Origin: Candidatus Dojkabacteria bacterium | Lineage (GTDB): Bacteria > Patescibacteriota > Dojkabacteria > B142 > JAFGMG01 | DNA length: 64,000 nucleotides | Assembly: GCA_016927655.1 (NCBI GenBank) | Contig: JAFGMG010000005.1 | Span: forward strand, 75,991 to 139,990 | Direction: 5' to 3' | Shown: piece after piece, positions 1-64,000 of the stretch | How positions within the stretch are numbered: position 1 is the first letter of the stretch | Layout: each line of letters opens with the position of its first letter | Made by a program: the position numbers and the translations under genes | Notes under the pieces: model-generated | The model's input: the letters and a program-made list of their open reading frames with translations, nothing else | Database searches by the model: none | What the model was told of the DNA's origin: nothing

Positions 1-420
1 TTGAGCGGTTGCTATCCCAGTTGCTATAACATTCCCGTCATAGTCTCGAAGTTCTATTTGGAAACTTCCTTCAAAGTACCAGGTGCCAGAAACTTGGCCG
101 CTAACAGTAAGCGGGCTGCTGATAACGCCATCCGGCACTGGTGAAAAAATTTGATATTGAGTCCCGTCATCCATAGTTACCAGATCCGTCCCATTGCCGG
201 CGTTTGGATCGTTTTCTCCTGCGTCTCCTGGAATTTGGCCAGTTTCCTCTTCGGCAGTGTCATCTGTCTCATTTGTCTCATCTTCGCCTGTTACGGCATT
301 TTTTATATCAGTGTAATTTTTGTGTCCGAGAAGATACATCGTTATTAAAAAACAAAGAATAGCAAGAATTGTCAATAACAGAGCAATTAAACAAGCAAAG
401 ACGAGCTTTCTATTTTTCAT
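1..420 (-). CDS. Partial CDS for a membrane-anchored protein with a Gmad2-type Ig-like domain. The start codon is at 420-418 and the 3' end runs off the window.
   Basis: Reverse-complement translation from 420 is open to position 1 and reads MKNRKLVFACLIALLLTILAILCFLITMYLLG (signal anchor). An acidic low-complexity linker follows (TGEDETNETDDTAEEETGQIPGDAGENDPNAGNG). It ends with SPLTVSGQVSGTWYFEGSFQIELRDYDGNVIATGIA, which resembles Gmad2 / GerMN-associated Ig-like domains. It is absent from the supplied ORF track because it is truncated by the window edge. Confidence 0.5.
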   Translation of the reverse strand, partial: MKNRKLVFACLIALLLTILAILCFLITMYLLGHKNYTDIKNAVTGEDETNETDDTAEEETGQIPGDAGENDPNAGNGTDLVTMDDGTQYQIFSPVPDGVISSPLTVSGQVSGTWYFEGSFQIELRDYDGNVIATGIATAQ

Positions 421-455
421 AATTGAATAATTAGATTAAGTAAATATTTAATAAA

Positions 456-1700
456 TTATTCAGGCTCAATCTCAAAAGTGTAAACAGGGTCTGTTTCTAA
501 AACAGATTCCGCTCCGCCGACACGTGCGACTTTTGAGAGTCCGTCGCTTAAATATCCCATGCCAAGTTCATTGATGTCTGTTTTGATTGCAACTAGGTAG
601 GAATTATCAATCCATTTTGCGTTTGCAAATCCGTCTGCTATAAGTGCTGGGGAGCCTGCCACATCATGGAAATACAAATGCCCTTCACCAGCGGCATCTT
701 CATTCCAATAGCTGATAAAGTTCCGATCAGGAGAGGTTTCAAGGTTGTACCCTCCAGTTCCGGCAAAAAACAAGACATTTCCTATTGTGTCTGTTGCGAA
801 CGTATATTTTTTTATCATATCTTCACTAATAAAATAAAATCCGCTATTTCCGTCAAATGTCGGGTGAGTTGCCCCTGCGATTGTTGTGATCGGCGTCCCA
901 TCTATTTGCGTTGCAATGATTGTATCTTCTCCCGGTTCTACAATAGTATTGAGTACAACAATTTTTGTATCATCGGGGCTGAAGCGGATTTGAATTCCAT
1001 CAAAGTTGCCACCGCCCCTTGCAGGTGGAATTCCAAATGATGCGATTGAGGTTGTCCCTGCGCCACTAGCGAGAATTGCTTCGTAGCTGTAATCCGCTTT
1101 TGTAATTATATATCCGAGCTTTGTAGTGTCATGGGTCCATGTGATATCAGAGACGTGTTGGGTGAATGGTGGGGTTGTATGTGCAAGCAATTCTGTATCT
1201 GCTGTAAGATCGTAAGTATAGATATTGCAGTCCCCGTCACATTTAGCGTATCCTAGTGTTCCCCGCTCTTTCCAGTCCACTGCGGTGTATCTAGTAGCGT
1301 CTCCGTCGCCGTCAAAAGTTATCTGGGTTTTATTGGTTCCATCGGTTTCCATGATCCATACATTGTCGTTTTTTAGGTAAGCGATTTTTCTGGGGCCAAA
1401 ATCTGTGTCGTCATCATCATCAGTATCATCATCAGGCGAATCAACATCATCTTCAACTATATCTCCATCATCGCCTCCTTTTGCATCATCACTGCTGTCT
1501 GAATCTTTGATTAAAAGAAAATATGCAAGAACTATTCCTGCTCCTAATACTGCCAATAAAAGTAATACAATAGCAATAATCCAGATTTTCATGTTTTTTG
1601 GGGGTTTCTTTGTCGCCGGTATGTCTGTTGTCGGTTTGGTCAGATCCGGAGGTGTGGTTTGTTTTATAGGTTGATTCTCAGGTGTTTGAGTTGTCTCCAT
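456..1700 (-). CDS. Membrane-anchored secreted protein with an acidic D-rich linker and a TolB-like (PD40/WD40-like) beta-propeller
   Basis: A TM anchor (MKIWIIAIVLLLLAVLGAGIVLAYFLL) follows the N-terminus. Next is an acidic linker (DSDSSDDAKGGDDGDIVEDDVDSPDDDTDDDDD). The remainder holds repeated motifs of the type FSPDDTKIVV / ISYWNEDAAG, typical of PD40 propeller blades. The true start may be the internal Met at MKIWII. Confidence 0.5.
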   Translation of the reverse strand: METTQTPENQPIKQTTPPDLTKPTTDIPATKKPPKNMKIWIIAIVLLLLAVLGAGIVLAYFLLIKDSDSSDDAKGGDDGDIVEDDVDSPDDDTDDDDDTDFGPRKIAYLKNDNVWIMETDGTNKTQITFDGDGDATRYTAVDWKERGTLGYAKCDGDCNIYTYDLTADTELLAHTTPPFTQHVSDITWTHDTTKLGYIITKADYSYEAILASGAGTTSIASFGIPPARGGGNFDGIQIRFSPDDTKIVVLNTIVEPGEDTIIATQIDGTPITTIAGATHPTFDGNSGFYFISEDMIKKYTFATDTIGNVLFFAGTGGYNLETSPDRNFISYWNEDAAGEGHLYFHDVAGSPALIADGFANAKWIDNSYLVAIKTDINELGMGYLSDGLSKVARVGGAESVLETDPVYTFEIEPE

Positions 1701-1806
1701 TGGCAGTTAATAAAAAATACAATAAACACAGTATAGCTGGAATTTTGAAAGAATAGAAATTTTCTGCAAAAATACTTGGTTATGTTTTTTATCTCTCCAC
1801 GCCTCA

Positions 1807-1862
1807 CTATGAAAAAATCGACATTTATGCTATATATGACATATTTGTCGATTTTTTCATAG
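1807..1862. promoter_or_regulatory. Copy A of a repeated palindromic intergenic element. Its core reads ctatGAAAAAATCGACATTTATG-N10-CATATTTGTCGATTTTTTCatag.
   Basis: Two ~23-nt arms match 21 of 23 positions as an inverted repeat, with a 10-nt centre. An A-run flanks the 5' side and a T-run the 3' side. The element lies in the divergent region between the starts of 456..1700(-) and 1888..2280(+). A near-identical copy sits at 62646-62703. Confidence 0.5.
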
Positions 1863-1887
1863 TGTCCTGGAAAGGTATCTTGACAGC

Positions 1888-2280
1888 ATGAACAGAAAAC
1901 AAAGAGCAAAAATAAGAAAAAAGAGAAAAAGGCTAGCGGGGAAAGATTTAAGAACGGCTCGTGAGCGTACAAGTAAATTCAATCTGGAAATGCGTGATAT
2001 CGAAGGACAATTCTTATCTCCCCAAAAGAAGAAAGCATTAGAACAAATCAGCCTTTTCAAAATGGCGGTTCGGAATTTAAAAGAAAAACGAAAAAGCTGC
2101 AAATTAACTCAAACGGAGCTTGCAAGAATATCGGGCGTTCCCCAGACTACAATTTCGCGAATTGAAAGAGGCTCTCAAAACGTCTCGTTAGGGAAAATTC
2201 AACAACTATCATTAGCTATGGGCTGTATAGGTGAGATTAATCTTATAGAACTGCCAGAAAAAGCTCTTCCCATCGCCTAG
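1888..2280 (+). CDS. XRE-family HTH transcriptional regulator with a basic N-terminal extension
   Basis: The C-terminal half (LTQTELARISGVPQTTISRIERGSQNVSLGKIQQLSLAMG) is a canonical XRE/Cro-C1 helix-turn-helix. The N-terminal ~58 aa are very K/R-rich. The real start may be the internal Met (MAVRNLKEKRKS). Confidence 0.6.
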   Translation: MNRKQRAKIRKKRKRLAGKDLRTARERTSKFNLEMRDIEGQFLSPQKKKALEQISLFKMAVRNLKEKRKSCKLTQTELARISGVPQTTISRIERGSQNVSLGKIQQLSLAMGCIGEINLIELPEKALPIA

Positions 2281-2365
2281 TTGCGTTTAAAATTAAATTC
2301 ATGTATAAAGTCGAAGGGCTAATTCTCCTCCTATAGAAATTTTTCTAAATTTTACAGAAAAAGCA

Positions 2366-4024
2366 ATGGCAAAAGCCAGATATATTTTTGTATCCGGAGG
2401 AGTAATTAGTGCGCTGGGCAAAGGAATTACGGCGTCCTCGATCTCTATGCTCCTTAAAGCCAGAGGCTATAAAGTAGCCCCAATCAAATGTGAAAATAAT
2501 CTAAATGTTGATTTCGGAACGCTTAATCCAATTGAGCATGGCGACCCATTCCTTTGCCATGATGGACTTGAGGCAGATCAGGATCTTGGAAATTATGAAC
2601 GAATGCTCCAGGAAGAAGTCGGGTTCCCAAATTTCATGACAATGGGACAGCTTTATTCTTCTGTGATCAAACGGGAACGTGAGATGGGTTATGACGGGGA
2701 AGATGTAGAGCCGATCCCTCACATTGTTGATGAAATAATTTCTAGGATAAAAACCACGGCCAAAAAAGCAAAAGCGGATTTCGTAGTAGTGGAACTTGGC
2801 GGTACCGTCGGTGAATATGAGAATAATAATGGCTTGTATTATGAAGCAGCTAGAATTCTTGGACTTGAAAATCCTGTTGCTCACGTTCATGTGACTTATG
2901 TCCCGGTCCCTGTTCATATCGGGGAGCCAAAAACAAAGCCGGCTCAAATGGGGATAAAAGCACTTATGGGTATGGGCATATATCCAAATTTTATAATTGT
3001 CAGGAGTGAATTACCGACAGATAATCAGCGTAAATATAAATTTGCCCAGAAGTTTCATATCAAGGCAGAAGACGTGTTTTCAAATGAGAATCTCGATGAT
3101 ATTCATGAAGTCCCTCTGCATCTGCATGAACAGGACCTTGACGCGCGGATACTAAAATACTTTGGACTGCGAAAGAAGGAGATGGATATAACTACGTGGC
3201 AGGGTTTCATCAAAAAACTCAAAGCGCCTAAAAAGCATACAGCGAAAATTGCTATTGTCGGGAAATATTTTGGAACTGGAGATTCTCAGTTGAGTGATTC
3301 ATATCACTCTCTCCTGCATGCTGTTAAACATGCTGGTATCAGAGCGAATTGTGAGATTGAGATAAAATTTGTAAATTCAGATAAGCAGGAAAAAACTATT
3401 GAGCAGGAGTTGAAAGGCATGGACGGGATAATTGTCCCGATTGGATGGGGTGCAAGAGGTGTCGAAGGAAAGATAAGGGCAGCCGGATACGCAAGAAAAC
3501 AAAAAATTCCCTATCTGGGACTTTGTTATGGAATGCATGTGGCCTGCATCGAATATGCAAGAGATGTGCTTGGCTACAAAGATGCCAATACGCAGGAATG
3601 TGACCCAAGAACAAAGCACAAAATTATCCATGCGATTCCATTTGATGAAAAATACCAGGTGATAAAAGGTGATGGCTGCTCAATGAGACTTGGAACTTAT
3701 CCATGCGAATTGAAAAAAGGAACACTGGCATACAAGATCTACTCAAAACATGGTGCCTTTGAGGATAAAGCAAAGAATCTGGTCACAGAAAGACACAGGC
3801 ACAGGTTTGAATTTAATAATGAATATAGAAACGAGCTTGAGGAAGCGGGTTTAGTGATCTCGGGAACATCGCCGGATGACTTTTTTGTAGAATTTATTGA
3901 ACTGTCGCAGAAAGTGCATCCGTTTTTCTTGGCGACTCAAGGGCATCCCGAATACAAGTCAACACCACTAAACCCGCACCCGATATTTATCGAATTTGTG
4001 AAAGCTGCAATTGAAAATAAATAA
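2366..4024 (+). CDS. pyrG: CTP synthase
   Basis: The N-terminus (YIFVSGGVISALGKGITASS...NVDFGTLNPIEHGDPF...DLGNYERM) matches the CTP synthase synthetase domain. The C-terminal glutamine amidotransferase has a GLCYGMH catalytic-Cys region. Length is 552 aa. Confidence 0.95.
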   Translation: MAKARYIFVSGGVISALGKGITASSISMLLKARGYKVAPIKCENNLNVDFGTLNPIEHGDPFLCHDGLEADQDLGNYERMLQEEVGFPNFMTMGQLYSSVIKREREMGYDGEDVEPIPHIVDEIISRIKTTAKKAKADFVVVELGGTVGEYENNNGLYYEAARILGLENPVAHVHVTYVPVPVHIGEPKTKPAQMGIKALMGMGIYPNFIIVRSELPTDNQRKYKFAQKFHIKAEDVFSNENLDDIHEVPLHLHEQDLDARILKYFGLRKKEMDITTWQGFIKKLKAPKKHTAKIAIVGKYFGTGDSQLSDSYHSLLHAVKHAGIRANCEIEIKFVNSDKQEKTIEQELKGMDGIIVPIGWGARGVEGKIRAAGYARKQKIPYLGLCYGMHVACIEYARDVLGYKDANTQECDPRTKHKIIHAIPFDEKYQVIKGDGCSMRLGTYPCELKKGTLAYKIYSKHGAFEDKAKNLVTERHRHRFEFNNEYRNELEEAGLVISGTSPDDFFVEFIELSQKVHPFFLATQGHPEYKSTPLNPHPIFIEFVKAAIENK

Positions 4025-4054
4025 ATTGATTTACTGTGTGATTTGGCTGATTCT

Positions 4055-4717
4055 TTATTTGACCATGTAGCCGAAACCTCTTACTGTCTCAATGAAGTCT
4101 TTTGCCCCGACAGTTTTCAGTTTCATTCGAATTCTGTTTATGTAGACATTGACAATATTTGGATCTTTTTCTTCACTATCAATCCAAAGGCTGTCTATTA
4201 TATTATCTTTTTCAACAAGCCGTCCTTTATGATGCAGCAAAAATTCAATAAGCTGATATTCTCTTTTTGAAAATGGAATTTTCTCCCCCTGGTAATTTAT
4301 TGATTTGTTCTCAAAATCGAATTGTATTCCGTTGATTATTTCGATTTTATTTGAGATTTCAGAATTGCGGTTTATCAGGACTTTAATTCTGACTACAAGC
4401 TCTGCAAGCTCGAAAGGCTTTGTCATATAATCATCCGCCCCAGCTTCAAAGCATTGAAGTTTATCCTCGATTGAATCTCGAACCGTAAGCATTAGAATTG
4501 GTGTTTTTTCGTGCCTGTCTCTAACTTTTTTAATAAATTCAATTCCATCCCCATCTTTTAAATTGTAATCAACGATATAAGCGCTGAACTGGGAAGGAAT
4601 AATTTTAGCAGCGTCACTCAAGCCTTCAAAAAGTTCTACATCGATATTTTCCCTCTCAAAAGCTTTGAAAACTATATAGCCGATTTTTTTCGAGTCTTCC
4701 AGTAATGCTATTTTCAT
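4055..4717 (-). CDS. OmpR/PhoB-family response regulator (receiver plus winged-helix)
   Basis: The receiver domain reads MKIALLEDS...DYNLKDGDGIEF...ILMLT. The C-terminus carries a trans_reg_C motif (REYQLIEFLLHHKGRLVEKDNIIDSLW...VNVYINRIRMKL). No adjacent kinase. Confidence 0.85.
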   Translation of the reverse strand: MKIALLEDSKKIGYIVFKAFERENIDVELFEGLSDAAKIIPSQFSAYIVDYNLKDGDGIEFIKKVRDRHEKTPILMLTVRDSIEDKLQCFEAGADDYMTKPFELAELVVRIKVLINRNSEISNKIEIINGIQFDFENKSINYQGEKIPFSKREYQLIEFLLHHKGRLVEKDNIIDSLWIDSEEKDPNIVNVYINRIRMKLKTVGAKDFIETVRGFGYMVK

Positions 4718-4871
4718 AGTAATAGCTTAATTATACCAGATAATAGGTGCTTCCTATTATATATTTATTTCAACTATATACATAATAAATATTGTTGATT
4801 ATTGATTTATTATGATGTGTTTAAATCAATCGTTCAAGATTGAAAGATAATTTATTTTTTACTTTAATGCC

Positions 4872-5348
4872 ATGAAAAAATCCACAGGGCAGGCGTTTTC
4901 AAGGGCCAGCGTTGGAATTCTCAATGCTGCGAAGAAGAAGCAGCTGATAGCGCAAACGGAGTTTAAAATTTCTGGCATTATTAAAGAATTGAATTATCTT
5001 CAAAAAGAAAAAGATGAAGAATCTATGATAAGAATGTCGAATCTGACTCAGGAACGAGACAGGCTTCTTGAAAAACTGGATGAGCTGAAAAGATCAAAGA
5101 CATATGTTCCTAAAGAAAATGAGGCAAGTAAGAGGAGCGTCAATGTGGGAGATACGGTCAAGCTTAATAACGGTATTGATGAGCTTGAATTGTCTTTGGT
5201 TGGAGACTTCGAAGCTGATTCGACCAATGGAGCAATCTCGGTTGCTTCACCTCTCGGGAGCAGTCTTTTAAATCGAGCTGTCGGAGAAGCATTCTCAGTG
5301 TTGACACCAGCGGGTCAGGCTGACTATGAGATTCTTGCGATAAACTGA
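4872..5348 (+). CDS. greA: Transcription elongation factor GreA-like
   Basis: An N-terminal coiled coil is followed by a C-terminal FKBP-like domain (VNVGDTVKLNNG...ISVASPLGSSLLNRAVGE), typical of GreA/GreB. Length is 158 aa. Confidence 0.7.
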   Translation: MKKSTGQAFSRASVGILNAAKKKQLIAQTEFKISGIIKELNYLQKEKDEESMIRMSNLTQERDRLLEKLDELKRSKTYVPKENEASKRSVNVGDTVKLNNGIDELELSLVGDFEADSTNGAISVASPLGSSLLNRAVGEAFSVLTPAGQADYEILAIN

Positions 5349-5399
5349 AGTTAACTCCAAAATAAAATTCTCGATCTGCTTTGGGTGGTATAATCCCTC

Positions 5400-6731
5400 A
5401 TGGATGATTTTCAGATACTTCAAAAATATTCAAGTAAGCAAATCCTTATTGAAGGCTACGATATTGGTATGATTCGCGAATTCCTTGATTGGCTGGGTAA
5501 ACCTGATGAAGGGATGACAATTTTTCATGTCGGGGGGACATCAGGAAAAGGCTCTACCTCTACTCTTCTTGCATCGATTATGAAAATGCATGGCTTGAAG
5601 ACTGGACTTTTCGTTTCTCCGCATGTGGAAACTGTCAGGGAGAGAATCCAAATCAATAACGAATTTATCGAAGAGGGTGATCTGAAAAGCCTGGTTGACA
5701 AAGTGTTGGTGGAATTCAAAAAATTTGAGAAGGCTAATAGCAGAATTAAGCGTGCATTAACTTATTTTGAAATACTTCTCGTTGCTGCTCTGCTTTATTT
5801 CCAATCAGAACATGTCAAATATGTCGTTATTGAGGTTGGCATTGGAGGAAAACTGGATCCGACAAATGTGCTTTTTGGCAAATATTGCATTTTGACCAAC
5901 GTTGGACTTGATCATCAAAAATATCTTGGGGATACGGTCGAGGAAATTGCAAAAGACAAAGTACAGATTGTGAAATCAGGTGCGAACCTGATAACAGGTA
6001 TAGAAAAACCGAGAGTTAGAGAGATTATCAAGGGATGGACAGAAAAGGTGACTGTAGATGTACTTTGGTCTGATAAAGAATTTGATATAGGAAAGATTGA
6101 TGTTTCTTTAGACGGAACAAGTTTTGACTATCGTTTCGGGAAGATACTCTTAGAGGGTCTTTGCACAAATTTGATAGGAGAGCATCAAGCGAAAGATTCG
6201 GCACTGGCTATTACGGCTTTTCTTAAATTTGCCAAGGATAGCGGACTTGTCTGGGAGACTGAATTGATAAATAAAGGCCTGAAGGTCAAAAATTTCCCGG
6301 CAAGATTCGAAATTAAATCCAGGAGCCCCTTGATTATCTGGGATGGAGCGCATAACGCGGACAAAATGAAGGCACTTATTGCAGCTGTAAATAAGATCAA
6401 GGGAGATAGAAAAATCAAAATGCTTTTTGCGCTAAAGAGTGATAAAGAAGTAGAAGGAGTCGTAGCTGCAATAAAAACACTTGGTGGCGAAGTGTCGCAG
6501 ATTGTTCTGACAGATTATAAGATCCGGCAGGATATAGAAGTACATTCTGCAAAAGCTGATACTGTGAAAAAAGTTCTAAATAAAACAATACCCAAAGTGC
6601 AAATTCTTTATAATCCTGAGGCAGAAGGTGCATATCATCGCCTGGTCGCAGAGCTTCAATCGAGTGAAATCCTTCTTGTCACGGGATCTTTCTATCTTCT
6701 AAGCTTCTTAAGTGAGAAATTGAAAAATTAA
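5400..6731 (+). CDS. folC: Mur-ligase-family folylpolyglutamate synthase / dihydrofolate synthase-like
   Basis: A P-loop (HVGGTSGKGSTS), a Mur ligase central domain and the overall ~440-aa length fit FolC better than MurC-F. Assignment is by motif recall only. Confidence 0.6.
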   Translation: MDDFQILQKYSSKQILIEGYDIGMIREFLDWLGKPDEGMTIFHVGGTSGKGSTSTLLASIMKMHGLKTGLFVSPHVETVRERIQINNEFIEEGDLKSLVDKVLVEFKKFEKANSRIKRALTYFEILLVAALLYFQSEHVKYVVIEVGIGGKLDPTNVLFGKYCILTNVGLDHQKYLGDTVEEIAKDKVQIVKSGANLITGIEKPRVREIIKGWTEKVTVDVLWSDKEFDIGKIDVSLDGTSFDYRFGKILLEGLCTNLIGEHQAKDSALAITAFLKFAKDSGLVWETELINKGLKVKNFPARFEIKSRSPLIIWDGAHNADKMKALIAAVNKIKGDRKIKMLFALKSDKEVEGVVAAIKTLGGEVSQIVLTDYKIRQDIEVHSAKADTVKKVLNKTIPKVQILYNPEAEGAYHRLVAELQSSEILLVTGSFYLLSFLSEKLKN

Positions 6732-7960
6732 TCTTCTATAGCTTTGACATAAAAGGCGAAGGTGGCAGTTTTCCCGCCATCAAGTTCGGCAGTTCCTTTG
6801 AAGATATAAATAGGATAAATATAGCCGGTCCAGTCATCCGGGACAAAAAATCCTAGCTCGCTTTGATCCGGATCCGCCGTGAATCTTAGGACTTTTTGCG
6901 GTTGATAACTGGCATAAGGGTTCCCCCCGACCTCGACAAGGCTTTTGAGACTTGCTTTGCCATCTTTTACATCTTCCCATGCTTTCTCGATGCTTTTGAG
7001 TTTGTAGGTTGATTTTGTTTCCTCATTAATCGCTACGCTGTTATTTTCAAATTCGACTAAATAGTCAATGTTATCTTGTCTTTGCGCCCCTGTTTGTTCT
7101 TCCTCATTTGCAAGAATAATTGAAAATGAGCCCTTGCTGAAGTTGTTAAAGTAAATCCGCCCATTCATGGATTCTGCATTTTGAGCTGTGGTCGTAGTAG
7201 TCTGGGCATTAGCTGTGTTGCTTTTTAAAGAAACAATTTCAAAACTTTCAAAATATGTCTTTTTTATAAAATCCGCGTTATTTGCCGAAGAAGTTGTTGA
7301 ATAAGAATTTCCCGATTTGATCAGGTACTCTTTTTCTGATTCTTGGGTGCTATAAGGAAATTTAAGTGTTGAGATCAAGCTTTGAGTGAGTGAATCGACG
7401 CTTGCAGTATCTACAAATTCCGGTTTGGAAAAAGAAGAATTTTTTAAAGAGCTGTTTAAATAAGTAGAATTTTCTGTAAGCTTGTTGAAAATCAGTTCTC
7501 TGCCCCCTTCACTCCATTTGAAATTCTGGTCTTGATTGATCAAACTTGAATTAAATTCCAGGCTTTTTGCAAGGTCTTTAGCTTTTACGCTGCTGCCAAG
7601 AGTCTCTCTGGGTTTGTCAACACTATAGACATTTACACTTGTGGGAGAATCATCAAATTGCCCGAGTACTACAAAGCTTGGCGTGCTTCCATCAGCAATT
7701 GCCAGACTTGATATTTCAGGATATGTCAGCACGCCAAACCCTTGATTGATCGAACTATATGGCGTGGTTCCGCCGCTAAAGGGATCCTCCTCGCTTGTCG
7801 CATATCTATAAATCACTTGTCCAGTAAGAACAACAATAATGAATACTATAAAGTACAAAACATACATTCTAGTTCTTTTTGTGGTATCAGTCAGTTTTGA
7901 CATAAATACAGTGTACATTATTAGGTTTTTTGTTTCCAGTCTTGAATGACTAGACAGCAT
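6728..7960 (-). CDS. Hypothetical membrane-anchored extracytoplasmic protein
   Basis: A signal-anchor (MYVLYFIVFIIVVLTG) follows a short N-terminal stretch. The rest is Ser/Thr/Asn-rich with no recognised domain. Its stop overlaps the folC stop by 4 nt (convergent genes). Confidence 0.4.
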   Translation of the reverse strand: MLSSHSRLETKNLIMYTVFMSKLTDTTKRTRMYVLYFIVFIIVVLTGQVIYRYATSEEDPFSGGTTPYSSINQGFGVLTYPEISSLAIADGSTPSFVVLGQFDDSPTSVNVYSVDKPRETLGSSVKAKDLAKSLEFNSSLINQDQNFKWSEGGRELIFNKLTENSTYLNSSLKNSSFSKPEFVDTASVDSLTQSLISTLKFPYSTQESEKEYLIKSGNSYSTTSSANNADFIKKTYFESFEIVSLKSNTANAQTTTTTAQNAESMNGRIYFNNFSKGSFSIILANEEEQTGAQRQDNIDYLVEFENNSVAINEETKSTYKLKSIEKAWEDVKDGKASLKSLVEVGGNPYASYQPQKVLRFTADPDQSELGFFVPDDWTGYIYPIYIFKGTAELDGGKTATFAFYVKAIED

Positions 7961-7985
7961 AGTTAAGTATGTCTATGATGTAGTT

Positions 7986-9254
7986 GTGAGAATTAGTTTG
8001 AATAAAAAACCAAGGGGTACGATCGAAAATGCCGAAGATGAGGGTTTGAGCCCAGTCGCAAGAAGACAACTAGCAATTGGCAAATTTCAAATCAAGCAGG
8101 TACATATATATAGTATTATCATGATTGTCTGTGTAACTATCTTAAGTTTTGTCGGTTTGGAAATTTTCGATCGCAAACATTTTGAGAGTTTCAGCTTGGA
8201 TTATTCTTTCGCAGGAGCGGGTAATCTGGCATATCAAAATATTGCAGTGCCTGATTTTGCACAAGTGCGAGATAAAGAAAATCCCGTAAACGGTGTTCTG
8301 GTCACAACAGATGAGCTCAATGAAATGCAAGGCAGAAAGCTGGTTGTAATCTCTTTGAATAATCACAGCGATGCAAGGCCCCAGTTCGGATTGAGTTTTG
8401 CTGATATGGTGCTCGAAGTCCTTGCAGAAGGCGGGATCACGAGATACAACGCATATTATTACCAGAATCAAAGTGTAGAGAAAATCGGGCCGATCAGAAG
8501 TGCTAGAAGCTATATGCTGGAGTATTTCCTGGGTTTTGATGATCCGGTTTTTGTACATGAGGGCCAGGCAAGCTATCCTCCGCAGGAGAAGGCCGTCCCT
8601 GAGATCAATACTTTATACCAACTTTCTGCATGGGGTATCGAAAGTATGCAGACAGCAGGTTCAAGATATCGAGATCCAGAGAGAATAAAGAGCGCAGGCT
8701 ATGTTCACTCTCTCATGACCGGATTTAAGCTTATAAATGCCGAAATTGAGCGCCTTGGCTGGATTGCTCCTTCAGATATCGAGCCTCTGAAATTTAAATT
8801 TGGTGACCTGGAAGAAGAGAGAGGAACAGATCAAAACATTGAGATTAGATTTACCAGCATGTCGACGAGCTATTACAAGGCGGCATTTGATTATGATCCT
8901 AAAACGAACACTTACTTGCGTTCAGTCGGTGGAAAAGCTGATAATGACGCTCTTACTGGAGCGCGTATTGCACCTTCTAATGTCATTATTGAATTTCACA
9001 ATTATAGAGACGCCATGGATGGTCATTCTAGAATAATTATTGATATGACCGGTGAAGATCGGGCCTTGATCTTTCGGGATGGGAAAATGATCGAAGCAAA
9101 TTGGAAAAAAGACTCAAAGGAAGATCGCACAAAGTATTATGATGAGGCCGGAAATGAGATAGAATTGAATCGCGGTCAAATCTGGGTTAGTATTGCAATA
9201 AAGACCAAGACAAAAGGGGTCAGCGATGTGCTTGTAAATGGGGAGGAAGTTTAA
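7986..9254 (+). CDS. Secreted or anchored protein, possibly of the DUF3048 (YerB-like) family
   Basis: An N-terminal TM (IYSIIMIVCVTILSFVGL) is followed by a ~350-aa extracytoplasmic domain. The family call is a weak recollection, based only on motifs such as GPIRSARSYMLEYF. Confidence 0.35.
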   Translation: MRISLNKKPRGTIENAEDEGLSPVARRQLAIGKFQIKQVHIYSIIMIVCVTILSFVGLEIFDRKHFESFSLDYSFAGAGNLAYQNIAVPDFAQVRDKENPVNGVLVTTDELNEMQGRKLVVISLNNHSDARPQFGLSFADMVLEVLAEGGITRYNAYYYQNQSVEKIGPIRSARSYMLEYFLGFDDPVFVHEGQASYPPQEKAVPEINTLYQLSAWGIESMQTAGSRYRDPERIKSAGYVHSLMTGFKLINAEIERLGWIAPSDIEPLKFKFGDLEEERGTDQNIEIRFTSMSTSYYKAAFDYDPKTNTYLRSVGGKADNDALTGARIAPSNVIIEFHNYRDAMDGHSRIIIDMTGEDRALIFRDGKMIEANWKKDSKEDRTKYYDEAGNEIELNRGQIWVSIAIKTKTKGVSDVLVNGEEV

Positions 9255-9274
9255 TATTTCAATTTGAAAAATCG

Positions 9275-10621
9275 ATGAATGATAATCTGCGAACATTTGT
9301 ATTGCTTGGTGCGGCGGTATTATTTATTGTAATAATAGGTATACTGGTTATTCTCTTTCTGCCAGGAGAAGGGGGCAATGAAACTCCTCAGGATAATACC
9401 GGAATAGTTCCTACTGATCGGCAGATTACTCTGATATGGTGGAACCTTTTTGAACCTCAGGAAAATGTCCAGCCCTTGATCGATGCTTATCAGGCGAAAT
9501 ATCCAAATGTCACTATTGAATATTCAGAAAAAACTCTAGATGATTATCAAACAAGTCTGGAGAAAGTTCTAACAGACAGGCAGCCGGAAACTACGCCCGA
9601 TATTTTTACTGTAAATTCCAAGTCTGTTGCCAGATACAAAAATTATTCCCTGCCCTGTCCTAGTGAAGTGCTGGATTATGCAACTTATCAGGAAAATTTC
9701 TACCCGGTAATTGTAAGTGATGGGGCTTATGACGGCAGTGTTCATGCCATTCCTTTGGGGATTGACTCAATTGCTTTGATTTATAATAAAAAGCTGCTTA
9801 ATGACGCTGGATATACTGTTCCTTCAAGTGACTGGTCAGAGCTTCTTGAGCAGGCACAAAATATTACAAAATCTTCAAATAATAGTATAACAACAGCTGG
9901 ATTGGCTTTGAATGCGGACGATAATTCTCAATTCTGGTTTGAAGTTTTTAATCTTTTGATGCTTCAATCGGAAGTCGGTATGGTAGATGAGCTGGGCCAG
10001 GCCGTTTTTGCAGAAGATTCTGCTACTTCTGAGGCAGCGCAGTATTTCAAAAACTTTGAAGAAGAGAATGTCTGGGATGATACTTTAAAACAGGATATTG
10101 CATTGTTCCTGGAAGGCAAACTGGGCATGTTTTTTGCGCCTGCATGGAGGCTGGATGAAGTGATTTCTTACAATCAAACGTATAATTTGGGATTGGATAT
10201 CGGGGTGGCAAATGTACCGCAGCTTTCGAGTCTGGAAGAAGGAAGTGTCGGCTGGGCGGATTATTGGATGCAGATGGTGTCTTTGGACTCGGCAAATTAT
10301 AAAGTTGCGTGGGATTTTTTAAATTTCGCAACCCAGCCGGAACAATTAAGAGCTTCTTACTCGAAAGCTGCAGAGTCACGCGTTTTTGGGCAGATTTACC
10401 CAAGAGTTGATATGGGACCGGAGCTCGAGTCAAATCAGTATCTTGAAGTTTATCTGGCTGAAATTGGACAAGCCGGGAGCTGGGAAATGGTTGATTATCT
10501 GCAGGTAAAAGAGGTTTTCGCAGAATGGCTGGCAGGAACAGGAAGTGCTGAATCCGCCCAGACAAAGGTCAATACAATACTTAGTAACAGCGGTTATCTG
10601 AGGGCTGGATTGACTAATTAG
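9275..10621 (+). CDS. Extracellular solute-binding protein (ABC transporter family-1 SBP, sugar-type)
   Basis: A signal anchor is followed by LIWWNLFEPQ...LIDAYQAKYPNVTIEY and then a periplasmic-binding fold. No permease or ATPase genes are adjacent, so this is an orphan SBP. Confidence 0.65.
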   Translation: MNDNLRTFVLLGAAVLFIVIIGILVILFLPGEGGNETPQDNTGIVPTDRQITLIWWNLFEPQENVQPLIDAYQAKYPNVTIEYSEKTLDDYQTSLEKVLTDRQPETTPDIFTVNSKSVARYKNYSLPCPSEVLDYATYQENFYPVIVSDGAYDGSVHAIPLGIDSIALIYNKKLLNDAGYTVPSSDWSELLEQAQNITKSSNNSITTAGLALNADDNSQFWFEVFNLLMLQSEVGMVDELGQAVFAEDSATSEAAQYFKNFEEENVWDDTLKQDIALFLEGKLGMFFAPAWRLDEVISYNQTYNLGLDIGVANVPQLSSLEEGSVGWADYWMQMVSLDSANYKVAWDFLNFATQPEQLRASYSKAAESRVFGQIYPRVDMGPELESNQYLEVYLAEIGQAGSWEMVDYLQVKEVFAEWLAGTGSAESAQTKVNTILSNSGYLRAGLTN

Positions 10622-10640
10622 AAAAAGGTATACTTATACA

Positions 10641-12590
10641 ATGAAATACAAAATTGCAGACAAGAGAATATTTCAAGGTTTTTTGTTTATTATCGTGTCA
10701 GCTGTGGCTGCTTCCGGTCTTTTGCAGCTTGTACAGGCTGTCCCTCTGGCTGATCCTGCAGATCAATTTTTAGTCAATTCTCCAAAGGCGAATTCTACCC
10801 TAGTAGAAACCGTAAATATCCAATTTAAGTTGTATGACGATGAGAATGCCAACCCTGAATATGAAATTGCGCTTTATCAGCCGAATTGTATTACAAAATA
10901 TGGGACAATAGCGGTCAATGATTATTCAATCAAAGACGGGAACAATGTCTATACTAAAGCATATAATACCGATGGAGCAATGATCGACCGGCCTGCTGCT
11001 GCTGATGGTACATATTGTTTGAAGGTGTGTACTACTTTGAGAAACGGAGCTGCAAATTATTCTGTTTGCGACCTTCGCTCAGTCACTCTCGCTCAAAAAG
11101 CAAACTCAGCCCCAGTAATTACATCCAATCCGCCAAATGCAAATTATATTATCGGACAGAGGTTCGGATATGATGTTCAGGCAAGTGATGCTGATGGGGA
11201 TGCTTTGAGCTACGTACTTGTCAATACGCCTAGTTTTTTGCAGATCAATCCTTCAACCGGGGAAATTACATCCAAGGGTGAGCTGGCAACTATAGGAAGC
11301 TTCCAGGTTCTTGTTTACGTCGATGACGGAAATGGTGGAAGGGACTCTCAGCAATTTGAAATAGTGGTAGTGGAACAGCCTGTGGTCATACTGCCGTCAG
11401 TAGTTATTTCCAATCCTTCTGCTGATGAACTAATTATTGATGACACGTTGAATATCGAATGGAGCATTGCTGCTATCACAAACATCAGCAAAATCGAGCT
11501 TTTTTATTCGACTGACGGGGCGAAGTGGACATTGATCAAAGCTCTGGATCCAACGGCTACTAATTATGCGTGGGATATATCGGGAATTCCTGATGGGGAG
11601 TATTATTTGAAAATTGTAGTAACTGATGATGCCGGAAATATTTACGAATATATTGTAGATACTTTTTCAATAAATAGAGAGAATGATGAGCCTATTGAAA
11701 ATGCTGCTGGTATTATTGACGTTATCCCTAAGGAAGATAGTGAGTCAAATTCAATTGCAAAAATCGAAGCGACTCTTGTTCCAAGCGCCGGCAGTGAAAT
11801 TATTGCTGATTCTGTGAAAGTGCTTCTTGATGATTCAGATATTTCAGAATCATGCGCACTTCAAGGCGACCGTCTTGTTTGTAATATCGGAGACCTCGGG
11901 CTTGGAAAACACAAGATTGAGATCAGTTTTGAAGACAGCGGTGGAGAAAAAGCTCAAAAATCATGGTTTTTTACTAAAATTGAGGCTGACGCTCAGAAAG
12001 ATAAGGGCAGCGGACTCAATACCTCTACTCTTCTTGTGATTTTTGTCATCTGCGTTGTTGCGCTATTTATTATTATTATTCCTTGGATTTTGTATTCAAT
12101 CTGGAGGGGAAGAGGCAGTGAAGAAGACATTTATGTGAATGACTATGGAACAACTCCTGGCGCTGGCGGTGCTTATGACGCTGCAACTGATGTAAATGTA
12201 AATATCGATCCAAGAACGGATCTGGACAGCAGTTATTATACGCAGCCTGCAATGGATGAAACTCCAGCTGATGTAGATGTGGATTTTGATGAATATAATG
12301 TCGGCGAAGGTGCTATTGGAGAGGATCAGAATTTCGCTCCTGTGCAGCCTCCAGTAGCCAGCGCGCAGGCGAGCTCACCTGCTCGCGACCAGCAGCCTCC
12401 AACAGCAGCGGCAGATCAGGGGCTGGATGAGGGGGATATTCCTGACTGGCTAAAAGGTGATGATATAAGTGATCCTGTAGATACAAAGGGCGAGGAAATC
12501 GATCTGGATACTGCAGAAGAGAAAAAGGACGAATTGAAAGGTGCTGATCCATACTCTGATTATGGACTTGCGCAGAAGGATGATAACTAG
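10641..12590 (+). CDS. Type I membrane surface protein with cadherin-like / putative Ig (He_PIG-type) domains and an acidic cytoplasmic tail
   Basis: It has a signal peptide. The He_PIG-like motif reads DADGDALSYVLVNTPSFLQINPSTGEITSKGE. Ig-like repeats follow, then a single TM (LLVIFVICVVALFIIIIPWILYSIW). The C-terminal tail is D/E/P-rich. Confidence 0.6.
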   Translation: MKYKIADKRIFQGFLFIIVSAVAASGLLQLVQAVPLADPADQFLVNSPKANSTLVETVNIQFKLYDDENANPEYEIALYQPNCITKYGTIAVNDYSIKDGNNVYTKAYNTDGAMIDRPAAADGTYCLKVCTTLRNGAANYSVCDLRSVTLAQKANSAPVITSNPPNANYIIGQRFGYDVQASDADGDALSYVLVNTPSFLQINPSTGEITSKGELATIGSFQVLVYVDDGNGGRDSQQFEIVVVEQPVVILPSVVISNPSADELIIDDTLNIEWSIAAITNISKIELFYSTDGAKWTLIKALDPTATNYAWDISGIPDGEYYLKIVVTDDAGNIYEYIVDTFSINRENDEPIENAAGIIDVIPKEDSESNSIAKIEATLVPSAGSEIIADSVKVLLDDSDISESCALQGDRLVCNIGDLGLGKHKIEISFEDSGGEKAQKSWFFTKIEADAQKDKGSGLNTSTLLVIFVICVVALFIIIIPWILYSIWRGRGSEEDIYVNDYGTTPGAGGAYDAATDVNVNIDPRTDLDSSYYTQPAMDETPADVDVDFDEYNVGEGAIGEDQNFAPVQPPVASAQASSPARDQQPPTAAADQGLDEGDIPDWLKGDDISDPVDTKGEEIDLDTAEEKKDELKGADPYSDYGLAQKDDN

Positions 12591-12618
12591 TCTTTAACAT
12601 CTAACTCCTAACGTCTCT

Positions 12619-15600
12619 TCATGGATTGCAGCTGCCGACAAATACACCATTCCCAAGTGTTGCATATTTCTCAATCCTGGCTGGCTTTGTGATGTTTTTA
12701 AAGATAGCATCATTTGTATGGATTTCGTATATTTCCCCTGTTTTTAGTATTTGTGTAACTTCAGATGTCTTTGGGTTGTAAAGTTTATGATCAGAATCAG
12801 TTTCGCAGTCCAAAGTGATAATTTCAATGGTTTCGCCTTTGATCCTGCTGGCAGGTGCGGCCTGAGCCACGCTTTGCGACGGCCTGGTGGACTGGTTATC
12901 TGGAATTTTATCAAAACCCAGATCGACAAGCGTAGTCCCCATCATCACAAGGGCAAAGGCAAGTCCGAAAGCTGCGGTCGGGTCAAACTTTTTAGTAAGA
13001 GTATCCACAAAATCATACAATGTTTTCATAAGAGACAATCCGGCCAGAACGTTTTTCAGAACATCAACATTTCCTAGAAGTTTATCGATTGCAGCACCGA
13101 TTTGTGAGCCGATGTATGAAATAACGGATCCCAATGCCACACCAAACAAAGGGGTTCCAATAATTGTTCCAATAAATCCTCCTGTGATGCCGCCTATTAT
13201 TCCTCCTGCTACCATAAATGTTCCAATTGGTGTCCCGGTAGCGTATGCGATTGCTATGCCAATACCAGCTCCGCTCAATGTTCCCAAGGCTGCAGCTCCG
13301 AGGTTGATCCCTTGTATGGCCGCCATGGCGCTGATCCCTCCGTATATGCCGCCGACATTAAATCCGAGTTCAGCACCCTTTAAATAATTTAGCCAGGATT
13401 TGAGATGAGTTGGAGACCAGTTTGCAGAGAAATAATCCAGTCCTTGGGCGCGCATTGCCGAGAGCTGACTATTGATCCATGGTGCTGCCGTTGCCAGGCC
13501 GACAAGTTCCATAAATGGGAGCTTGCCAAGTGCCATTAGCGTTGAACTTGTTGCAATTTTTGCAGACGCATTGACGGCGAGTCTCCCTGTTAGATATCTT
13601 GCACCAAGTGCTGCTCCCCCAGCAGTCGCTCCGGCTGCCAATGCAACCAATGGACTTGCGCCGAGCAATGCGGCAATAGCTGCTCCGCCGGCGAAGCCGT
13701 AAAAACCGGTATTTAGTGAACGGGCAAAGGTATACCCTCTTGTTGTTAGAGATCTAGAAGCGCTTAATCCTTGCTGTAAGCGCATTTCTTTTCCGAGAAC
13801 ACCGTGAGCTTTCTGAAAATCAGCAATTCTTCCAAATGGGCTGAGTTTTGTTGAATTTAATGTATCTGTGGTTAATTTCAACGCGGCACCTGCTCCACCA
13901 CTCAAAGCAGCGGCAGCAAGAATTGCTGGTGTCCCACCGCCCATCGCAAGTGCGAGTCCTGCGCCAATTGCACCGTATCTAAGCCCAGAGCCAGTTGCTC
14001 TTGCGAGTGCGCGAACCCCGTTTAGTGCTCTTTGAGCACCGATCAAGCCCTTTCCAACAACACCTCCCATTATCCGGGTTTTTGTATTGGTAATTGAGTT
14101 TGATAAAGCCTTAGCGCCGTTATTGAGGGTTTTCAAACCGCTCATAGTATATGCTCCATTCTGTACTATGCGTCTAACATTATTCAATGTATTGAGAATT
14201 TTACCCAAATATGCCTTTGCTCCAACTCCTACAGCCAGTAGTGTTTTTGATTTGGATTTACTTTTTCGCTCCTCATATTTTTTCTTGAGATTGATTGTTC
14301 CTAAATCATTGTAAAGCCGTTTAATACCAAGACCGCTAAAAGCTTTTCTTTGCGGCTGATACCTTTTGTATTTGACATCTCTGTCAAGTTTTCTGCTAAT
14401 CCTGTCTCCGATGCTTTCGTCAATTCTTGCCAATCCATTTCGAAGACGCCTCGGAAGAATGCTTATCTGCCGTCCTTTCTCGAAAGTCCATCTGCCAAGT
14501 CTTGTTTTTCCTGTCCATTGAACTATTCTGCTGGTTGCTATAGATCTGCCGATTCCCGCAACACCTTTTCTTCCAGCTCTACCGATAGCTCCTACTCCCC
14601 TGCCAGCTTGTTTCCCTAAAAACATAGTACCTTGTCCGGCTTTTCTGGGAAGATAGCCTAGTCCTGTCCTATAATACTGTCCTTTTCTACTCTCGTAGTC
14701 TTTTTTCCTGTTGCTGTACCAGTCCCTGATATTTACTTTTTCTTTCTTTTCGATCTTCTGCTCCCAAATGTTTTTCCCCTGTTTTAGCTCTTTTCTTGTA
14801 GCAGCGGCGCGTGCTTTTGCCCGTTCAAGTAGCATCTTGTCTGCCATTTCGCGAACCTGGTCCTGTGTCATCTCGTTTGATACAGAATTTAGAAGTCCAT
14901 AAGTTGACTGTAAATTCTTGATAGCTGCAGCTGCGTTTGGGTCGTCACTCTTTGCTAGTCTTGCCAGTGTGGTGCTATACGCAGCCTTTAGATTCTGCGG
15001 GGTTGCTTTATCTTTATTAATGCCGATTACATCATACGGATTGCTCCTCTCTCTTGCGATTTTCCTGACGTCCTCTTTTGAAAGATCTGCAGCAAAGTCA
15101 AATCCGCCTTGGATCAAGTCCCTTTCGATAAGTTCGCTATTGGATTGAGGCTTGATTGTTTCGGGTTTGTATTTTTGCAGATCCGGTCCCACCTGGTCAG
15201 CCATTCTTCCTAGTCTTTGTTCTGATTGCTCCAGATATCTCGCCTGATTTTGAAGTGTTGCGAATTTTTGTGCCTTTTGCTTACGGATCTCTTCTGGGGC
15301 AGCGTTTGGCTGGTTTTGGGAGAGTTTTTCGACAGCCTGAGTATAGCTCCCGAACTCCTGTTTGATCTTATTATACTTGTTTAATTCTTCCAGGTAAGTC
15401 AGATTTCTCTCCAATACTGCTTTTTCTCTTGTAAGTTGCTCTTTTCTATTTAAAATTTGTTCTCGTATGCTCGGATTCGCTTTTGCCCCGGCAAGTTCCA
15501 AATTGTTCTCAAGGGCTGCTATCTGGGTATTTAAATCTTGAAGCTGCTTTGGTAATTGCGTTTCTTTTGGTTTTGGAGGAAGGTTGGTTTCCTGTTCACT

Positions 15601-16068
15601 TGGCTTTATACTCTGTTGCTCTTCTTCTGGTGACTGTTTTTGAGGTTTAGCCTTTTTAGACCTCCTGTCTGTCCCTTGTCTTCTTAAGCGGGGTATTCTG
15701 GGAACTCTTCGGTTTTCGGCTACAACATCGTCATCTCCGCCGCCGCCGCCGGTTTGTTCTTTTGGTTGTTCCTCTTTAACTTCATTTTTAGACTCAGCCT
15801 CTTTTTGTGCTTCAATAAGTTCCTGTTTTGTCTGCGTGATCTCTGTTTCGAGACTTCTAAGTGTTTCCCGGTCTGTAATATTTATCCCCAGGCTTGCCAT
15901 AACTCCAGCTGTATTTGCTGACGGGTCTGAGACAACCCGCTCGATTTGATTCCTGATAGCTGATATTCTAAATGCACTAATTGTGGGATTTTGTCCACGT
16001 AATGCCTCCTCCACTCTATCGAGTAATTTATTAATATTTGGTTGTGCTTGTGCTGCTGGCAATGCCAT
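12619..16068 (-). CDS. Giant protein (1149 aa) with an N-terminal coiled-coil half and a C-terminal glycine-zipper hydrophobic half (tape-measure-like); function unknown
   Basis: The long ORF has coding-like composition. A charged coiled-coil region spans aa 1-460. Repeated G/A-rich amphipathic or TM segments span aa ~470-1060 (GAIGAGLALAMGGGTPAILAAAALSGGAGAAL...). A small ~80-aa soluble C-terminal domain ends it. Confidence 0.75.
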   Translation of the reverse strand: MALPAAQAQPNINKLLDRVEEALRGQNPTISAFRISAIRNQIERVVSDPSANTAGVMASLGINITDRETLRSLETEITQTKQELIEAQKEAESKNEVKEEQPKEQTGGGGGDDDVVAENRRVPRIPRLRRQGTDRRSKKAKPQKQSPEEEQQSIKPSEQETNLPPKPKETQLPKQLQDLNTQIAALENNLELAGAKANPSIREQILNRKEQLTREKAVLERNLTYLEELNKYNKIKQEFGSYTQAVEKLSQNQPNAAPEEIRKQKAQKFATLQNQARYLEQSEQRLGRMADQVGPDLQKYKPETIKPQSNSELIERDLIQGGFDFAADLSKEDVRKIARERSNPYDVIGINKDKATPQNLKAAYSTTLARLAKSDDPNAAAAIKNLQSTYGLLNSVSNEMTQDQVREMADKMLLERAKARAAATRKELKQGKNIWEQKIEKKEKVNIRDWYSNRKKDYESRKGQYYRTGLGYLPRKAGQGTMFLGKQAGRGVGAIGRAGRKGVAGIGRSIATSRIVQWTGKTRLGRWTFEKGRQISILPRRLRNGLARIDESIGDRISRKLDRDVKYKRYQPQRKAFSGLGIKRLYNDLGTINLKKKYEERKSKSKSKTLLAVGVGAKAYLGKILNTLNNVRRIVQNGAYTMSGLKTLNNGAKALSNSITNTKTRIMGGVVGKGLIGAQRALNGVRALARATGSGLRYGAIGAGLALAMGGGTPAILAAAALSGGAGAALKLTTDTLNSTKLSPFGRIADFQKAHGVLGKEMRLQQGLSASRSLTTRGYTFARSLNTGFYGFAGGAAIAALLGASPLVALAAGATAGGAALGARYLTGRLAVNASAKIATSSTLMALGKLPFMELVGLATAAPWINSQLSAMRAQGLDYFSANWSPTHLKSWLNYLKGAELGFNVGGIYGGISAMAAIQGINLGAAALGTLSGAGIGIAIAYATGTPIGTFMVAGGIIGGITGGFIGTIIGTPLFGVALGSVISYIGSQIGAAIDKLLGNVDVLKNVLAGLSLMKTLYDFVDTLTKKFDPTAAFGLAFALVMMGTTLVDLGFDKIPDNQSTRPSQSVAQAAPASRIKGETIEIITLDCETDSDHKLYNPKTSEVTQILKTGEIYEIHTNDAIFKNITKPARIEKYATLGNGVFVGSCNP

Positions 16069-16082
16069 GCGTATTTCTCTAA

Positions 16083-17273
16083 TTATAGAAAGTATTTATC
16101 CATCCTAAACCCACTTGTGCTAAAAACAAGCATGTCCTTTAGTGCCTGTTCACTCATTGTGAATTTGTAATATTCTTTTATTCCCTCAAGAAGAACTCCG
16201 GCGTTTGTAATGCTTTGGATCTCTAAAGTATATTCATTGCCTTCTTCGAGCTGTTCGTCTTGAGTTGCTTCTCGAATCTTTGAGGTGAAGAAATTACCGG
16301 GTCTAATAGCTTGTTCTATAATCACTTCGGTGAGTGCAATGAAAATGTGCTTATAAAAGTCATCTAAAGTCTCTTGATTGATTTTTGGATTGAATTCTCG
16401 TAATGAATCCAAGAGTTCTAGGACATATAATTCCATAGACATATCTTCGCGTGCTCTAAAGACGACCAGTTCTTCAAGCTGTCTTTTTTGAGCCATATCA
16501 ACTATCTGAGCAAGAGCATTGTTTTTGGCGTCTATTGGAGAAATTCCCCTTTCGATGTCACTATATGCAAGATGCATTAAATTATCAAACACTCTTTGTA
16601 TTAATTCTTCTGCAATTTGTTCGATTTGCCTACCTTGATTTATTACAAAAAAGGCTCTTTCTGGATAGTATTTAAGTTTGTTTGCTAACAGGCTATTTGA
16701 GTAGTTGAGTATGCTCAGGCCGGCGAGTTTTGATTTGATCAGATAAAATTTATTCTCGAAATTTATTGTCTCTTTGATGTCTATTTCCCCTTTTTTATCA
16801 ATTAGCACGGCGTAAGGGAGATCGACTTTAATTGTCTGCTTCAGATCCGTTTCTTTTATTCCCAGCTCTTTATATTGGGCCTTTTGAGCTTCGGTTTGGG
16901 GCGGGATGAAAAACTCTATTGCGTATTCAGCAAGTTCGGGAAGTCCCTGGTCCCATCTGGACTGGAAGTAGCTGCTGATTGTCTGAAGCCAGACTCTGGT
17001 AAGTTCAGATATATTTTCTTTCTCAAATTCAAGTACCGGGATTGAAACTGCCTCGTTTTTGGTGTTTTCCAGTACAGCTTTTATAAACTGGTCGATGGCG
17101 GCCTTGTTTTTTCTATATGTTTTTTGAAATCGTTTTTCAAATTTTGGAAGAAAGTTTTCGATTTCAAAATCAAAGGAGGTCGGACTTATAAATACAAAAG
17201 CTGATCTGCCTAATTTTTTGTAGGTCTGTTCATATAATTGATCGATTTGTTGTATTTCTTGAATATCGGACAT
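16083..17273 (-). CDS. Hypothetical soluble protein (396 aa)
   Basis: Long ORF tightly spaced with its neighbours (14 nt from the upstream gene). No recognisable motif. Confidence 0.55.
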   Translation of the reverse strand: MSDIQEIQQIDQLYEQTYKKLGRSAFVFISPTSFDFEIENFLPKFEKRFQKTYRKNKAAIDQFIKAVLENTKNEAVSIPVLEFEKENISELTRVWLQTISSYFQSRWDQGLPELAEYAIEFFIPPQTEAQKAQYKELGIKETDLKQTIKVDLPYAVLIDKKGEIDIKETINFENKFYLIKSKLAGLSILNYSNSLLANKLKYYPERAFFVINQGRQIEQIAEELIQRVFDNLMHLAYSDIERGISPIDAKNNALAQIVDMAQKRQLEELVVFRAREDMSMELYVLELLDSLREFNPKINQETLDDFYKHIFIALTEVIIEQAIRPGNFFTSKIREATQDEQLEEGNEYTLEIQSITNAGVLLEGIKEYYKFTMSEQALKDMLVFSTSGFRMDKYFL

Positions 17274-17302
17274 TTCATGTTTATCGTGCTTGTTGTTATC
17301 TC

Positions 17303-19108
17303 TTATTGTTGTTTAGCTTTCGGTCTATCTGTCCAGGCATCATATCGGCCTTTTGCGACTTTATATAGTGGCTGGGTTCCGCTTGCCAGACCAGATCGAA
17401 GAGAACCGGCAAATACTGTTTTGGCTTGTTCTTTCTTGAATTCTGCTGGTGTTGCAATTGCTTTTTCAAGGAAGTCCGGGATCATTGGTGTTGAAATAAA
17501 CAGTCCAAAGGCAATAAGATTTTTGATAAATTGTCCGCTGACTGCCCCGCCATCCCCAACTAATCTGGCAGTATTGGCCCCTATCAGAGAAGGGCTGTAA
17601 CCAAAATTGATTCCAAAGTTTAGATCGTTTGTTAAGACAATCATAAACAGAAATATTGCATAAACTGCAACAAATGTGAGAGATGCAGCAAAGAGTGTTC
17701 TAAAGTAGTTTGTTACTGCTTTCATTCCCTGTCCAGGAATAGCAATTGTCAACATAATAAATGGTGACACTATCGGGTAAAGTGCCAGGACAAGGTATTT
17801 GCTGACCAATTTCATAAATAGCTTAATACTTGCCATAAATGCGGCAATTGCAAGAACAAGGGTGAATAAAAGACCGATTAGTTTATCTGCTCCAGCAGCG
17901 TCTGCCGCTTCAAGTATTCTATCAAGTGCATTCACGACAGTATTGTTTGTCTGATCATTATCTGGAACAACCTTATCAAGTGCAATGCTTCCCTCATTCA
18001 CTCTAATATTTGCAGTCCCGAATACCCCCCATACACTCATTGCATCATCATCTGGCTGGAGGTGGTATTTGACCGGGTTGTTTGCGTCACCCAGGGTTGG
18101 ATTGTACTCAAGATCTGCTTTAAAAGCAGGTACATTTTCGAGTATTTCTAGTTTGTCCTGATCGGTTGCATCTACAAGTTGATCTATGAGTCCATTGTAC
18201 TCTTCTTGGTTTAGGCCAAGTGCGTCAGGTGTTGCATCGCTAACTACTTGTCTGAGTGTCTCGATGGGCGCATTTAGCGGGTCTATTGGGTGTGTGGTTA
18301 TACTGGTAGCATTCCACAGATCATATCCCGGTGACCAGGTATTTTGTACAAGCACCTGCTGGGTGACATTTGTTCCAATTGTAATGAAATCTATCGCAAG
18401 TCCTGAAAGTGCATAACTCAAAGTGATCATAATTAGAGCAATCACTATGTTTGGTATGGAATTCGCTATTGTTACCTGGGTTTGGCCCCCAAATGAGCTT
18501 CTAAACAAAACCATCAAGGCAACGATAATTATAATTATTATCATCGCAGCGTAAGCAATATTTCTAGATACTGCCCAGTAATCAGCTATCGGGTTTAAAA
18601 TTTCAAACCCCAGTCCGGGGTAGTAAATCCACGAGTCTTCTGGTGCGGCATAAGCGGTGTTTCCTGTGGTTAATTTGCTCCATTCGTTTTGAGCATAAGT
18701 AATTCCGCTTGCCGGAGGGTTTGCGTATAATTGTGCATTGAGACCGACGATACTTTGTATTGCGCCGGGTTTATAAAATGTAATAGGTTCCCCATTGTCA
18801 TCTAAAAGCAGTTCGCCGGTATTGCTGTCTATGACATTGCTTTTTCGTTTTACAAGAAATTTGAGTCCTAATTCGACCATTTTGACTCCAATACCTGTAA
18901 TTTCTTCATTACAAACTTGGGTGTCCGGGTCACACATGGTTGTGCTATCGAGCAGGTAATCCCCTGCTGCGGATTCGGGGACTGTGCTTTCAGTCAGGGT
19001 GTAGTCTGACGTTTCGTCGACGACCACAGCTTCAGCGTCGGTTGCAAATGTCAAAAACGACGTGGCAACAGTCGTAATCAAAAGAACCACAAGCAGTATT
19101 TTTTTCAT
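17303..19108 (-). CDS. Polytopic membrane protein with a signal peptide (601 aa); TrbL/VirB6-like topology, tentative
   Basis: A cleavable-looking signal peptide (MKKILLVVLLITTVATSFLTFATDAEA) leads into a ~150-aa exported N-domain. At least 6 hydrophobic helices follow, then a hydrophilic C-terminal tail. The VirB6/TrbL call rests on topology only. Confidence 0.55.
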   Translation of the reverse strand: MKKILLVVLLITTVATSFLTFATDAEAVVVDETSDYTLTESTVPESAAGDYLLDSTTMCDPDTQVCNEEITGIGVKMVELGLKFLVKRKSNVIDSNTGELLLDDNGEPITFYKPGAIQSIVGLNAQLYANPPASGITYAQNEWSKLTTGNTAYAAPEDSWIYYPGLGFEILNPIADYWAVSRNIAYAAMIIIIIIVALMVLFRSSFGGQTQVTIANSIPNIVIALIMITLSYALSGLAIDFITIGTNVTQQVLVQNTWSPGYDLWNATSITTHPIDPLNAPIETLRQVVSDATPDALGLNQEEYNGLIDQLVDATDQDKLEILENVPAFKADLEYNPTLGDANNPVKYHLQPDDDAMSVWGVFGTANIRVNEGSIALDKVVPDNDQTNNTVVNALDRILEAADAAGADKLIGLLFTLVLAIAAFMASIKLFMKLVSKYLVLALYPIVSPFIMLTIAIPGQGMKAVTNYFRTLFAASLTFVAVYAIFLFMIVLTNDLNFGINFGYSPSLIGANTARLVGDGGAVSGQFIKNLIAFGLFISTPMIPDFLEKAIATPAEFKKEQAKTVFAGSLRSGLASGTQPLYKVAKGRYDAWTDRPKAKQQ

Positions 19109-19157
19109 GCGCGTACTACATAAATTGCTTAGACAAAAACAGTATAGAGAGTAAATG

Positions 19158-19607
19158 TTAGGAGTGCAAGGGTAGATTCTTGTGCATCTTGATCAGGTCA
19201 TTGTAGTCATCGATGACTTGTTGGATATCCTCTTCTCCAATTCCGTGGCCTTGCATTATCATTTCTATGTCGTTTTGGTGTAGTTCTTTTACAATATCAT
19301 TTGAAGCAGAAATGAATCTGAGTAAGTAGTAATTCAGCAAAACGTACGTCGAATCATTATCTATTGTTTTGACGATAAATGCGCCAAGTTCAAGCATATC
19401 GGGATTTGTGCCGTGTTCTTCTGTGAATTTTTTGAGTTCCTCGATATCGAGATTTAGATCAAATGCTATTTTTATTACTTTGAGCAGATTTTCTCCGAAA
19501 AGCTCCGCAAAGCCATCTTCTGATATGTGGAAATACTCGTACTTCTCAATGTACTCGGTAGTAGTTTCGAAAAGTTTTTTGAATAAGTCTTGTTTTTCTT
19601 TTGGCAT
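19158..19607 (-). CDS. Hypothetical small acidic protein (149 aa)
   Basis: ORF in an operon-like arrangement with 17303..19108 and 19680..20315. No motif. Confidence 0.45.
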   Translation of the reverse strand: MPKEKQDLFKKLFETTTEYIEKYEYFHISEDGFAELFGENLLKVIKIAFDLNLDIEELKKFTEEHGTNPDMLELGAFIVKTIDNDSTYVLLNYYLLRFISASNDIVKELHQNDIEMIMQGHGIGEEDIQQVIDDYNDLIKMHKNLPLHS

Positions 19608-19679
19608 AATCAGAAATGCTTTGCTTTTTTAAATAATATAGTCAGGGTCAGATTTTCTAGCCATGTTCTTTTGTGGCTT

Positions 19680-20315
19680 TTAACGTTCAGGATCGACTTT
19701 TGCTAGCAAGCCATTCAATATATTGCCATATTGATTCTTATAGCTGTCAAATTTATCCTCTTGTTTGGTAGTATCAACAGTGAGCTTTGCGCCAACCATT
19801 GAAACTAGCGGTACAGTCCACGACAATCCTTTTGCCAATATTTTCCACATTGTCCTTCCCAGCCAGGTTTTTTTCTTATCTGCACCTAAAAGATTTTTGA
19901 TATGTTCGTAATTATCGTTTGTTTTTCCTTCTACTCTGACTTTTTGTTCTGCCATATTTAATGTTTCTTGAAGACCCCCATTTTTAAAATCGTCAATTGT
20001 CTCGTCAATTTGGTCATGGATATAGTTTTCTGTTAGTATGCCAAACTCCTCTGTCTGCATCATGTCAAAAGAAGCATCTCCAACTCTTTCTGCCAATGCT
20101 TGACCACGATTGGAAATAAATCTTCCAATCAAACCAGGCTCCTCTGCCCCAGTTAGTCCTGCACTTTCTAAGTCCTCTTGGTATCGCTTATATGCATCTT
20201 CACTCATATTCTGCTCCATCCATCTTTGAGCGCCACCTACGAATTTACCCGCGAGGTATTTGCCTACTAGCCCTGCTTTTGTTGTTTCATCGGCTGTTGC
20301 TGCTTCTGTTGACAT
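19680..20315 (-). CDS. Hypothetical protein (211 aa)
   Basis: ORF with coding-like composition; no motif. Confidence 0.45.
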   Translation of the reverse strand: MSTEAATADETTKAGLVGKYLAGKFVGGAQRWMEQNMSEDAYKRYQEDLESAGLTGAEEPGLIGRFISNRGQALAERVGDASFDMMQTEEFGILTENYIHDQIDETIDDFKNGGLQETLNMAEQKVRVEGKTNDNYEHIKNLLGADKKKTWLGRTMWKILAKGLSWTVPLVSMVGAKLTVDTTKQEDKFDSYKNQYGNILNGLLAKVDPER

Positions 20316-20453
20316 ATTTATTGAGTCAAATCATTAATTATGCCGAAATTATATACAAATAATTTTAATAAAGCAAAGTGTGCTTGATTTTGATTTGAAA
20401 TTCGTTGATAATGATTTTTGTAATTAATTATGGTATAAATATCAAGGATAGAT

Positions 20454-20723
20454 ATGAGTGGGCAGCAATCAGCAGCACAAGTATTGCAAAGTTTAGCGGA
20501 AGGGGGCACTGACGCTGTAGTGAGCAGCGAAGAGCGGCAGTACAAAATGGTCGAAAATGGCAGACGTGTGCCCAATCCAGTAATGAGAGCAGCTGCAAAG
20601 CAATTGAAGGAAAAAGGCTTCAGCGATGCAGAAATAGTGCAAAAAATCCTATTTTTCGACGAACTCGCCGAAAAAGACCAGTTGATAGATTATTTAAATA
20701 AGCAGGAAAAAGAGAAGAAATAA
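20454..20723 (+). CDS. Hypothetical small protein (89 aa)
   Basis: Short ORF immediately upstream of, and abutting, 20726..23014. Confidence 0.35.
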   Translation: MSGQQSAAQVLQSLAEGGTDAVVSSEERQYKMVENGRRVPNPVMRAAAKQLKEKGFSDAEIVQKILFFDELAEKDQLIDYLNKQEKEKK

Positions 20724-20725
20724 TT

Positions 20726-23014
20726 ATGGCAATACCAGGACAGCCAGGACAACCAGGACAACCAGGACCAACTGAAGCTATGCCACTTGGGGAGAGGAAT
20801 ATACAACCTGCTCAACAAGAAACTGCTGCAGGAGATAGTGTTGGAACTCCAGATGATCTTGCGAATTTGCTGGCCGGGAAAGAGGCTAGAACACAAGTAC
20901 AACCCCCACCAGTAGAAAATATTGAATATACAGAGGAGCAGAAAAGGAGAGATGAACTCAGGCCACAGGCCGATAAGGCTTTGGAAACTATTAGAAAAGA
21001 CATTTCATCAGAAAGATTTATTGGGGAAGCTTCTCCTCAGTTAGAAAAACTACAACGTGAGATAGATCGATTGAGCAATCTGCCAAATCCAACTCATGAA
21101 GATATAGAACAACTAGAAGGAGCCCTAAGTAGATATGACAATATAAAAGAGACGGCAGAAGACGGCGGTGAGAGAATAAGAGGAGATGCCTTTCAATCTA
21201 AAAAGTATGATTCGGGAGAAGGACAAGGTGGAGGACTTGATGAAGAGGAGAAGTCTTTCTCGCAGCTGATGAATGATTTTGATGATGCAGTTAGGGATGG
21301 AGATGTGGATTTGGCTAGGAAGTTGTTGCGCCAAGCTAATGGCAGTAAGGGATTCAATTCTAGACAGTATGATAATATGAGAGGTGATTACAGGGATTTG
21401 GAAAGAGCTACAAAAGCAGAAAAAAAGGCCGCTGAGGAGAAAGAAAAAGCAGACAAAGAGACTGCAGCTAAGAGGAGAGCTAACAATATTGTTTTGGATA
21501 TCGAAGAGAAGCCTAACCCAACAGCTAATGATACTAGGCAAGCTTTAGATGATATTGCTAATCTGGAAAATTTGCCTGACGAGCAACGTGAAAGTGCTAT
21601 GAGGAGAATTCGAACTGTTGATAATGCGAGAAAAGAGAAGGAGCGAAAGAGTCAGGAACGTAAAGTTGATAGAAACTTTCAATTGGAGAGGAATAATAAA
21701 TATATACAAGACGTTCTTCTCTCTCCAGATGGTATCAGCGTGGAAGACCAACGGGAGGCTTTTTATACAGCACAAGATATGGGAACTATTCCAGAAGATA
21801 AAAACTTTGATCAAGAAGTTCTTGATCCTATAAGAAGACAAGTTGAAGCAAGTGTGGTAGGGAAATATTCAGCAGGTGATTTGGCTAATCCGAATGCGGC
21901 TAAGGGGGAGTTAGATGCTTATGTTGCAGGTGGATATATTGAACAAAATGAGGCGGATCGAATAATGGGAAAAGTTTATGAAAGACAGGTGAGAATGGTC
22001 GACGAGTTATTGGCCAGGGAAGCTCGGGGAGAAGCCATCAAACTTGAGGATATTAAAGATGAAACCGTAAAAAAAGAATTTGAGAAGCGAGCAAGACAGC
22101 GAGCTGAAAAAAGTCCGGCAGTTTCGGATTTAATGGAGAAAGCAAAGAAGTTTATGAAGGGCAAAAGAGGGCTTGCTACAGTAGATTGGGTGAAGGGTAA
22201 TTTGAAAAAAGAATTAGCGAATTTAAGTCCAGTAGAAAAGCAAGTTGCAGAAGAGCAATTGAATGAATACTCACAGATGATGACGGAGTTGGATAAATCG
22301 ACAAGGGAATTGATTACAGAAAGTGGCGGGAACGTTTCAATCCCCGGAGTAGAAGGGGGTTCAAAGGAAGTAAAATATGATTTATTGAATATTGACGCTA
22401 TAGTTGCCAAGTTGAATCTTTCTGATTCGGCAAAAGCAAACATTAAAGAAGAGCTGAAAGCAGAACAACGAGTTAGAATTGCTGAAATGAAGATGCGTGC
22501 AAGAGAAGCTGCAGTGGCAATGGATAAACAACGTCGTGCAAATCTTGCATTACAATTAAGCAAATTGAAACATTATGGTACGGCATTAGCGATATTTGCT
22601 ATTCCTACAATTGGTCCGGGCTTGTTATTGGGCGGAGCTGGATTTGCTGCGGGAGGGATTGGTCTTGGACTTTTAGCAGGAAGTTTTACCGGTTCTTTAG
22701 CTTTGCTTCCAGCAGGAGCAGCAACATATATTTATGATCGATATTATGGGAGACGAAAAATAGATGAAATGGAATTGCAAGTTGATAAGGAAAAATTAGC
22801 GCTAGAAAAAGCGGAGAAAGAGATTAGAAGAATTGTTGCAGATGCTAGCTTGTGGTCGCGTGAGAAAGCTGCTGCCGCTTATGCAGCACAGACGGGCAAG
22901 GATGTAAATGAAACAATACAAACATATATGCAACTTACAAATGTGGATACGATTTCAGTTTTGAGAAGGGATCTAAACGCTAGTGCGGCTAGTCAATTTG
23001 CTGCGGCTGCTTGA
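20726..23014 (+). CDS. Coiled-coil protein (762 aa) with an N-terminal PGQ x3 repeat and a C-terminal glycine-zipper TM segment
   Basis: It opens MAIPGQPGQPGQPGP, followed by ~550 aa of charged coiled coil. A G/A-rich TM region (ALAIFAIPTIGPGLLLGGAGFAAGGIGLGLLAGSFTGSLALLPAGAA) and a ~110-aa tail close it. Confidence 0.7.
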   Translation: MAIPGQPGQPGQPGPTEAMPLGERNIQPAQQETAAGDSVGTPDDLANLLAGKEARTQVQPPPVENIEYTEEQKRRDELRPQADKALETIRKDISSERFIGEASPQLEKLQREIDRLSNLPNPTHEDIEQLEGALSRYDNIKETAEDGGERIRGDAFQSKKYDSGEGQGGGLDEEEKSFSQLMNDFDDAVRDGDVDLARKLLRQANGSKGFNSRQYDNMRGDYRDLERATKAEKKAAEEKEKADKETAAKRRANNIVLDIEEKPNPTANDTRQALDDIANLENLPDEQRESAMRRIRTVDNARKEKERKSQERKVDRNFQLERNNKYIQDVLLSPDGISVEDQREAFYTAQDMGTIPEDKNFDQEVLDPIRRQVEASVVGKYSAGDLANPNAAKGELDAYVAGGYIEQNEADRIMGKVYERQVRMVDELLAREARGEAIKLEDIKDETVKKEFEKRARQRAEKSPAVSDLMEKAKKFMKGKRGLATVDWVKGNLKKELANLSPVEKQVAEEQLNEYSQMMTELDKSTRELITESGGNVSIPGVEGGSKEVKYDLLNIDAIVAKLNLSDSAKANIKEELKAEQRVRIAEMKMRAREAAVAMDKQRRANLALQLSKLKHYGTALAIFAIPTIGPGLLLGGAGFAAGGIGLGLLAGSFTGSLALLPAGAATYIYDRYYGRRKIDEMELQVDKEKLALEKAEKEIRRIVADASLWSREKAAAAYAAQTGKDVNETIQTYMQLTNVDTISVLRRDLNASAASQFAAAA

Positions 23015-23061
23015 TACTAGAATAGTGAATTTAGTTTTTGTTTAGAATTTAGAAAAGTAAT

Positions 23062-23748
23062 ATGCCTACGACAAGTTATCTGATCGATCCGAATACAATA
23101 TCGATGCTTTTACAGATAGATGATGATACTGTTATTGAAAGCGAAATGCAGCAGTACTACTCTATCATTGACAAGGTTATGAAGGCTGGTGTGATTGACT
23201 ATATGGAAAGAAATAAATATGACGAAGATGAAAAAGAATTGATCAAAAAGAAGATGGATACTTATATATCCGAGCAGAATGAAGAGCTCAAGACAGACAA
23301 AATGCTCAAGACCTTTCTATCAAGCGAAGATTTGCAGAAGTTTCTTGCAGAGTTGATTAACCAGGTAAACAAAAGCTACTATGAGCAATATTATCCAAGA
23401 CTGGATCAGGCGAAACAGGATGAACTAGCCGATTATATTTTTGAAGCGCATCAACTTGAAAGGCAGACTGCAAGGCATATATTGAGTTTACTGGATTTTG
23501 TTGATGAAAAGAAAGTAGAAGAAGCTGTCAGGCAGGCAAAAGAGAATCCGCCGCAACCACAAACATCACAACAAGAATCAGTAATAGAGCCAATTGAGGA
23601 TAATGTGCTGACAGATGATTCGGGTACTTCTGAAAGTTCAATACAGCAGGCTCCTCAAGTTCAACCAATACAGCAAGAACAGCAACCAGAACAACCGCCA
23701 GCCCAGCCAACTCCTACTCCGCCGACGGTGAATCTTTCTCAGAGCTGA
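23062..23748 (+). CDS. Hypothetical protein with a Q/P-rich C-terminus (228 aa)
   Basis: ORF with a low-complexity QQEQQPEQPPAQPTPTPP tail. Its 3' end overlaps the convergent 23714..24208 gene by ~35 nt. Confidence 0.45.
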   Translation: MPTTSYLIDPNTISMLLQIDDDTVIESEMQQYYSIIDKVMKAGVIDYMERNKYDEDEKELIKKKMDTYISEQNEELKTDKMLKTFLSSEDLQKFLAELINQVNKSYYEQYYPRLDQAKQDELADYIFEAHQLERQTARHILSLLDFVDEKKVEEAVRQAKENPPQPQTSQQESVIEPIEDNVLTDDSGTSESSIQQAPQVQPIQQEQQPEQPPAQPTPTPPTVNLSQS

Positions 23749-24208
23749 GAAACTCATCAACAGTCTTTTTACCGAAACGTTTCTCCAGATTTTTCATAAT
23801 TTTCGGATATTCCGAGGCCTGCCTGATTTTTTCCATTAGATAATCGATTATTTCAAAGACGTCTTCTTTTGGCCCATCACCGATAAATCTGAAGAAAATC
23901 GCATTGTCGTATTCTTTCATCACATCCCTTGTTTCCTGCTCCAGATCATCGTATGAAGCCAGAAATAATTTTATCTGATCAAGTATGACCTTCTGCCCTT
24001 TTACCCGCTCCTCGACATTTTGCGCCTCGAACATTTTATTTATCTCCTCCATCCTGTCCGGTTCGTGTTCAGCGATATAGCCGACAATATGAGACATCAA
24101 AAACCTGGAAATAACATCATAATAATTGGCAATAAACGCCTCCTGTTCTGCAGGAGAAAACCCCATAGATTTCGTAATGATTTTTAGAGCAGTTTCATCC
24201 AAAAACAT
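23714..24208 (-). CDS. Hypothetical protein (164 aa)
   Basis: ORF directly upstream of, and co-oriented with, the 1784-aa gene. No motif. Confidence 0.45.
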   Translation of the reverse strand: MFLDETALKIITKSMGFSPAEQEAFIANYYDVISRFLMSHIVGYIAEHEPDRMEEINKMFEAQNVEERVKGQKVILDQIKLFLASYDDLEQETRDVMKEYDNAIFFRFIGDGPKEDVFEIIDYLMEKIRQASEYPKIMKNLEKRFGKKTVDEFLSSEKDSPSAE

Positions 24209-24232
24209 AATTCAATTATAAATTGTTAAATT

Positions 24233-27200
24233 TTAGAGTTCCGGCGGTTTGCTTGCTTCTTTAATTCTCTCTTCAAGCATTTCGAACATTTGTCCTGTTT
24301 TTTTGAGAACTAGATCATCAGTCGGATACCAGTCATCCGGTTCTTTGGTCGCTGCCAGATCCTCAAGCCAGAAAGTGATAACTTCAGTATAATATCTCAT
24401 TGTGGACAAATCCTGCTGCTGAGGGATCTCTCCTTGAAGTGCTGCCTGGAAAGCTCCAGCCATGGAAGTGGCATCTTTATATTTTTCTATAGCTTTTATT
24501 CTTCTTGTGTGCCATTTCTTTGCATTTTTTACAGCAGCCGGTTTGGCAAAGCCTCTAAGACCTGCTCCAGACATTACTATAAAAAGCCCTATCGGAGTTC
24601 CGGTCAATGCAGATGCAATTAATCCACCCACCATCATTTGGTTGGTCAGTCTTGTAAGCCATTTTGCAATACCTTTGTAGTATCCGGCTTTTTCGTAGCC
24701 TATACGTTCGTATTGGCCGATTTTTCTAAGTGCCATCAACCATTGATCCATCATATTCTGGCCATGCTCGTATCTGCCTCTAAAAGTGTCAATCCCTTTG
24801 GCAAGCATATCCTGCATTGTGGTAACTTCCTTAATAGGTCTTGGTCCTATTGCGTCCAGTTCCCTTCTATAAGGACTCGTCCAAGAAGGCTCTTTATAAG
24901 TTTTAAAATGCATAATATTTTCAAAATATGCGTCTTGTCCTCCGTGATTAGGACCAACTATTGCTTCTACTATTTTTGAAATATCTTCATGAGTAACATC
25001 AGGTTTATTTAAGGTTTCTTCAATAGCCGGCCATTTTGGATGTGGTATTCCTGAGGAAGAAGGCGGATAAAAGTTCATAGCAAGTCTTTTTACGTAATTT
25101 TTAAATGCAGTTGTGGCAAATCCTGAAGCTGCATCAAAAGTATCGTGGGTGTGTTTAACGCCCGTTGCATCTGTAAATGTAAATTGGGGTCTAAAATCAA
25201 TTAAATCCTGCCCTTCTTTTGTCCTGTGCATTTTATATCTTCGATCTGGCGGGAGACCTTTGACAAGAACGTCTTTCAAAACTTCGATCTGCATCCCGAG
25301 AAGAGCGTCTTTGACAGCGTCTGTTCGAAGCAGGACATTTTCTTCGTCAAAACCTTCGTCGATGTTTTTATTGCCGCCAAACCAGCTTACTGCTTTTCCC
25401 TGCCCACAAGCGGAGTTCAGCCTGATAAATCTAAGGTGCGGGTTCAATCTGTCTCCAACAAGCCTGCCCCAGTATTTTTGAACTTCGAGCATTCTGGCTC
25501 TGCTTTCATCCTCGTCTTTACTTAGCCAGGTTGTGTTTAATTGAACAACGCCATCCTTGATAATGAAATCACCACCGCCTTCGTACATCTTCTTTTCTTT
25601 ATTCCACCTTGCTTCTTTTAAAAGGACAGGTATCAGGTTCCCATTTTGATCAACTAATCTTTCTCCTGGTCGCACAGTGATAGTTTTAACTTGCCCCCTT
25701 TCTTTAAATGTTAATTTAACATCTTCATCTCTTGTATTTACAGCCCAGGCTCCTGCGTCCTGGCCTCTTAGCTCCTCTGCAATATGAATCATATTGACCA
25801 TGCTGTAGAGTGCATAATCTTCACGTATTGGATTTCCGTGTTTGTCCTTTCCTATTACTTTTTGTGCAAAGTGATCGTGCTCGTCTTTTAGTGTCATGTA
25901 GGCTAGATAGCCGTCTCTTGAATTGAGGAATTTTTTGAATTCTTTACCAACCTGGTCTCTCCAGCCGATCTTTTCAGCATCCTGTCCGGGTAGTCTTGAT
26001 CTAGTGACATACTTTTCATAATATTCACCGGCAGCTTCCTGCAGTTTTCCCGGCTTTTGAGCGATATACCTTCTAAGCGGGTTGACCATTCGAAGAAATC
26101 CCCGCCCGGATCCCATCCAAGGAGTGATGTCTCTTTTTACTTTTATCCCAAAGCGTCTGACCTCTGTTTTCCCTTTATCGTGTTCTTTGTATGTGAATTT
26201 CTCTCCACCTGGCACTAGAACTTTTTCGGCGTCTCCTCTGAAATTCCTAGAAATAAAGTTTAAAAATTCATGACCTCTTAGATCTTTAAAAAGGTAGGGG
26301 TCCCCTGCTGCTTTAGTACGTAGTTTAGCGAGTTTATCAGCACCTAGTATGTCTTTTTTGTCAACTACATCAGCAACGATATCCCTTGTACTTCGCATTT
26401 TGTCCTCATCTCTTTTGAATTTATACTGATTGGTCATAGGGTCAAAATCGAATTTTGATCCCATGAGTTCTCCCAGTATTCGCAGACGTTTAATTTCTCC
26501 AACACCTCCTTGACCTAAAATTTCGGCCATCCAGGCAAGGCCTTTTTTATGGGTAAATTCCTCGATATCCATTTGCAGACTTACCGGAGTCCTATCTCTT
26601 CCTTCTTCGATTCTGTAGGCATTTTGAATGCCTGGTAGATATTGTTTGAAAAGTCCCTCGTACTGGGTATTGAAATATTTAAAATATTTCGCAGGGTTTG
26701 CTCCAAGATAATCCGAGCCCATATAGTATTTACCAAGATCCCTGAGGCGCGGACTTTTACTTCTTGCAAGGCGCGCTCCTATACCCCTTCTAAATTCATA
26801 ATTTGTAAGCATAGGCCACGGGACCGGAACACTCCCAAGCAAGGTCGAGAATCTCCGCATTCCCGGGATCAAGTATCTAAGGGGGATAGCCCTGGCATCG
26901 ACATTGTATTCCCAGACATCATAAAATGCAGTGCCCTCACCTCCATATGTTGGCGGCGGCTTATCGCGGCCAATATACATCCCTCTTTGTATAGCTTCCT
27001 GATAGCCGGTGTTCATTGGTGAAGTGTCATCTCCAAGAGGTCCGATAAGCGGCTCTAAACCTGGGATTGCTGCATACTTATATTTGCCGGTTCTAAGGTT
27101 TTTGATTGCAGCAGACCTTTGTTCTTTGGTGCCGGCTCTTCCTGCTTCGTGATACATGTTTTCTGGATTTATCTGCGGGAGTCTATCCAGACCATATTTG

Positions 27201-29587
27201 CCGGCTAGAGCCAGGATGTATTCCATATTGATCCCCTCCATGCCAAAAGCCTGAATTTGACCAATAATATCCATGGCTAATTGGCTCCGAATCAAATCGT
27301 CGGTATTCATTGCATCATAAGTGTCAGCTCCAGCTTCCAGGGTGTTTTTATTGATTATTGCTTCAAGAGTCTTGGCAAGCAGGAACATATTCTCTCTTTG
27401 CGAGACATTTGCACTCTCTCCTGCTTGAGGTTCAAGCAGATATAGATCCTGCAGGTCGATTTTTGTTTTGCCGTCAATTTTGTGATCAAGCAGTTTTGAG
27501 ACAATTTCACGCATTGCCTCTGCTTCTTTTGATTGATCTCCATCGGGAAATAAAATTGCATCAAAAAGATAATCCTGCTGCTCGTGGGCAAGAAGAAGTG
27601 CCTGCTGCTTGAGATAGTCCGCTCTGTCCGGAAGTACTAGAATATTTACCGAAGGCATTGCTCGCTCATGAAATTTTGCGCTGAAAGCACGGTTAAAATT
27701 TTCCAGCGAAGACTCTTTGAATGTTAACCCAAGTCCATTTTTTGCGGCACTTCCAAGATCGACCCCGAATTCTTTCATCAAGGCTTCAAGTTTGTCTTTT
27801 ATTGGACCTTCCGCACCTCCTGCAGTATAAGTATTGATAGAAATTGTCATACCGGTGTTTGTCGGGATTACTTCGACAATCCCTGCATCATATAGTTCAT
27901 TTAAAACTTTGGAATCTGTAGAAATGTCTTTTCCGACAGCCTCGAGAACGTTTTTTACCGCGTCTCTGTTGATTTTCCCGTCAACGTCTTCTGGCAGGAT
28001 TTGCATAGTTGATGAATATTGATTTCTGATTTTTCGTGCTTTTGCAAGCAAATCGTTAGTGTCTTTACTGACACTTACACCTCCTTCTACTGATTTCAGC
28101 TCCCAAACCCCGCGCTCGTTTCTAAAGGCAAATCCATAGCTTGAAAGTGTCTCGTATAAATCATCTTCTGTATAATCCTCGGTATCAAGCATTTGAGCTT
28201 TCATCATGAAATCTTCTCTAACGGCAGCCATTCTCTCAGCGACTGGTCCTTCAAGTCTCCATCTTTCAAATTCTTCAATGTCTTGTAAAACCTCTTCTTC
28301 AGTATCAAGAGATGTTCTGGTGGCCGGATCGATTTCTCCTCTTCTTTCCGCGTTCATAACCTTGAGTCTGCCCACGACTTCCGGGTGTGAAAGGGTTTCG
28401 ATAAGCTGCAATTCGCGCTCGGTCAATGCAAGTGTACGGATTTGCGCCTGCCTTTGATCTTGTGTCATACCAGTCAGATTCAGCCCTCTTAACTTCAAAA
28501 ATAGAGAATTTATTTCCGGCTGGCTGCTGATAATCTTCTGCCATGTTGAGTATTCTTTGCCGAGCATTTTTGTCTGGGAGTCCCGGACCATTTCTCGAAG
28601 TATTTTTCCTTCTGTTGAGCCTAGTACTTCCAGCACTTCTTTTGTTTCGGTCCCGCCGCTCTCCGTTGTTGTTTTTATTTTCGTTTGGGCAAGAAGTGAA
28701 AATTGTTCAACCAGAAGTCCCTGCTTTACGACTTTGAGTTGTTCTCGGTCTTCATCTGTTAATTTCCTGTCTTTTTCTATACGATTTGTGATTTTCCCGA
28801 TTTTTCTATGATTTGCTACACGTTTGAGTCCGATTGTCTTCTGATCCCAGTTTTCAGGAAGGAGTCCTTCTTTTCTTGCCTTTTCGATTTGCGCAGCTCT
28901 TGAAAGAATATTGTCTATCTCCCCGGTTGGCCCATCCGCTAATTCTTTGGCTGATAATTGTTGTTTTGAAATTTTAGCCAGTTCCTGCTGTTTCCAGGCG
29001 AATTTTTCCTTACTCTCTCCAATGATTTCTTCAAGAAGTTCGAGTTCAACTTCCTCGCCTTCGGCTAATTTACCTTGACTTTTCTTTCTCTCCAGGGCTG
29101 CTTTACTCGCTTCCAATGCTCTGTGAGCCTGTTCGTGGATTCTAAGAGAATCTTCCAGAGCTTTTGCTCTTAGAGCTTCACCGTAGCCATCGAGATTGAA
29201 TTTTCTAAATAACCTTTCGGCAGCGACTTCGGCTTCAAAACCCAGCTGCATTGACGATTTTGTTTCACTGGCCCGGTCATCAAGGAGAATTTTTGCTTCG
29301 ATATTCGTTAGAAGTCTTTTCGCAAGTCTTTCGTAGTGTTCTCTTTTGGGTCTGTCTCCGGCTTTTAGAGCAGCGCCCTCGGCCGTTTTTTTTCTTGATT
29401 CACGGATTTTTCGGAGTTTTTCGGCTAAACGGCTGCTTCTATCAGTCTCTGATGTCTTTTTGATCTGTTCTGTGCGAGTTTGAGCTTCTTTCTTTTTTTT
29501 CTCCTTTGCTTCTCTCGCCTTTTTCTGATCTTCAGACTCACTGACTTGTTCGGGGCTGTCTTGTTCGGAAGTAAGACCTTCAAACAC
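24233..29587 (-). CDS. Giant protein (1784 aa) with an N-terminal K/E-rich coiled-coil region and a glycine-rich TM segment near the C-terminus; function unknown
   Basis: Uninterrupted 5.3-kb ORF. The first ~500 aa are highly charged coiled coil. The central ~1100 aa show no recognised catalytic motif, and no Walker A was found. The TM segment is MMVGGLIASALTGTPIGLFIVMSGAGL at ~aa 1650-1680. Confidence 0.8.
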   Translation of the reverse strand: MFEGLTSEQDSPEQVSESEDQKKAREAKEKKKKEAQTRTEQIKKTSETDRSSRLAEKLRKIRESRKKTAEGAALKAGDRPKREHYERLAKRLLTNIEAKILLDDRASETKSSMQLGFEAEVAAERLFRKFNLDGYGEALRAKALEDSLRIHEQAHRALEASKAALERKKSQGKLAEGEEVELELLEEIIGESKEKFAWKQQELAKISKQQLSAKELADGPTGEIDNILSRAAQIEKARKEGLLPENWDQKTIGLKRVANHRKIGKITNRIEKDRKLTDEDREQLKVVKQGLLVEQFSLLAQTKIKTTTESGGTETKEVLEVLGSTEGKILREMVRDSQTKMLGKEYSTWQKIISSQPEINSLFLKLRGLNLTGMTQDQRQAQIRTLALTERELQLIETLSHPEVVGRLKVMNAERRGEIDPATRTSLDTEEEVLQDIEEFERWRLEGPVAERMAAVREDFMMKAQMLDTEDYTEDDLYETLSSYGFAFRNERGVWELKSVEGGVSVSKDTNDLLAKARKIRNQYSSTMQILPEDVDGKINRDAVKNVLEAVGKDISTDSKVLNELYDAGIVEVIPTNTGMTISINTYTAGGAEGPIKDKLEALMKEFGVDLGSAAKNGLGLTFKESSLENFNRAFSAKFHERAMPSVNILVLPDRADYLKQQALLLAHEQQDYLFDAILFPDGDQSKEAEAMREIVSKLLDHKIDGKTKIDLQDLYLLEPQAGESANVSQRENMFLLAKTLEAIINKNTLEAGADTYDAMNTDDLIRSQLAMDIIGQIQAFGMEGINMEYILALAGKYGLDRLPQINPENMYHEAGRAGTKEQRSAAIKNLRTGKYKYAAIPGLEPLIGPLGDDTSPMNTGYQEAIQRGMYIGRDKPPPTYGGEGTAFYDVWEYNVDARAIPLRYLIPGMRRFSTLLGSVPVPWPMLTNYEFRRGIGARLARSKSPRLRDLGKYYMGSDYLGANPAKYFKYFNTQYEGLFKQYLPGIQNAYRIEEGRDRTPVSLQMDIEEFTHKKGLAWMAEILGQGGVGEIKRLRILGELMGSKFDFDPMTNQYKFKRDEDKMRSTRDIVADVVDKKDILGADKLAKLRTKAAGDPYLFKDLRGHEFLNFISRNFRGDAEKVLVPGGEKFTYKEHDKGKTEVRRFGIKVKRDITPWMGSGRGFLRMVNPLRRYIAQKPGKLQEAAGEYYEKYVTRSRLPGQDAEKIGWRDQVGKEFKKFLNSRDGYLAYMTLKDEHDHFAQKVIGKDKHGNPIREDYALYSMVNMIHIAEELRGQDAGAWAVNTRDEDVKLTFKERGQVKTITVRPGERLVDQNGNLIPVLLKEARWNKEKKMYEGGGDFIIKDGVVQLNTTWLSKDEDESRARMLEVQKYWGRLVGDRLNPHLRFIRLNSACGQGKAVSWFGGNKNIDEGFDEENVLLRTDAVKDALLGMQIEVLKDVLVKGLPPDRRYKMHRTKEGQDLIDFRPQFTFTDATGVKHTHDTFDAASGFATTAFKNYVKRLAMNFYPPSSSGIPHPKWPAIEETLNKPDVTHEDISKIVEAIVGPNHGGQDAYFENIMHFKTYKEPSWTSPYRRELDAIGPRPIKEVTTMQDMLAKGIDTFRGRYEHGQNMMDQWLMALRKIGQYERIGYEKAGYYKGIAKWLTRLTNQMMVGGLIASALTGTPIGLFIVMSGAGLRGFAKPAAVKNAKKWHTRRIKAIEKYKDATSMAGAFQAALQGEIPQQQDLSTMRYYTEVITFWLEDLAATKEPDDWYPTDDLVLKKTGQMFEMLEERIKEASKPPEL

Positions 29588-29651
29588 TTTAGGGCAATAA
29601 TAATTACGCCTATTATATCTTCTTTAATTTGTTTTGGCTATTGGTTTATTG

Positions 29652-30233
29652 TTACTTCCAGATCGTTTCTTCTGTTTTTGTGATTTTGTTGATCAGTCTT
29701 GCCTGGATAAAAAGCCAGTCACTGAGGCGGTTGAGGTATTTAAGGGTGTTTGGATTTACTTTCGCGCCTTTTTGAAGGCGGACGAGATTGCGCTCTGCTC
29801 TTCTTGCTATGCTTCTTGCGATTTGAATATTTGCTGCAATTTTATGCCCGCCAGGCAAGATGAAATTTTTTAGCGGAGTTAGTTTTTTATCTGCTTCGTC
29901 AATTTCAAATTCGAGCTTGGCGATGTATTTGGCCGGTATTCTAGAGATGCTTTTTTGAAGAGACGTGCTTGCATTAAATGGTGTTGCGATATCTGCGCCA
30001 AGCTCAAATAATTCACCCTGGAGTCGCCTAAGATTTGAGTGAATCCCCAAAACGACTTTTTCTGAATTATTTTCCTTTTCAAAACTGCTAAGATTTGAGA
30101 CTATCAGCCCAATCTGTCCATTCAGCTCGTCCAGGCAGCCAATCACTTCAAGCCTGACAATTGATTTGCTGACCCGCCTGCCTCCAAGGATTGAAGTCTG
30201 CCCGTCATCGCCTGTTTTGGTGTAGATTTTCAT
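29652..30233 (-). CDS. PduO-type ATP:cob(I)alamin adenosyltransferase
   Basis: The N-terminus (MKIYTKTGDDGQTSILGGRRVSKSIVRLEVIGCLDELNG) is the hallmark of the PduO/MMAB adenosyltransferase family. Length is ~190 aa. Confidence 0.85.
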   Translation of the reverse strand: MKIYTKTGDDGQTSILGGRRVSKSIVRLEVIGCLDELNGQIGLIVSNLSSFEKENNSEKVVLGIHSNLRRLQGELFELGADIATPFNASTSLQKSISRIPAKYIAKLEFEIDEADKKLTPLKNFILPGGHKIAANIQIARSIARRAERNLVRLQKGAKVNPNTLKYLNRLSDWLFIQARLINKITKTEETIWK

Positions 30234-30913
30234 TCGTACTTTTCTAAACTGATTCTCTCGATTTTCACATCCTCAAGAGGTTTGTCATTTGCGTCGGTTT
30301 TTACGCCGGCGATTTTTTCGACTACATTCATTCCCTTGATTACCTGCGCAAAAATTGTGTATTCTCCATCAAGACTAAGGGCTCCTGTGTCGTTTTGCAC
30401 GATATAAAATTGACTGCCGGAAGACTTTTTCTCAGGGTTTACGAAATCGCTTTGTCTTGCGGTAGCTACTGCGCCGGCTGTGTGGGTAAGATACGGGGAA
30501 ATCTCCGCGTCTACAGTGTAGCCTGGCCCGCCAGAGCCTGTGCCGTCTGGATCTCCTCCCTGGATCATAAAGCCTGCAATGATTCTATGAAATATCAAGT
30601 CATTATAAAATCCTTCTCCTGCGAGTTTTTTGAAATTTGCGACGGTATCTGGCGCTTCTTCTTCGAAAAATTTTATCTCTATATTGCCGTAATTTGTCTC
30701 AATAATTGCGATTTCTTCTCCCGCATCTGGGCAGGATTTTTGTCCTTCTTTGTTCTCGCAGTAATTATCAGGTGTAAGTTTTTGCATGGTTTGATCTGGT
30801 AATGAATTATCTACAATTTTCGAATCATTGCTATTCTGGCCATTTAGAGCTAATACCACAAGCACAGCTGCAATTACAAAAAAAACGATGATGAGAATTG
30901 TTTTATTATTCAT
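30230..30913 (-). CDS. Cyclophilin-type peptidyl-prolyl cis-trans isomerase, membrane-anchored or secreted
   Basis: An N-terminal TM is followed by cyclophilin motifs (FYNDLIFHRIIAGFMIQGGDP...GTGSGGPGYT). It overlaps the PduO gene by 4 nt, suggesting an operon. Confidence 0.85.
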   Translation of the reverse strand: MNNKTILIIVFFVIAAVLVVLALNGQNSNDSKIVDNSLPDQTMQKLTPDNYCENKEGQKSCPDAGEEIAIIETNYGNIEIKFFEEEAPDTVANFKKLAGEGFYNDLIFHRIIAGFMIQGGDPDGTGSGGPGYTVDAEISPYLTHTAGAVATARQSDFVNPEKKSSGSQFYIVQNDTGALSLDGEYTIFAQVIKGMNVVEKIAGVKTDANDKPLEDVKIERISLEKYE

Positions 30914-31026
30914 ATGTGAATTGTTAAATTAACCGGATTTCCATGAATTCTACATAATTCCTTCATGTTTTAGCAATCTTTTTGTGTTTAAATGTTTTGC
31001 AGATTTGCTAATGTTATAATGTAATT

Positions 31027-32085
31027 ATGAATCAAATGCAACTTCAAGTTAATTCTTTTGAGAGAATCAAGCACATTGATGAGAATGGCAATGAATATTG
31101 GCTGGCAAGGGAATTGATGCCTTTGTTGGAATATATGGAGTGGAGGAATTTCTTGAAAGTGATTAGGAAGGCAAGAATTTCGTTTGGAAAAACTTATCAA
31201 CAAATTGGCAGTCATTTTGTTAAAATCAACAAAAAGGTAACTATTGCTACTGGGACAAACAAACAAGCGTTGCGCCCAATTCTTGACTACAAACTCACGA
31301 GACGTGCTTGTTACATTATCGCTCAAAACGGCGACAGCTCAAAGGAAGCCATCGCTTTGGCGCAGAATTATTTTGCCGAACAGACGAGAAAAAGAGAGAT
31401 ACAAGAGGATTTAGATAAATTCCAGAAGCGTCTGCAGGCAAGAGAAAAGCTGAAGGAGACAGAGAAAAAGCTATCAGCGACACTTCAGGAACATGAAGTG
31501 CGCGACAGCGAAATAGGTCATATCCGCTCGGCTGGGGATGCGACACTTTTTGGTTTGAAAACCAGAGATATGAAGAAACGGCTGAGTGTGCCTGAAGGAA
31601 AACCCCTGGCAGACCATCTGCCGGTGATTTCTTTGAAAGCAAAAGACTTTGCAGCTGAAATGACAACTCATCAGACTGTCAAAAAAGGTCTGTTTGGCAA
31701 AGATCCGATTATGAACGAGCACGTACATAATAATAGAGAAATCAGAAGGCTTTTGACCTCAAATGGGATTTTCCCGGAAGAGCTTCCGCCTGAAGAGGAT
31801 ATAAATAAATTAAAGAACAAATTCCCTGAGAAAAAGAAACTGCCTGAGAATACTACCTATCCTGCAGATGAGCATTTTCTTGCGATGACTGATTTCTCTG
31901 TAGACATCACAGGAGTAAATGACAGGGAATTTATAAGTCAGTTACATGAAATTATTAAAATGAGCCCAGGTGAGTCTGAAATGAAAATATATTATGGCAG
32001 CCCTGATAAGCCGAAAATGGTGCGCAGAAAGGTTGAGCTATCTCAGGAATTACTGGGGTTTGTGAGGGATTATCTGATTTACTGA
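31027..32085 (+). CDS. dinD: DNA damage-inducible protein D-like (DinD family)
   Basis: The N-terminus (RIKHIDENGNEYWLARELMPLLEYMEWRNFLKVIRKA) and the downstream stretch (LTRRACYIIAQNGDSSKEAIALAQNYFAEQTRKREI) closely parallel E. coli DinD (EIRHYGTEGQEFWSARELAPLLGYRDWRNFQKV... / LSRYACYLVVQNGDP...QTYFAIQTRRQEL). The match was recalled from memory and not computed. Confidence 0.75.
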   Translation: MNQMQLQVNSFERIKHIDENGNEYWLARELMPLLEYMEWRNFLKVIRKARISFGKTYQQIGSHFVKINKKVTIATGTNKQALRPILDYKLTRRACYIIAQNGDSSKEAIALAQNYFAEQTRKREIQEDLDKFQKRLQAREKLKETEKKLSATLQEHEVRDSEIGHIRSAGDATLFGLKTRDMKKRLSVPEGKPLADHLPVISLKAKDFAAEMTTHQTVKKGLFGKDPIMNEHVHNNREIRRLLTSNGIFPEELPPEEDINKLKNKFPEKKKLPENTTYPADEHFLAMTDFSVDITGVNDREFISQLHEIIKMSPGESEMKIYYGSPDKPKMVRRKVELSQELLGFVRDYLIY

Positions 32086-32095
32086 ATTGATCCGC

Positions 32096-32974
32096 TTATT
32101 TAAATTCCAGAAGAAGTTCTGAAATATCTTTTTTCTCGACGTTGGAGACGAGATCTGGCTGATCTTTGATATGATTGATTCTCTGATAGAAATTTAGTTT
32201 TTCTTTGTTCTGATAAAGTATTCCTGTAGCGATTTTCTCTAATTGATCTCCTGCTCTTTCGTAGGCCAGCTTTAGATTTGTATTGTCATATGTATCATTT
32301 TCTTCAACCTTATAAACTCTATCTTTGTACCAGGCCTGATCCATAAACTGGTTGTATGTTGGACAGTGCTGGAGAACTTCCAGGTAGCTGAAGCCTTTGT
32401 GTTCTATTGCGGCTTTCAGGAGTCCGACTAGCTGTTTGAGATCTCCGGTAAAGCCTTTAGCGACAAAGCTTGGATTTAAAGTCAGCGCCAGCTGTGTTGG
32501 ATTGAGCCTGTCTTCGGCAACTCCAAATGGACTTGAGTTCATTTTCTGCCCTGTTGGCGTGGTTGGAGTTGCCTGTCCTGTTGTAAGACCAAAGTCACAG
32601 TTATTGTGCAGTATAAGAGTGATGTCGTAATTGCTTCTAAAGGCGTGTACAAAGTGCTGCATTCCTTCATCAAATGTTCCGCCGTCTCCTCCGACTGCGA
32701 TCACTGGGAGTCCCTGGTTAGCAAGCTTTATACCGGCTGCAACAGGAATTACTCTGCCGTGGAGACCTTTGAATACGTATGCGTTAATTTTATCCGCCAT
32801 ATTGCTGTTGCAGCCGATGTCAAAGCACAAAACTACCTCAGTCGGCGGAATATTCAGTTCGACAAGCGCCATTTTGATCGCTGTCCAGATTGCAAAGTCC
32901 CCGCATCCGGCGCACCAGGTCGGCTTTACTGGGCTTGCATAATCATTGATTTTTACATTTGTGTTTGCCTGCAT
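32096..32974 (-). CDS. 2-oxoacid:ferredoxin oxidoreductase, beta (TPP-binding) subunit
   Basis: The TPP-binding region reads CAGCGDF...GCNSNMAD...GLHGRVIPVAAGIKLANQGLPVIAVGGDGG. Length is ~290 aa, typical of the KorB / OFOR b-subunit. Confidence 0.85.
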   Translation of the reverse strand: MQANTNVKINDYASPVKPTWCAGCGDFAIWTAIKMALVELNIPPTEVVLCFDIGCNSNMADKINAYVFKGLHGRVIPVAAGIKLANQGLPVIAVGGDGGTFDEGMQHFVHAFRSNYDITLILHNNCDFGLTTGQATPTTPTGQKMNSSPFGVAEDRLNPTQLALTLNPSFVAKGFTGDLKQLVGLLKAAIEHKGFSYLEVLQHCPTYNQFMDQAWYKDRVYKVEENDTYDNTNLKLAYERAGDQLEKIATGILYQNKEKLNFYQRINHIKDQPDLVSNVEKKDISELLLEFK

Positions 32975-32985
32975 TGCTTTAATTT

Positions 32986-34791
32986 TCAGTTTTTAAACTG
33001 TTCTAGAATATCTTCTAAATAAAATGGCTTGCTGTCATAGCGTAAAATTCTATTCGTGAAATTTAGTCCGGTTTCTTTTTTGATCAATTCTGCAAACTGC
33101 CCTCGGATATTCTGTTCGACTACATAGACTTTATTTTCTTTGCCTGCAAGTTTCATCAGAGTCTCGGTTTTTAGCGGCCAGAGATAACTGAAATGAATTA
33201 TTTGAACTTTTTTGCCCTGCTCCCTTAGAATCTCAGCAGCGTCTTCTAGTGTGGTTTTATTTGAACCCCATGTGATGAATATGATATCTGCTGCGTCTAA
33301 ATCGGAATCTAAGCCTCCAATGATAGCAGGCTCAGGAAGAGCTGCTTTGAGAGTCTCAAATTTTTTGGTTCTTTTTTCAAATTGGACTTTGATAATTTTT
33401 TCATCTTCTGTTGAACGTCCCTTTTCATCGTGTTCGTCGCTATTTCCAATAAACGTAGAATTTACTGTGCTTTCAGGTGTGTCTGAGTGCTGGCCTGGAT
33501 ACCACCTTGGGCTGATGCCGTTTTCTGTAAGTTTGTATCTGAGCTCCATTCCTGTCATCAAGGCAGGATCAATCAATTCCCCGCGATTTATATCAATTTG
33601 GCTGACGTCAAAAGCCTTGGTAACATAAGAACTCTCTGCTATGTATTTTTCAGTAAGCAGCAAAACCGGAATCTGAAATTGCTCTGCAAAATTAAACGCC
33701 TGGCTGACAAGATAAAATGCGTCTGTAGCGTCGCTGATGCTCATTACAAGTCTTGGGAATTCGCCATGTCCGGTATTAATTGCCATATTCAGGTCTCCTT
33801 GCCCTGTCCAGGTTGGGGCTCCAGTTGCAGCTCCATGTCTTTGTCCAAGTACGGCAACAAATGGAGTCTCACTCATGCCGGAAAGCGAAATTGATTCGCT
33901 CATCAGATCAATTCCTCCGCCTGATGTCCCGCAAAGCGCTCTAGTTCCGGCAAAATTTGCTCCAATGCACATGTTTGCTGCGGTGATTTCATCTTCCGCC
34001 TGTTTGACAAGCATTCCGGATTTGTCTGCCCAGGCTGCCAGACTGGTCAAAATCGAGCTTGCCGGCGTCATTGGATATGAGCTGTAGATCTTCACTCCTG
34101 CTGCGATCGCCCCGAGAGATAGGGCTTCATTCCCGCTGATTACCAGATCATCTTGCGGGTTGATCTCTGATTGTCCGCTCGTTTCCATTCCTCCAGCTGC
34201 TGGCTGTCCAAGTTTTTTCTCGAGTAAATTCAAATCTTCTTTAATTGCCTCAAAACCTCCTGCTGCTGCCTTTTTATTTGCATCGATAATTTCTTCTGTC
34301 TTGTTGTAAACTTCCGCTATAATTTTCTGCAGAACTTCAAGTTCGAGCCCAATCGCTTTCCACATTGCACCTAGAGTGACAGTGTTTTTCATCAAGGCAT
34401 TCCCTCCGGCTTCTGTTGCAATATTGAGCATTGGCAGAGAATACAGTTTAACGCTGTATTTTTCTAGAAGAGCTATCTGGTCATCGTTTAGGGGGATTGC
34501 AGTATCGACTATCAAAATCCCTCCATCCTGGTCAAATTCGTCGATGTGCAGATCAATACTTTCTCCGTTTAAAGCAAGAAGTATGTCTGTGTCTTTTGTA
34601 ATTGAGCCGACTTTTTCATTACTGACTTCAATTTGGAAAACGTTGTGTCCTCCTCTAATCAGTGATGGATATTCGGTGTAGCCAAAGGTATGGTAGCCGG
34701 ATCTTTTGATCGCTTTGGAAAGAATCAGCCCGGAGCTTTTGATCCCCTGTCCTGCTGCCCCTGCAATTTTTATCGTCAAACGCTTCTGCAT
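32986..34791 (-). CDS. 2-oxoacid:ferredoxin oxidoreductase, fused gamma-alpha subunit (two-subunit OFOR type)
   Basis: The N-terminal gamma-domain signature reads KIAGAAGQGIKSSGLILSKA...TEYPSLIRGG. An alpha (domains I-II) region follows and it sits immediately upstream of the beta subunit. The substrate (pyruvate, 2-oxoglutarate or 2-oxoisovalerate) cannot be called. Confidence 0.85.
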   Translation of the reverse strand: MQKRLTIKIAGAAGQGIKSSGLILSKAIKRSGYHTFGYTEYPSLIRGGHNVFQIEVSNEKVGSITKDTDILLALNGESIDLHIDEFDQDGGILIVDTAIPLNDDQIALLEKYSVKLYSLPMLNIATEAGGNALMKNTVTLGAMWKAIGLELEVLQKIIAEVYNKTEEIIDANKKAAAGGFEAIKEDLNLLEKKLGQPAAGGMETSGQSEINPQDDLVISGNEALSLGAIAAGVKIYSSYPMTPASSILTSLAAWADKSGMLVKQAEDEITAANMCIGANFAGTRALCGTSGGGIDLMSESISLSGMSETPFVAVLGQRHGAATGAPTWTGQGDLNMAINTGHGEFPRLVMSISDATDAFYLVSQAFNFAEQFQIPVLLLTEKYIAESSYVTKAFDVSQIDINRGELIDPALMTGMELRYKLTENGISPRWYPGQHSDTPESTVNSTFIGNSDEHDEKGRSTEDEKIIKVQFEKRTKKFETLKAALPEPAIIGGLDSDLDAADIIFITWGSNKTTLEDAAEILREQGKKVQIIHFSYLWPLKTETLMKLAGKENKVYVVEQNIRGQFAELIKKETGLNFTNRILRYDSKPFYLEDILEQFKN

Positions 34792-34810
34792 GGACTTATA
34801 TTAGTGTAGA

Positions 34811-35509
34811 TTAGTCGGTTGTGTCAACTGGAATTTTTATAGTGAAAATTGTAGGGTTTTTATTTGATGAAAGTTCAAGATTTCCTCTAAATGTTTCCTG
34901 AATGATTTTTCTGGAAACTGAGAGACCCAGTCCTGTGCCGAATTCGAATGGTTTGGTAGTGAAGTAGCTTCTAAAAATTTTCCTTGAATTTTCTTCCGGG
35001 ATGCCGATTCCAAAATCAACGATTTTTAGAATATACATATTCTTGATCATTCTTGAAATAATGTTAATCCGCCTTGTGCCTTTGTCAGTTATGGCGGTTA
35101 TCTCATCGTATGCATCGACTGAATTGCTTATCAGGTTTGCAACTACCTGGTTGAATTCTACCGGGTTGCCATAGATTTCACGCGATCGAAGATCGAAGTG
35201 GACTTTGACTTTGTTCCTGCGGATTTTGAAATTGAGAAGCCTTACGGCTTTGACGATCTCGTCGTTTGGGTTAAAGCGCAAACTGAAACCGTTTTGTTTA
35301 TTCAGCCTCAGATAATTATTAAGGATCAGATCAATCTGCTCGAGGCCGATAAGCGCCCCATCTATAAATTTCTCTGGATCCTGTCTGGTTTTAATAATTT
35401 CGAGATTTGTCTTGACACAGGTAAGCGGTGTTGCGATTTCATGTGAGAGACCTGCTGAAAATTCGGCTTTGTTGGCGAGTTTTTGCAGTTTTATTATTTG
35501 AGCGCTCAT
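34811..35509 (-). CDS. Orphan cytoplasmic histidine kinase core (HisKA plus HATPase_c, no sensor domain)
   Basis: The H-box (GLSHEIATPLT) and G2 box (GTGLGLSVSRKII) are present. At 232 aa it has no TM or sensor region and no adjacent response regulator. Confidence 0.75.
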   Translation of the reverse strand: MSAQIIKLQKLANKAEFSAGLSHEIATPLTCVKTNLEIIKTRQDPEKFIDGALIGLEQIDLILNNYLRLNKQNGFSLRFNPNDEIVKAVRLLNFKIRRNKVKVHFDLRSREIYGNPVEFNQVVANLISNSVDAYDEITAITDKGTRRINIISRMIKNMYILKIVDFGIGIPEENSRKIFRSYFTTKPFEFGTGLGLSVSRKIIQETFRGNLELSSNKNPTIFTIKIPVDTTD

Positions 35510-35549
35510 GATTGAGCATCTTTATAGCACAAAAAATAGCTTCTGCGCA

Positions 35550-35565
35550 TTGTATTGCAATACAA
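35550..35565. promoter_or_regulatory. Perfect 16-bp palindrome TTGTATTGCAATACAA (candidate operator), site 1
   Basis: Located in the divergent region between the histidine kinase (-) and the SPFH gene (+). The extended site reads cattgtattgcaatacaaatttt. An identical core recurs at 36558-36573 in the opposite extended orientation. Confidence 0.45.
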
Positions 35566-35672
35566 ATTTTGGGAGAAAATTGAGAAAAAATGCAGAATTC
35601 CTGGGTTTTAAGTGAAAATTTTAAAATAATCCTGTGCTATAATCAAGCGTATTACTTCTTATCAGCCTTCTT

Positions 35673-36452
35673 ATGGAATTCTTTTTGCTATTTTGTATTG
35701 GCGGACTTGGATTTATTATGATTTCGTTTCTGCCGCTTGTAATAAGGCAGGTAAATCAATATGAACGCGGGGTTTTGTTTATGCTCGGCCGTTATCAAAG
35801 GACACTTGAACCTGGGATTCATGTAGTAGTGCCAATCATCCAGAGAATGATGAAGGTTGATATCAGAACGAAGACGGTTGATCTGCAGGATCAGGAGGCA
35901 ATTACCAAAGATAATGTCTCGACCAGGATCAGCGCGGTACTCTATTACAAAATTTCAGAAGCCTCAAAAAGTATTATAGAAGTTGAAGATTATGCATGGG
36001 CATCGTCTCAGCTCGCAGAAACAACGATGAGAACTATTGTCGGGGAATTTGATCTGGATGAGCTTCTAGCTCATAGAGACAAAGTCGCGAGCAAAATCGA
36101 GCAGATCGTGGAGAAGACAACTGCTGCCTGGGGGGTCGAGGTGCAGGCGGTTGAGCTGAAAGATGTGATTCTGCCTGAGAATATGAAAAGAACGATTGCA
36201 AAGCAGGCGGAGGCCGAAAGAGAAAAGCGAGCGACGATTATCAATTCTGAAGGAGAAATGATAGCAGCAAAAAATCTTTCAAAAGCTGCAGAAACGATGG
36301 CAAATCATCCGGGAGCACTTCACCTGCGGACTCTAAATTCGATCAATGACATTTCCTCTGACCAGTCAAATACTGTGGTATTTGCGGTGCCGTTGGAGGC
36401 TCTAAGAGCACTTGAGGGAATTGGGAAAACCTTAGGTGGCGGGAAGAAATGA
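35673..36452 (+). CDS. SPFH / band-7 (stomatin-prohibitin-HflC/K-like) membrane protein
   Basis: An N-terminal TM precedes the SPFH domain (YERGVLFMLGRYQRTLEPGIHVVVPIIQRMMKVDIRTKTVDL...). The C-terminal coiled coil carries an EAEREKRA motif. Confidence 0.85.
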   Translation: MEFFLLFCIGGLGFIMISFLPLVIRQVNQYERGVLFMLGRYQRTLEPGIHVVVPIIQRMMKVDIRTKTVDLQDQEAITKDNVSTRISAVLYYKISEASKSIIEVEDYAWASSQLAETTMRTIVGEFDLDELLAHRDKVASKIEQIVEKTTAAWGVEVQAVELKDVILPENMKRTIAKQAEAEREKRATIINSEGEMIAAKNLSKAAETMANHPGALHLRTLNSINDISSDQSNTVVFAVPLEALRALEGIGKTLGGGKK

Positions 36453-36557
36453 TTCTCAGTGTAAAAGAGACAATATAGCCAAATAGAACTGCTATTGCTT
36501 TTCCTTAATCATTTCCGATCTCCCTGGGCAGAAATTATTCCGAAATCCTCAAAAATT

Positions 36558-36573
36558 TGTATTGCAATACAAT
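36558..36573. promoter_or_regulatory. Perfect 16-bp palindrome TTGTATTGCAATACAA (candidate operator), site 2
   Basis: It sits 51 nt upstream of the 36624 (+) start. The extended site (aaaatttgtattgcaatacaatg) is the reverse complement of the extended site 1. Confidence 0.45.
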
Positions 36574-36623
36574 GTTTTATCTTTTCCTTTCTGTTATAAC
36601 CTTTCACAAAGTCTATTCAAACA

Positions 36624-37445
36624 ATGTTTAAATCGGTAACTAAAGGGAGAAAGTTTCTTCTTCTTGGCTTCATTGCTTTGATATTTATTGCAGCTCTAAT
36701 AATCAACATTTTCCTGATACTAAATACACCAAAAGTAGAAAGTCCTAATGATTTTGCTAAAAGTGAGGAAGATGTTAATGATAAGCAAGCGGTCTCTCCG
36801 GATAATTCTAAAGTTCTTGATCTTAAAGCGACAGATAACAATTTTACATTAAGCTTATTGGATTCTAAGGGAGAAATACTCAAAGAGTTCGAATCAGACG
36901 AAATACTTGATGCAGCGTTTGGGATGAATAGTCTGATATATTATCAAAAAGCAGGAGATGATTTTGGGATTTACGCGTACCCTCTGGATTCCGGTACTCC
37001 AGTGAGAATAATAAACTCAATTGATCCGCAGTTTTTTTTAAATATTGCCTTTATTTCGGATGAGAAATATTTCTTTATAGAGCCAAAAACCGGCAAATAC
37101 GGTTTTGGATATGTTTCAGGCGGAGGAAATGAATATCTCGGACAGAAAACTTCAGGTGTAGAAAGCGTGGTTGAAACAAACATTGCCGCATTTTCAAATC
37201 CATTTGTATTGCCGGCTGGGGAAAATATATTTGTAATAACAAGATCCGTTGTCCAGGAGGAGATAAAACTTTTTATTGAGGCGTATCCGATAGATCAAAA
37301 GCCTTTCAGCAATCCGGTTTTTTCCGAAGAACTGGGTTCAGATTTTGGGCAGGAAATAGCAATAGACGTTGAGGGAGACAATCTGAAAATCAGGACATTT
37401 AATTTAGCTGTAAATATGCAAACTTTCGAAATTTCAAAAATATAA
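36624..37445 (+). CDS. Hypothetical membrane-anchored protein (273 aa)
   Basis: N-terminal TM (LLLGFIALIFIAALIINIFLIL). No recognised domain. Sits immediately upstream of the giant Rhs gene. Confidence 0.45.
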   Translation: MFKSVTKGRKFLLLGFIALIFIAALIINIFLILNTPKVESPNDFAKSEEDVNDKQAVSPDNSKVLDLKATDNNFTLSLLDSKGEILKEFESDEILDAAFGMNSLIYYQKAGDDFGIYAYPLDSGTPVRIINSIDPQFFLNIAFISDEKYFFIEPKTGKYGFGYVSGGGNEYLGQKTSGVESVVETNIAAFSNPFVLPAGENIFVITRSVVQEEIKLFIEAYPIDQKPFSNPVFSEELGSDFGQEIAIDVEGDNLKIRTFNLAVNMQTFEISKI

Positions 37446-37466
37446 AATATTATTTCACCTATCTAA

Positions 37467-40400
37467 ATGAAAAATCTCTTCCTGAAATTTAGACTCCCCG
37501 GTTTGTGTTTATTAATAGTTTCTGTAATAGCTGGCATAACTGTTTTGAATTATGTATCTTACAAGGATGCAAAGAACAGTGAACCTATTACTCTCCCGCA
37601 GGAGGAATACGTTCCTAATATTCCCAGGGTGGAGCCTATTAAAGTCGAAAATGAAAGAGATTTTGTTGAGAATCAAGTTCTTCTTACGTTTGAAAATGGA
37701 ACAAGTGAAGATGAAATAAATAAATATGTTGAATCTATCGGAGGTAAGGTCGAAGTAAATATAGATAAACTTGATTCTGTTGTTGTAAGCTTTTCAAGTA
37801 CTGTCCCTGATAAATTCCCGGAAAATACAATATTAGCTTCAAGCGAGAAGGACTATCTGGCAGTAGCTTTGGGAGATAAAGATAAGGGAGCCTCTAGTGA
37901 AAGTTATCAGCTATCTCAAAGTGAAATTGAGAATACAAATTATACAGATGAAGTAATAGTCGCTCCCCCACTTGATGTTCCAGAAGATGCATACAAACCT
38001 GTACAGCCGTTTAATGATCCTGAATATATCAATCAATGGGGAATGCAGGTGATGGGAATTGAAGATCTTTTAAGGCAAGATAAAAGTACACAGAAAGAAA
38101 CTATCGTGGCAGTTATTGATAGCGGCATTTGCATAGATCATCCGGATCTTGCCGGAAAGATTGTAAAAGGTTATGACTTTGTGGAAAATGATAATATCCC
38201 TCAAGATGATTTTGACCATGGCTGCGGTGTAGCTGGAATTATTGCAGCTAATATTGATAATGAAAATGCGATAACCGGTGCGGCTCCAAATGCAAAAATC
38301 ATGCCGCTTAAAGTTTTAGATTCTCAAGGAATCGGGCAATATTCTGATATAGCCTCTGCAATTATTTATGCAGTTGATCATAAGGCAAAATATGTAAATA
38401 TAAGCGCTGGTGGCATTCAAGATTCCATCCTTCTTAAAAAAGCAGTGGATTATGCGAAAAAAAATAATGTAGTGATAATTGCTGCTGCTGGTAATACTTA
38501 TTCTGAAGAAGCGCTCTACCCTGCAAGATATGAGAGTGTTATTTCCGTCGGCTCTATAGGGCAGAATTTTTATGTGAGTAATTTTTCAAGCAGAGACAAA
38601 GCTGTTGATTATTGGGCTCCTGGAGAGTCAATCGTTTCTCTAACAGCAGGCAATAGTACTAGCTATTTTTCCGGAACCAGTTTTGCAGCTCCATATATTA
38701 CAAGCTTGTATGTTGATGGAATCTTGAACAGCAAGACAAAATTGCATGGCGGAATGCCAACAGCAGAAGGGAATGTATTGAGTGTGAATTTTGATAGTGT
38801 CGGCACTGAGGTTATAGGCTGGGGAACAACTGAGTTCGATCCCAAAAATACAAAGGACAATCCACAGGAGGAATTCCTGACCGCTCAATCAAGTACAGCC
38901 TGTGTGACTCGTTATGATACTGGATGGTGGGCTGGTGCATATTGTTATATCCAGGGAACACTTCAAACAGGAACAAGCACTCAATACAAAATTGTAACAT
39001 CAGGCAAGACATATAATCTCAACCTCAGTAATGCATCACAATATTTAAATAAGACTGTAAAAGTTGAGGTTAAATACACAAGTCAATGGTCATTTACTGT
39101 ACTCTCAGTAACGTTGATAAATAATGTCCCGATTGGGTATTTTGATAATGTAGATATTTATACTTTAAAAGTAAATGGCTGGGCATTTGATCCTGATACT
39201 CCCTCTCAGTCAATAAATGTCCATGTTTATATCGATGGACCGGCAGGTTCTGGAGCCCCAGGGTATGCTGTTTTAGCTGGAAACTACCGCGGCGATGTAA
39301 ATGCTGTCTATGGAATTACTGGAAATCATGGTTTCTCCTGGCCCCTGCCCTCTCAATTTACTTCGGGAACCCATACTTTTTATGTGTATGCAATAAACAG
39401 CTGGGGTGGAGCAAACCCGCAGATAAGCAGATCCCCGCTTCAGGCGACAATTCCAGTTTTTGACTATGATCCCCCTTCAGATAAAATAACAAGCATTTCT
39501 AATAATACTTCTTTGTATGGGAAACTTGTACCTCAAGGGGAAAATGCAGAGAAATTGAGCGAGGCAAACACTAGCATATCTTATGAGGCTTCTGATCCAG
39601 ATGCTGATCCGGTAAACACAGCAACTGGATTTCTTGATTATTCAGTAAATGATATTGGTTATACAGAGATTAATGGTATCCCGTTTGATTTTATTAGGGC
39701 ATACAATTCTGACAGCAATTATTCAGGAATTTTGGGAACTGGCTGGCAGGCTTCTTTTGATATGAAGCTTATCGCTTCTGTGAAAAATGGTACATACGGA
39801 TGGACAGTGCTATTCCCTGATGGACATGGAGAGACATTTAATGAGCCTGATAATAATTATCGAACTTTTGATTATCAATTTACTAATGCGAATAGTGAAA
39901 ATAAAGGTACACTATTTAGATACGGAGCAACTGGCGGTCCTGCACCATGGGCTGTTATTTACATTGATTCGCAGACTGGAAAACAGTTTTCTTTCCGAGC
40001 AGAACGGGTGGCTGGAAGCATGTTCGGGAAAATGATCCAGATAAAAAACCCTGACGGTTCTGTTGTAGATTATTCTTATGATGCAAACGGAAAACTTTCA
40101 AGTGCGACTGAGCAGACTTTCGGCAGGAAATTTAATTTTTCAATTGATGCTTCGGGGAGGCTTACTACAATTACAGATGTTTTAGGTAGACCTGTTACTT
40201 ATAGTTATGATGCCAATGGTAAGCTGGCACAGGTAGTCAATACTTTAGGTGGTGTTACTAAATACTTCTATAATGCTGAGAATAAAATTCGGCGCATTGA
40301 GGATCCAAATGGGAACACAACTTATGAATTTGTTTATGACGGTTCTGGCAGGGTTAGTGCAAAAACTAATGGAACTGGACAGGTAACAACGTATTCTTAT

Positions 40401-43400
40401 TTGGAGAATGGGGGCCTGAAAATAACTACTATTACTGATCCGAATGGAAATTCAACCATCCACAAGCATAATGATAAAAATTATTTCGTTGAGAAAATCG
40501 CACCAAATGGCGATGTGACTAGTTATACGTATGATGATAAAGGCCAGAGGCTGAGCGAAACTTTCCCAGATGGAAAAATTTATCACTTTGAGTATGATAC
40601 TAAAGGGAACAGAACAAAAACTATCTATCCAAATGGGTACGAAGTAGCAACTGTTTACAATGATTCAGGAAAACCAACTAAGATCACTGAAGGCAATAAT
40701 GACAGAATTACAGAATATGGGTATGACTCAAAATTTAATCTTACCTCCGTTACAGATCCGGAGGGTAATACAGTTACTTACGAATATAACACTAATAACC
40801 AGCTTATAGGAACGATATCTATAGGAGAAAATAAGAGATGGGATAACAATTTCTTCAGCGGGCCAAATTGGGATCCAACAAAAACAGTTGTAACAACGGG
40901 TGATGTAAATGGAGATGGTTTGCAAGACATTGTCGGGTTTGGCATAGATGATATTTATGTCGCTTTGTCAAATGCTGATGGGTTTGATGAACCGCAGATA
41001 TGGCATAGTACAAATTACACTTTAAATGATTGGGGATGGAGTGTATCAATGCACCCAAGAATGCTTGCTGATGTGAATGGAGATGGAAAAGATGATATTG
41101 TCGGGTTTGGTGGTGGTGGGGTTTACGTTTCTTTGTCCGATGGAGCAAGATTCTTGGAAGGAAGTATGTGGTCAGCAAGTTTTGTTTACAATTTGGGCTG
41201 GCGGGTGGAAAAGCATATCAGAGTAATGGGAGACGTAAATGGAGATGGTAAGGATGATATTGTCGGTTTTGGGGATGACGATATTTTTGTTGCATTGTCA
41301 ACTGGCAGTAGTTTTGGTGGATCCCAGATATGGCGAAGTGATGATTTTACATACAATGACTGGGGATGGAGGGTGGAAGCAAATCCAAGAACACTTGGAG
41401 ATATAAATGGGGACGGTAAAGATGATATTGTCGGGTTTGCAGGTTCTGTAGTCGCGGTAGCTATCTCCAATGGGACACAATTCCTGCCGACGTCACTCTG
41501 GACTAGTGAGTTTAGCTACAATCAGGGCTGGAGAGTCGGAGATCATGAGCGTTACGTGAGTGATATTAATGAAGATGGCAAAGCAGATATAGTCGGTTTT
41601 AAAGACGACGCTGTCTATACTGCATTCTCAACAGGGACAAGTTATCAGTCTTCTCAAGTTCTAGATAGGAACTTTAATGTAGGAGATGGCTGGAATTTTT
41701 CGAGCAGAAGATTTGCAGGTGATTTGGATGGGGATGGAAAAACAGATCTTTTCGGTCTAAAAAGTGATGGTATTTACGCTACAACAGGCAGGGGGAAAAT
41801 TACATCATTAAGCTATGACGCGAAGGGCTATCTGGCTGCGCAAAAAAATGATAATGCCAATGCAACAACCAGCTATACAAATAATCTAATTGGATTTGTG
41901 CAAAGCAAAACAGATCCAAATGGCAATACCTCCCAGTACACATATAACTCTATCGGCAATAAAACAAGTGAAACAGATGCAAATGGAAATACTAAAACTC
42001 TTGAATATGATCTGGCTGGGAATTTGACGAAGGAAATTGAAGAAGCTGGGGTTGAGACGGTTTATGTTTATGATGCAAACTATAATGTAGTCTCGAAACA
42101 AGTTGGAGATGCGCAGATTACTAGTTACCAATACGATGCCGGCGGTAGAAAAATCAAAGAAATTGCCCCAGAAGGAAATTATGTTGTCTACTCTTATGAT
42201 GCAAATGGCAGATTGACAAAAACAGAAAATTTTGGTGCAGATGATGTTTCTCTAGGTGCTGTTACGACTACATATAATAGTTCTAACACAAAAGCTTCTG
42301 AAACTGATGCGAATGGGGTTCCCACTACTTATACTTATGACGCCCTCGGCAGGCTTGCCAGCGAGACAAAGGCTGGCAAAACAAAGACTTATACATATGA
42401 TCAGTGGGCAAATCTGACTAGTGAATCTGACTGGGAAGGGAATGTAAGTTTCTTTGCTTATGACAAGAATAATAATAAAGTCCTGGAAAAGAATCCGATA
42501 GAGGTAGATCAGCGAACTCAGGGTAAAATCAGCAAATACGATGCGGCGGGAAATCAAATTGAAATAGTTGATTCAATGGGCGGGGTTACGAAACAATACT
42601 TTGACACGGAAAAGCGACTGATCAAAGTCGTCAATCCAAAAGGACAGATGGCAGACTATACTTATGCCAAAAATGGCAATCTACTCTCTCAGATAAATTT
42701 TGCCGGTGAAATATCGACATTTAACTATGACGGGAATGGAAACCTGACCAGTAAAACTGACAATCTGGGCAATGTGACCGCATTTACTTACAATTCAAGG
42801 AATCAAAATACTTCGATCATTGATGTAAATGGCAATGTCACCTCTATGCAATATGATCAATACGGTAATCTGGTTCAGGTCACTAATGCTGAAGGAGGAT
42901 TGAGGACTTTCAGCTATGACCTGAATGGCAATTTGATTTCAGAAACTGACGAGCTTGGCAACACAAAGACATATGCTTATAACTCTTTGGGCAAAAGAAC
43001 AGCAGAAACAGAGACAAAACAAGTTGCAGGGGAACTTACTGAAGTCACTAGGGCCTTTGAATACGACAGTAAAGGAAACCTGACTGCTGCTGTCAATGAA
43101 AGAGGACATACAATAAACTATTCTTACAACGCATTTGATAAAGTTACAACAGTAGAAAATCCCGATGGCACCTCGAAGGGCTTCAGCTATGACGGAAATG
43201 GCAATGTGCTGACTAGTACTGACGAACTTGGTAATGTGACGAGTTTCACTTATGACAAGATGGGTAGAAAATTGAGTGAGACTGATCCTGCAGATTATAC
43301 ACAAAACTATGCTTATGATCTGCTTGGCAGGCTTGTGAGTGAAAGTGATAAGAAAGCGAATGAGACAAACTATGAATATGATTCTGTCGGGAATGTGACT

Positions 43401-46400
43401 AAAGTGACGGATCGCGGCGGAAATGAAACTACAGTGGCTTATGACGGCGGCAATAGAATATTAACTGTGAATTATCCAAATGGACTTGAATTGACTAATG
43501 CCTATGACGGGCTTGGAAGAAAACTCTCGGAAACTAAATCCGGCGCTAGTCTCCCCTCCTCTGTCGTTGAGCAATACAGTTATGATGATCTTGGTAATTT
43601 AATTTCAAAAACTGATGCAAATGGCAGCGTCACGACTTTTACATACGATGATCTAAACAGGCAATTGGCCGAGAACAAGCCGCTTGGGCTTACAGCCGAG
43701 AAAACCTATGACGCGGCCGGCAATGTGATTTCCCAGACAGATGAAAACGGTAATACTACGACATTTGCTTATGATCCGGCAGGATCAGTTACAAGAAGAA
43801 CTGACGCGCTGGGTGTGAGCACTTCTTACAAGTACGATGCAGCTGGCAATTTGATGCAGGAAATTAACGGGAACAGTGTCCCAACCTACTACAGTTATGA
43901 CAGTAGAAATAGAAAAACAGAGACAAAAGACAGAAATCTGGAAGTGCTTGAGAGCCTTGAATATGATGGAGCTGGTAATGTCACATTAAGGTATGATGCC
44001 AATAGTTATGCAACGGAATTTACATATACTTCAACCGGACTTCTTGCCTCTACAACTGATCCTGCCGGCAATACGATCAGCTACAGTTATGATGAAAACG
44101 GCAATATTCTGACTGAAGCAAATCAGCTTGGGTTTGTTACAAGCTATGCTTACGACTCACTTGACCAGGTAATCCATGAAACCGATCCGCTTGGCAATAT
44201 GTGGGTTTATGAATACGATCAGGCTGGCAATCCTATCACGGGGATAGATCCTTTGAATAGAACTCTTTCAAATCAATACGATGAACTCGGCAGGAAGATC
44301 AAAGTTTCTCAAAACAGCCAGAGTATGGGGGTGGTCGAGACAGACTATGAATATGATAATAACGGAAACCTTGTACAAGCTATCGATCCAATGGGCAATA
44401 TCACAGTAAATGTCTACGATGCTCTAAACCGCAGGCTTAGTACTACAAACGCAGAAAACGAGACAAAATATTTCAGTTATGATGGAGTCGGGAATATTAC
44501 CCAGACAATCGATGCTAATGGTAATTCTGTGGAATATTCTTACGATGATGTTTATAGAAAAATCGCACAAACAGACGAACTTGATTATACAACTGGCTAT
44601 TCTTACGATGATGCCGGGAATTTATTGAGTATCACAAAGCCAAGGGGTAACTTGGAAAGCTATGCTTATGATGATTTCGGCAGGAAGATTAGTTATACAG
44701 ACGGTGAAGGCAATGTAACAGACTACGAATATGACAGGAATGGGAATTTGACTGCAGAGTTGCGGCCAAACGGCACCAGGCATACTTACGGATATGACGC
44801 TCTCAATAGGCCGATTGTTGAATATTCTATTGCTCCGGGCGAAGATCCTGTCGCCAGGTCTAGAACTGACTATGATGCTGCAGGCAGAGTGATCAAAACA
44901 ACCGATGCGCTTGGGAATTTCACAACTTATGAATACGACGGTCTTGATAGATTGACTAAAGTTATTGATCCGCTTCAGCATTCTACTTTCTACTCTTATG
45001 ATGCAGTTGGGAATCTGACTAGAGAAATAAATGCAAACGGTGCTGTTACAAATTATACCTTTGATGAATTTAACAATCTGATCACTGAAACTGACCCTAC
45101 GTCGCACACATGGAGCTATGAGTATGATAAAAACGGGAATATTGCGAAAGAAACTGATGCTAATGGGAATGTAAATACTAGAGAATATGACTTCGCGGGA
45201 AGGATTACTGCAAAAGAGTATCTGGATGGAAACAATAATCCTCAGGCAGAAAGTACGTATTTTGAATATGATAATGCAGGTAATTTGATCAGGGCGTACA
45301 ATCAAGCCCAGGAAAATGTATTTGATTTTGACGAAAGATCAAGTATTACAGGAACGAGTGATTCGAGAAATTACACTCAGAGCTATACTTATGATGCTAA
45401 CAATCTTCTGGAAACTCATACCTTTGCAGACGGGCACGAGCAGGAGCTTACATATAACCAGAATGATCAAGTCTCGCAGATGAAAATGGTCTACAATGGC
45501 GATAGTGTGACAGAGAATGATTCTTACGCTCTCTCTACTCTATTTGAATACGACAGCAATGGTAATCTGAACTATCAGATAAATCCTGATAAAACTGTGA
45601 TTTCCAAGACTTATGATGCTCTTGATCAGGTTGTTGAAGTGAATAATTACATGTCAGCCGATGCTTCAGCTGAGCCTGGAGAGCCTGCGTGGAAAACTCC
45701 TGAATATGTTCTTGCGAAGTACAATTATGAATTGAATGCGAATGGACAGAAATTGAGCACTGACTTTTTCTCAAATTGTGACAAAGACAACGTCTGTTCC
45801 GCTGGGACAAACGTAAGCACGACTGACAATTATGCTTATGACGCTGCGGGAAGACTTGTCCAATCGAGCAGGACAATTGATAATCCTACGCAGACTATTG
45901 AGAAGGTGAGCTACACGGACAATTATACATATGACGCGGTTGGTAATAGAACGGCCTATTCTTCGACTCAGAGCGGATCTCCTGTGACTGTGAATTATGC
46001 TTACAATCTATCAAACCAGCTTACTGGTAGTGATGATGGCTGGAGCTATAGTTATGATGCTGATGGCAACAGGACTGCTAAATCAAATTCGTCTACTGGT
46101 GAGTATGTGAATATGACATACAACAGAGCTGATGAAATGACTGGAGTTGATAGTAGCCTAAAGGATGAAAGTGGTAACCTGGAAACATACAATTTGAGCT
46201 ACACTTATGATGTCCTTGGCAGGAGGATCAAGAAGCAGGTGAATGCAAGTGATGGGAGTGAAACTTATGATGGAATTCTCTTTCAGAACTACCTCTATCA
46301 GACTAATGGCTGGGATATGGTGAGTGAGTACACAGACAGGGAGATTGGCACTGATCTTCATACGAACTATTACATGGCAAAACTTGACTCTTCTCTGCCC

Positions 46401-48236
46401 TCGCAGGTAGCAGCCGAGGATGTTTTGGATAGGACTCCAGAATCTGACTACAATCTCTGGGACAGTGTTGCGGACGAGAGCAGCTCAGAGATTGATCCGG
46501 AACATAACTTTATCCTGACTCCAGATACGGTACAGAGGATAAGCTACTACCAGAGAGATGCGCTTGACAGTATTGTAAGCAGGACAAATCTGGAGGTGAG
46601 GTATAAAGCAAGTGATACAAGTGGGACACTGGTACTTGATCCAACAGTGCAGATAATAGACGGCTACGGTGTGAACTCTCAATCAAGGACTGATGCATAC
46701 GGGAAGAAACTGAACGAGACAGAAACAGCCTCACCATCTCAAGTAGACTACGAACTCTCAGACTGGCAGGATACAAACTGGAGCTCAAGGAGTTACTCAG
46801 GTCAGGTCTACGACAGAGAATCAGGAACATACTACTACGGCAGCAGGAACTACGATCCTACAAGCGGAACCTGGAACAAGCAGGACAGCTATAGAGGCGA
46901 GCCAAAGAGTCCACTCTCAAGAAACAGATACATCTTCGTCGAAGGAGACCCAGTGAATAGTGTGGATGAGTATGGATACAGTATATTCGGTAAAGCCTGG
47001 GACTACGCAAAAAGACAGGTAAATAGAAGTCTAAATAATGTAAAGAAAGTAACTAAAGTAGTCTACAATACATCAAAAAGTATATACAACTGGAGTAAGA
47101 ATCAGGTAGACATTTTTGTAAACAAAGTCAGGGATAACTACAATTGGCTGAAAGACTATCTGAAAAACAGAGGAGGTGCAGTAAGTGAGTGTATAAAGAA
47201 CCCGAAGAAATGCAGCAACGATGCGAGGCAGGAAATAAGTGATGCGTTGGGGAAAGGCACAGAAGCAGTAAACCATATAGTACAGGAGACAAAGAAAGCA
47301 TCACAAAAGGCAGTACAATCAATAGAAAGTCAATTACAGGAACTTCTAAGTGCAAGTGAGATAGAGAGTACGATAAAGGAGAAGATGGCGCAGATCGGAA
47401 TACCAACTTCAGTAATAAATATTGCGCAAGAGTTTGGGAGAGGAGTTGGGAACGGAGCCTGGGAGAATATAAGACATACCATTACAGATTTGAATCCATT
47501 GTATATAGCAGGAAATGAGCTGAAGAACTTCAGACCGGATGTGACAGTCCCGATGTACATAGATTACTTGCAGGGCAATATATCAAAGGAAGAATTTGAT
47601 GAAATATACTCAGAGCATTGTTCGAATAGTAATTTCTGCAGGATAGGAGATTCATTGCTGCGTGGTGATATAGGAGGGGCGATAAGAGAGACAGGGATAA
47701 CAAATATTGGAGGGATTGGGGCGATAAAACAGGCGGCAGGAATGACAGAGATAAATTACACTTACTACATCAAAGGAGACAAAGATAAAGCAATGGAGAA
47801 ATGTGTAGAGGATGGTACATGCAGGACAATACTGGCATTTCAGAATGGAGACAATGAGATAAAAGCAAGGATACTAGGAGAACAATTCGGCTACTATTCC
47901 GCTGAGGCAGTTAAGATGATATTATTGGTAAAGATGGCGGAGGGTGGGGAACGGAGTATCAATAAAGGTAGCGATAGTTCAACAGTAGAATATAAATTAA
48001 ATTCAAATTGGAAAGACTGGGATAAATATATGGCTAAACGTGGTTGGACAGATGTTGATATTGTTAGAACTATTAAGGCAAATGAGTACATAGAGTATAA
48101 TAAAACAAATTATCTAAATCCTGGGAATCCAACTAAATTATTTACCGATCCAAAAACAGGGAAGTCGCTTGTAATTGATGCAGAAACAGGAGAAATCATT
48201 CAATTAGGAGGGGATCCGAAAAGTTTTAAATTTTAA
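37467..48236 (+). CDS. Giant polymorphic toxin (3589 aa) combining an I9-like propeptide, an S8 subtilase domain, FG-GAP repeats, YD/RHS repeats, an Rhs core and a C-terminal toxin domain
   Basis: A signal anchor opens the protein. The subtilase catalytic triad context is D218 (VAVIDSGICIDHPDLAGK), H (DHGCGVAGIIAA) and S405 (GTSFAAPYITS). Seven or more FG-GAP repeats (DVNGDGKDDIVGFG...) span ~40870-41800. Dozens of YD repeats (YxYDxxGNL, e.g. TYTYDALGRL, SYDANGRL) span ~39700-46900. The canonical Rhs core C-terminal motif (YYYGSRNYDPTSGTWNKQDSYRGEP...NRYIFVEGDPVNSVDEYGY) ends at ~46979. A ~418-aa unassigned C-terminal domain follows (46980-48236). Confidence 0.85.
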   Translation: MKNLFLKFRLPGLCLLIVSVIAGITVLNYVSYKDAKNSEPITLPQEEYVPNIPRVEPIKVENERDFVENQVLLTFENGTSEDEINKYVESIGGKVEVNIDKLDSVVVSFSSTVPDKFPENTILASSEKDYLAVALGDKDKGASSESYQLSQSEIENTNYTDEVIVAPPLDVPEDAYKPVQPFNDPEYINQWGMQVMGIEDLLRQDKSTQKETIVAVIDSGICIDHPDLAGKIVKGYDFVENDNIPQDDFDHGCGVAGIIAANIDNENAITGAAPNAKIMPLKVLDSQGIGQYSDIASAIIYAVDHKAKYVNISAGGIQDSILLKKAVDYAKKNNVVIIAAAGNTYSEEALYPARYESVISVGSIGQNFYVSNFSSRDKAVDYWAPGESIVSLTAGNSTSYFSGTSFAAPYITSLYVDGILNSKTKLHGGMPTAEGNVLSVNFDSVGTEVIGWGTTEFDPKNTKDNPQEEFLTAQSSTACVTRYDTGWWAGAYCYIQGTLQTGTSTQYKIVTSGKTYNLNLSNASQYLNKTVKVEVKYTSQWSFTVLSVTLINNVPIGYFDNVDIYTLKVNGWAFDPDTPSQSINVHVYIDGPAGSGAPGYAVLAGNYRGDVNAVYGITGNHGFSWPLPSQFTSGTHTFYVYAINSWGGANPQISRSPLQATIPVFDYDPPSDKITSISNNTSLYGKLVPQGENAEKLSEANTSISYEASDPDADPVNTATGFLDYSVNDIGYTEINGIPFDFIRAYNSDSNYSGILGTGWQASFDMKLIASVKNGTYGWTVLFPDGHGETFNEPDNNYRTFDYQFTNANSENKGTLFRYGATGGPAPWAVIYIDSQTGKQFSFRAERVAGSMFGKMIQIKNPDGSVVDYSYDANGKLSSATEQTFGRKFNFSIDASGRLTTITDVLGRPVTYSYDANGKLAQVVNTLGGVTKYFYNAENKIRRIEDPNGNTTYEFVYDGSGRVSAKTNGTGQVTTYSYLENGGLKITTITDPNGNSTIHKHNDKNYFVEKIAPNGDVTSYTYDDKGQRLSETFPDGKIYHFEYDTKGNRTKTIYPNGYEVATVYNDSGKPTKITEGNNDRITEYGYDSKFNLTSVTDPEGNTVTYEYNTNNQLIGTISIGENKRWDNNFFSGPNWDPTKTVVTTGDVNGDGLQDIVGFGIDDIYVALSNADGFDEPQIWHSTNYTLNDWGWSVSMHPRMLADVNGDGKDDIVGFGGGGVYVSLSDGARFLEGSMWSASFVYNLGWRVEKHIRVMGDVNGDGKDDIVGFGDDDIFVALSTGSSFGGSQIWRSDDFTYNDWGWRVEANPRTLGDINGDGKDDIVGFAGSVVAVAISNGTQFLPTSLWTSEFSYNQGWRVGDHERYVSDINEDGKADIVGFKDDAVYTAFSTGTSYQSSQVLDRNFNVGDGWNFSSRRFAGDLDGDGKTDLFGLKSDGIYATTGRGKITSLSYDAKGYLAAQKNDNANATTSYTNNLIGFVQSKTDPNGNTSQYTYNSIGNKTSETDANGNTKTLEYDLAGNLTKEIEEAGVETVYVYDANYNVVSKQVGDAQITSYQYDAGGRKIKEIAPEGNYVVYSYDANGRLTKTENFGADDVSLGAVTTTYNSSNTKASETDANGVPTTYTYDALGRLASETKAGKTKTYTYDQWANLTSESDWEGNVSFFAYDKNNNKVLEKNPIEVDQRTQGKISKYDAAGNQIEIVDSMGGVTKQYFDTEKRLIKVVNPKGQMADYTYAKNGNLLSQINFAGEISTFNYDGNGNLTSKTDNLGNVTAFTYNSRNQNTSIIDVNGNVTSMQYDQYGNLVQVTNAEGGLRTFSYDLNGNLISETDELGNTKTYAYNSLGKRTAETETKQVAGELTEVTRAFEYDSKGNLTAAVNERGHTINYSYNAFDKVTTVENPDGTSKGFSYDGNGNVLTSTDELGNVTSFTYDKMGRKLSETDPADYTQNYAYDLLGRLVSESDKKANETNYEYDSVGNVTKVTDRGGNETTVAYDGGNRILTVNYPNGLELTNAYDGLGRKLSETKSGASLPSSVVEQYSYDDLGNLISKTDANGSVTTFTYDDLNRQLAENKPLGLTAEKTYDAAGNVISQTDENGNTTTFAYDPAGSVTRRTDALGVSTSYKYDAAGNLMQEINGNSVPTYYSYDSRNRKTETKDRNLEVLESLEYDGAGNVTLRYDANSYATEFTYTSTGLLASTTDPAGNTISYSYDENGNILTEANQLGFVTSYAYDSLDQVIHETDPLGNMWVYEYDQAGNPITGIDPLNRTLSNQYDELGRKIKVSQNSQSMGVVETDYEYDNNGNLVQAIDPMGNITVNVYDALNRRLSTTNAENETKYFSYDGVGNITQTIDANGNSVEYSYDDVYRKIAQTDELDYTTGYSYDDAGNLLSITKPRGNLESYAYDDFGRKISYTDGEGNVTDYEYDRNGNLTAELRPNGTRHTYGYDALNRPIVEYSIAPGEDPVARSRTDYDAAGRVIKTTDALGNFTTYEYDGLDRLTKVIDPLQHSTFYSYDAVGNLTREINANGAVTNYTFDEFNNLITETDPTSHTWSYEYDKNGNIAKETDANGNVNTREYDFAGRITAKEYLDGNNNPQAESTYFEYDNAGNLIRAYNQAQENVFDFDERSSITGTSDSRNYTQSYTYDANNLLETHTFADGHEQELTYNQNDQVSQMKMVYNGDSVTENDSYALSTLFEYDSNGNLNYQINPDKTVISKTYDALDQVVEVNNYMSADASAEPGEPAWKTPEYVLAKYNYELNANGQKLSTDFFSNCDKDNVCSAGTNVSTTDNYAYDAAGRLVQSSRTIDNPTQTIEKVSYTDNYTYDAVGNRTAYSSTQSGSPVTVNYAYNLSNQLTGSDDGWSYSYDADGNRTAKSNSSTGEYVNMTYNRADEMTGVDSSLKDESGNLETYNLSYTYDVLGRRIKKQVNASDGSETYDGILFQNYLYQTNGWDMVSEYTDREIGTDLHTNYYMAKLDSSLPSQVAAEDVLDRTPESDYNLWDSVADESSSEIDPEHNFILTPDTVQRISYYQRDALDSIVSRTNLEVRYKASDTSGTLVLDPTVQIIDGYGVNSQSRTDAYGKKLNETETASPSQVDYELSDWQDTNWSSRSYSGQVYDRESGTYYYGSRNYDPTSGTWNKQDSYRGEPKSPLSRNRYIFVEGDPVNSVDEYGYSIFGKAWDYAKRQVNRSLNNVKKVTKVVYNTSKSIYNWSKNQVDIFVNKVRDNYNWLKDYLKNRGGAVSECIKNPKKCSNDARQEISDALGKGTEAVNHIVQETKKASQKAVQSIESQLQELLSASEIESTIKEKMAQIGIPTSVINIAQEFGRGVGNGAWENIRHTITDLNPLYIAGNELKNFRPDVTVPMYIDYLQGNISKEEFDEIYSEHCSNSNFCRIGDSLLRGDIGGAIRETGITNIGGIGAIKQAAGMTEINYTYYIKGDKDKAMEKCVEDGTCRTILAFQNGDNEIKARILGEQFGYYSAEAVKMILLVKMAEGGERSINKGSDSSTVEYKLNSNWKDWDKYMAKRGWTDVDIVRTIKANEYIEYNKTNYLNPGNPTKLFTDPKTGKSLVIDAETGEIIQLGGDPKSFKF

Positions 48237-48247
48237 TAAATTGAAAT

Positions 48248-48637
48248 ATGAATGTAGAAATTTGGACTAAGTTGATTGATGGTGTTGAAGTATCAGTGAA
48301 AGTAATAGGGAAAAAGATTGGGAAGGATATGTATAAAATTATTAAAAACTCATATCTAGACTTAGATGATTCTACTGCAATTTGGGAATTTTTCCCAGGA
48401 GATGTCGTTGTCTGCAAGAAAAAAGGTGGTGAGTTGTTTGCACAATCGCTTGTAAATTCAATAATTAAAGATAGAGAAGTTTACTCGATGATATTTTTAG
48501 TTGTATCAAAGAATGGCGAGATTAGTGATGATGATATAGAAAAATTCCGACCTGAAATAAAGAAATTAAAGGAAAGTACAGATATTAAACAAAAGCTCCA
48601 TCCTGTGATTAAAACTTGGTTAAAAAAAGTAAAGTAG
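48248..48637 (+). CDS. Putative cognate immunity protein for the Rhs C-terminal toxin (129 aa)
   Basis: A small ORF starting 12 nt after the toxin stop on the same strand, the canonical position of Rhs/CDI immunity genes. No sequence motif supports this; the call is by position only. Confidence 0.4.
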   Translation: MNVEIWTKLIDGVEVSVKVIGKKIGKDMYKIIKNSYLDLDDSTAIWEFFPGDVVVCKKKGGELFAQSLVNSIIKDREVYSMIFLVVSKNGEISDDDIEKFRPEIKKLKESTDIKQKLHPVIKTWLKKVK

Positions 48638-48911
48638 GCTTAGCGATGCTTAAATTATTGAGTAATGGGGAATATAAAGCATTCGAGAATTATATTAATA
48701 ACAGAGATAAAGCTACAGTTTAAGAGATGCATTAATTTAAAAAATAATTTAAGTTTGAATTTAGGAGATCCTGGGGAGATTAGGCATGGCACGAATAAAT
48801 ATATATAATTATACAGAGATCTAGATTAATAGAAACTTAAGCATTTATTAATATTTACTCTACTCTTATTTACCCCTCTTGTGCTACAATTTCTTGAATT
48901 AGTTATTTCTT

Positions 48912-49763
48912 ATGTTGAATGATAGGGAAGTAAAATTGCCCCAGGATTTACCCTCTGGTACGCAGATTAGGTATAAAATTGGTGCAAGTGAAATCTATAT
49001 TGAAACTCACCGTGAAGTATGGACTCCAAGTGAATTTACAATAAATATGTGTAAACTACTTGATAGCGAGAATTTAAAGAATAAAGTAGTAATGGATTTT
49101 GCTTGTGGAAGTGGTATCCTTGGAATACTGGCGGCTAAAAAGGGAGCAAAAAGTGTTATATTTAGTGATATAAATCAGAGGGCACTTGATATGACAAAGA
49201 GAAATTGGAAATTAAATAATTTACCGATGAGGAGAATGAAGACGATTCGATCCGACTGTTATGAATATTTTCATCAAATAGACAGGAGATTGAAAGTTGA
49301 CGTGATAGTTTCAAATCCTCCGACAGCACCGGAAAATTTAACTACTAAACGACAAAAAAAATTAGCAGCTCAATGGAATGAAAATGGAGAAGATGCTAGA
49401 AAAGTCACGGATGCGTTAATAAAAGAAAGTGGGGACTTCTTGAATGAAAACGGAATTCTATTATTCGTGACGACAAATAAACAGGGACCTATTAGAACTT
49501 CCAAACTACTGAATAAACATTTTGGTAAAGGATTGCAAAAAAATAATCAAGTTGATCCTTTGGACTATATGGATACTGATAATGGGAAATATAACTGGAA
49601 AGTTATTAAAAGACTTAGATTGCTTCTTGATGAATGGTATTTTCCTTTTATAGAAAAATATAAAAATATCGCAATACTCAGAAACGAGCCATCTCCAATC
49701 TTAAGGAATGAAGAAGGGGAACTTATACAGCTTTTGTATTTTATAAAAGCGAATAAGTATTAG
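48912..49763 (+). CDS. Class I SAM-dependent methyltransferase of the MTS (small-domain) family, RsmC/RlmG/HemK-like
   Basis: An MTS-type N-terminal segment (REVWTPSEFTINMCKLL) precedes SAM motif I (VMDFACGSGILGILAAKKGAKSVIFSDIN) and motif IV (VDVIVSNPPTAP; an NPPY-like DPPY/NPPF variant). The substrate (rRNA, protein or DNA) cannot be called. Confidence 0.65.
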   Translation: MLNDREVKLPQDLPSGTQIRYKIGASEIYIETHREVWTPSEFTINMCKLLDSENLKNKVVMDFACGSGILGILAAKKGAKSVIFSDINQRALDMTKRNWKLNNLPMRRMKTIRSDCYEYFHQIDRRLKVDVIVSNPPTAPENLTTKRQKKLAAQWNENGEDARKVTDALIKESGDFLNENGILLFVTTNKQGPIRTSKLLNKHFGKGLQKNNQVDPLDYMDTDNGKYNWKVIKRLRLLLDEWYFPFIEKYKNIAILRNEPSPILRNEEGELIQLLYFIKANKY

Positions 49764-50545
49764 CAGGAATTCCAGATGTTTTCGAAAATATTTTTAAAGG
49801 CCTTGTAAATTGATTCATTCCTCATATTTATTGCTATATAGGGCTTAAGAGACACCATTATAGAGACTTCATTTGAATAAATGATAAAAGTAGTCTGGAA
49901 ATCAAATGTGTCGGGAAGATATCTAGTCTCTCTGAGTTTGTTTTTATCAAGATATCTGAGTCTTTCTCCTTGTGTGTTTTTTACAACCAAAGATCGCATT
50001 TTTATCCTTTTTTTTAATCTTTGAGGAATGTAATGTGTCGAATCATAGTCTTCTGTAAATACTTGCCGCCAATATTGATGATTGGATAAAAATAATATTT
50101 CATTATCAGCATAGTCCAGGGATCTGCTACAAACATCCCGAAATCCCGTTATCCCTTCGTAATACCTTAGTAATGGGCTACTCTCCTTTCTCTCAAAAGA
50201 AGTTTCTATTAAAGGCAAGAGGTTATAAAGTTCGTTTTTCTGTTTTTTGACTTCTTCCTGTTGCTCTTCTATATAAATTTCTTTTGTCCTTATTAAGTTC
50301 TCTAATTTTTTGGGGTTTTCTGCTATTAATATTCTTTCCGAATTCTTAAAACCTTGCGATACTAGGCCCTTTGCTATCAATTTTTCTATAGTTCTGGTAA
50401 CAGTTGTTCGAGGAATGCCGCTTTGTTTTGTAATTGAAGCGATATTTCCCGATTTTAAGCTAAGTAACTCTAAATAGATTTTAGTTTCGTTGGGGCTGAA
50501 ACCAAGATCAGTAAAAATATTATCAATTTTCACATTTTCTTTCAT
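49760..50545 (-). CDS. TrmB-family HTH transcriptional regulator
   Basis: The N-terminus (TKIYLELLSLKSGNIASITKQSGIPRTTVTRTIEKLIAKGLV) is a TrmB-type winged HTH. A C-terminal effector-like domain follows. Its 3' end overlaps the methyltransferase stop by 4 nt. Confidence 0.65.
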   Translation of the reverse strand: MKENVKIDNIFTDLGFSPNETKIYLELLSLKSGNIASITKQSGIPRTTVTRTIEKLIAKGLVSQGFKNSERILIAENPKKLENLIRTKEIYIEEQQEEVKKQKNELYNLLPLIETSFERKESSPLLRYYEGITGFRDVCSRSLDYADNEILFLSNHQYWRQVFTEDYDSTHYIPQRLKKRIKMRSLVVKNTQGERLRYLDKNKLRETRYLPDTFDFQTTFIIYSNEVSIMVSLKPYIAINMRNESIYKAFKNIFENIWNSC

Positions 50546-50740
50546 ATGTTAAAGTCACTATTTTTGAATAACCACCGTTACGGTCGTTGTAGGTGCCCCC
50601 ATTATATAACAAAGACGGCTATATAATCAAGTATATTGGCTGCAGAAAATCGTTGATAACCGCTCTAGACAGTCAATACGAACTCATAATAGAATTAGTC
50701 GTCTTTTTGTTTTAATATTTAGCCGGTTAAAGTTATATAT

Positions 50741-50965
50741 ATGAAAAGCAAAATTCTTGGCTCGAAAATTAAATATTTTCGCAATAAGGCCGGATTTTCG
50801 CAGTTTGATCTGGAAAGTATCGTAGGATTTTCCCCCGGAAGTATCAGCAGGATCGAAAATGGTTTGACCATGCCAACCCTTGGGACTGTCTACAAAATTG
50901 CAAAAGCACTCGCACTTACAAAAGAAGAGACAATGGAGCTGTTTCTGGCGCAGAAAGAAAGCTAG
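50741..50965 (+). CDS. XRE-family HTH regulator (74 aa)
   Basis: Canonical Cro/C1 HTH: LGSKIKYFRNKAGFSQFDLESIVGFSPGSISRIENGLTMPTLGTVYKIAKAL. Confidence 0.75.
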   Translation: MKSKILGSKIKYFRNKAGFSQFDLESIVGFSPGSISRIENGLTMPTLGTVYKIAKALALTKEETMELFLAQKES

Positions 50966-51029
50966 AAAAATATGGCAAATCCTCACTTCAAGCTAACACT
51001 TCCCCACTGATTATGTGGTATAAATCACC

Positions 51030-51938
51030 ATGAGCAGTCACCTTAATCAAAAACTCATTTTGCTGCTTATCATGCTTATTGCCTTGAGCCACTCCGTGGC
51101 TCTATGGGGGGATTTCCAAGAAGCCAAGGCAAAAAGGCGTTATATCTCCCAGGTAGGAGAACTTGCTGATGGAAGCAGGAAATTTTGGGCGCTGGTTGAA
51201 AAGGGAAACGAGCTGGCAAGACAGGGTGAAGAAGGCTTCTCCGAGGATGCCATGAAAGAATACTCGGCTTATATCGATTCTTACGTGGCGATCTATCAGT
51301 CCAATGCGCAAATCGCCGAATCAATACTGGTTGATGATGATTACAAAGAATACGCCTTCTACACTGATATCAAGGAAAATCTGCAGGAAATAATAGGATT
51401 TGAAGATAAAGTTGGGGAAAATTTAAGTGCCAGGAAATATTTTATGAAATATTTTGTTTCCGTTTATGATGCTTTGAGCAATGAGAATTTGACACAATAT
51501 GACACAAAAGTTGAGGCAGGAATTGCGGATTATGATCTGCTCATCAATGGCTACTTCGAAGTTGTGGAAGATCTCGGTTCGATAACGCCTCCAAGTTATA
51601 TGGTTGAGTATCATGCCAATATGACTGCGTATTATTCTGAGCTAAAAAGGCTTTTTGTTAAATTAAAAAGTATCACTTATCAATTGGCAGAAATGAAACG
51701 TGATCCGAAGAAATATTCTCCCCGGGTGTGGGACGCTGTGTATATAAATCAAAGTGAGAATGACCGGGAATTTGATGAATTGTTCAAAAGCAATCCCTAC
51801 GCGGCAAATGATGATTATATGTCTGAGTTTGTCCCGGCCGCTTTTTCCGGGAAAAGCAGTGAGCAGCTGCGCGCGGAAGAAATGAAATATATACGTGCCT
51901 TGGGAGGTGTGGTTGAGGAGCGGGAGGGGTGGGAATAG
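51030..51938 (+). CDS. Hypothetical secreted protein (302 aa)
   Basis: Signal anchor (LILLLIMLIALSHSVALWG); no recognised domain. Confidence 0.5.
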   Translation: MSSHLNQKLILLLIMLIALSHSVALWGDFQEAKAKRRYISQVGELADGSRKFWALVEKGNELARQGEEGFSEDAMKEYSAYIDSYVAIYQSNAQIAESILVDDDYKEYAFYTDIKENLQEIIGFEDKVGENLSARKYFMKYFVSVYDALSNENLTQYDTKVEAGIADYDLLINGYFEVVEDLGSITPPSYMVEYHANMTAYYSELKRLFVKLKSITYQLAEMKRDPKKYSPRVWDAVYINQSENDREFDELFKSNPYAANDDYMSEFVPAAFSGKSSEQLRAEEMKYIRALGGVVEEREGWE

Positions 51939-51969
51939 GTGGATACTGACAATTACAAACGTAGTTTTT

Positions 51970-52770
51970 CTAAATAAATTTTTGAAGAAGTTTTATTACG
52001 TAGTTTGTTGGGGTATATTCAACGATTCTGAACCTAGGGAATTTTGGTAGCGTTTCGTTTGTATATAACATTCTAATTTTTTTACCCTGATAATCAAAAT
52101 ATACAGTCCTAGATTCTTCTGTCCTGACCCTTTGCGATTTGCCTTCATAAAATTCCTTCCAGATTTTCTTTAAAAATGCCTCCTGTTCTATCCAATACAC
52201 AATTTCTGTGTAGAATGGATCTCCGATCATAAAGTTCATTTCGTCCCAAGTCCGATTGAATGCAAAGTATAAGGACTCTTTAAAATCCTCTGTTTCAATA
52301 TACTTTCTAAGACCAAGTGATGGATCTAAAATTATCTGTGGCATAGTTTTCCCCAAAAAAGCAACTTCGGCGGTTTGATCTAAAGCTAGAAGTTTTTTAA
52401 ATCCTACTGAAATATCGAGCATTCTAGATCTATCATCAAGTAAATAAGCTAAAATGGTCTTATTGCTAAAATGTCCGCGGACTTCGTTCCGCGCCTCCTG
52501 GATATCTTCTTCGGTAGCAGGCTTTGCTAATTCGCCGATTAGGTAGGATATTTCTAAGCCAGATAGTTTTATAACAGCGATAATCTTTTGTATTGTTTCT
52601 TTCGTAGGATTAATAAATCCTTTTTCTATTCTGGAGATCATGCCGGCACTGGCGTTGATTTCGGTTTCGAGCTCGAGTTGTGAAAGCCCCGATCTTTTAC
52701 GGAAATATTTCAGTTTTTCGCCGAGTGTTGGGAATTTTGGTTTTATTTCTTCTTTTGTGTTCATTGGCAA
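51970..52770 (-). CDS. XRE-HTH regulator fused to a ~190-aa C-terminal domain (paralog 1)
   Basis: N-terminal HTH (LGEKLKYFRKRSGLSQLELETEINASAGMISRIEKGFINPTKETIQKIIAVIKL). The C-terminus ends with a ...RFRIVEYTPTNYVIKLLQKFI motif shared with the divergent neighbour. Confidence 0.7.
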   Translation of the reverse strand: MPMNTKEEIKPKFPTLGEKLKYFRKRSGLSQLELETEINASAGMISRIEKGFINPTKETIQKIIAVIKLSGLEISYLIGELAKPATEEDIQEARNEVRGHFSNKTILAYLLDDRSRMLDISVGFKKLLALDQTAEVAFLGKTMPQIILDPSLGLRKYIETEDFKESLYFAFNRTWDEMNFMIGDPFYTEIVYWIEQEAFLKKIWKEFYEGKSQRVRTEESRTVYFDYQGKKIRMLYTNETLPKFPRFRIVEYTPTNYVIKLLQKFI

Positions 52771-52828
52771 GTTGTTTTATATATCTGATATAATTATATA
52801 TCAAAATGCAAGTTATTAGCGAATATCC

Positions 52829-53623
52829 GTGGGAAATACTTTAGGGCAGAATAGTCTAGGCCGAAAAATCAGATTCTTCAGAAAAAGGGCTGAGATGAGC
52901 CAGATGGAGCTTGAAATGGAGATTGATGGTAGTGCTGGGATGATTTCTAGAATTGAAAGCGATAAAGTCAATCCGAGTAAGGAGACTATAAATGATATTG
53001 CCAAGGTGTTGAAATTAAACAAAAGGGAAATTGATTATATGATAGGCGCTTCCGCGAATCCTGTTAGTGAAAAAGAAATCGAAGCAGCCCGAGGCGAAGT
53101 AGGAGAATATTTTTCCAGATTAAATGTTTTTGCATATCTAATTTGTGACCGGCAGAGAATCTGGTTATTGTCGAGGGGATTTTACAAAATGTTCGCCCCC
53201 GTTGTTGATGATCCCGAAAAAGTCTCAAGAGAAGTTCAGAATGGGTCGCAGATTATTAGAATAATGCTTGATTCGAGTTTGGGAATTAATACTTATCTTG
53301 ATCAGGAATCATTAAAGGAGATGCTATGCTACAATTTATCTAGGTTCTATCTCGAGTTGGATTTCATTACAGATGATGAGAATATTACAAATACAATTAA
53401 AATGATTGAATCACACCCGATTGCAGGAAAGATCTGGGATAGAATTAAACTTCAAAAAGAAATAAATACGACGGAGCTAGATTCTAGGACGGCAACATTT
53501 ATGATACATGGATTAAAAGTCAGGCTTAGATATGGAAGAGAGTATTTAAATTCAAATCCCAGATTTGAGGTGATTGAATATGTCCCGACAAATAGATTGA
53601 TAAAGTTATTATCAAGATTTTAA
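52829..53623 (+). CDS. XRE-HTH regulator fused to a ~190-aa C-terminal domain (paralog 2)
   Basis: N-terminal HTH (LGRKIRFFRKRAEMSQMELEMEIDGSAGMISRIESDKVNPSKETINDIAKVLKL). The C-terminus (...RFEVIEYVPTNRLIKLLSRF) is clearly homologous to 51970..52770. The two genes are divergently transcribed. Confidence 0.7.
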   Translation: MGNTLGQNSLGRKIRFFRKRAEMSQMELEMEIDGSAGMISRIESDKVNPSKETINDIAKVLKLNKREIDYMIGASANPVSEKEIEAARGEVGEYFSRLNVFAYLICDRQRIWLLSRGFYKMFAPVVDDPEKVSREVQNGSQIIRIMLDSSLGINTYLDQESLKEMLCYNLSRFYLELDFITDDENITNTIKMIESHPIAGKIWDRIKLQKEINTTELDSRTATFMIHGLKVRLRYGREYLNSNPRFEVIEYVPTNRLIKLLSRF

Positions 53624-53686
53624 TTCTTGTAATTGGTACGAAAAATTATATTAATGGACTTTGATTTAAAATAATTAAATAAAAGT

Positions 53687-54808
53687 ATGAGTACTACTGA
53701 TGAAGCAACTCCCTATAAGGATGTGAAAATAAAAGCAGGAGAATTAGGTGTAAGAGAGGGGCTTATCTTACTTGATAATGTGACTAATCAACAAGAATAT
53801 ATGAATTTGTATAGAGAAGCGCTGCCAAATTTGTTTTCTGAAGATTTGACAGTAGAGTATGAGCGTTTTGATTTTGAACCCGGAGGGATTCTACACTCCT
53901 TTCCTGCCTTGAGGATTGGTAGAAAAGATGAAGAAGAACAACCATCTAAAAATATTTTTATCATGTTTGACGGTTTATTTAATGCTGCTCCGACTCATGA
54001 TAAATTCATATGGAATTTAACCCGTGAAATGCCAAACACACAGGTATACTATTTGCCTTGGCCTGGTTCACAATTCCATCAACCAGAGGTGGTTGGTGAT
54101 GAGGTATTCTTAGGCATGACAGGGGAACAAATGCTAAATATGATGCTTGATATGAAAATTCAGGCTCTTCGCAAACTAAGGGAGCAAAATCCAGATGCAG
54201 TACTTGTATCTATGGATTTTTCAAGAGGAAATGTTTATCAGTTTGTTGATGTTGCGTATGGAGATGCGATGCCTGAAATCTATCCGGAGAACAGATATGA
54301 AAAAGCTTTAGAAGTTTGTAATGCTTATAGCTTAAGTATTTCTCCTGCAATCGGACCGTTACCACTAATTGACAATATCAAGGTTAATGGATTATTGCGT
54401 ATAATAGCAAGGGATGATGAGGTCCTGTTCTCAAAATTTAGAGATAAGAGGACTATTCGCGAGCTAGCAGGAAGAGAGAGGCTTGATGAAGGAGATCTAT
54501 TAGTTGAGGCTACTCGTGCGACAACGTGTGGTCCGAATCTCAGTGCCTTAGTTTTTGCTCAAAACAGGCTTGCAAAACGTTTAGCTAGTAAAGGGACTAT
54601 TTTGCCTCAAAGTGCTAGAAAACGTTTCATTTATGGGGAGCAAGATGTAATTGCTTCACAAGATGTTGTTGTTGGGGCACTAGGTGTAGACATAGTTAAA
54701 GAAATAGAGTTTATGTATCATGATGAACATGCTAGGTATCCCCATCACTTGGCTAAACAGGTTATGTATACGCTTGAATCTCTTGCAAACAAAGGTGTTT
54801 CTGTTTAA
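53687..54808 (+). CDS. Hypothetical protein (373 aa)
   Basis: Long ORF upstream of, and co-oriented with, the glycosyltransferase. No motif recognised; no clear GxSxG. Confidence 0.5.
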   Translation: MSTTDEATPYKDVKIKAGELGVREGLILLDNVTNQQEYMNLYREALPNLFSEDLTVEYERFDFEPGGILHSFPALRIGRKDEEEQPSKNIFIMFDGLFNAAPTHDKFIWNLTREMPNTQVYYLPWPGSQFHQPEVVGDEVFLGMTGEQMLNMMLDMKIQALRKLREQNPDAVLVSMDFSRGNVYQFVDVAYGDAMPEIYPENRYEKALEVCNAYSLSISPAIGPLPLIDNIKVNGLLRIIARDDEVLFSKFRDKRTIRELAGRERLDEGDLLVEATRATTCGPNLSALVFAQNRLAKRLASKGTILPQSARKRFIYGEQDVIASQDVVVGALGVDIVKEIEFMYHDEHARYPHHLAKQVMYTLESLANKGVSV

Positions 54809-54836
54809 TATAAGATAGGTTTTTGTTATTCATGTT

Positions 54837-56105
54837 ATGAAAGTATTATTTACGCCAATTACAACAAGTTCTATCGCACATATTATTCGTAGTATGGCTG
54901 TTGCAGATGAGATGCAAAGGCGTGGGCATGATGTTTTCTTTACCTCCTGTACTGAAAAGAAGCCGTTCATAGAAAATAGAGGATATAAAGTTATAGCTAC
55001 ACATACCCCTGTTAATATGAATGATAAGGAAGATCAATCAATTAATTATTTAAAAGATAATCATGAGAAATTTGTTGATTGGTTTTCTGCGGAGATAGAA
55101 GCAGCAAGGGAACTTAGACCGGATGTAGTTGTTGCAGCTTCTGGCTTGTTTGGGCCACATCCTTCCCATGCTGATGGTTTTCCTGTTGTCCAAATAATGG
55201 ATTCTCAATATTTCCCAGAATCGAAGGGAATGATGGGAATTTCTTTAGCAAAAGATACTCTAAGAAATAGAATTATTCGTCCTATTCTGCGTCCATTGTT
55301 TGAGAAAAAGTTTATTGAGTTATACCTGTCTGAAGTCTTGGATATATATAAGGAGCTTGGAATTGATTCTTCGGGAATAAAAGATAGAAAGACTTTGTAT
55401 GCTCCAAGTCTTGTGTTAATTCCTGCTGATGATGTTTTTGAACCTTTGTATAAAACGAGAGCAAACACTTACCATATAGGTCCGCTGTTCTGGGATGGAT
55501 TTGAGACAATGGATACAGATCTTACTGATACAAAGATTAAAGATTTTAAAGGCGACGAGAAACTTGTATTTTTAACTTTTGGAGCAAGCGTATTTGATAG
55601 GGAAATTTATAATAAAATACTGGATGAACTTATAAATAATGAGCATAAGATGATCGTGTGTCTTGGTCCGAACTGGAAAAGGGAGGATTTCCCTGATGAT
55701 AATAAGCATTTTCTGATCAGAAGATATGTCCCGGGGTTACGTGTCTCAAGATATGCTGATTTGATAATCAATACAGGCTCTCAAGGGGCGATTATGCAAG
55801 GACTTACTTTCGGAAAACCTCAAGTATCGTTTCCAACGACTATTGACCAGTCCTTTTTTGCAAATAGGCTTGAAGAACTGGGTCTGGGTATCAATGTAAA
55901 TAAAATTGGGCTTGCAAAATTTGCAAAAAGAGAAAACTACACCTTGTTCCCGAAGGAGATACCAGATAGAATAATAAAAGCAATAAATATCATTTTGGGG
56001 GATGCTTCTTTTGAGATTAAGGCTTCTGCACATGCAAAAGTTTTGAAATCTTATAAGAATTCTCCATTAAGGGCTGTTGAACTTATAGAAGCTTTTATCA
56101 AATAA
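54837..56105 (+). CDS. GT1-family (MGT/UDP-glycosyltransferase-like) glycosyltransferase
   Basis: The N-terminal acceptor domain opens MKVLFTPITTSSIAHIIRSMAVADEMQRRGHDV. The C-terminal donor-binding domain has ...GSQGAIMQGLTFGKPQV... (a GT-B, MurG/MGT-like layout). Confidence 0.7.
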   Translation: MKVLFTPITTSSIAHIIRSMAVADEMQRRGHDVFFTSCTEKKPFIENRGYKVIATHTPVNMNDKEDQSINYLKDNHEKFVDWFSAEIEAARELRPDVVVAASGLFGPHPSHADGFPVVQIMDSQYFPESKGMMGISLAKDTLRNRIIRPILRPLFEKKFIELYLSEVLDIYKELGIDSSGIKDRKTLYAPSLVLIPADDVFEPLYKTRANTYHIGPLFWDGFETMDTDLTDTKIKDFKGDEKLVFLTFGASVFDREIYNKILDELINNEHKMIVCLGPNWKREDFPDDNKHFLIRRYVPGLRVSRYADLIINTGSQGAIMQGLTFGKPQVSFPTTIDQSFFANRLEELGLGINVNKIGLAKFAKRENYTLFPKEIPDRIIKAINIILGDASFEIKASAHAKVLKSYKNSPLRAVELIEAFIK

Positions 56106-56107
56106 TA

Positions 56108-58450
56108 ATGGAGTTCGAGATATTCATTTTGTCAGGAATATTGTTACTGAATTTCTTTATATTCTTTTCTATTCTCACCTCTAGGGATAGAAGTAGCAGA
56201 AGTAGGAAGCTTTTGTTTGCTGGGATGATCTTTTGGGTGATTGTATGGGTTATTTCCATTTTGATCACTGATCTGTATTTCAATGACGTTCCTATAAATC
56301 TTTGGGCTTCGAGGATATCATTTTTTTCCTCAGGACTTATAGCAATTTTTTATTTCCTGTTTATAGATTCATATCGAAAGGATAAGAGCTCTTATTATAT
56401 TATTGAGAAATTAATTTGGACCCCATTAGTCCTTTTTATTACTGGCATTAGTTTAACCAATATGGTTCTTGAATCGGTGGAAGTCGTGGATGGCCAGCAT
56501 TTGAAATCTCATTTTGGCAGCCTATATTTGTTATTTACCTTATTTATCTCTGTTAACTTTATTTATTCAGCGATAAAGTTCTATAGGATTTTTCGCCAGG
56601 AAGAAAATCCAACTCTTAGATTTCAGATTCTTTATATTTTATTGGGTACTACTGCTTCCATATTTTTCACACTTACAACGAATCTGTTTATTCCTCTCAT
56701 CACAGAAATAGAAATTAGATCTTTAGGACCATTAGGCTTAATATTCTTTTTGGGGTTGACGTATTATGCAATTTTGAGATATAGATTTTTAAGCTTGAGA
56801 ATATTTGTTGGGAAATTTGTTTACTTCACTTTCGTTTCAGTTGTCCCATATATTGCTTTTTTTGCCATCTATTTATTCCAAACAGAGACTTGGGGAAGTA
56901 TTTGGGATCTAAAGGCAATATTTTCAGGATATTTTATTGCAGCGATTTTCGTTTATTTACTTTTTCTTGCTGACAATAAGGTAAGTCATTTTGTACAAAA
57001 AAATATTGTCTATCATAGTTTTGATCCTGAGAAATTAAACAAGCAATTGATTGATACTGTCAGTAAACAACTAGAGTTGGAAGATGTTTTAAATCAGGTA
57101 TATGAAGTAATTGAGAAAGTTTTTCTGCCAAATAGTCTAGATATTTATGTTTTTGATAATCAAAACAAAGTTTTATCTTATAGAGATGAGCATCTTTATA
57201 TTGAGGAAAAAGTTGAACCGGTTTTTGCTAATATCGTTAAAATTATTGATGATGCGGATGATAACGAAATTCTCATGTACAATGAGCTTCTTCTTCAGTA
57301 CATTGATGAGGGAATTCGGGGGTATAGCAAGGAAGACATAGCCGCTATCGTAAAATTTATGAAAGAAAGGAAGTTTGAAATACTCTTGCCTTATCAACAA
57401 AGTAAAAATCAGTTGAGGGTATTGGTTTTTATTGGCTCAAAACAAACAAATTCTGCATACACGATCGGAGAATTAAGGTTTATTAAGGAAATAATTTCAA
57501 GTTCTAATGTGGCAATTGAGAGAGCACTATATCATCAGCAAGTACAAGATCATGCTGTTAGGTTAAAAAGTGAAATCGACAAAGCAACTCAAGAGCTGCA
57601 GCTCAAAAATCAGCAGCTTGAGGAGACTCTTCGTAAAGAGCGCGACATGATGGATATTCTTGGCCACGAGCTTCGTACACCGCTTACAATCGGCAAAAAT
57701 GCAATGAGATATTTAAAGCAGGATTATGAGAAAGACGGGACTGTCACTCCTGAAGTTATGAAAAAATACCTCGCTATGGCGGATGAAAATCTTACCCGTG
57801 AGGCCAGACTCCTGGAAACTCTTCTCTCCACCACGAAAATTGATAATAAAGCTGTCAATCTTCACATTGAAAAAGCCGATCTGGTCGATGCTGTTAATGA
57901 TTCGCTCGACGCATTGAGATTGAAAGCTGAGGAAAGAGGGCTTCAGGTGATTTATAATCCTCCAGCAGAGTCATTTATTTACGCTGATCGCAATAGAACG
58001 CAGGAAATCGTTGATAATCTGATCGATAATGCAATTAAATATACAAAACAGGGATCAATCACAATCGAAATAATACCTGGAGAAAAAGAAACTGCATTTA
58101 GAGTCACTGATACTGGAGTTGGAATTCCGGAAAAAGATCTTGAGAAACTCGGGCAGAAATTCTACAGAATCAACACGTATCTGGATAGCAGCATAGAAAG
58201 TGACTATAAAGTTGTGAGGCCCGGAGGAACCGGCTTAGGGCTATATGTGACTTTCAGTCTTGTGGAGCTGATGGGCGGGAAAGTTCAGGTTGAAAGCGAA
58301 GTCGGCAAAGGTTCAATCTTCACTGTAACACTGCCAACATATACCGGCCAGGCAGAAAAAGATAACGGATATTCAAATGGCAAAACTGTATTTGAAAGGT
58401 TTGAGGAGATGAAGAAGGCGAAACTGGATTCTTCTGAAAATCTCAATTGA
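56108..58450 (+). CDS. Sensor histidine kinase with an N-terminal multi-pass (7TM-type) membrane sensor
   Basis: Seven or more hydrophobic helices span aa 1-290. A cytoplasmic linker leads to HisKA (ILGHELRTPLTIGKNAMRY) and HATPase_c (GGTGLGLYVTFSLVELMGGKVQVESEVGKGSIFTVTLP). The start overlaps the GT gene end, so it looks like an operon. No adjacent response regulator. Confidence 0.85.
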   Translation: MEFEIFILSGILLLNFFIFFSILTSRDRSSRSRKLLFAGMIFWVIVWVISILITDLYFNDVPINLWASRISFFSSGLIAIFYFLFIDSYRKDKSSYYIIEKLIWTPLVLFITGISLTNMVLESVEVVDGQHLKSHFGSLYLLFTLFISVNFIYSAIKFYRIFRQEENPTLRFQILYILLGTTASIFFTLTTNLFIPLITEIEIRSLGPLGLIFFLGLTYYAILRYRFLSLRIFVGKFVYFTFVSVVPYIAFFAIYLFQTETWGSIWDLKAIFSGYFIAAIFVYLLFLADNKVSHFVQKNIVYHSFDPEKLNKQLIDTVSKQLELEDVLNQVYEVIEKVFLPNSLDIYVFDNQNKVLSYRDEHLYIEEKVEPVFANIVKIIDDADDNEILMYNELLLQYIDEGIRGYSKEDIAAIVKFMKERKFEILLPYQQSKNQLRVLVFIGSKQTNSAYTIGELRFIKEIISSSNVAIERALYHQQVQDHAVRLKSEIDKATQELQLKNQQLEETLRKERDMMDILGHELRTPLTIGKNAMRYLKQDYEKDGTVTPEVMKKYLAMADENLTREARLLETLLSTTKIDNKAVNLHIEKADLVDAVNDSLDALRLKAEERGLQVIYNPPAESFIYADRNRTQEIVDNLIDNAIKYTKQGSITIEIIPGEKETAFRVTDTGVGIPEKDLEKLGQKFYRINTYLDSSIESDYKVVRPGGTGLGLYVTFSLVELMGGKVQVESEVGKGSIFTVTLPTYTGQAEKDNGYSNGKTVFERFEEMKKAKLDSSENLN

Positions 58451-58470
58451 TTTCTATTAGAATAAATTTA

Positions 58471-58815
58471 TCATGCGCGGGCTCCATTTACTCTTTCTGG
58501 GGGATTTCCGACACTTTTCAATTCGTACTTGTCCAGCATTTTGGGGCATCCCCAATAAGTACTTATTGTTTCTCCAGAAGCAACTGGTCCGGTGATTTCT
58601 ATGCAATATAATTTGGTACCATCCTCAAATATTGCTTTATATGGTGGTTGGCTGATAGTGAATCTGGGTGAAATACCTTCTGTTATTGCATTATTTTCAA
58701 CTCGGACTAATAGTGTTAATTCATGTGGATATAGTTCCCTTCGATTTATAAGATCATTTATTGTCAGTGAAGGTAAAGTATCAGCAGTTAAAGGTTGTGG
58801 TATAGGCTCATCCAT
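58471..58815 (-). CDS. Hypothetical small protein (114 aa)
   Basis: ORF between the histidine kinase and RuBisCO; no motif. Confidence 0.35.
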   Translation of the reverse strand: MDEPIPQPLTADTLPSLTINDLINRRELYPHELTLLVRVENNAITEGISPRFTISQPPYKAIFEDGTKLYCIEITGPVASGETISTYWGCPKMLDKYELKSVGNPPERVNGARA

Positions 58816-58994
58816 AATTATTGATATCAGTTAAAGTACTGCCGTAAACTACCATAAATATTCGATCAGTTGTGAAAAGTCATTTATATTTGCTTCAATT
58901 TTCATTTGGGATTAAAATTAATTTTCAATAATTTCCCTCAACTTCTTCTCGGTGCTATACTGGTTCTAGCAGATTTGCCTCTGCTCGACTATAT

Positions 58995-60410
58995 TTGTTA
59001 CTGCAAAACTTCATGGCCGTTCAAATTGACTATTTAGCCCCACGTGGCTGGGAGCCTCAAAATTCAGACGAAGATTATTTAATTGCATATTTCCAGATTT
59101 CACTAAAAGACGGAATTCCTGATGACAAATTTATGGATGCTGCTGCCACGGTTGCAGCTGAGTCGAGTACGGGGACATGGACAGTAGTTGATGAAGGTCC
59201 AAACGCCGGGATGGATAACGCTGAGCAGTATAGAGCTTTAGTCTTTGACATTGATAAAAAGAACAAGCGATTTAAAATTGCATATCCGGCGAATCTCTTT
59301 GAACTTGATAATATGTCTGGAATGCTTGCAGGATTCGCCGGGAATATCGGCGGAATGAAAGCGATCAAAGGCATGAGATTGCTCGATGTCAGATTTCCAA
59401 AAAGAATTGTCAAGGCATTTCCCGGGCCAAAGTTTGGCATACAGGGTCTACGAGACCTTCTGGGTCATTACGATGATATGGATGATAAACTCCGCCAGAA
59501 AATGCCGATCATGGGAACTGTCCCAAAACCAAAGGTCGGAAGGACTGCCGAGCAGCAAGCCGCACTTGCAAGAACTCTTTGGACAGCCGGAGATAATACT
59601 TATGACTTTATCAAAGATGATGAGAATTTGACATCTCTGCCATTTAATAATTTCTACGACAGGACAAAGCTGCTTTTAGAAACTCAGCACGATGTGGAAA
59701 ATACTTCAAAGAATAAAAGATTCACACTGCTAAATGCAACACATTCAAATTTCGAGGAAGTTGTACGAAGAGCTGAAGCGATTAGAGACGGCGGCGGCAG
59801 GTTTGTAATGCTTGATGTTGTTGTCTCGGGTTTCGGGACGCTGCATTCTTTGAGAAATGAAGATCTGGGGCTTGCGATTCATGCCCACCGCGCGATGCAT
59901 GCGTTTATGACCAGACATCAGCAGATCGAGAGCGGCAAGGATATTGTTGATTTTAGTATTTCGATGCTTGTACTGGCAAAAATTTATAGAATGCTTGGTG
60001 TGGATTCACTTCACACCGGTTCTCCAAAGGCAAAAATGGAGGATTATGGAGAAAGTGAAATAATAGCAGAAACGATTTCAACTGACGTTGTGAAGGCTAG
60101 CGAAAAAGATCTGACTCTTGGTCAAAACTGGTTTGGAATGAAAGAATCCTGGCCTGTGGCATCTGGAGGGCTTCATCCGGGCGTGTTAGATAAAGTTGTC
60201 GAAAAATTAGGGCCGAATATATTTATTCAGCTTGGAGGAGGAGTTCTGGGGCATCCTGAGGGTATTTCAAGAGGTGTTGAAGCTGCTCTTGAAGCTAGGA
60301 AAGTGATTGCTGCTGGCGGGACTGTGAAGGAATATGTAAAAAATAAGCCGGATTCTGCACTTGCCAAGGCAGTTGAGCTTTGGGGTTTTGAGCCAAGAGT
60401 GGTATATTGA
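58995..60410 (+). CDS. rbcL: Ribulose-1,5-bisphosphate carboxylase/oxygenase large-subunit homolog (form II/III-type)
   Basis: The hallmark RuBisCO motifs are all present: VAAESSTGTWT (N-domain), GTVPKPKVG (K175-equivalent), FIKDDENLTSLPF (carbamylated Lys in KDDE), AIHAHRAMHAF (His/Arg catalytic pair) and QLGGGVLGHPEG (phosphate-binding GGG loop). Length is 471 aa. No small subunit, PRK, or AMP-phosphorylase/R15P-isomerase gene is present in the window. Confidence 0.85.
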   Translation: MLLQNFMAVQIDYLAPRGWEPQNSDEDYLIAYFQISLKDGIPDDKFMDAAATVAAESSTGTWTVVDEGPNAGMDNAEQYRALVFDIDKKNKRFKIAYPANLFELDNMSGMLAGFAGNIGGMKAIKGMRLLDVRFPKRIVKAFPGPKFGIQGLRDLLGHYDDMDDKLRQKMPIMGTVPKPKVGRTAEQQAALARTLWTAGDNTYDFIKDDENLTSLPFNNFYDRTKLLLETQHDVENTSKNKRFTLLNATHSNFEEVVRRAEAIRDGGGRFVMLDVVVSGFGTLHSLRNEDLGLAIHAHRAMHAFMTRHQQIESGKDIVDFSISMLVLAKIYRMLGVDSLHTGSPKAKMEDYGESEIIAETISTDVVKASEKDLTLGQNWFGMKESWPVASGGLHPGVLDKVVEKLGPNIFIQLGGGVLGHPEGISRGVEAALEARKVIAAGGTVKEYVKNKPDSALAKAVELWGFEPRVVY

Positions 60411-60460
60411 TGGACCTCGGACATTGGATATGTATGGAGTGAGAGGTATGTGTCCTAGAA

Positions 60461-60630
60461 CCCTCTGACTTACTTTCTGTCACATTCGGTATGCATGTTC
60501 TGAAACGTTTCATTTAATGGATTTCCATTGAATTTCCATGTTTTTGCAAGTATTTGGCAATTTTTTTGATATAAAATACACTTATATTGGGTGCAGTAAT
60601 AGCAATGTGACAGAAAGTAAGTCAAGGGGT
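60461..60630. repeat. 26-bp inverted repeat (ccctctgacttactttctgtcacatt / aatgtgacagaaagtaagtcaaggggt) bracketing a ~118-nt promoter-like spacer upstream of the XRE gene at 60644
   Basis: The arms at 60461-60486 and 60604-60630 are reverse complements over 22 contiguous nt plus 4 more with one indel. The spacer contains ttgcaa-N18-gatata promoter-like hexamers and a short direct repeat (atttccat x2). Confidence 0.5.
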
Positions 60631-60643
60631 TTACAGACAGCAT

Positions 60644-60892
60644 ATGTTCAGAAACGAAGAGAAAAACTTAATTCGGCCAGATCCAGAAGAAATATCTTCT
60701 AAGTTATTAGAGCTGGCTTTCAAAATAAAACGGATCAGGCACGAACACACCATCACCGTAAGGGAACTTTCGGAGATTACTGGGATCAGCTCTCGCACTA
60801 TATGGAGACTGGAAAACGGCAAAACAGTAAAACTTGAAAGCTTGATCAAAATGCTCTATGTTTTCGGTTGCGATTTACGCATAGAAAACTAG
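60644..60892 (+). CDS. XRE-family HTH regulator (82 aa)
   Basis: HTH: ITVRELSEITGISSRTIWRLENGKTVKLESLIKMLYVFGCDL. Confidence 0.7.
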   Translation: MFRNEEKNLIRPDPEEISSKLLELAFKIKRIRHEHTITVRELSEITGISSRTIWRLENGKTVKLESLIKMLYVFGCDLRIEN

Positions 60893-60899
60893 CTAATTA

Positions 60900-61304
60900 T
60901 CAATAAATCCCTTCAACTCTGTAAGCTGCATTGTACAATTCTACAATTTCCCCTACCCTTTTGCCGATCAGGTTGCGTAAATTCTTCGCATCCACCCAGA
61001 GAGTGACATTAAAATCAATTGAGACAAGTTTGACCCTGGAAGTGAAATTTACAAAAATCTCTCTTCGTCGCTGTCTTTGAAGAATTTTTATCGAGTTCTC
61101 CAGTTTGGCAATACTTTTATCAAGTGCCTGTAATTTTGTCAGGACTCTCAAATATCTGGAATTTTTGAAATCAGGAAGTTCTTTTTCAAGCTTTTTTTTG
61201 AAATGATCCCGGATGACCTTGTACTCCCCTAGTCTCAAGCGCAGCTGAGTCAGAAGTTCTGTGGTGTCCATTGAAATTATTCTAAAAAATAAACTAACGG
61301 ACAC
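60900..61304 (-). CDS. Hypothetical protein (134 aa)
   Basis: Basic, coiled-coil-like ORF; no motif. Confidence 0.4.
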   Translation of the reverse strand: MSVSLFFRIISMDTTELLTQLRLRLGEYKVIRDHFKKKLEKELPDFKNSRYLRVLTKLQALDKSIAKLENSIKILQRQRRREIFVNFTSRVKLVSIDFNVTLWVDAKNLRNLIGKRVGEIVELYNAAYRVEGIY

Positions 61305-61318
61305 TATAATATTATTAT

Positions 61319-61903
61319 TTATTTGGTGAACTGAAAGTGAAGTCTTGCAAACTCAATAAAGGTCTGCCAATTTGTCCGCTGACTTATACTAAAAATTAAA
61401 CAAGTAGCTAGAAAAACAATTGGTGTAAATACAATTCCAGAAACCAGCTGATTCCTGAAAAATGGAAGCGCATTGATGTAGCTTTGCATAATTCCAGCAA
61501 GATTCTTGTCGTACATCGTGGTGGTAAGAACTACGCCGAAGTTTGTCCAGAGAAAGAAAATAATGTTTGAAAGAAGGCTGCCTCCTGTAGCAAAGAATAG
61601 TTTCTTCTGAGCACTTTTTGACTTCGCAAATTTATTGATGGCAATTCCAATAAACGGGCTTAGCAGGAATGCACTCCAGGTGAAAGTGAAAATGATCGTG
61701 TTGCCAAGCATAAGATCGCTCAAAACCATGATTCCAAGAGGAACAAGATATCCAAGATTCTTACTCTTGAGAAAAAATGGCGCAGTAATGCTCAATGCTG
61801 TGACCATTTCGATATTCGGCCCCATATGATAGATAGTCCTGGTTAGAATGCCGATCAAGGTGAAAGCCCCGATTAGAATCAAATCGGATTTAATGATTTT
61901 CAT
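61319..61903 (-). CDS. Small multi-pass membrane protein, possibly an ECF-transporter S-component-like substrate carrier
   Basis: Five or six TM helices in 194 aa. The topology resembles ECF S-components (QueT/BioY-like). No motif-level support. Confidence 0.4.
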   Translation of the reverse strand: MKIIKSDLILIGAFTLIGILTRTIYHMGPNIEMVTALSITAPFFLKSKNLGYLVPLGIMVLSDLMLGNTIIFTFTWSAFLLSPFIGIAINKFAKSKSAQKKLFFATGGSLLSNIIFFLWTNFGVVLTTTMYDKNLAGIMQSYINALPFFRNQLVSGIVFTPIVFLATCLIFSISQRTNWQTFIEFARLHFQFTK

Positions 61904-61921
61904 TATTCAATTTTATAATAA

Positions 61922-62374
61922 TTAGAATTGAATTTCGTCAATTACGAATTTTAAGCTGTCTCCTTCTTTAAGTTCATAGTCGCTGACTCCGACTGGAGCG
62001 TCTTCTCCATTTATCTGGAATTTCCAGAACTGGTTGCTTGCTGGTGTGACTCCACCAATAGAGCTAATCATTACTCCAAAGTCATACTCATCGTATTCGA
62101 AAGTGAAGTCTGAATTCGCAGTTAAATTGTTTAGAGCGTCAAATGCGCTTTGGCCTTCCTGTACGCTTGCTTGATAGGTTGCGGTATCAGTGATTTCAAC
62201 AGGTACTGTAAATACATTTGCTATGTCTGATTGCTGCTCTTGCTGTTCTTCCTGGACATCGTTTGTGTCTGAGTCGCTATTTGAAATGAGATAATAACCA
62301 AGGCCGATGAGTGCTGCAATTATGACTAGTGCAGCTGCTAGCGGGGCGAGTTTTCTTGCATTTTGTTTTTGCAT
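61922..62374 (-). CDS. Hypothetical secreted or anchored protein (150 aa)
   Basis: Signal anchor (LAPLAAALVIIAALIGLGYYLI) followed by an acidic region and a small domain. Confidence 0.45.
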   Translation of the reverse strand: MQKQNARKLAPLAAALVIIAALIGLGYYLISNSDSDTNDVQEEQQEQQSDIANVFTVPVEITDTATYQASVQEGQSAFDALNNLTANSDFTFEYDEYDFGVMISSIGGVTPASNQFWKFQINGEDAPVGVSDYELKEGDSLKFVIDEIQF

Positions 62375-62645
62375 CGAAACAATTTAATAAATATAAATAA
62401 AAAAAACTCCCCCAAGCTGGAGAGATTATTTAAAAAAATAATTTCCTGCTCGGGATATTGTAGACAATTCTCAGGTTCGGACTCTAACCGTTGCGGCACA
62501 GTGCGGGAATTTCCAAAATTTAAAAAGCTGGATCACCCGGTTCACTGAAAAATCGTCATGATGACTTTACCCCGGGAAATTTTTTATGTCAAGGATTTTT
62601 CTTCGAGAGCAAACTTTGTATTGTCGGGTACTACTCCTGGCGCAC

Positions 62646-62703
62646 TATTGAAAAATCGACATTTATGACACATACAGCATATTTGTCGATTTTTCGACAG
62701 TGA
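62646..62703. promoter_or_regulatory. Copy B of the repeated palindromic intergenic element (ctattGAAAAATCGACATTTATG-N10-CATATTTGTCGATTTTTCgacag)
   Basis: Near-identical to copy A at 1807-1862, including flanks (cactat... / ...agtg.tcct.aaag). Lies between the cysS stop and the start of 61922..62374(-). Confidence 0.5.
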
Positions 62704-62740
62704 GTCCTAAAGTACTATAGTCTTGGATATAGTTTTATGT

Positions 62741-64000
62741 TTATAAATCTTCAAACCAATCAGATTCGCCATCTTGTTTATCTTGGACTAATACATTGTA
62801 TTTCGACTTAAGAAGGGTTCGGATCTTATCTGCAGTTTCAAAATCGTTTGATTTTTTTGCGATTGCTCTTTGTTCAATAAGATCTTCTATTTGATTATAT
62901 TGATCATCAGTAAACACTCTAGGCATAACCTCGTTTGTTGTTAGTTTCAATCCAAGCACTTTATCGAATTCGAGTATCGTTGCGCGTTTGTCAGCATCTG
63001 GTTCTTCTGATTTAAGAATATCCCAGACTACTGCTAGAGCTTGCGGGAGATTGAAATCAGTTTCGAGTGACTCATCGAATTTCTTTTTATATTCTGAAAG
63101 TATTTTGCCGCCCTTTTGCATTTCTCTAAGTGTTGCAACAAGTTTCTTCCTTGCACTTTTTGCCCCTTCCAGTGCCTCCCAGGTGAAATTCTGCCTGGAT
63201 CTGTAGTGGGCCTGCAGTAGGAAATAGCGATAGTCCAGCGGATCGTAGCCTTTTTCTATTAATTGATCTAATGTGTAAATATTACCAAGCGACTTCGACA
63301 TTTTGCCTCCATCGATTAGAAGCATTTCGTGATGAAGCCAGTAATTTGCAAATTTCTTTCCATACCCGCACTCGCTCTGGGCAATCTCATTTGTATGGTG
63401 AACTTGTATATGCTCTACCCCGCCCATGTGAATATCAATCGGCTGGCCAAGGGTGTCTTCTGCCATGGCTGAACATTCTATGTGCCAGCCTGGGAAACCT
63501 GCTAGTATCGGCTGATCAATCCCTTTGAATTTTTTCTCCCATGTCTGCAGCGCGTTTGCATGAGAGCCGGTTTTGAAGAACCAGACGGCAAAATCATACG
63601 GCTTCTTTTTACCCGGATCATCTTCTCCTCCATGCCCTGCCCCGCCTATATTTTTCTCTAGATTTTGCCGGTTGAGTTCATTATATTTTGGAAATTTGTC
63701 TACCTCGAAATAGATCGCTTTGTCTGTAGCATATGCAAAACCTTTATTGATCAAATTCTGCACGAGTTCTACCATTTGGTCTATGTATTCTGTCGCTTTT
63801 GTTTCAAACGTTGGTTTTTCTACATTTAACTTCGTAAGATCGTCATGATAAATTTTTGTATATTTTTCTGTAATTTCTTTAGGGCTTAGGCCTTCCCGTT
63901 TTGCACCTTTTGCAATTTTGTCCTCTCCTTCATCGCCATCGCTGACAAGATGCCCGACGTCGGTGATATTTCTGGTGTATTTCACATCGTAGCCAAGAAA
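62741..64000 (-). CDS. cysS: Cysteine--tRNA ligase, partial (N-terminus beyond the window edge)
   Basis: The CysRS zinc/active-site region (FPGWHIECSAMAE) and the class-I KMSKS motif (KMSKSLGNIYTL) are present. The reading frame is open to nt 64000. Confidence 0.9.
   Translation of the reverse strand, partial: FLGYDVKYTRNITDVGHLVSDGDEGEDKIAKGAKREGLSPKEITEKYTKIYHDDLTKLNVEKPTFETKATEYIDQMVELVQNLINKGFAYATDKAIYFEVDKFPKYNELNRQNLEKNIGGAGHGGEDDPGKKKPYDFAVWFFKTGSHANALQTWEKKFKGIDQPILAGFPGWHIECSAMAEDTLGQPIDIHMGGVEHIQVHHTNEIAQSECGYGKKFANYWLHHEMLLIDGGKMSKSLGNIYTLDQLIEKGYDPLDYRYFLLQAHYRSRQNFTWEALEGAKSARKKLVATLREMQKGGKILSEYKKKFDESLETDFNLPQALAVVWDILKSEEPDADKRATILEFDKVLGLKLTTNEVMPRVFTDDQYNQIEDLIEQRAIAKKSNDFETADKIRTLLKSKYNVLVQDKQDGESDWFEDL

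Follow-up and report, generated by a model that had tools for sequence, protein, structure and literature searches.

A two-copy intergenic palindrome: most likely a small dispersed repeat, with a hairpin shaped like a two-way terminator

A palindrome that occurs twice in the 64-kb stretch of DNA analysed here (the window), from the small genome of a candidate-phylum bacterium (Dojkabacteria), is in all likelihood a small dispersed repeat whose hairpin is shaped like a two-way terminator; its role as a binding site for XRE1, the product of a regulator gene next to one copy, is putative. We propose that both copies (A and B) belong to a lineage-specific, REPIN/MITE-like repeat whose hairpin has the form of a bidirectional terminator, and that copy B probably works as a terminator. 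This reading is held tentatively, with a probability of roughly 0.45. A hairpin repeat of this kind is preferred because of the stem-preserving changes between the copies, the size of the element, the position of copy B and the presence of a RAYT-like gene in a relative. On present evidence the pair is a two-copy repeat of an ordinary type, i.e. dispersed, palindromic and terminator-like, with a putative function.

The two copies and the cores of their arms are the following.

1805..1864, no strand assigned: copy A, a 60-nt palindrome, CACTATGAAAAAATCGACATTTATG-ctatatatga-CATATTTGTCGATTTTTTCATAGTG, with arms of 25 nt and a loop of 10 nt
62643..62702, no strand assigned: copy B, a 60-nt palindrome, CACTATTGAAAAATCGACATTTATG-acacatacag-CATATTTGTCGATTTTTCGACAGTG, with arms of 25 nt and a loop of 10 nt
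1813..1829, plus strand: left-arm core of copy A, AAAAATCGACATTTATG, 17 nt, the same in copy B (62651-62667)
1840..1856, plus strand: right-arm core of copy A, CATATTTGTCGATTTTT, 17 nt, the same in copy B (62678-62694)
62651..62667, plus strand: left-arm core of copy B, 17 nt, invariant
62678..62694, plus strand: right-arm core of copy B, 17 nt, invariant

The initial annotation had described a palindromic intergenic element present in two copies at these places, and this element is real: within the limits given above the copies are 82% identical over 60 nt. Its inverted arms are present as described, but they measure 25 nt and not 23, in a unit of 60 nt. Both copies are AT-rich and nearly perfectly symmetrical, with complementary bases at 23 of the 25 arm positions in copy A and at 21 of 25, plus one G.T, in copy B. 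The stems of both are interrupted by a 2x2 T.T mismatch (ACA-TT-TATG opposite CATA-TT-TGT). How the copies are oriented to each other is ambiguous, as they align with 11 differences in direct and 12 in inverted orientation. The 18-nt half-site GAAAAATCGACATTTATG occurs five times in the window at up to 3 mismatches, against 0.26 expected. Four of these matches are the four arms of copies A and B; the fifth, at 42708, lies within a giant repeat-rich ORF (37467-48236) and looks like a chance match.

The conservation that had been reported beyond the arms turned out to be the outer part of the palindrome itself (CACTAT/AYAGTG). The 40-nt flanks on either side of the copies are no more alike than shuffled sequences (p = 0.15-0.9), so the homologous unit is the 60-nt palindrome without its flanks. 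Each copy lies inside a contig, between unique flanks; the pair is therefore no assembly artefact. The MAG contig of the window and the Logan assembly of SRR13394437, which come from the same DNA, probably rest on the same underlying reads. In all, 75 kb were read, i.e. the 64-kb window and its flanks (L001 and L002).

In a hairpin scan of these 75 kb, copies A and B stand out clearly as the two longest hairpins with a short loop. Folding of both RNA strands, a check suggested in the initial annotation, gave strong structures for both copies (z-scores of -5 to -8 relative to shuffles). The core stem-loop of 34 nt (TCGACA..TATG / CATA..TGTCGA) has an energy of -8.4 to -10.6 kcal/mol, A and T runs excluded, comparable to the -7.4 kcal/mol of a terminator-like hairpin after a riboswitch-like leader of the same window (see below). 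It is flanked by a run of A5-6 on one side and of T5-6 on the other; since these runs bracket the stem-loop, the RNA of either strand folds as a hairpin followed by a U-tract (U5-U6). As modelled, the element is thus shaped like a bidirectional intrinsic terminator, which would be expected to terminate transcription. Canonical terminator-like sites are no more frequent in the genome sequence read than in shuffles, so this genome may not rely on terminators of the canonical kind.

The differences between the copies are unevenly distributed. In the direct alignment none of the 34 arm-core positions differs, whereas 11 of the 26 remaining ones, in the loop and in the outer stem, do (Fisher p = 2e-5); the contrast is weaker in the inverted alignment (4/34 against 8/26 elsewhere, counted by hand). 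The loop keeps its length of 10 nt in both copies while its sequence, like that of the outer stem, varies. Three stem pairs vary between A and B: two are changed on both sides and still pair (A-U to G-C, G-C to U-G), and one becomes a mismatch. With only two sequences (n=2) this covariation is not significant, being matched in 116 of 500 shuffles. That the arm cores are invariant suggests recognition of the stem sequence by some protein. An enzyme of the HUH/RAYT type is a candidate for this recognition; none was found in the 75 kb.

The same figures bear on the view that the palindrome is a functionless relic, either a one-off duplicate of an ordinary terminator hairpin or the footprint of mobile DNA at two variable sites. 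Gene content at both sites does differ from that of relatives (XRE1 in place of a small membrane-protein gene at A, a RAYT-like gene in the relative at B), and only two copies are seen in 75 kb. But 0 differences in 34 arm-core positions, compared with about 40% in the loop and outer stem, indicate constraint, and a nearly perfect symmetry has been kept in a very compact genome whose gaps are mostly of 10-70 nt. We consider such a relic unlikely.

Copy A lies between two genes.

1888..2280, plus strand: XRE1, an HTH_3 protein of 130 aa, of which 58 form a Lys/Arg-rich N-terminal extension; the gene starts 23 nt past copy A
456..1700, minus strand: a membrane-anchored 414-aa protein (“TolB-like”) with only a weak DPPIV_N match; its start is 104 nt from copy A

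The gap that holds copy A measures 187 nt and separates the divergent starts of the 414-aa gene (minus strand) and of XRE1 (plus strand). The 414-aa protein has an ortholog in the relative L124. For XRE1 a search among 5.8 billion proteins returned only the protein itself, with a word-based prefilter that distant relatives can escape. In the closest relatives, whose pyrG is 79% and 75% identical, the order membrane protein, pyrG, response regulator, greA-like and folC is kept, and a small membrane-protein gene replaces XRE1 in the interval between the membrane protein and pyrG. Neither the palindrome nor XRE1 was found at this syntenic site. Because both are absent from the syntenic relatives, XRE1 and copy A are lineage-specific at this site.

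Copy B has a quite different neighbourhood, read here on the minus strand from right to left.

62741..63985, minus strand: cysS; the listed ORF starts at an internal GTG and the full 473-aa gene starts beyond the right end of the window
62564..62592, minus strand: promoter-like site of the DUF4430/DUF6580 operon, TTGACA-17-TAAAGT, conserved in the relative L129, about 50 nt past copy B
62468..62526, minus strand: cobalamin (AdoCbl-II)-like aptamer, E = 0.007, under the Rfam threshold
62407..62424, minus strand: terminator-like hairpin followed by T8, presumably serving the riboswitch-like leader as its expression platform
61922..62374, minus strand: DUF4430 gene, directly after the terminator-like hairpin and followed by DUF6580

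From the cysS stop (62741) there are 38 nt to copy B, and from copy B about 50 nt to the promoter-like site. No other hairpin lies between this stop and the conserved promoter that comes next, which makes copy B the sole candidate terminator for cysS. Promoter-like site and leader of the DUF4430 operon are both conserved in L129, where the AdoCbl-II-like aptamer reaches E = 3e-5, still under the gathering score. The predicted start of the operon is about 115 nt downstream of copy B. The initial annotation had placed copy B upstream of a gene for a small secreted protein. A DUF4430 gene does follow, but a promoter, a riboswitch-like leader and a terminator intervene, and the cysS stop is only 38 nt away. 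It had rightly observed that copy A, between divergent starts, is not in a terminator position, and had missed that copy B is exactly in one. Thus the contexts of these two homologous copies are unrelated, divergent starts for A and the end of a gene for B.

The position of copy A next to a regulator gene raises the question of an operator. In this explanation the palindrome is a double-stranded DNA site of XRE1, which would regulate its own gene and the TolB-like gene through copy A, and the DUF4430/DUF6580 genes through copy B. What keeps the idea alive is that copy A adjoins XRE1, that both are missing in relatives and that the arms are invariant. The XRE1 start follows the end of copy A by 23 nt, in the divergent layout of a regulator and its target, and a dyad-symmetric site is indeed present in XRE1's own promoter region, where copy A overlaps the promoter-like hexamers TCGACA-16-CATATT. 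A promoter within the palindrome is at most a possibility, as such hexamer matches occur at chance frequency. Invariant arms around a variable centre also fit an operator with two half-sites, and XRE1 and the palindrome show the same phyletic pattern. The centres of both copies lie about 100-115 nt upstream of leftward starts, weakly predicted, of genes for membrane or secreted proteins. XRE2, a paralog of XRE1, is likewise preceded by a long inverted repeat, and the best PDB matches of XRE1 are controller proteins of restriction-modification (R-M) systems, a similarity that is generic to HTH proteins.

Size, spacing and the position of copy B nevertheless disfavour the operator. At 60 bp the element is far above the size of Cro/C1-type operators, and its arms are not symmetrical in themselves; the operator-like palindrome of the same genome, TTGTATTGCAATACAA, which has two occurrences, is only 16 bp. 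The half-site cores are about 28 bp apart from centre to centre, with 22 nt between the edges of the TCGACA cores. Two 60-nt homologs with equal loop and mismatch call for transposition or duplication and not for site evolution, and the double-sided changes that keep the stem are the behaviour of a hairpin (not significant at n = 2). Copy B stands at the 3' end of cysS, outside a DUF4430 promoter that has its own B12-riboswitch-like control, and the promoter-like matches are at chance level. We therefore regard the operator as doubtful. The initial annotation had named it first, as defining a small regulon of exported proteins, with a REP/MITE-like repeat and a structured sRNA/attenuator (a strong hairpin on either strand) as alternatives; a REP/MITE-like repeat that forms such a hairpin fits the anatomy better.

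The strong fold upstream of XRE1 could also act in an RNA leader. XRE1 would then be transcribed from a promoter candidate at 1745-1773, to the left of copy A (TTGAAA-17-AAAAAT), and the hairpin with its U6 would work by attenuation or as an RNase III/stability site. XRE1 might counter the hairpin with its Lys/Arg-rich N-terminus, used as an RNA-binding arm; copy B, at the 3' end of cysS, would be a related hairpin. Besides this promoter-like site and the shape of a hairpin with a U-tract, the leader can call on a 125-nt fold at copy A, whose extended helix pairs the Shine-Dalgarno-like motif GGAAAGG and the AUG of XRE1, and on the basic character of the N-terminal extension. The promoter prediction is however at chance level, no antiterminator alternative is evident since the hairpin dominates the ensemble, and the palindrome matches no Rfam family. 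XRE1 offers no orthologs in which covariation could be followed. Moreover, transcription of A and B would run on opposite strands, so that the two copies would not give the same RNA. An RNA leader is thus very unlikely, and the dispersed hairpin repeat is the better account of both copies.

The site of copy B in a relative brings support of another kind for the hairpin repeat. L128/L129 represent the one relative that keeps the synteny cysS-DUF4430-DUF6580-RuBisCO, with a cysS 68% identical. The palindrome was not found at its cysS-DUF4430 site (L129). The gap equivalent to the site of copy B holds instead a 176-aa gene on the opposite strand, whose product shows an HUH-like motif (PDHMHGI) and, in its C-terminal part, a Tyr motif. 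Against NCBIfam NF047646 (“REP-associated tyrosine transposase”) it reaches E = 6e-12, under the curated cut-off, and it has no match in Pfam or PDB searches. A GTAG-tagged, GC-rich hairpin, GTAGGAACGCGCAACTTGCGCGTTCC, adjoins this RAYT-like gene; its sequence is unrelated to that of the palindrome. From this gene and this hairpin we infer that elements of the REP/RAYT type exist in the clade and use the site of copy B. More distant cysS relatives have no synteny at cysS.

No further copy was found in the 75 kb by hairpin scan, mismatch scan, word counts or covariance model, nor in 150 kb of relatives by short-word BLAST and mismatch scans; a covariance model built on A and B had no other match in 229 kb (window, flanks and relatives). 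Outside the two copies the window holds no solitary arm at up to 3 mismatches apart from the chance-like one at 42708. In JGI metagenome contigs and viral contigs, specific two-arm patterns gave 0 matches and a looser one gave 4 palindromes, all unrelated. In genome contigs the loose pattern AAAATCGACA-N18-32-TGTCGATTTT, which picks up terminators made of an A-tract, a hairpin and a T-tract in general, returned at least 118 generic terminators from many phyla, with no true homolog among the matches listed. Rfam 15 gave no match in the window at the gathering score; at relaxed thresholds no family appeared for the palindrome, only generic microRNA-hairpin matches far under threshold. Our literature search on palindromic repeats, MITEs and REPINs in Patescibacteria/CPR found nothing relevant. 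The element thus matches no Rfam family and no published description that we found.

Traces of a mobilising system were sought as well. None of the 33 window proteins scanned with Pfam has a transposase or integrase domain, and no RAYT gene was found in the window and flanks (75 kb; tblastn and Pfam). The window contains no convincing GTAG-tagged REP, and neither a GTAG nor a CGTC tag abuts the stem of copy A or copy B. As for target-site duplications, only vague TCC(T) matches appear, at unequal distances from the copies. Since neither the tag nor, in the 75 kb, a RAYT gene was found, A and B are no more than candidate members of the REP/REPIN family.

Some other identities were considered and set aside. 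Six-frame translation gives no credible or conserved product for a small ORF across the palindrome. Beyond the four arms, the 75 kb contain just 2-3 occurrences of the arm 9-10-mers, which does not fit the over-representation of a DUS/USS-type uptake signal. The core motifs and spacings of integron attC, XerCD dif, parS, the NrdR box and the PlcR box do not fit (compared by eye). A and B are not the boundaries of a 61-kb island, the intervening genes being core genes in synteny with relatives. The window itself is very compact (intergenic gaps mostly of 10-70 nt), and no tRNA gene was found in it.

In the mechanism that we favour, A and B would belong to a small repeat family, dispersed, palindromic and specific to this lineage, with an architecture like that of a REPIN (inverted conserved arms, variable spacer) or of a very small MITE. 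At least one copy would have arisen by copy-and-paste; arm length, loop length and internal mismatch are common to A and B, which calls for copying and not for the independent evolution of two sites or terminators. The physical action of the element would be the formation of a long hairpin. Judging from its position, the hairpin of copy B most likely stops transcription coming from cysS and keeps read-through from reaching the riboswitch-controlled DUF4430 promoter. No gene ends at copy A, which is probably a passenger at a variable place where the orphan XRE1 was acquired as well; it may incidentally affect XRE1 expression.

Several points count against this reading. Only two copies (n=2) are present in 75 kb, in which no transposase, RAYT or integrase was found; there is no GTAG/CGTC tag and no convincing target-site duplication. 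The sequence is unrelated to the REP beside the relative's RAYT-like gene. The contrast between arm cores and remaining positions weakens in the inverted alignment, the covariation falls short of significance, and canonical terminator-like sites stand at chance frequency in this genome. Regulator genes are few, yet copy A adjoins one of them, and a selfish repeat leaves this coincidence unexplained. Another reading is a mobile cis-regulatory cassette: in a reduced CPR genome, a hairpin repeat carrying the recognition site of XRE1, possibly read as a hairpin through the Lys/Arg-rich arm, would by transposition have wired XRE1, the TolB-like gene and the junction between cysS and B12 uptake into one regulon. 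We hold this combination to be the most improbable of the explanations discussed.

CPR genomes measure about 1 Mb, are densely packed and generally count as repeat-poor. If the hairpin repeat had many copies genome-wide, possibly together with a RAYT-type gene, it would be a clear REPIN-like replicator in a bacterium of the Candidate Phyla Radiation, and would show how such a genome obtains transcription terminators. If XRE1 binds the element, the case would be one of a regulon spread through the copy-and-paste of a large operator.

The comparison with known systems can be made for four of them. Cro/C1-type operators are of 14-20 bp, and those of R-M controller C-proteins are composites of about 35 bp with C-boxes of two sub-palindromes. 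The palindrome of copy A resembles the latter in lying directly upstream of a small HTH_3 gene and in a dyad that extends beyond a single dimer site. It differs by its 60 bp, its non-palindromic arms and widely separated half-sites, and by the existence of a second full-length homolog, copy B, at an unrelated locus.

The likeness to bidirectional intrinsic terminators lies in the succession of A-run, stem-loop and T-run, with a U-tract on both strands, in a core hairpin energy near that of the genome's riboswitch-associated terminator-like hairpin, and in the place of copy B 38 nt past a stop. Unrelated terminators share no sequence, in contrast to A and B, which have 34 identical stem positions. 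Differences are also the position of copy A between divergent starts and an AT-rich stem with a 2x2 mismatch and a 10-nt loop.

MITE-type repeats, such as the Correia elements of Neisseria, the enterobacterial ERIC/IRU and the Rickettsia palindromic elements, are short non-coding intergenic sequences of about 100-150 nt with terminal inverted repeats; they form hairpins and can have promoter- or terminator-like activity. Copies A and B are likewise short, non-coding and intergenic, with inverted ends and a hairpin. They are smaller (60 nt), and neither a target-site duplication nor a cognate IS with matching ends was found for them.

The REPIN is the last of these systems. REP elements and REPINs are mobilised by RAYT (TnpA-REP) transposases, whose cognate genes typically have the repeat beside them. 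REPINs have invariant inverted ends; the spacer between them is less conserved, its length and pairing count, and compensatory changes occur (Bertels & Rainey 2011, PMC3116915). A conserved GTAG or CGTC tetranucleotide marks one end of the REP palindrome (Di Nocera et al. 2013, PMC3733652). Against the tens to hundreds of copies of a REPIN, two copies of A/B are known in the 75 kb read. They are AT-rich and not GC-rich, they lack the GTAG/CGTC tag and a RAYT gene in 75 kb, their arms are not small palindromes themselves, and they have no similarity to the GTAG-tagged REP of the relative. The likenesses concern the architecture: A and B are extragenic, with two inverted conserved blocks of about 16-17 nt and a variable spacer of fixed length, they form a hairpin in single-stranded DNA or RNA with compensatory changes in the stem, and the site syntenic to copy B in the relative is occupied by a RAYT-like gene.

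The gap between cysS and the DUF4430 promoter, which holds copy B of the palindromic hairpin repeat in the window, is occupied in a related Dojkabacteria genome (sequences L128 and L129, sharing the cysS-DUF4430-DUF6580-RuBisCO synteny) by a RAYT-like gene, one resembling REP-associated transposases:

L129:2285-2815, minus strand (the same in L128:11501-12031): RAYT-like gene, 176 aa
L129:2253-2279: GTAG-tagged GC-rich hairpin adjoining this gene

Its product matches the NCBIfam ‘REP-associated tyrosine transposase’ (E = 6e-12), HUH and Tyr motifs are visible in the protein, and the gene contains a perfect 28-nt palindrome, GGGGGAACACAAAATTTTGTGTTCCCCC. The palindrome AATTCTTAAGAATT belongs to a short dispersed repeat in L128, with one copy in the 5' flank of the RAYT-like gene and two in other intergenic regions (12029-12070, 1878-1916 and 5845-5880).

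The promoter bordering this gap, TTGACA-17-TAAAKT, is conserved between the window and L129, as is the leader that follows:

62407-62592, minus strand (L129:2860-3130): DUF4430/DUF6580 promoter and leader

The leader includes a terminator and an AdoCbl-II-like aptamer (E = 0.007 in the window and 3e-5 in L129, under the Rfam gathering score both times). This has the look of a divergent Dojkabacteria cobalamin riboswitch that governs a putative B12-uptake pair.

Comparison with L129 also reveals that the RuBisCO gene is flipped in orientation relative to its neighbours. A weak inverted repeat of 21 nt (58962-58982 and 60442-60462, 76% complementary, ends GGTTCTAG/CTAGAACC) encloses it, and it also has a small lineage-specific gene to either side, one a 114-aa ORF and the other XRE2, the second XRE gene of the window:

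58995-60410: form II/III-type RuBisCO gene
60644-60892: XRE2

XRE2 is missing in the syntenic L129. It starts 12 nt past the end of a 28-nt inverted repeat, 93% complementary, whose arms (60459-60486 and 60604-60631) are separated by 117 nt and have no further copies within the window; a MITE-like insertion of 173 nt is one possible reading, an operator pair flanking the XRE2 promoter another. XRE2 is paralogous to XRE1, the HTH_3 gene next to copy A (33% identity across the HTH region), and the two genes also resemble each other at the DNA level over some 30 nt surrounding the start codons (1882-1911 and 60636-60666), GACAGCAT..G..CAGAAA.C.AAGAG (p ~0.01 by shuffling).

Another palindrome, the perfect 16-bp TTGTATTGCAATACAA, occurs twice in the window, at 35550-35565 and 36557-36572, preceding respectively an SPFH/Band-7 gene (35673-36452) and the gene that follows it (36624-37445). 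The two sites have the appearance of an ordinary operator common to both genes, for some regulator. The 3589-aa ORF at 37467-48236, followed by a 129-aa ORF, is packed with degenerate repeats (families D1-D11) encoding YD..GN-type motifs, and probably codes for a surface or toxin protein of the RHS/YD-repeat kind.

31027-32085: Bro-N domain protein, 352 aa, matching phrog_8036

This phage family is strongly matched (E = 4.5e-69), and the gene is phage-derived, amid core metabolic genes.

Upstream of pyrG, a leader is conserved in three genomes:

2281-2335, L124:1515-1552 and L123:243-280: pyrG upstream leader

Here a -10-like TATAAA is followed 6 nt further by GGGC, then by a pyrimidine tract (CTCCTCC), an arrangement that we take to resemble the Bacillus pyrG attenuator, in which CTP is sensed through reiterative transcription.

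Follow-up and report, generated by a model that had tools for sequence, protein, structure and literature searches.

A Dojkabacteria chromosomal cluster of giant orphan proteins around a putative, very divergent VirB6/DotA-like channel protein

Described secretion systems and the composition of the block

T4SSs are widespread and often essential across the Patescibacteria (PMC12102498), and in this phylum they are MPF_FATA-related (Quinonero-Coronel et al. 2025, PMC12102498). Patescibacteria are host-dependent, and the T4SS was essential in the single species tested (PMC12102498, PMC11665869); for Southlakia epibionticum, essentiality is credited to Wang et al. 2023, as cited in PMC12102498. 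VirB6 has been called 'scarce' in some Patescibacteria classes, 'suggesting extreme sequence divergence', and the part of Table S1 that is displayed contains two Dojkabacteria assemblies, both VirB4-positive (PMC12102498). Other systems relevant to the present locus are VirB6/TrwI of R388 and DotA of the Legionella Dot/Icm system, both of which are polytopic inner-membrane proteins that serve T4SSs as channel or platform and in which a large extracytoplasmic loop separates TM helices. A third point of comparison is given by the Mycoplasma ICE membrane families MMCAP2_0566 and Mbov_0396, which belong to conjugation systems of wall-less or monoderm bacteria.

The block considered here lies at positions 12619-29587 of a 64-kb window (the whole stretch of DNA that was analyzed, 64,000 nucleotides of an ultra-small CPR bacterium of the Dojkabacteria) and consists of ten tightly packed ORFs, encoding proteins of 1149, 396, 601, 149, 211, 89, 762, 228, 164 and 1784 aa. 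It belongs to the same phylum as the Patescibacteria T4SSs and, like these, is chromosomal and not carried on a mobile element. The ten ORFs had been delineated in a first-pass annotation made from the sequence, and all their coordinates and lengths were verified, as were the two changes of strand, i.e. a divergent gene pair at 20315/20454 and a convergent, overlapping pair at 23748/23714. The membrane features were also found as described there, namely a signal/TM segment and further helices in the 601-aa protein, glycine zippers in the 1149-aa protein and hydrophobic segments in the 762- and 1784-aa proteins. The mention of five small soluble proteins was incomplete, however, because the cytoplasmic 396-aa protein, which is mid-sized and thus neither giant nor small, had been omitted. 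Scanning the block for promoters and terminators gave counts close to or under those of shuffled sequences.

All ten proteins were searched against protein families. Neither Pfam nor PHROGs gave a significant match, and no PADLOC model matched (the 164-aa protein reached E 0.001, with no domain passing), so that a known anti-phage defence system was rejected. With NCBIfam, a single weak match was obtained, to the 601-aa protein. Walker A motifs were absent from all ten proteins in a motif search, and no relaxase, integrase, terminase, capsid or portal genes were found in the block by Pfam, PHROGs or NCBIfam. Searches of PDB sequences, both with single sequences and with profiles of the giant, 396-, 601- and 1149-aa families, gave nothing significant. 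The initial impression of a block with no recognisable family, and with no Walker-A ATPase, relaxase, integrase or phage structural genes, was consequently borne out, the weak NCBIfam match aside.

The 601-aa protein and its relatives in other CPR

The 601-aa protein (17303-19108, minus strand) starts with a signal/TM segment, followed by an extracytoplasmic domain of ~160 aa, two TM helices, a loop of ~150 aa and at least three further TM helices, and hydropathy gives 6-7 TM segments in all of its orthologues. It thereby shares with VirB6/TrwI and DotA a polytopic layout of at least five TM helices with a large extracytoplasmic loop. In the AF2 model, long TM helices at residues 172-255 and 407-539 are separated by the 150-aa loop. 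VirB6/TrwI and DotA were the best structural matches in the PDB by two methods, with TrwI/VirB6 taking ranks 1-4 in Foldseek. This similarity to the fold of solved VirB6-type proteins is modest (Foldseek E 0.14, sequence identity 10-14%), and differences are also evident. The 601-aa protein has an additional N-terminal extracytoplasmic domain, there is no VirB4, VirB5 or VirB2 gene beside it, Pfam TrbL/VirB6 matches neither this protein nor any of the 32 family members, and a profile search of PDB sequences with the family was negative. The only curated sequence families that match the 601-aa family at all are the Mycoplasma ICE families MMCAP2_0566 and Mbov_0396 (E 2e-5 and 8e-4). Both matches are sub-threshold, at 24 bits against a curated cutoff of 90, and are made by two and one of the 32 family members, respectively; in addition, the Dojkabacteria block has no ICE context. 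As judged from the models, the 601-aa protein is most probably a very divergent relative of the VirB6/DotA-like T4SS channel proteins. The VirB6-like architecture noted in the first-pass annotation is thus corroborated, by structure searches as well as by the gene neighborhoods of the 601-aa relatives.

These relatives extend to other CPR (loci L003, L005 and L015-L094), in which the VirB6-like protein is homologous to the 601-aa protein at 20-25% identity (iterated HMM, E 1e-82 to 1e-86) and is encoded together with a ~1200-aa tail-anchored giant, a ~170-aa protein and pilins. Neighborhoods were counted in 44 metagenome loci, each of at least 9 kb. The T4SS_pilin domain (PF18895; 30 bits, cutoff 26.6) neighbors the VirB6-like gene in 43 of these, and a ~1200-aa giant with a C-terminal TM adjoins it in at least 34. 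In five loci, a VirB4/VirD4-like ATPase with matches to DUF87, TrwB_AAD_bind and TraG-D_C is encoded nearby. It is these arrays of PF18895 pilins, in some loci together with the VirB4/VirD4-like ATPase, that link the wider 601-aa family to the Patescibacteria T4SS.

The cluster of the other CPR and the Dojkabacteria block both include a very large neighbor protein that lacks a signal peptide and has a C-terminal membrane anchor. Nevertheless, their giants and small partners have no detectable homology even at the profile-profile level, since BLASTP and hhalign were both negative (the hhalign positive control, c3 vs c17, gave 99.8% probability), and the Dojkabacteria version is devoid of pilin genes. 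HMMs of the ~170-aa protein, the ~1200-aa giant and the pilin, the last built from 54 CPR neighbors and run on ORFs of at least 40 aa with nothing at E < 1, matched neither the window nor the Dojkabacteria loci. Neither a VirB2-like pilin (PF18895) nor VirB3/PrgI or TrsD was found near the channel gene by Pfam and the pilin HMM, and no VirB4, VirD4, VirB2, VirB3, VirB8 or VirB1 was found across the 64-kb window, the block included, or in the ~8 kb past either end. The VirB4-family ATPase, signature protein of a complete T4SS, is thus among the genes not found in this range. T4SS neighbors of the channel gene were accordingly seen among the distant family members and at none of the Dojkabacteria loci. 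Compared with the Patescibacteria T4SS, the block has orphan giants in place of pilin, VirB3, VirB4, TrsD and hydrolase genes, and within the window it does not adjoin origin-proximal genes such as recF, yidC or rpmH.

The explanation that we favor, with roughly even confidence, is that the block is a vertically inherited cluster of the Dojkabacteria lineage built on a very divergent VirB6/DotA-type T4SS channel protein, i.e. a T4SS-derived module whose ATPase, if any, is encoded elsewhere. As the VirB6 relative sits among near-unique giant membrane-anchored proteins, the cluster is probably a lineage-specific offshoot of the secretion machine with which these bacteria live on their hosts. The block could instead represent an independent, undescribed membrane or cytoskeletal apparatus that merely recruited a VirB6-like protein and needs no T4SS ATPase or pilus. 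This is rather less likely in our view, even though ATPase and pilin were both unfound in or near the block and all of the partner families are orphans that are not homologous to the partners in other CPR, because the family of the sole recognisable component is elsewhere nearly always located beside T4SS pilin genes. For the same reason, the independence of the block was overstated by the 'undescribed envelope apparatus' of the first-pass annotation, the anchor protein being a member of a CPR-wide family tied to the described Patescibacteria T4SS (PMC12102498).

Conservation and chromosomal setting

Clear orthologues were identified in at least six other contigs for six of the ten proteins, and the synteny of the block is kept in at least seven related contigs at 30-60% amino-acid identity, as seen in loci L001/L002, L006, L008, L009, L010/L011 and L013. 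A GTDB genome scan with close alignment gave two loci only. The genes in the block are real, with intact ORFs of 1600-1840 aa maintained across lineages at 25-43% identity, and their description as coding, conserved and nearly all unassignable was appropriate. The distant locus L014 has a reduced core, consisting of the giant, a 143-aa partner, the VirB6-like protein and a 985-aa protein, followed by an 1149-like protein. Genes in the middle of the cluster are fast-evolving and vary in content between loci. The surroundings recur in relatives, with He_PIG, SBP and DUF3048 genes on one flank and Cob_adeno_trans, cyclophilin, Bro-N and POR genes on the other. In the source contig, the ~8 kb beyond each end of the window hold housekeeping genes only. 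The synteny comparison that had been recommended for related genomes thus revealed a conserved block with common flanking genes. Because of this synteny and the identical housekeeping neighbors in at least seven related contigs, the block is best regarded as a vertically inherited Dojkabacteria chromosomal cluster, and as neither a prophage nor an ICE.

A highly degenerate mobile element had been put forward as an alternative, and certain features are indeed reminiscent of a prophage tail module or conjugative element that has decayed, e.g. the similarity between the glycine-zipper region of the 1149-aa family and a phage tape measure protein (47 residues, E 4.5e-4), the weak matches of the VirB6-like protein to Mycoplasma ICE proteins, and a Bro-N gene close by. 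However, the Bro-N gene is itself a member of the conserved neighborhood, relatives at 30-60% identity occupy the same chromosomal position between the same housekeeping flanks, and the GC content of the block does not depart sharply from that of the flanks. No relatives of the block were found among IMG/VR, INPHARED phages or PLSDB plasmids. The suggested look for a flanking tRNA or att sites was also carried out, and neither tRNAs (in a scan of the 64-kb window) nor att-like flanking repeats were found. An ICE or plasmid was rejected on account of this, together with the unfound relaxase, integrase and coupling protein, the position fixed across relatives and the empty PLSDB search. A prophage tail module was likewise rejected, as terminase, capsid and portal genes were unfound and as PHROGs, IMG/VR and INPHARED contributed no relatives. 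The supposed TMP-like architecture shrinks to the one 47-residue glycine-zipper match. Judged by these sequence comparisons, the mobile-element reading is effectively refuted, and we consider it extremely improbable.

Giant proteins, their partners and a possible arrangement

The proteins that accompany the VirB6-like protein in Dojkabacteria are a hairpin-anchored giant of 1600-1840 aa, a membrane protein with multiple glycine zippers and an ectodomain with paired cysteines, the 396-aa protein, one or two more hairpin-anchored coiled-coil proteins, and small acidic helical proteins, each encoded right after a large one. On present comparisons, they constitute orphan families that differ from the partners found in other CPR.

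The 1784-aa giant (24233-29587, minus strand) begins with a Lys/Glu-rich coiled coil of ~440 aa, continues with a large orphan region of alpha/beta plus helical character, and then forms a long helical hairpin, tipped by a hydrophobic segment (aa ~1653-1685), before a conserved helical tail of ~100 aa. A signal peptide is lacking. Loci L001, L006, L008, L010/L011, L013 and L014 encode orthologues of 1600-1840 aa, with a well conserved core and C-terminus. By exhaustive HMMER search, 13 relatives only, all of them giants of similar size, were retrieved from 1.84 billion representative proteins, in keeping with the claim of a lineage-specific block. A word-indexed search returned the giant itself, and then itself and one other, the index probably being saturated by low-complexity words. 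The AF2 model has a mean pLDDT of 62, rising to 70-89 in the C-terminal ~520 residues, and the helical hairpin corresponds to model residues 986-1118; compared with the PDB, nothing significant was found by sequence or by fold (Foldseek). Directly downstream of the giant gene in L001, L006, L008, L010, L013 and L014 is the gene for the acidic, helical 164-aa protein (23714-24208, minus strand), in which ~21% of residues are Asp or Glu. This protein may be a partner or chaperone of the giant, and a distant paralogy with the 228-aa family is possible (hhalign probability 47%, E 2e-4).

Another coiled-coil protein, of 762 aa (20726-23014, plus strand), has a glycine-rich hydrophobic hairpin of ~50 residues (aa ~610-665) about 100 aa from its C-terminus, so that it and the 1784-aa protein each contain one hydrophobic segment ~110-140 residues before the C-terminus. 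Its counterparts in relatives, recognized by position and architecture, are 688-1111 aa long and have the same late TM segment, with no sequence similarity according to HMMER. Directly upstream of the coiled-coil gene is always the gene for the soluble 89-aa protein (20454-20723, plus strand; orthologues in L001/L002, L006 (two copies) and L010). The 762-aa gene is followed by that of the acidic, helical 228-aa protein (23062-23748, plus strand), an order also seen in relatives for its counterparts and the 688-1111-aa coiled-coil genes. The Pro/Gln-rich tail of this protein ends in VNLS, and the C-terminal motif matches a family in L006, L008, L009 and L010 over 11 columns only (hhalign E 8e-5). 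By position and motif, it is the orthologue of the 167-243-aa genes preceding the VirB6-like gene in relatives. For two further proteins no homologue was detected in the related loci. The 211-aa protein (19680-20315, minus strand), with a weakly hydrophobic C-terminal segment, may by its position be a counterpart of variable 328-447-aa genes. The acidic, helical 149-aa protein (19158-19607, minus strand) may be a counterpart of the 143-154-aa 'MFNF' family, an equivalence drawn from position and composition only because hhalign was negative.

Several of these features are compatible with a reading in which the 1784-aa, the 762-aa and perhaps the 211-aa proteins are exported substrates or translocators that insert hairpins in the host membrane, served by dedicated chaperones (164, 228 and 149 aa) and an export channel made of the VirB6-like and 1149-aa proteins. 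Genes for large hairpin proteins are repeatedly followed by genes for small acidic helical ones, the hydrophobic segment at the tip of a long hairpin in the AF2 model of the giant is as in alpha-pore-forming toxins and T3SS translocators, Foldseek gave weak matches to AhlB and colicin, and the mid-cluster is fast-evolving with variable gene content. Still, we consider such export improbable. The Foldseek matches are non-significant (E > 0.5) and typical of any long helical hairpin, the core and C-terminus of the giant are well conserved for an effector, export of 1600-1800-aa proteins with no nearby ATPase would be unprecedented, and the positive charges flanking the hairpins suit an ordinary cytoplasmic-side membrane anchor equally well. 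Since signal peptides are absent, positive charges occur on both flanks of the hydrophobic segments and the model shows a helical hairpin, the mass of the giant proteins is instead predicted to be mostly cytoplasmic and held at the membrane by the hairpins, and not surface-exposed.

The 1149-aa protein (12619-16068, minus strand) has a coiled coil at its N-terminus and, further on, a region rich in Gly, Arg and Lys. Glycine-zipper TM helices form a block at aa ~690-1050, and in the C-terminal domain of ~100 aa cysteines C1088 and C1147 are invariant in the family. All related loci have an orthologue, even the distant L014 (hhalign probability 98.7%). A J-domain (DnaJ, PF00226) at aa ~343-395 was rejected, as the window copy alone scores (18.5 bits, below the gathering cutoff of 27.8) and HPD is lacking, the position reading 'SDDP' with an orthologue consensus of 'S.DP'; at most, this segment may have a degenerate J-like fold. 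Adjoining the 1149-aa orthologue at all related loci, including L014 (E 2e-39), and co-directional with it in L006, is a He_PIG gene, in the window represented by the 649-aa neighbor just outside the block (10641-12590, plus strand). Its product, possibly a surface component, is a type I membrane protein whose ectodomains are Ig-like (Pfam He_PIG) and whose cytoplasmic tail is acidic. On the other side, the VirB6-like gene is always followed immediately by the 396-aa gene (16083-17273, minus strand). The latter encodes a cytoplasmic orphan with no PDB or Pfam match, which has orthologues of 383-397 aa at 33-43% identity in all close relatives.

The Mycoplasma terminal organelle contains giant coiled-coil proteins, Pro-rich acidic proteins and a J-domain protein. 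The giant coiled coils, the Pro/Gln-rich acidic tails, the possible J-like segment and the conserved Ig-like surface neighbor of the present cluster lend some weight to an independent apparatus, one variant of which could be a polar attachment or host-contact organelle of comparable make-up. The likeness is one of composition, not of homology, and the J-like signal, at E 0.002 in a single orthologue and lacking HPD, is weak. In its full form, this alternative would be an undescribed Dojkabacteria membrane machine, in which a VirB6/DotA-type channel without pilins or a cis ATPase is joined by giants, chaperone-like partners, a glycine-zipper protein and an Ig-like protein, and which would act as a lineage-specific host-contact or feeding organelle and not as a conventional T4SS; we regard it as a minority possibility.

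If the block is a T4SS-derived module, as we prefer, the VirB6-like protein would oligomerise into a membrane channel or platform, with the glycine-zipper protein and the Ig-like neighbor as its outward-facing parts. The giant coiled-coil proteins would act as scaffolding in the cytoplasm, at the inner face, with the small acidic proteins as their partners or chaperones, and a VirB4-type ATPase encoded at another site in the genome would supply the energy. Assembly, topology and partner roles are here all inferred. A likely role would be host-cell contact or exchange, in line with what has been proposed for Saccharibacteria, where the T4SS is essential. The block indicates that a VirB6-type channel protein persists in Dojkabacteria in a form invisible to standard profiles, which may help to explain why VirB6 seems scarce in some CPR classes, and that the proteins surrounding the channel are swapped wholesale between lineages for giant orphans. 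The proteins of the block are consequently candidates for those parts of the machinery of CPR-host interaction that are lineage-specific and perhaps host-specific, and several new protein families are defined by them, of about 1700, 1150, 390 and 160 aa.

A conserved chromosomal gene cluster in Dojkabacteria

The ten ORFs that the first-pass annotation had placed at 12619-29587 were found exactly as claimed in coordinates and length (1149, 396, 601, 149, 211, 89, 762, 228, 164 and 1784 aa), and are tightly packed. A three-gene segment at 20454-23748 (89, 762 and 228 aa) runs in the opposite direction to the other seven genes. Searches of Pfam, PHROGs and PADLOC gave nothing significant for any of the ten proteins, and a Walker A motif was found in none of them. 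The single NCBIfam match was weak, linking the 601-aa protein to the "MMCAP2_0566 conjugal transfer protein" of a Mycoplasma ICE (E 2e-5; 24 bits, with a cutoff of 90). Two of the proteins, of 601 and 1784 aa, are identical to the hypothetical proteins JW978_02190 and JW978_02225 on a 144-kb contig of a Candidatus Dojkabacteria MAG. The remaining window is an ordinary CPR (Patescibacteria) chromosome with e.g. CTP synthase, Mur ligase, pyruvate:ferredoxin oxidoreductase, tRNA synthetases and a form II/III-type RuBisCO, whose large-subunit homolog (58995-60410, plus strand) is a typical one for CPR, where form II/III enzymes function in nucleotide salvage.

The cluster is a real and conserved part of the chromosome, and is confined to one lineage. 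It is present in at least seven other contigs from related Dojkabacteria (loci L001/L002, L006, L008, L009, L010/L011 and L013), with orthologs 30-60% identical to those in the window. Both flanks are constant across contigs, namely a He_PIG protein, a solute-binding protein and DUF3048 on one side, and cobalamin adenosyltransferase, cyclophilin, Bro-N and POR on the other. Clear HMMER orthologs were obtained for six proteins (1784, 164, 89, 601, 396 and 1149 aa). Counterparts of two more were recognized by position and architecture only, i.e. 688-1111-aa coiled-coil proteins with the same late hydrophobic segment for the 762-aa protein, and 167-243-aa genes preceding the VirB6-like gene for the 228-aa protein, while relatives of the 149-aa and 211-aa proteins were not detected. 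The 89-762-228 segment is inverted compared to L008, L009 and L010, whose cluster genes all share one strand, and mid-cluster gene content varies between lineages, some relatives having additional genes (437-447, 760 or 1365 aa). In the much more distant locus L014, the core is reduced to the giant (the 1784-aa protein in the window), a 143-aa partner, the VirB6-like protein, a 985-aa protein and a 1149-like protein, followed by a homolog of the He_PIG protein.

Because the block is conserved, occupies a fixed chromosomal position and has no relatives in IMG/VR, INPHARED or PLSDB, a prophage or ICE was ruled out, and the degenerate mobile element raised as an alternative in the first-pass annotation was rejected along with it. 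No tRNA was found in the window, nor any direct repeats of note flanking the block. A Bro-N domain protein (31027-32085, plus strand), which has a counterpart at the same position in the orthologous neighborhood of L011, is here a resident chromosomal gene and does not point to a prophage.

Some variation was seen between the related loci. In one MAG assembly, the 1149-aa ortholog is split into 471 and 658 aa (L001:12779-16263 versus L002:8229-11558) and a 408-aa gene into 275 and 197 aa; both genes are intact in a nearly identical other assembly, and the splits are either assembly frameshifts or strain-level pseudogenization. Three loci have, immediately upstream of the cluster, a pair of genes for an ECF-type sigma-70 factor and a PEGA-domain protein (L011:6830-7528, L013:2396-2971 and L014:6188-6730). 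This sigma factor could regulate the cluster in those genomes; the pair is absent at the equivalent window position.

A VirB6/DotA-like protein family linked to T4SS

The 601-aa polytopic protein was modeled with AF2 on an alignment of 32 homologs (mean pLDDT 69.5, above 85 in the transmembrane core). When the model was searched against PDB with Foldseek, ranks one to four were TrwI/VirB6 of the R388 T4SS, with weak E values (0.14-0.6), and therefore two independent structure searches are in line with the weak sequence matches to Mycoplasma ICE proteins. Curated sequence profiles did not detect the protein as VirB6; going by its modeled fold it is VirB6/DotA-like, rather than a demonstrated member of the family. 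The VirB6-like architecture claimed from the sequence alone is thereby borne out.

Relatives of the protein are common in CPR metagenomes, numbering at least 563. Neighborhoods were counted in the 44 loci that span 9 kb or more, and 43 of these had one to six genes from a family assigned to T4SS_pilin (PF18895) on the basis of a representative scoring above the Pfam threshold. At least 34 of the 44 had an adjacent ~1200-aa orphan without signal peptide; five out of nine examples checked were predicted to be membrane-anchored at the C-terminus. Less common neighbors were a ~170-aa orphan (28 loci), an enlarged ClpB-like protein (17 loci) and a 716-724-aa ATPase matching DUF87/HerA, TrwB_AAD_bind and TraG-D_C (five loci). 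The ClpB-like AAA+ neighbor is unusually long, ~1260 aa with large insertions (L003:4525-8331, L005:4914-8762 and 15 further loci). Many of the loci adjoin recF, yidC, rpmH and jag, in agreement with the published chromosomal, origin-proximal Patescibacteria T4SS (PMC12102498). According to the same paper, VirB6 is not easily detected in some classes, "suggesting extreme sequence divergence". Given these neighborhoods and the match to the published description, the 601-aa family as a whole is linked to T4SS. Since this anchor protein ties the block to the Patescibacteria T4SS, the block does not stand entirely apart from known biology; the "undescribed envelope apparatus" first envisaged is partly right, in that the lineage specificity stands and the independence is overstated.

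Partner proteins specific to Dojkabacteria

HMMs for the proteins seen in other CPR (pilin, ~170-aa protein and ~1200-aa giants) detected none of them in the window or any of the Dojkabacteria loci. Profile-profile comparison of the Dojkabacteria partners with those of other CPR was also negative, while the positive control (c3 against c17) reached 99.8% probability. The Dojkabacteria partners are true orphans. When 1.84 billion representative proteins were searched exhaustively with HMMER, using the C-terminal 1185 aa of the giant as query, 13 were retrieved, almost all of them 1600-1840 aa long. The early description of the block as unassignable, envelope-associated and lineage-specific is upheld. 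The AF2 model of the giant (pLDDT 70-89 across the last ~520 residues) consists of an alpha/beta region and then a long helical hairpin with a hydrophobic segment near its tip, and had no significant match in PDB.

The 1149-aa family (12619-16068, minus strand, in the window) is built, from N- to C-terminus, of a coiled coil, a J-like candidate, a Gly/Arg/Lys-rich stretch, a glycine-zipper TM block and a ~100-aa C-terminal domain (aa ~1050-1149) with two invariant cysteines. The glycine-zipper block is all that the earlier "TMP-like" label is based on. A J-domain was rejected, as PF00226 matched only the window copy (aa ~343-395, E 0.002) and HPD is replaced by SDDP; the segment is at most a possible degenerate J-like one.

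As the giants lack signal peptides and carry positive charge on both sides of their hydrophobic segments, we infer that the bulk of each is cytoplasmic and hairpin-anchored. Only three parts would face outward, i.e. the VirB6-like loops, the Cys-pair domain and the neighboring Ig-like He_PIG protein. A large anchored protein followed by a small acidic helical one is a recurrent order (1784 then 164, 762 then 228, 211 then 149), and a 328-447-aa gene is likewise paired with a 143-154-aa gene in relatives. It is possible that the hairpin proteins are instead exported translocators with dedicated chaperones. Two of the small families may be distant paralogs. Those small acidic proteins encoded just upstream of the VirB6-like gene (window 23062-23748, plus strand; L006:9255-9848, L008:9281-9922, L009:7406-8137 and L010:9362-9865) have in common a Pro/Gln-rich tail with a conserved extreme C-terminal VNL[ST], which could serve in docking or recognition.

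A putative membrane module and neighboring genes

No ATPase, pilin or mobile-element genes were found in the cluster. It would represent a T4SS-derived membrane module, with the VirB6-like protein as channel or platform, the giants as a scaffold on the cytoplasmic face and the small acidic proteins as partners or chaperones. Energy would be supplied by a VirB4 encoded elsewhere in the genome; VirB4 was not found in the window and ~8 kb on each side, and the two Dojkabacteria assemblies shown in Table S1 of PMC12102498 are both marked VirB4-positive. The main rival is an independent apparatus merely reusing a VirB6-like membrane protein. We consider such a distinct machine rather unlikely.

The putative module may extend beyond the coordinates first proposed, to the He_PIG Ig-like type I membrane protein (10641-12590, plus strand), whose acidic cytoplasmic tail is ~150 aa long. 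All related loci have it next to the 1149-aa ortholog, even the distant L014 (E 2e-39), and in L006 the two genes are co-directional. Further along the window, a 3589-aa protein (37467-48236, plus strand) combines an N-terminal subtilase (S8) with FG-GAP repeats, DUF6531 and 34 RHS repeats. The GC content drops to 32-35% at the 3' end of its gene and just downstream (47000-50000), which would fit a polymorphic toxin tip and immunity cassette.

Follow-up and report, generated by a model that had tools for sequence, protein, structure and literature searches.

A conserved gene cluster of Dojkabacteria with three unrelated giant proteins of one, plausibly membrane-anchored, architecture

The DNA analysed here, a window of 64 kb, belongs to a Candidatus Dojkabacteria MAG (Patescibacteria/CPR), that is, to an uncultivated and ultra-small bacterium, and contains at positions 12619-29587 a cluster of 10 genes in about 17 kb. 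Three large open reading frames to which an earlier note on this DNA had drawn attention do exist and encode proteins of 1149, 762 and 1784 aa on the minus, plus and minus strands, called A, B and C hereafter. The genes are as follows.

12619..16068, minus strand, protein A, 1149 aa, open reading frame with translation
16083..17273, minus strand, o396, a conserved soluble acidic protein, pI 4.9
17303..19108, minus strand, o601, a polytopic protein of VirB6-like character
19158..19607, minus strand, o149, a small acidic protein, pI 4.6, directly downstream of o211
19680..20315, minus strand, o211, hydrophilic, a short stretch close to its C-terminus being amphipathic or hydrophobic
20454..20723, plus strand, f84, a conserved 89-aa protein immediately upstream of B
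20726..23014, plus strand, protein B, 762 aa, open reading frame with translation
23062..23748, plus strand, o228, a small acidic protein, pI 4.3, downstream of B
23714..24208, minus strand, o164, a small acidic protein, pI 4.7, directly downstream of C
24233..29587, minus strand, protein C, 1784 aa, open reading frame with translation

A and C are identical in sequence to the NCBI hypothetical proteins JW978_02180 and JW978_02225, respectively, and the genes o211, o149, o601, o396 and A constitute an operon, of which o211 is the first gene. None of the 10 proteins has a match above threshold to any family of Pfam, nor to NCBIfam, PHROGs or PADLOC, and A, B, C, o396 and o601 all lack a Walker A motif. 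In PADLOC, A, B, C, o396, o601, o211, o149 and f84 gave no match and o228 and o164 gave noise-level matches only; a known anti-phage defence system was rejected on this ground. A prophage or mobile element was also rejected, as there are no phage genes and the chromosomal site is a housekeeping and syntenic one, and so were Sec-exported surface adhesins, because none of the giants carries a signal peptide.

In Dojkabacteria, the genes of 12619-29587 make up a single chromosomal cluster, which is conserved and specific to the lineage. Its synteny is seen in at least eight other Dojkabacteria-type contigs, with the recurring order C-like gene, o164-like gene, a variable block, f84, big2 or B, an o228-family gene and o601, and then o396, an A-like gene, He_PIG, SBP and DUF3048 (loci L001, L002, L006 and L010-L015). 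The last three neighbours, syntenic with the cluster, are surface or uptake proteins (He_PIG being Ig-like). The chromosomal site lies between the same housekeeping genes across genomes in which the flanking proteins are only 52-66% identical, the flanking SBP gene also keeping 52-66% identity. Within the cluster, the divergence of B, o228, o211 and o149 is very fast, and BLASTP finds no orthologues of them.

From its N-terminus on, protein A is made up of a charged part, a J-like domain and a basic region, followed by a membrane domain that is polytopic and rich in Gly/Ala and, at the C-terminus, by a beta domain, the main features being the following.

14869..15051, minus strand, J-like domain at about residues 340-400 of A, HPD motif absent
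12913..13980, minus strand, membrane domain of A, residues 697-1052, with at least six marginally hydrophobic Gly/Ala-rich segments
12622..12831, minus strand, beta domain at the C-terminus of A, residues 1080-1149, two Cys in it being conserved

Orthologues of A at 8 loci are 28-33% identical to it. A word-index homology search with A returned no protein besides the query, and an exhaustive HMMER search of 1.84 billion representative proteins with residues 560-1149 gave 13 relatives, all of them A-like; no similarity to o601 or VirB6 was found. In the N-terminal part, residues 101-200 contain 11 prolines. The domain at about residues 340-400 matches Pfam DnaJ (PF00226) with E 0.0022 and 18.5 bits, below the 27.8-bit cut-off, while J-domains make up most of the best matches of the A-family profile (10 orthologues) against PDB, DNAJA3 having E 3.9e-4; in the alignment, SDDP occupies the HPD position. 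On its sequence, this domain is J-like and not a canonical J-domain, given the sub-threshold Pfam score and the absence of HPD, and for the same reasons stimulation of DnaK by A is not expected. The membrane domain is the best-conserved part of the family, and A is regarded as polytopic because at least six hydrophobic segments are spread over residues 697-1052, several of which are of the type helix-G[TS]P-helix, GxxxG runs also being present in a motif scan. In an AF2 model of residues 560-1149 this domain is all-helical with pLDDT 44 (<50), and the model is reliable only for the last 70 residues, so that its Foldseek matches to transporters were discarded. The tail of A is a linker and the beta domain with its two conserved Cys (pattern DC...G.C, pLDDT 75-89), for which Foldseek gave weak barrel-sandwich-type matches only (prob 0.8, E >1).

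Protein B begins with a PGQ repeat and a charged region, after which come a Gly-rich hairpin of two helices and a tail that is charged and has one heptad patch. The PGQPGQPGQPG pointed out earlier at its N-terminus is present, and is encoded by CCAGGACAR repeated three times.

22571..22735, plus strand, hairpin of B, residues 616-670, 55 uncharged Gly/Ala-rich residues with K/R on either flank

Across orthologues, the uncharged stretch of the B type varies from 23 to 55 residues. B is a fast-evolving positional orthologue of the family called big2: hhalign aligns B with big2 in the hairpin and tail only (31.5%, E 5e-4), and B is flanked by f84 and an o228-family gene in the same way as big2 in other genomes. 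As for f84 itself, it was found by an orthologue HMM at E 1.2e-30 and is also supported by the alignment.

In protein C, the charged N-terminal region, about 300 aa long, is followed by a large conserved domain, an uncharged segment and a conserved 108-aa tail with the motif WLEDL..PDDWYP.

24557..24649, minus strand, uncharged segment of C, residues 1647-1677, 31 residues with a central G-[TS]-P

The orthologues of C are 32-42% identical, and about 1,000 residues, from about residue 730 on, align with them and are conserved and apparently globular. No protein besides the query was returned by the word-index homology search with C, and the C-family profile has no match in Pfam or PDB. The uncharged segment is exactly 31 residues long in 5/5 orthologues and has K/R-rich flanks (4 and 5 K/R per 15 residues). 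A hairpin is proposed for both B and C, with 55 uncharged residues in B and exactly 31, with a central Gly-Ser/Thr-Pro, in C.

The cluster contains three pairs of a large gene and then a small acidic gene, namely B/o228, C/o164 and o211/o149, the acidic putative partners having a pI of 4.1-5.0. Elsewhere, the o228 family sits between big2 and o601, whereas the orthologues of o164 (30-35% identity) are always directly after a C-like gene. In hhalign, p211 against o228 reached 96.4% (E 1e-9) and the o164 family against p211 or o228 gave 11-18%, collinear, so to judge from these alignments o228 and o164 may be distantly related. The o164-family profile has no match among PDB sequences, o149 has no detectable orthologue and is a positional analogue of the sm145 family, and orthologues of the o211/o149 pair were not detected.

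In the earlier note, A, B and C were taken to share one domain grammar, that is, a long charged coiled coil, a Gly/Ala-rich transmembrane zipper and a short tail, in tail-anchored giants that were suggested to be a family of membrane-anchored fibrous or scaffold proteins. A common architecture in one locus is real, but it holds only loosely: the common plan is a large charged N-terminal part, weakly hydrophobic Gly/Ala-rich helices near the C-terminus and a tail of about 100 residues. The quoted Gly/Ala-rich strings GAIGAGLALAMGGG, GGAGFAAGGIGLGLLAG and MMVGGLIASALTGTPIGLFIVMSGAGL are found in the translations, and the hydrophobic segments do lie late in the proteins, followed by tails of 94-108 residues. 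The N-terminal parts are indeed highly charged (35-53% K/E/Q/R/D), but their heptad periodicity is patchy only; in a crude home-made scan, patches of 28-130 residues occur at 61-101 and 166-299 in A, at 90-118, 171-198 and 503-534 in B and at 16-72, 181-209 and 258-292 in C, and heptad windows amount to 2-4% against 1% in the null. As to the zipper, the Kyte-Doolittle 19-mer peaks (1.7-1.9) are above the cut-off of 1.6 and the position and length of the segments are conserved in orthologues, but they are only marginally hydrophobic on the Hessa scale, where the best 19-mers of the three families sum to +0.5 to +4.2 kcal/mol and that of o601 to -4.3 to -5.8, these values being a simplified sum, on which segment hydrophobicity overlaps that of soluble proteins, and not a calibrated predictor. 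The transmembrane call is thus marginal rather than failed, and membrane insertion of the Gly/Ala segments in A, B and C is a plausible prediction. The term tail-anchored, which implies a single TM segment not more than about 30 residues from the C-terminal end and no signal peptide, had to be given up; although all three proteins are without an N-terminal hydrophobic signal, A is polytopic with at least six segments, B has a two-helix hairpin and the tails are 94-108 residues long.

Nor do A, B and C belong to one family. Profile-profile comparison by hhalign gave 0.2% for the A family against the C family, 4.9% for the A family against B and 0.1% for the C family against B, there were no cross-matches among the family HMMs, and the exhaustive HMMER search found no homology; they are therefore not paralogues. 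This holds for the TM-plus-tail regions as well, whose pairwise alignment had been proposed as a check for homology. The sole local similarity, between A and C, has a z of about 4 in block shuffles, and in three other genomes z is -1.0 to 1.2. The motif TGTPIG had been considered as a mark of a shared anchor module and was rejected, since it is not conserved in C orthologues. The tails of A, B and C are also unlike one another. These comparisons show A, B and C to be three unrelated orphan families converging on one architecture; the earlier note had set its own proposal against membership in unrelated known families, and unrelated they are, but the families are not known ones.

The neighbouring o601 has a hydrophobic segment at its N-terminus, possibly a signal peptide, as well as a large extracytoplasmic loop and about 6 TM helices of strong hydrophobicity, so it has the five or more TM helices of VirB6/TrbL, and the helical core of its AF2 model has pLDDT 87-94. 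As a VirB6 it stayed below every family threshold, all direct tests being sub-threshold: the match to the NCBIfam conjugal-transfer family MMCAP2_0566 has E 2e-5, that to Mbov_0396 is weak, both being families of mycoplasma ICE membrane proteins, and TrwI/VirB6, with the top probability among the membrane-protein matches in Foldseek (0.35), is not significant. No match to plasmids was obtained in tblastn. Homologues of o601 number 33 across CPR, and only 2 and 3 further loci came from scanning GTDB genomes and JGI metagenomes, respectively, with the alignment of o601. At four loci (L003, L005, L007 and L017) the homologue is beside PF18895 T4SS_pilin genes, YidC and a weak-CHAP (cell-wall hydrolase) protein, and at L016 the distance from it to a VirB4-like ATPase (P-loop_TraG/DUF87/AAA_10) and a TraC-like gene is about 5 kb. 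This distant homologue is the only one with a VirB4 ATPase within about 20 genes; neither VirB4 nor VirD4, VirB2 or VirB3 was found within the 64-kb window or the 20-kb Dojkabacteria loci. The protein o396, always between the VirB6-like gene and A, has orthologues of 32-42% identity at 9 loci, and neither a Pfam match nor, with its family profile, a match among PDB sequences.

In other CPR classes, the VirB6-like gene is adjoined by genes of large charged proteins (1109-1349 aa) that have a hydrophobic segment at the C-terminus and are not alignable with one another. Those of L017 and of L003, L005 and L007 are not alignable despite orthologous flanking genes, and true C-terminal anchors occur only in the unrelated giants of L003, L005, L007 and L016. 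In addition, every cluster family was compared by hhalign with those of the Microgenomatia-type loci (C-terminal-anchor giants, ClpB-like, pilin-like, CHAP-like, 150-aa and 220-aa), and no relation was found.

T4SSs of Patescibacteria are chromosomal and relaxase-less, have no known role, and contain a VirB6 described as highly diverged in some classes (PMC12102498; PMC10633639); reviews call their role completely unknown (PMC11665869), and in the single Patescibacteria species tested the T4SS is essential for epibiotic growth (PMC10633639). Those Dojkabacteria-class assemblies that occur in Table S1 of one of these T4SS papers (PMC12102498; PMC10633639) are given there as VirB4-positive. The preferred reading, given a chance somewhat short of even, is that the cluster encodes accessory or adaptor parts, possibly cargo, of an envelope machine related to the patescibacterial T4SS. 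Its membrane core would consist of A, o601 and o396, and the giants B and C would be docked at the membrane and handled by the small acidic partners; the ends of the hydrophobic segments of B and C would be on the same membrane side, so that the hairpin would hold these proteins at the cytoplasmic face. Synteny, the o601 homologues near T4SS genes, the published context, the architecture and the same pattern in other CPR classes argue for this reading, which is weakened by the lack of VirB4, VirD4, VirB2 and VirB3 nearby, the sub-threshold VirB6 calls, the marginal TM segments, the orphan state of o211/o149 and the pLDDT of 44 in the A model.

The absence of any T4SS hallmark gene from the 64-kb window, together with the sub-threshold outcome of all direct VirB6 tests of o601, speaks instead for an autonomous cell-envelope or cytoskeletal module, concerned with membrane shaping, division or an attachment-organelle scaffold and unrelated to T4SS, in which o601 is merely a lineage-specific polytopic protein. 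A long, charged and helical protein with a membrane anchor is typical of scaffolds, and the syntenic neighbours He_PIG, SBP and DUF3048 are surface or uptake proteins; however, o601 homologues stand among T4SS pilin, VirB4 and hydrolase genes at four or five independent loci of other classes, and this alternative is considered rather doubtful.

It is unlikely, too, that B, C and possibly o211, the 'mid' family and the hypervariable giants of other CPR classes are exported transmembrane effectors, whose hairpins would escape SRP, shielded by the acidic partners as chaperones, and which the T4SS would deliver into the membrane of a host bacterium. The segments are well below the resident membrane proteins of the locus in hydrophobicity, which is conserved in orthologues, but the values come from a simplified sum and not from a calibrated predictor. 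For TMD-substrates of T3SS and T4SS, an intermediate hydrophobicity and shielding by chaperones have been reported (PMC6110835; PMC12981334), and the relaxase-less patescibacterial T4SS is a suspected protein exporter (PMC12102498; PMC11665869; PMC10633639), but there is no T4SS ATPase nearby. The three large-then-small-acidic gene pairs and the very fast divergence of B, o228, o211, o149 and the giants of L017 and L003/L005/L007 would suit effectors; A and C, however, are fixed in position with 28-42% identity, like machine parts, and K/R on both flanks equally fits insertion into the own membrane from the cytoplasm. A more far-reaching version, decidedly improbable, makes B, C and the hypervariable giants beside the VirB6-like gene in Patescibacteria at large the protein substrates of the essential relaxase-less patescibacterial T4SS, that is, hairpin membrane effectors kept soluble by the acidic chaperones o228, o164 and o149 and inserted into the host membrane, with A as a J-like glycine-zipper platform handing them to the channel.

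That A, perhaps all three, are what is left of a tape-measure-like module of a phage tail, or of some other mobile element, now fixed in the chromosome is highly improbable, for although the top PDB sequence match of the A-family profile is the tape measure protein 9ki1_g (E 0.0019, 48 Gly-zipper residues only), one weak Foldseek match of the A beta domain is a cyanophage baseplate protein and the helical regions, Gly-rich hydrophobic segments and small C-terminal domain are TMP-like traits, there is no PHROG match, no tblastn match of A in 50,697 phage records, no capsid, portal, terminase, integrase or tRNA gene and no defence-system match, and the same chromosomal site with the same housekeeping flanks is kept in genomes 52-66% identical in flanking proteins, all of which agrees with the earlier remark that a tape-measure protein would not lead one to expect three giants.

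So far, no protein has been named as a substrate or accessory part of a patescibacterial T4SS. In the T4SS-related reading preferred here, the locus, with its VirB6-like gene accompanied by three orphan giants and small acidic putative partners, offers concrete candidates for testing, and the pattern in other classes, a hypervariable giant with a C-terminal hydrophobic segment beside a VirB6-like gene, provides further ones. If the T4SS link is wrong, the locus is still a clean case of three unrelated families converging on a membrane-anchoring architecture in a single operon neighbourhood.

Compared with the patescibacterial MPF-FATA-like T4SS loci (Wang et al. 2023, PMC10633639; Quinonero-Coronel et al. 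2025, PMC12102498), the cluster is similarly chromosomal, without a relaxase and with highly diverged membrane components, and in other classes the o601 family has T4SS_pilin, VirB4-like and putative CHAP-hydrolase genes as neighbours; unlike them, the Dojkabacteria locus is without VirB4, VirB2, VirB3 and VirD4, and the components that those papers describe include neither A, B and C nor o396 and the acidic proteins (PMC10633639; PMC12102498). A resembles extended VirB6 (PMC12857230) in being polytopic with a large hydrophilic domain, but has no similarity to VirB6. With VirB6/TrbL and the mycoplasma ICE CDS16-type proteins, o601 shares the polytopic form, about 6 helices and a large extracytoplasmic loop, although the family thresholds are not reached. 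Phage tape-measure proteins are alike in their long helical regions, Gly-zipper hydrophobic segments and the 48-residue match to 9ki1_g, and unlike in that here three genes occupy one conserved chromosomal locus without phage context. B and C are similar to TMD effectors with chaperones (SseF/SscB, Legionella TMEs) in the two-helix hydrophobic hairpin, the charged and partly helical flanks, the moderate hydrophobicity and the adjacent genes for small acidic proteins, but they are far larger (762-1784 aa), have no sequence similarity to them and would likely meet a bacterium or archaeon, not a eukaryote, as host. Chlamydial Inc proteins are another TMD-effector comparison for a hairpin of the B/C type. 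Finally, A is like membrane-anchored J or J-like proteins (DjlA, Sec63, Pam16/Tim16) in combining a J-type helical domain with a membrane domain, and its profile matches J-domains, Sec63 at a low rank, but HPD is absent and the Pfam score is sub-threshold. Without HPD, A is closer to the J-like case of Pam16.

The large proteins A, B and C lie in a conserved, lineage-specific gene cluster and represent three orphan families that are unrelated to one another and convergent in architecture; these families are restricted to a few CPR lineages. The features of the cluster are listed below with their identities to orthologues, which were used as a calibration of change rates.

12619-16068, minus strand: A, 1149 aa (28-33%)
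14869-15051, minus strand: J-like domain of A, residues ~340-400 (Pfam DnaJ E 0.0022, below threshold)
12622-12831, minus strand: C-terminal beta domain of A, residues 1080-1149 (pLDDT 75-89)
16083-17273, minus strand: o396, acidic soluble protein (32-42%)
17303-19108, minus strand: o601, polytopic VirB6-like protein (40-50%)
19158-19607, minus strand: o149, small acidic protein (orthologues below BLASTP detection)
19680-20315, minus strand: o211 (orthologues below BLASTP detection)
20454-20723, plus strand: f84, conserved 89-aa ORF
20726-23014, plus strand: B, 762 aa (orthologues below BLASTP detection)
23062-23748, plus strand: o228, small acidic protein (orthologues below BLASTP detection)
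23714-24208, minus strand: o164, small acidic protein (30-35%)
24233-29587, minus strand: C, 1784 aa (32-42%)
beyond A: SBP (52-66%) and DUF3048 (60-70%)

Only o601 has many relatives (33 homologues), and the contigs carrying them include at least eight other Dojkabacteria-type ones on which synteny extends over the entire region. The order there is a C-like gene (1660-1780 aa), an o164-like gene (155 aa), a variable block, f84 (84-89 aa), the family big2 (688-1307 aa; its Gly-rich hairpin lies 120-150 residues before the end), an o228-family gene, o601, o396, an A-like gene and then He_PIG, SBP, DUF3048 and o410, the identical set that flanks A in the window. B is, as judged from sequence comparison, the positional orthologue of big2: f84, found in 4-5 other genomes (E 1e-30), is directly upstream, an o228-family gene follows (hhalign 96.4%), and B itself matches big2 over hairpin and tail only (hhalign 31.5%, E 5e-4). 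In the window, the f84-B-o228 block (20454-23748) is inverted when compared with every other Dojkabacteria-type locus, and o228 and o164 are convergent with 3' ends overlapping by 35 bp. A minus-strand ORF at 20318-20575, which overlaps f84, is probably spurious. Large-then-small gene pairs recur in the cluster, namely C-o164, B-o228 and o211-o149, and in other genomes a gene of the "mid" family followed by one of the "sm145" family. The small partners are acidic, with a pI of 4.1-5.0 in most members, and o164 aligns collinearly with the o228 and p211 families at a low probability of 11-18%.

The earlier note had ascribed to A, B and C a long coiled coil, a Gly/Ala-rich transmembrane zipper and a short tail, and the three ORFs, the Gly/Ala-rich strings and the PGQ repeat of B were all found present. 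The coiled coil is overstated: the N-terminal parts are 35-53% K/E/Q/R/D, but the heptad signal is confined to patches in a crude scan with block-shuffled controls; in C, about 1,000 residues from ~730 onward align with orthologues and are conserved and apparently globular. An N-terminal hydrophobic signal is absent from all three in the hydropathy scan. While B and C have a single uncharged stretch each, of 55 (616-670) and 31 residues (1647-1677), respectively, A has at least six hydrophobic segments within residues 697-1052 and is polytopic, so that "tail-anchored" fails for it. The residues after the last hydrophobic segment number 97 in A, 92-94 in B and 107-108 in C.

Transmembrane character is equivocal. 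Kyte-Doolittle peaks are 1.7-1.9, at positions kept among orthologues; Hessa-scale values, taken as a position-independent sum over the best 19-mer, lie between +0.5 and +4.2 kcal/mol for every orthologue of the three proteins, the corresponding range for the polytopic neighbour o601 being -4.3 to -5.8 kcal/mol. This marginal hydrophobicity is conserved, and the segments are functional elements rather than random low-complexity linkers. Those of B and C each have K/R residues on either flank, and that of C measures 31 residues in all five orthologues. Since 31 residues exceed a typical single span yet do not suffice for two full ones, and since the segment has a central Gly-Ser/Thr-Pro and is followed by a very basic first 30 tail residues, a monotopic or re-entrant hairpin would be the most economical reading for C.

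The view that the three are one family found no support in pairwise and profile tests. All-against-all BLASTP gave a lone weak match, between A and C, whose Smith-Waterman score of 64 has a z of 6.5 when the controls are shuffled globally and of about 4 when they are shuffled in blocks; the local similarity is at chance level in three other genomes (z -1.0 to 1.2), and the match is driven by a TGTPIG motif that is not kept in the alignment of C orthologues. Profile-profile comparison of the family alignments gave 0.2% for A and C, 4.9% for A and B and 0.1% for C and B, the best alignments always falling on hydrophobic segments, and the family HMMs yielded no cross-matches. Furthermore, A 560-1149 was run with HMMER against 1.84 billion representative proteins in an exhaustive search, which yielded 13 matches, all A-like. 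The tails also differ: that of A is an S/T/Q-rich linker and then a ~70-residue beta domain, that of B is charged with one heptad patch, and that of C carries a conserved WLEDL..TK.PDDWYP motif. Given no detectable homology and differing tails, the common grammar is convergent, or at most derives from a very ancient short hairpin.

A ten-orthologue profile of A against the PDB has J-domains as most of its best matches (DNAJA3, E 3.9e-4; Sec63 lower down), and in place of the HPD tripeptide A has SDDP or similar. Residues ~340-400 thus read as a J-like domain, not a canonical J-domain; here an HPD-less J-like domain is joined to a polytopic glycine-rich membrane domain. The beta domain is weakly similar to barrel-sandwich domains and has two conserved Cys, one at either end, and its model and sequence suggest that it is extracytoplasmic and possibly disulfide-bonded. 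Three of the proteins from the HMMER search (P0044, P0045 and P0046; 751-1144 aa, ~21% identity) are remote A-like proteins which, like A, combine a Gly-zipper membrane domain with a G[IV]P[IL]GP motif and which differ in their C-terminal domain.

Distant o601 homologues occur in Roizmanbacteria and other CPR lineages (contigs L003, L005, L007 and L017) beside two PF18895 T4SS_pilin genes, yidC, rnpA, a protein weakly matching CHAP (cell-wall hydrolase) and the following:

L003 4914-8762, L005 4525-8292, L007 4328-7786, L017 2273-6397: enlarged ClpB-like AAA+ protein, 1152-1374 aa
L003 12616-16377, L005 12609-16532, L007 11575-15624, L017 12648-16622 and, on a further contig, L016 10428-13757: giant adjoining the VirB6-like gene

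No VirB4 was seen in these stretches of L003, L005, L007 and L017; on L016 a VirB4-like ATPase (P-loop_TraG/DUF87/AAA_10) and a TraC-like gene are found ~5 kb away from the o601 homologue. The five giants are charged, 1109-1349 aa long and without signal peptide, and have a hydrophobic segment at the extreme C-terminus; in L003, L005 and L007 the sequence then closes with a short basic stretch, for example KKK. They can be aligned neither among themselves nor to A, B or C, and this includes loci whose flanking genes are clearly orthologous, as with L017 against L003, L005 and L007.

As for o601 itself, it matches two NCBIfam families, both of mycoplasma ICE membrane proteins, below threshold, and the mycoplasma ICE CDS16 membrane protein is the likely VirB6 analogue according to a review (PMC12857230). 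Its AF2 model (pLDDT 70 overall, 87-94 in the helical core) gave no significant PDB match with Foldseek, TrwI/VirB6 chains having the highest probability among membrane-protein matches (0.35, not significant). According to published surveys, patescibacterial T4SSs are chromosomal, related to MPF-FATA systems and without relaxases; they are essential in Southlakia, with a role unknown, and the classes Microgenomatia and Gracilibacteria have few VirB6 homologues or none, which the authors ascribe to extreme sequence divergence (PMC12102498; PMC10633639; PMC11665869). The survey's Table S1 marks the Dojkabacteria-class assemblies located in it as VirB4-positive (PMC12102498).

We infer that A, o601 and o396 may form a membrane core, that B and C may be held at the cytoplasmic face by a hairpin, and that the cluster may work with T4SS-related machinery, a link suggested by the gene surroundings of distant relatives and by similarities below threshold. 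The main rival is that B and C are exported membrane effectors with chaperones: TMD-substrates of T3SS and T4SS are of intermediate hydrophobicity and shielded by chaperones (PMC6110835), a pattern that fits the data of this locus. A T4SS-independent envelope scaffold is another candidate, and no T4SS hallmark gene lies within the window. A phage or tape-measure origin is very unlikely, and all that points to it is a Gly-zipper match of 48 residues to a tape-measure protein of solved structure.

The window reads as chromosome of an uncultivated Patescibacteria (CPR) organism, not phage, because Pfam scans place CTP synthase, Mur ligase, a response regulator, PFOR subunits and CysRS in the flanks, no tRNA gene or Rfam match was found in it, and A and C are 100% identical to the NCBI proteins JW978_02180 and JW978_02225, respectively (Candidatus Dojkabacteria bacterium, 144-kb contig). 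Two further features are:

58995-60410, plus strand: RuBisCO large-subunit homologue, form II/III-type (Pfam scan)
37467-48236, plus strand: 3589-aa protein with a subtilase (S8) domain, FG-GAP repeats, DUF6531 and 34 RHS repeats

RuBisCO in Dojkabacteria and other CPR lineages has already been reported (PMC5113843). The 3589-aa protein is built like a polymorphic toxin or a giant surface protein. A lone gene for a protein with a BRO-N domain, which is phage-associated, separates a cyclophilin gene from the PFOR genes (31027-32085, plus strand), and a divergent pair (51970-52770, minus strand; 52829-53623, plus strand) encodes ~265 aa each, with an N-terminal HTH_3 domain in both and a C-terminal part that has no family assignment.

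No published description of these families or of the locus was found in the literature searched; the anatomy of the locus is well established and offers candidates for testing on an open question. The frame is probably one already known, that is, accessory proteins of a secretion-related membrane machine, or pairs of TMD-effectors and chaperones.
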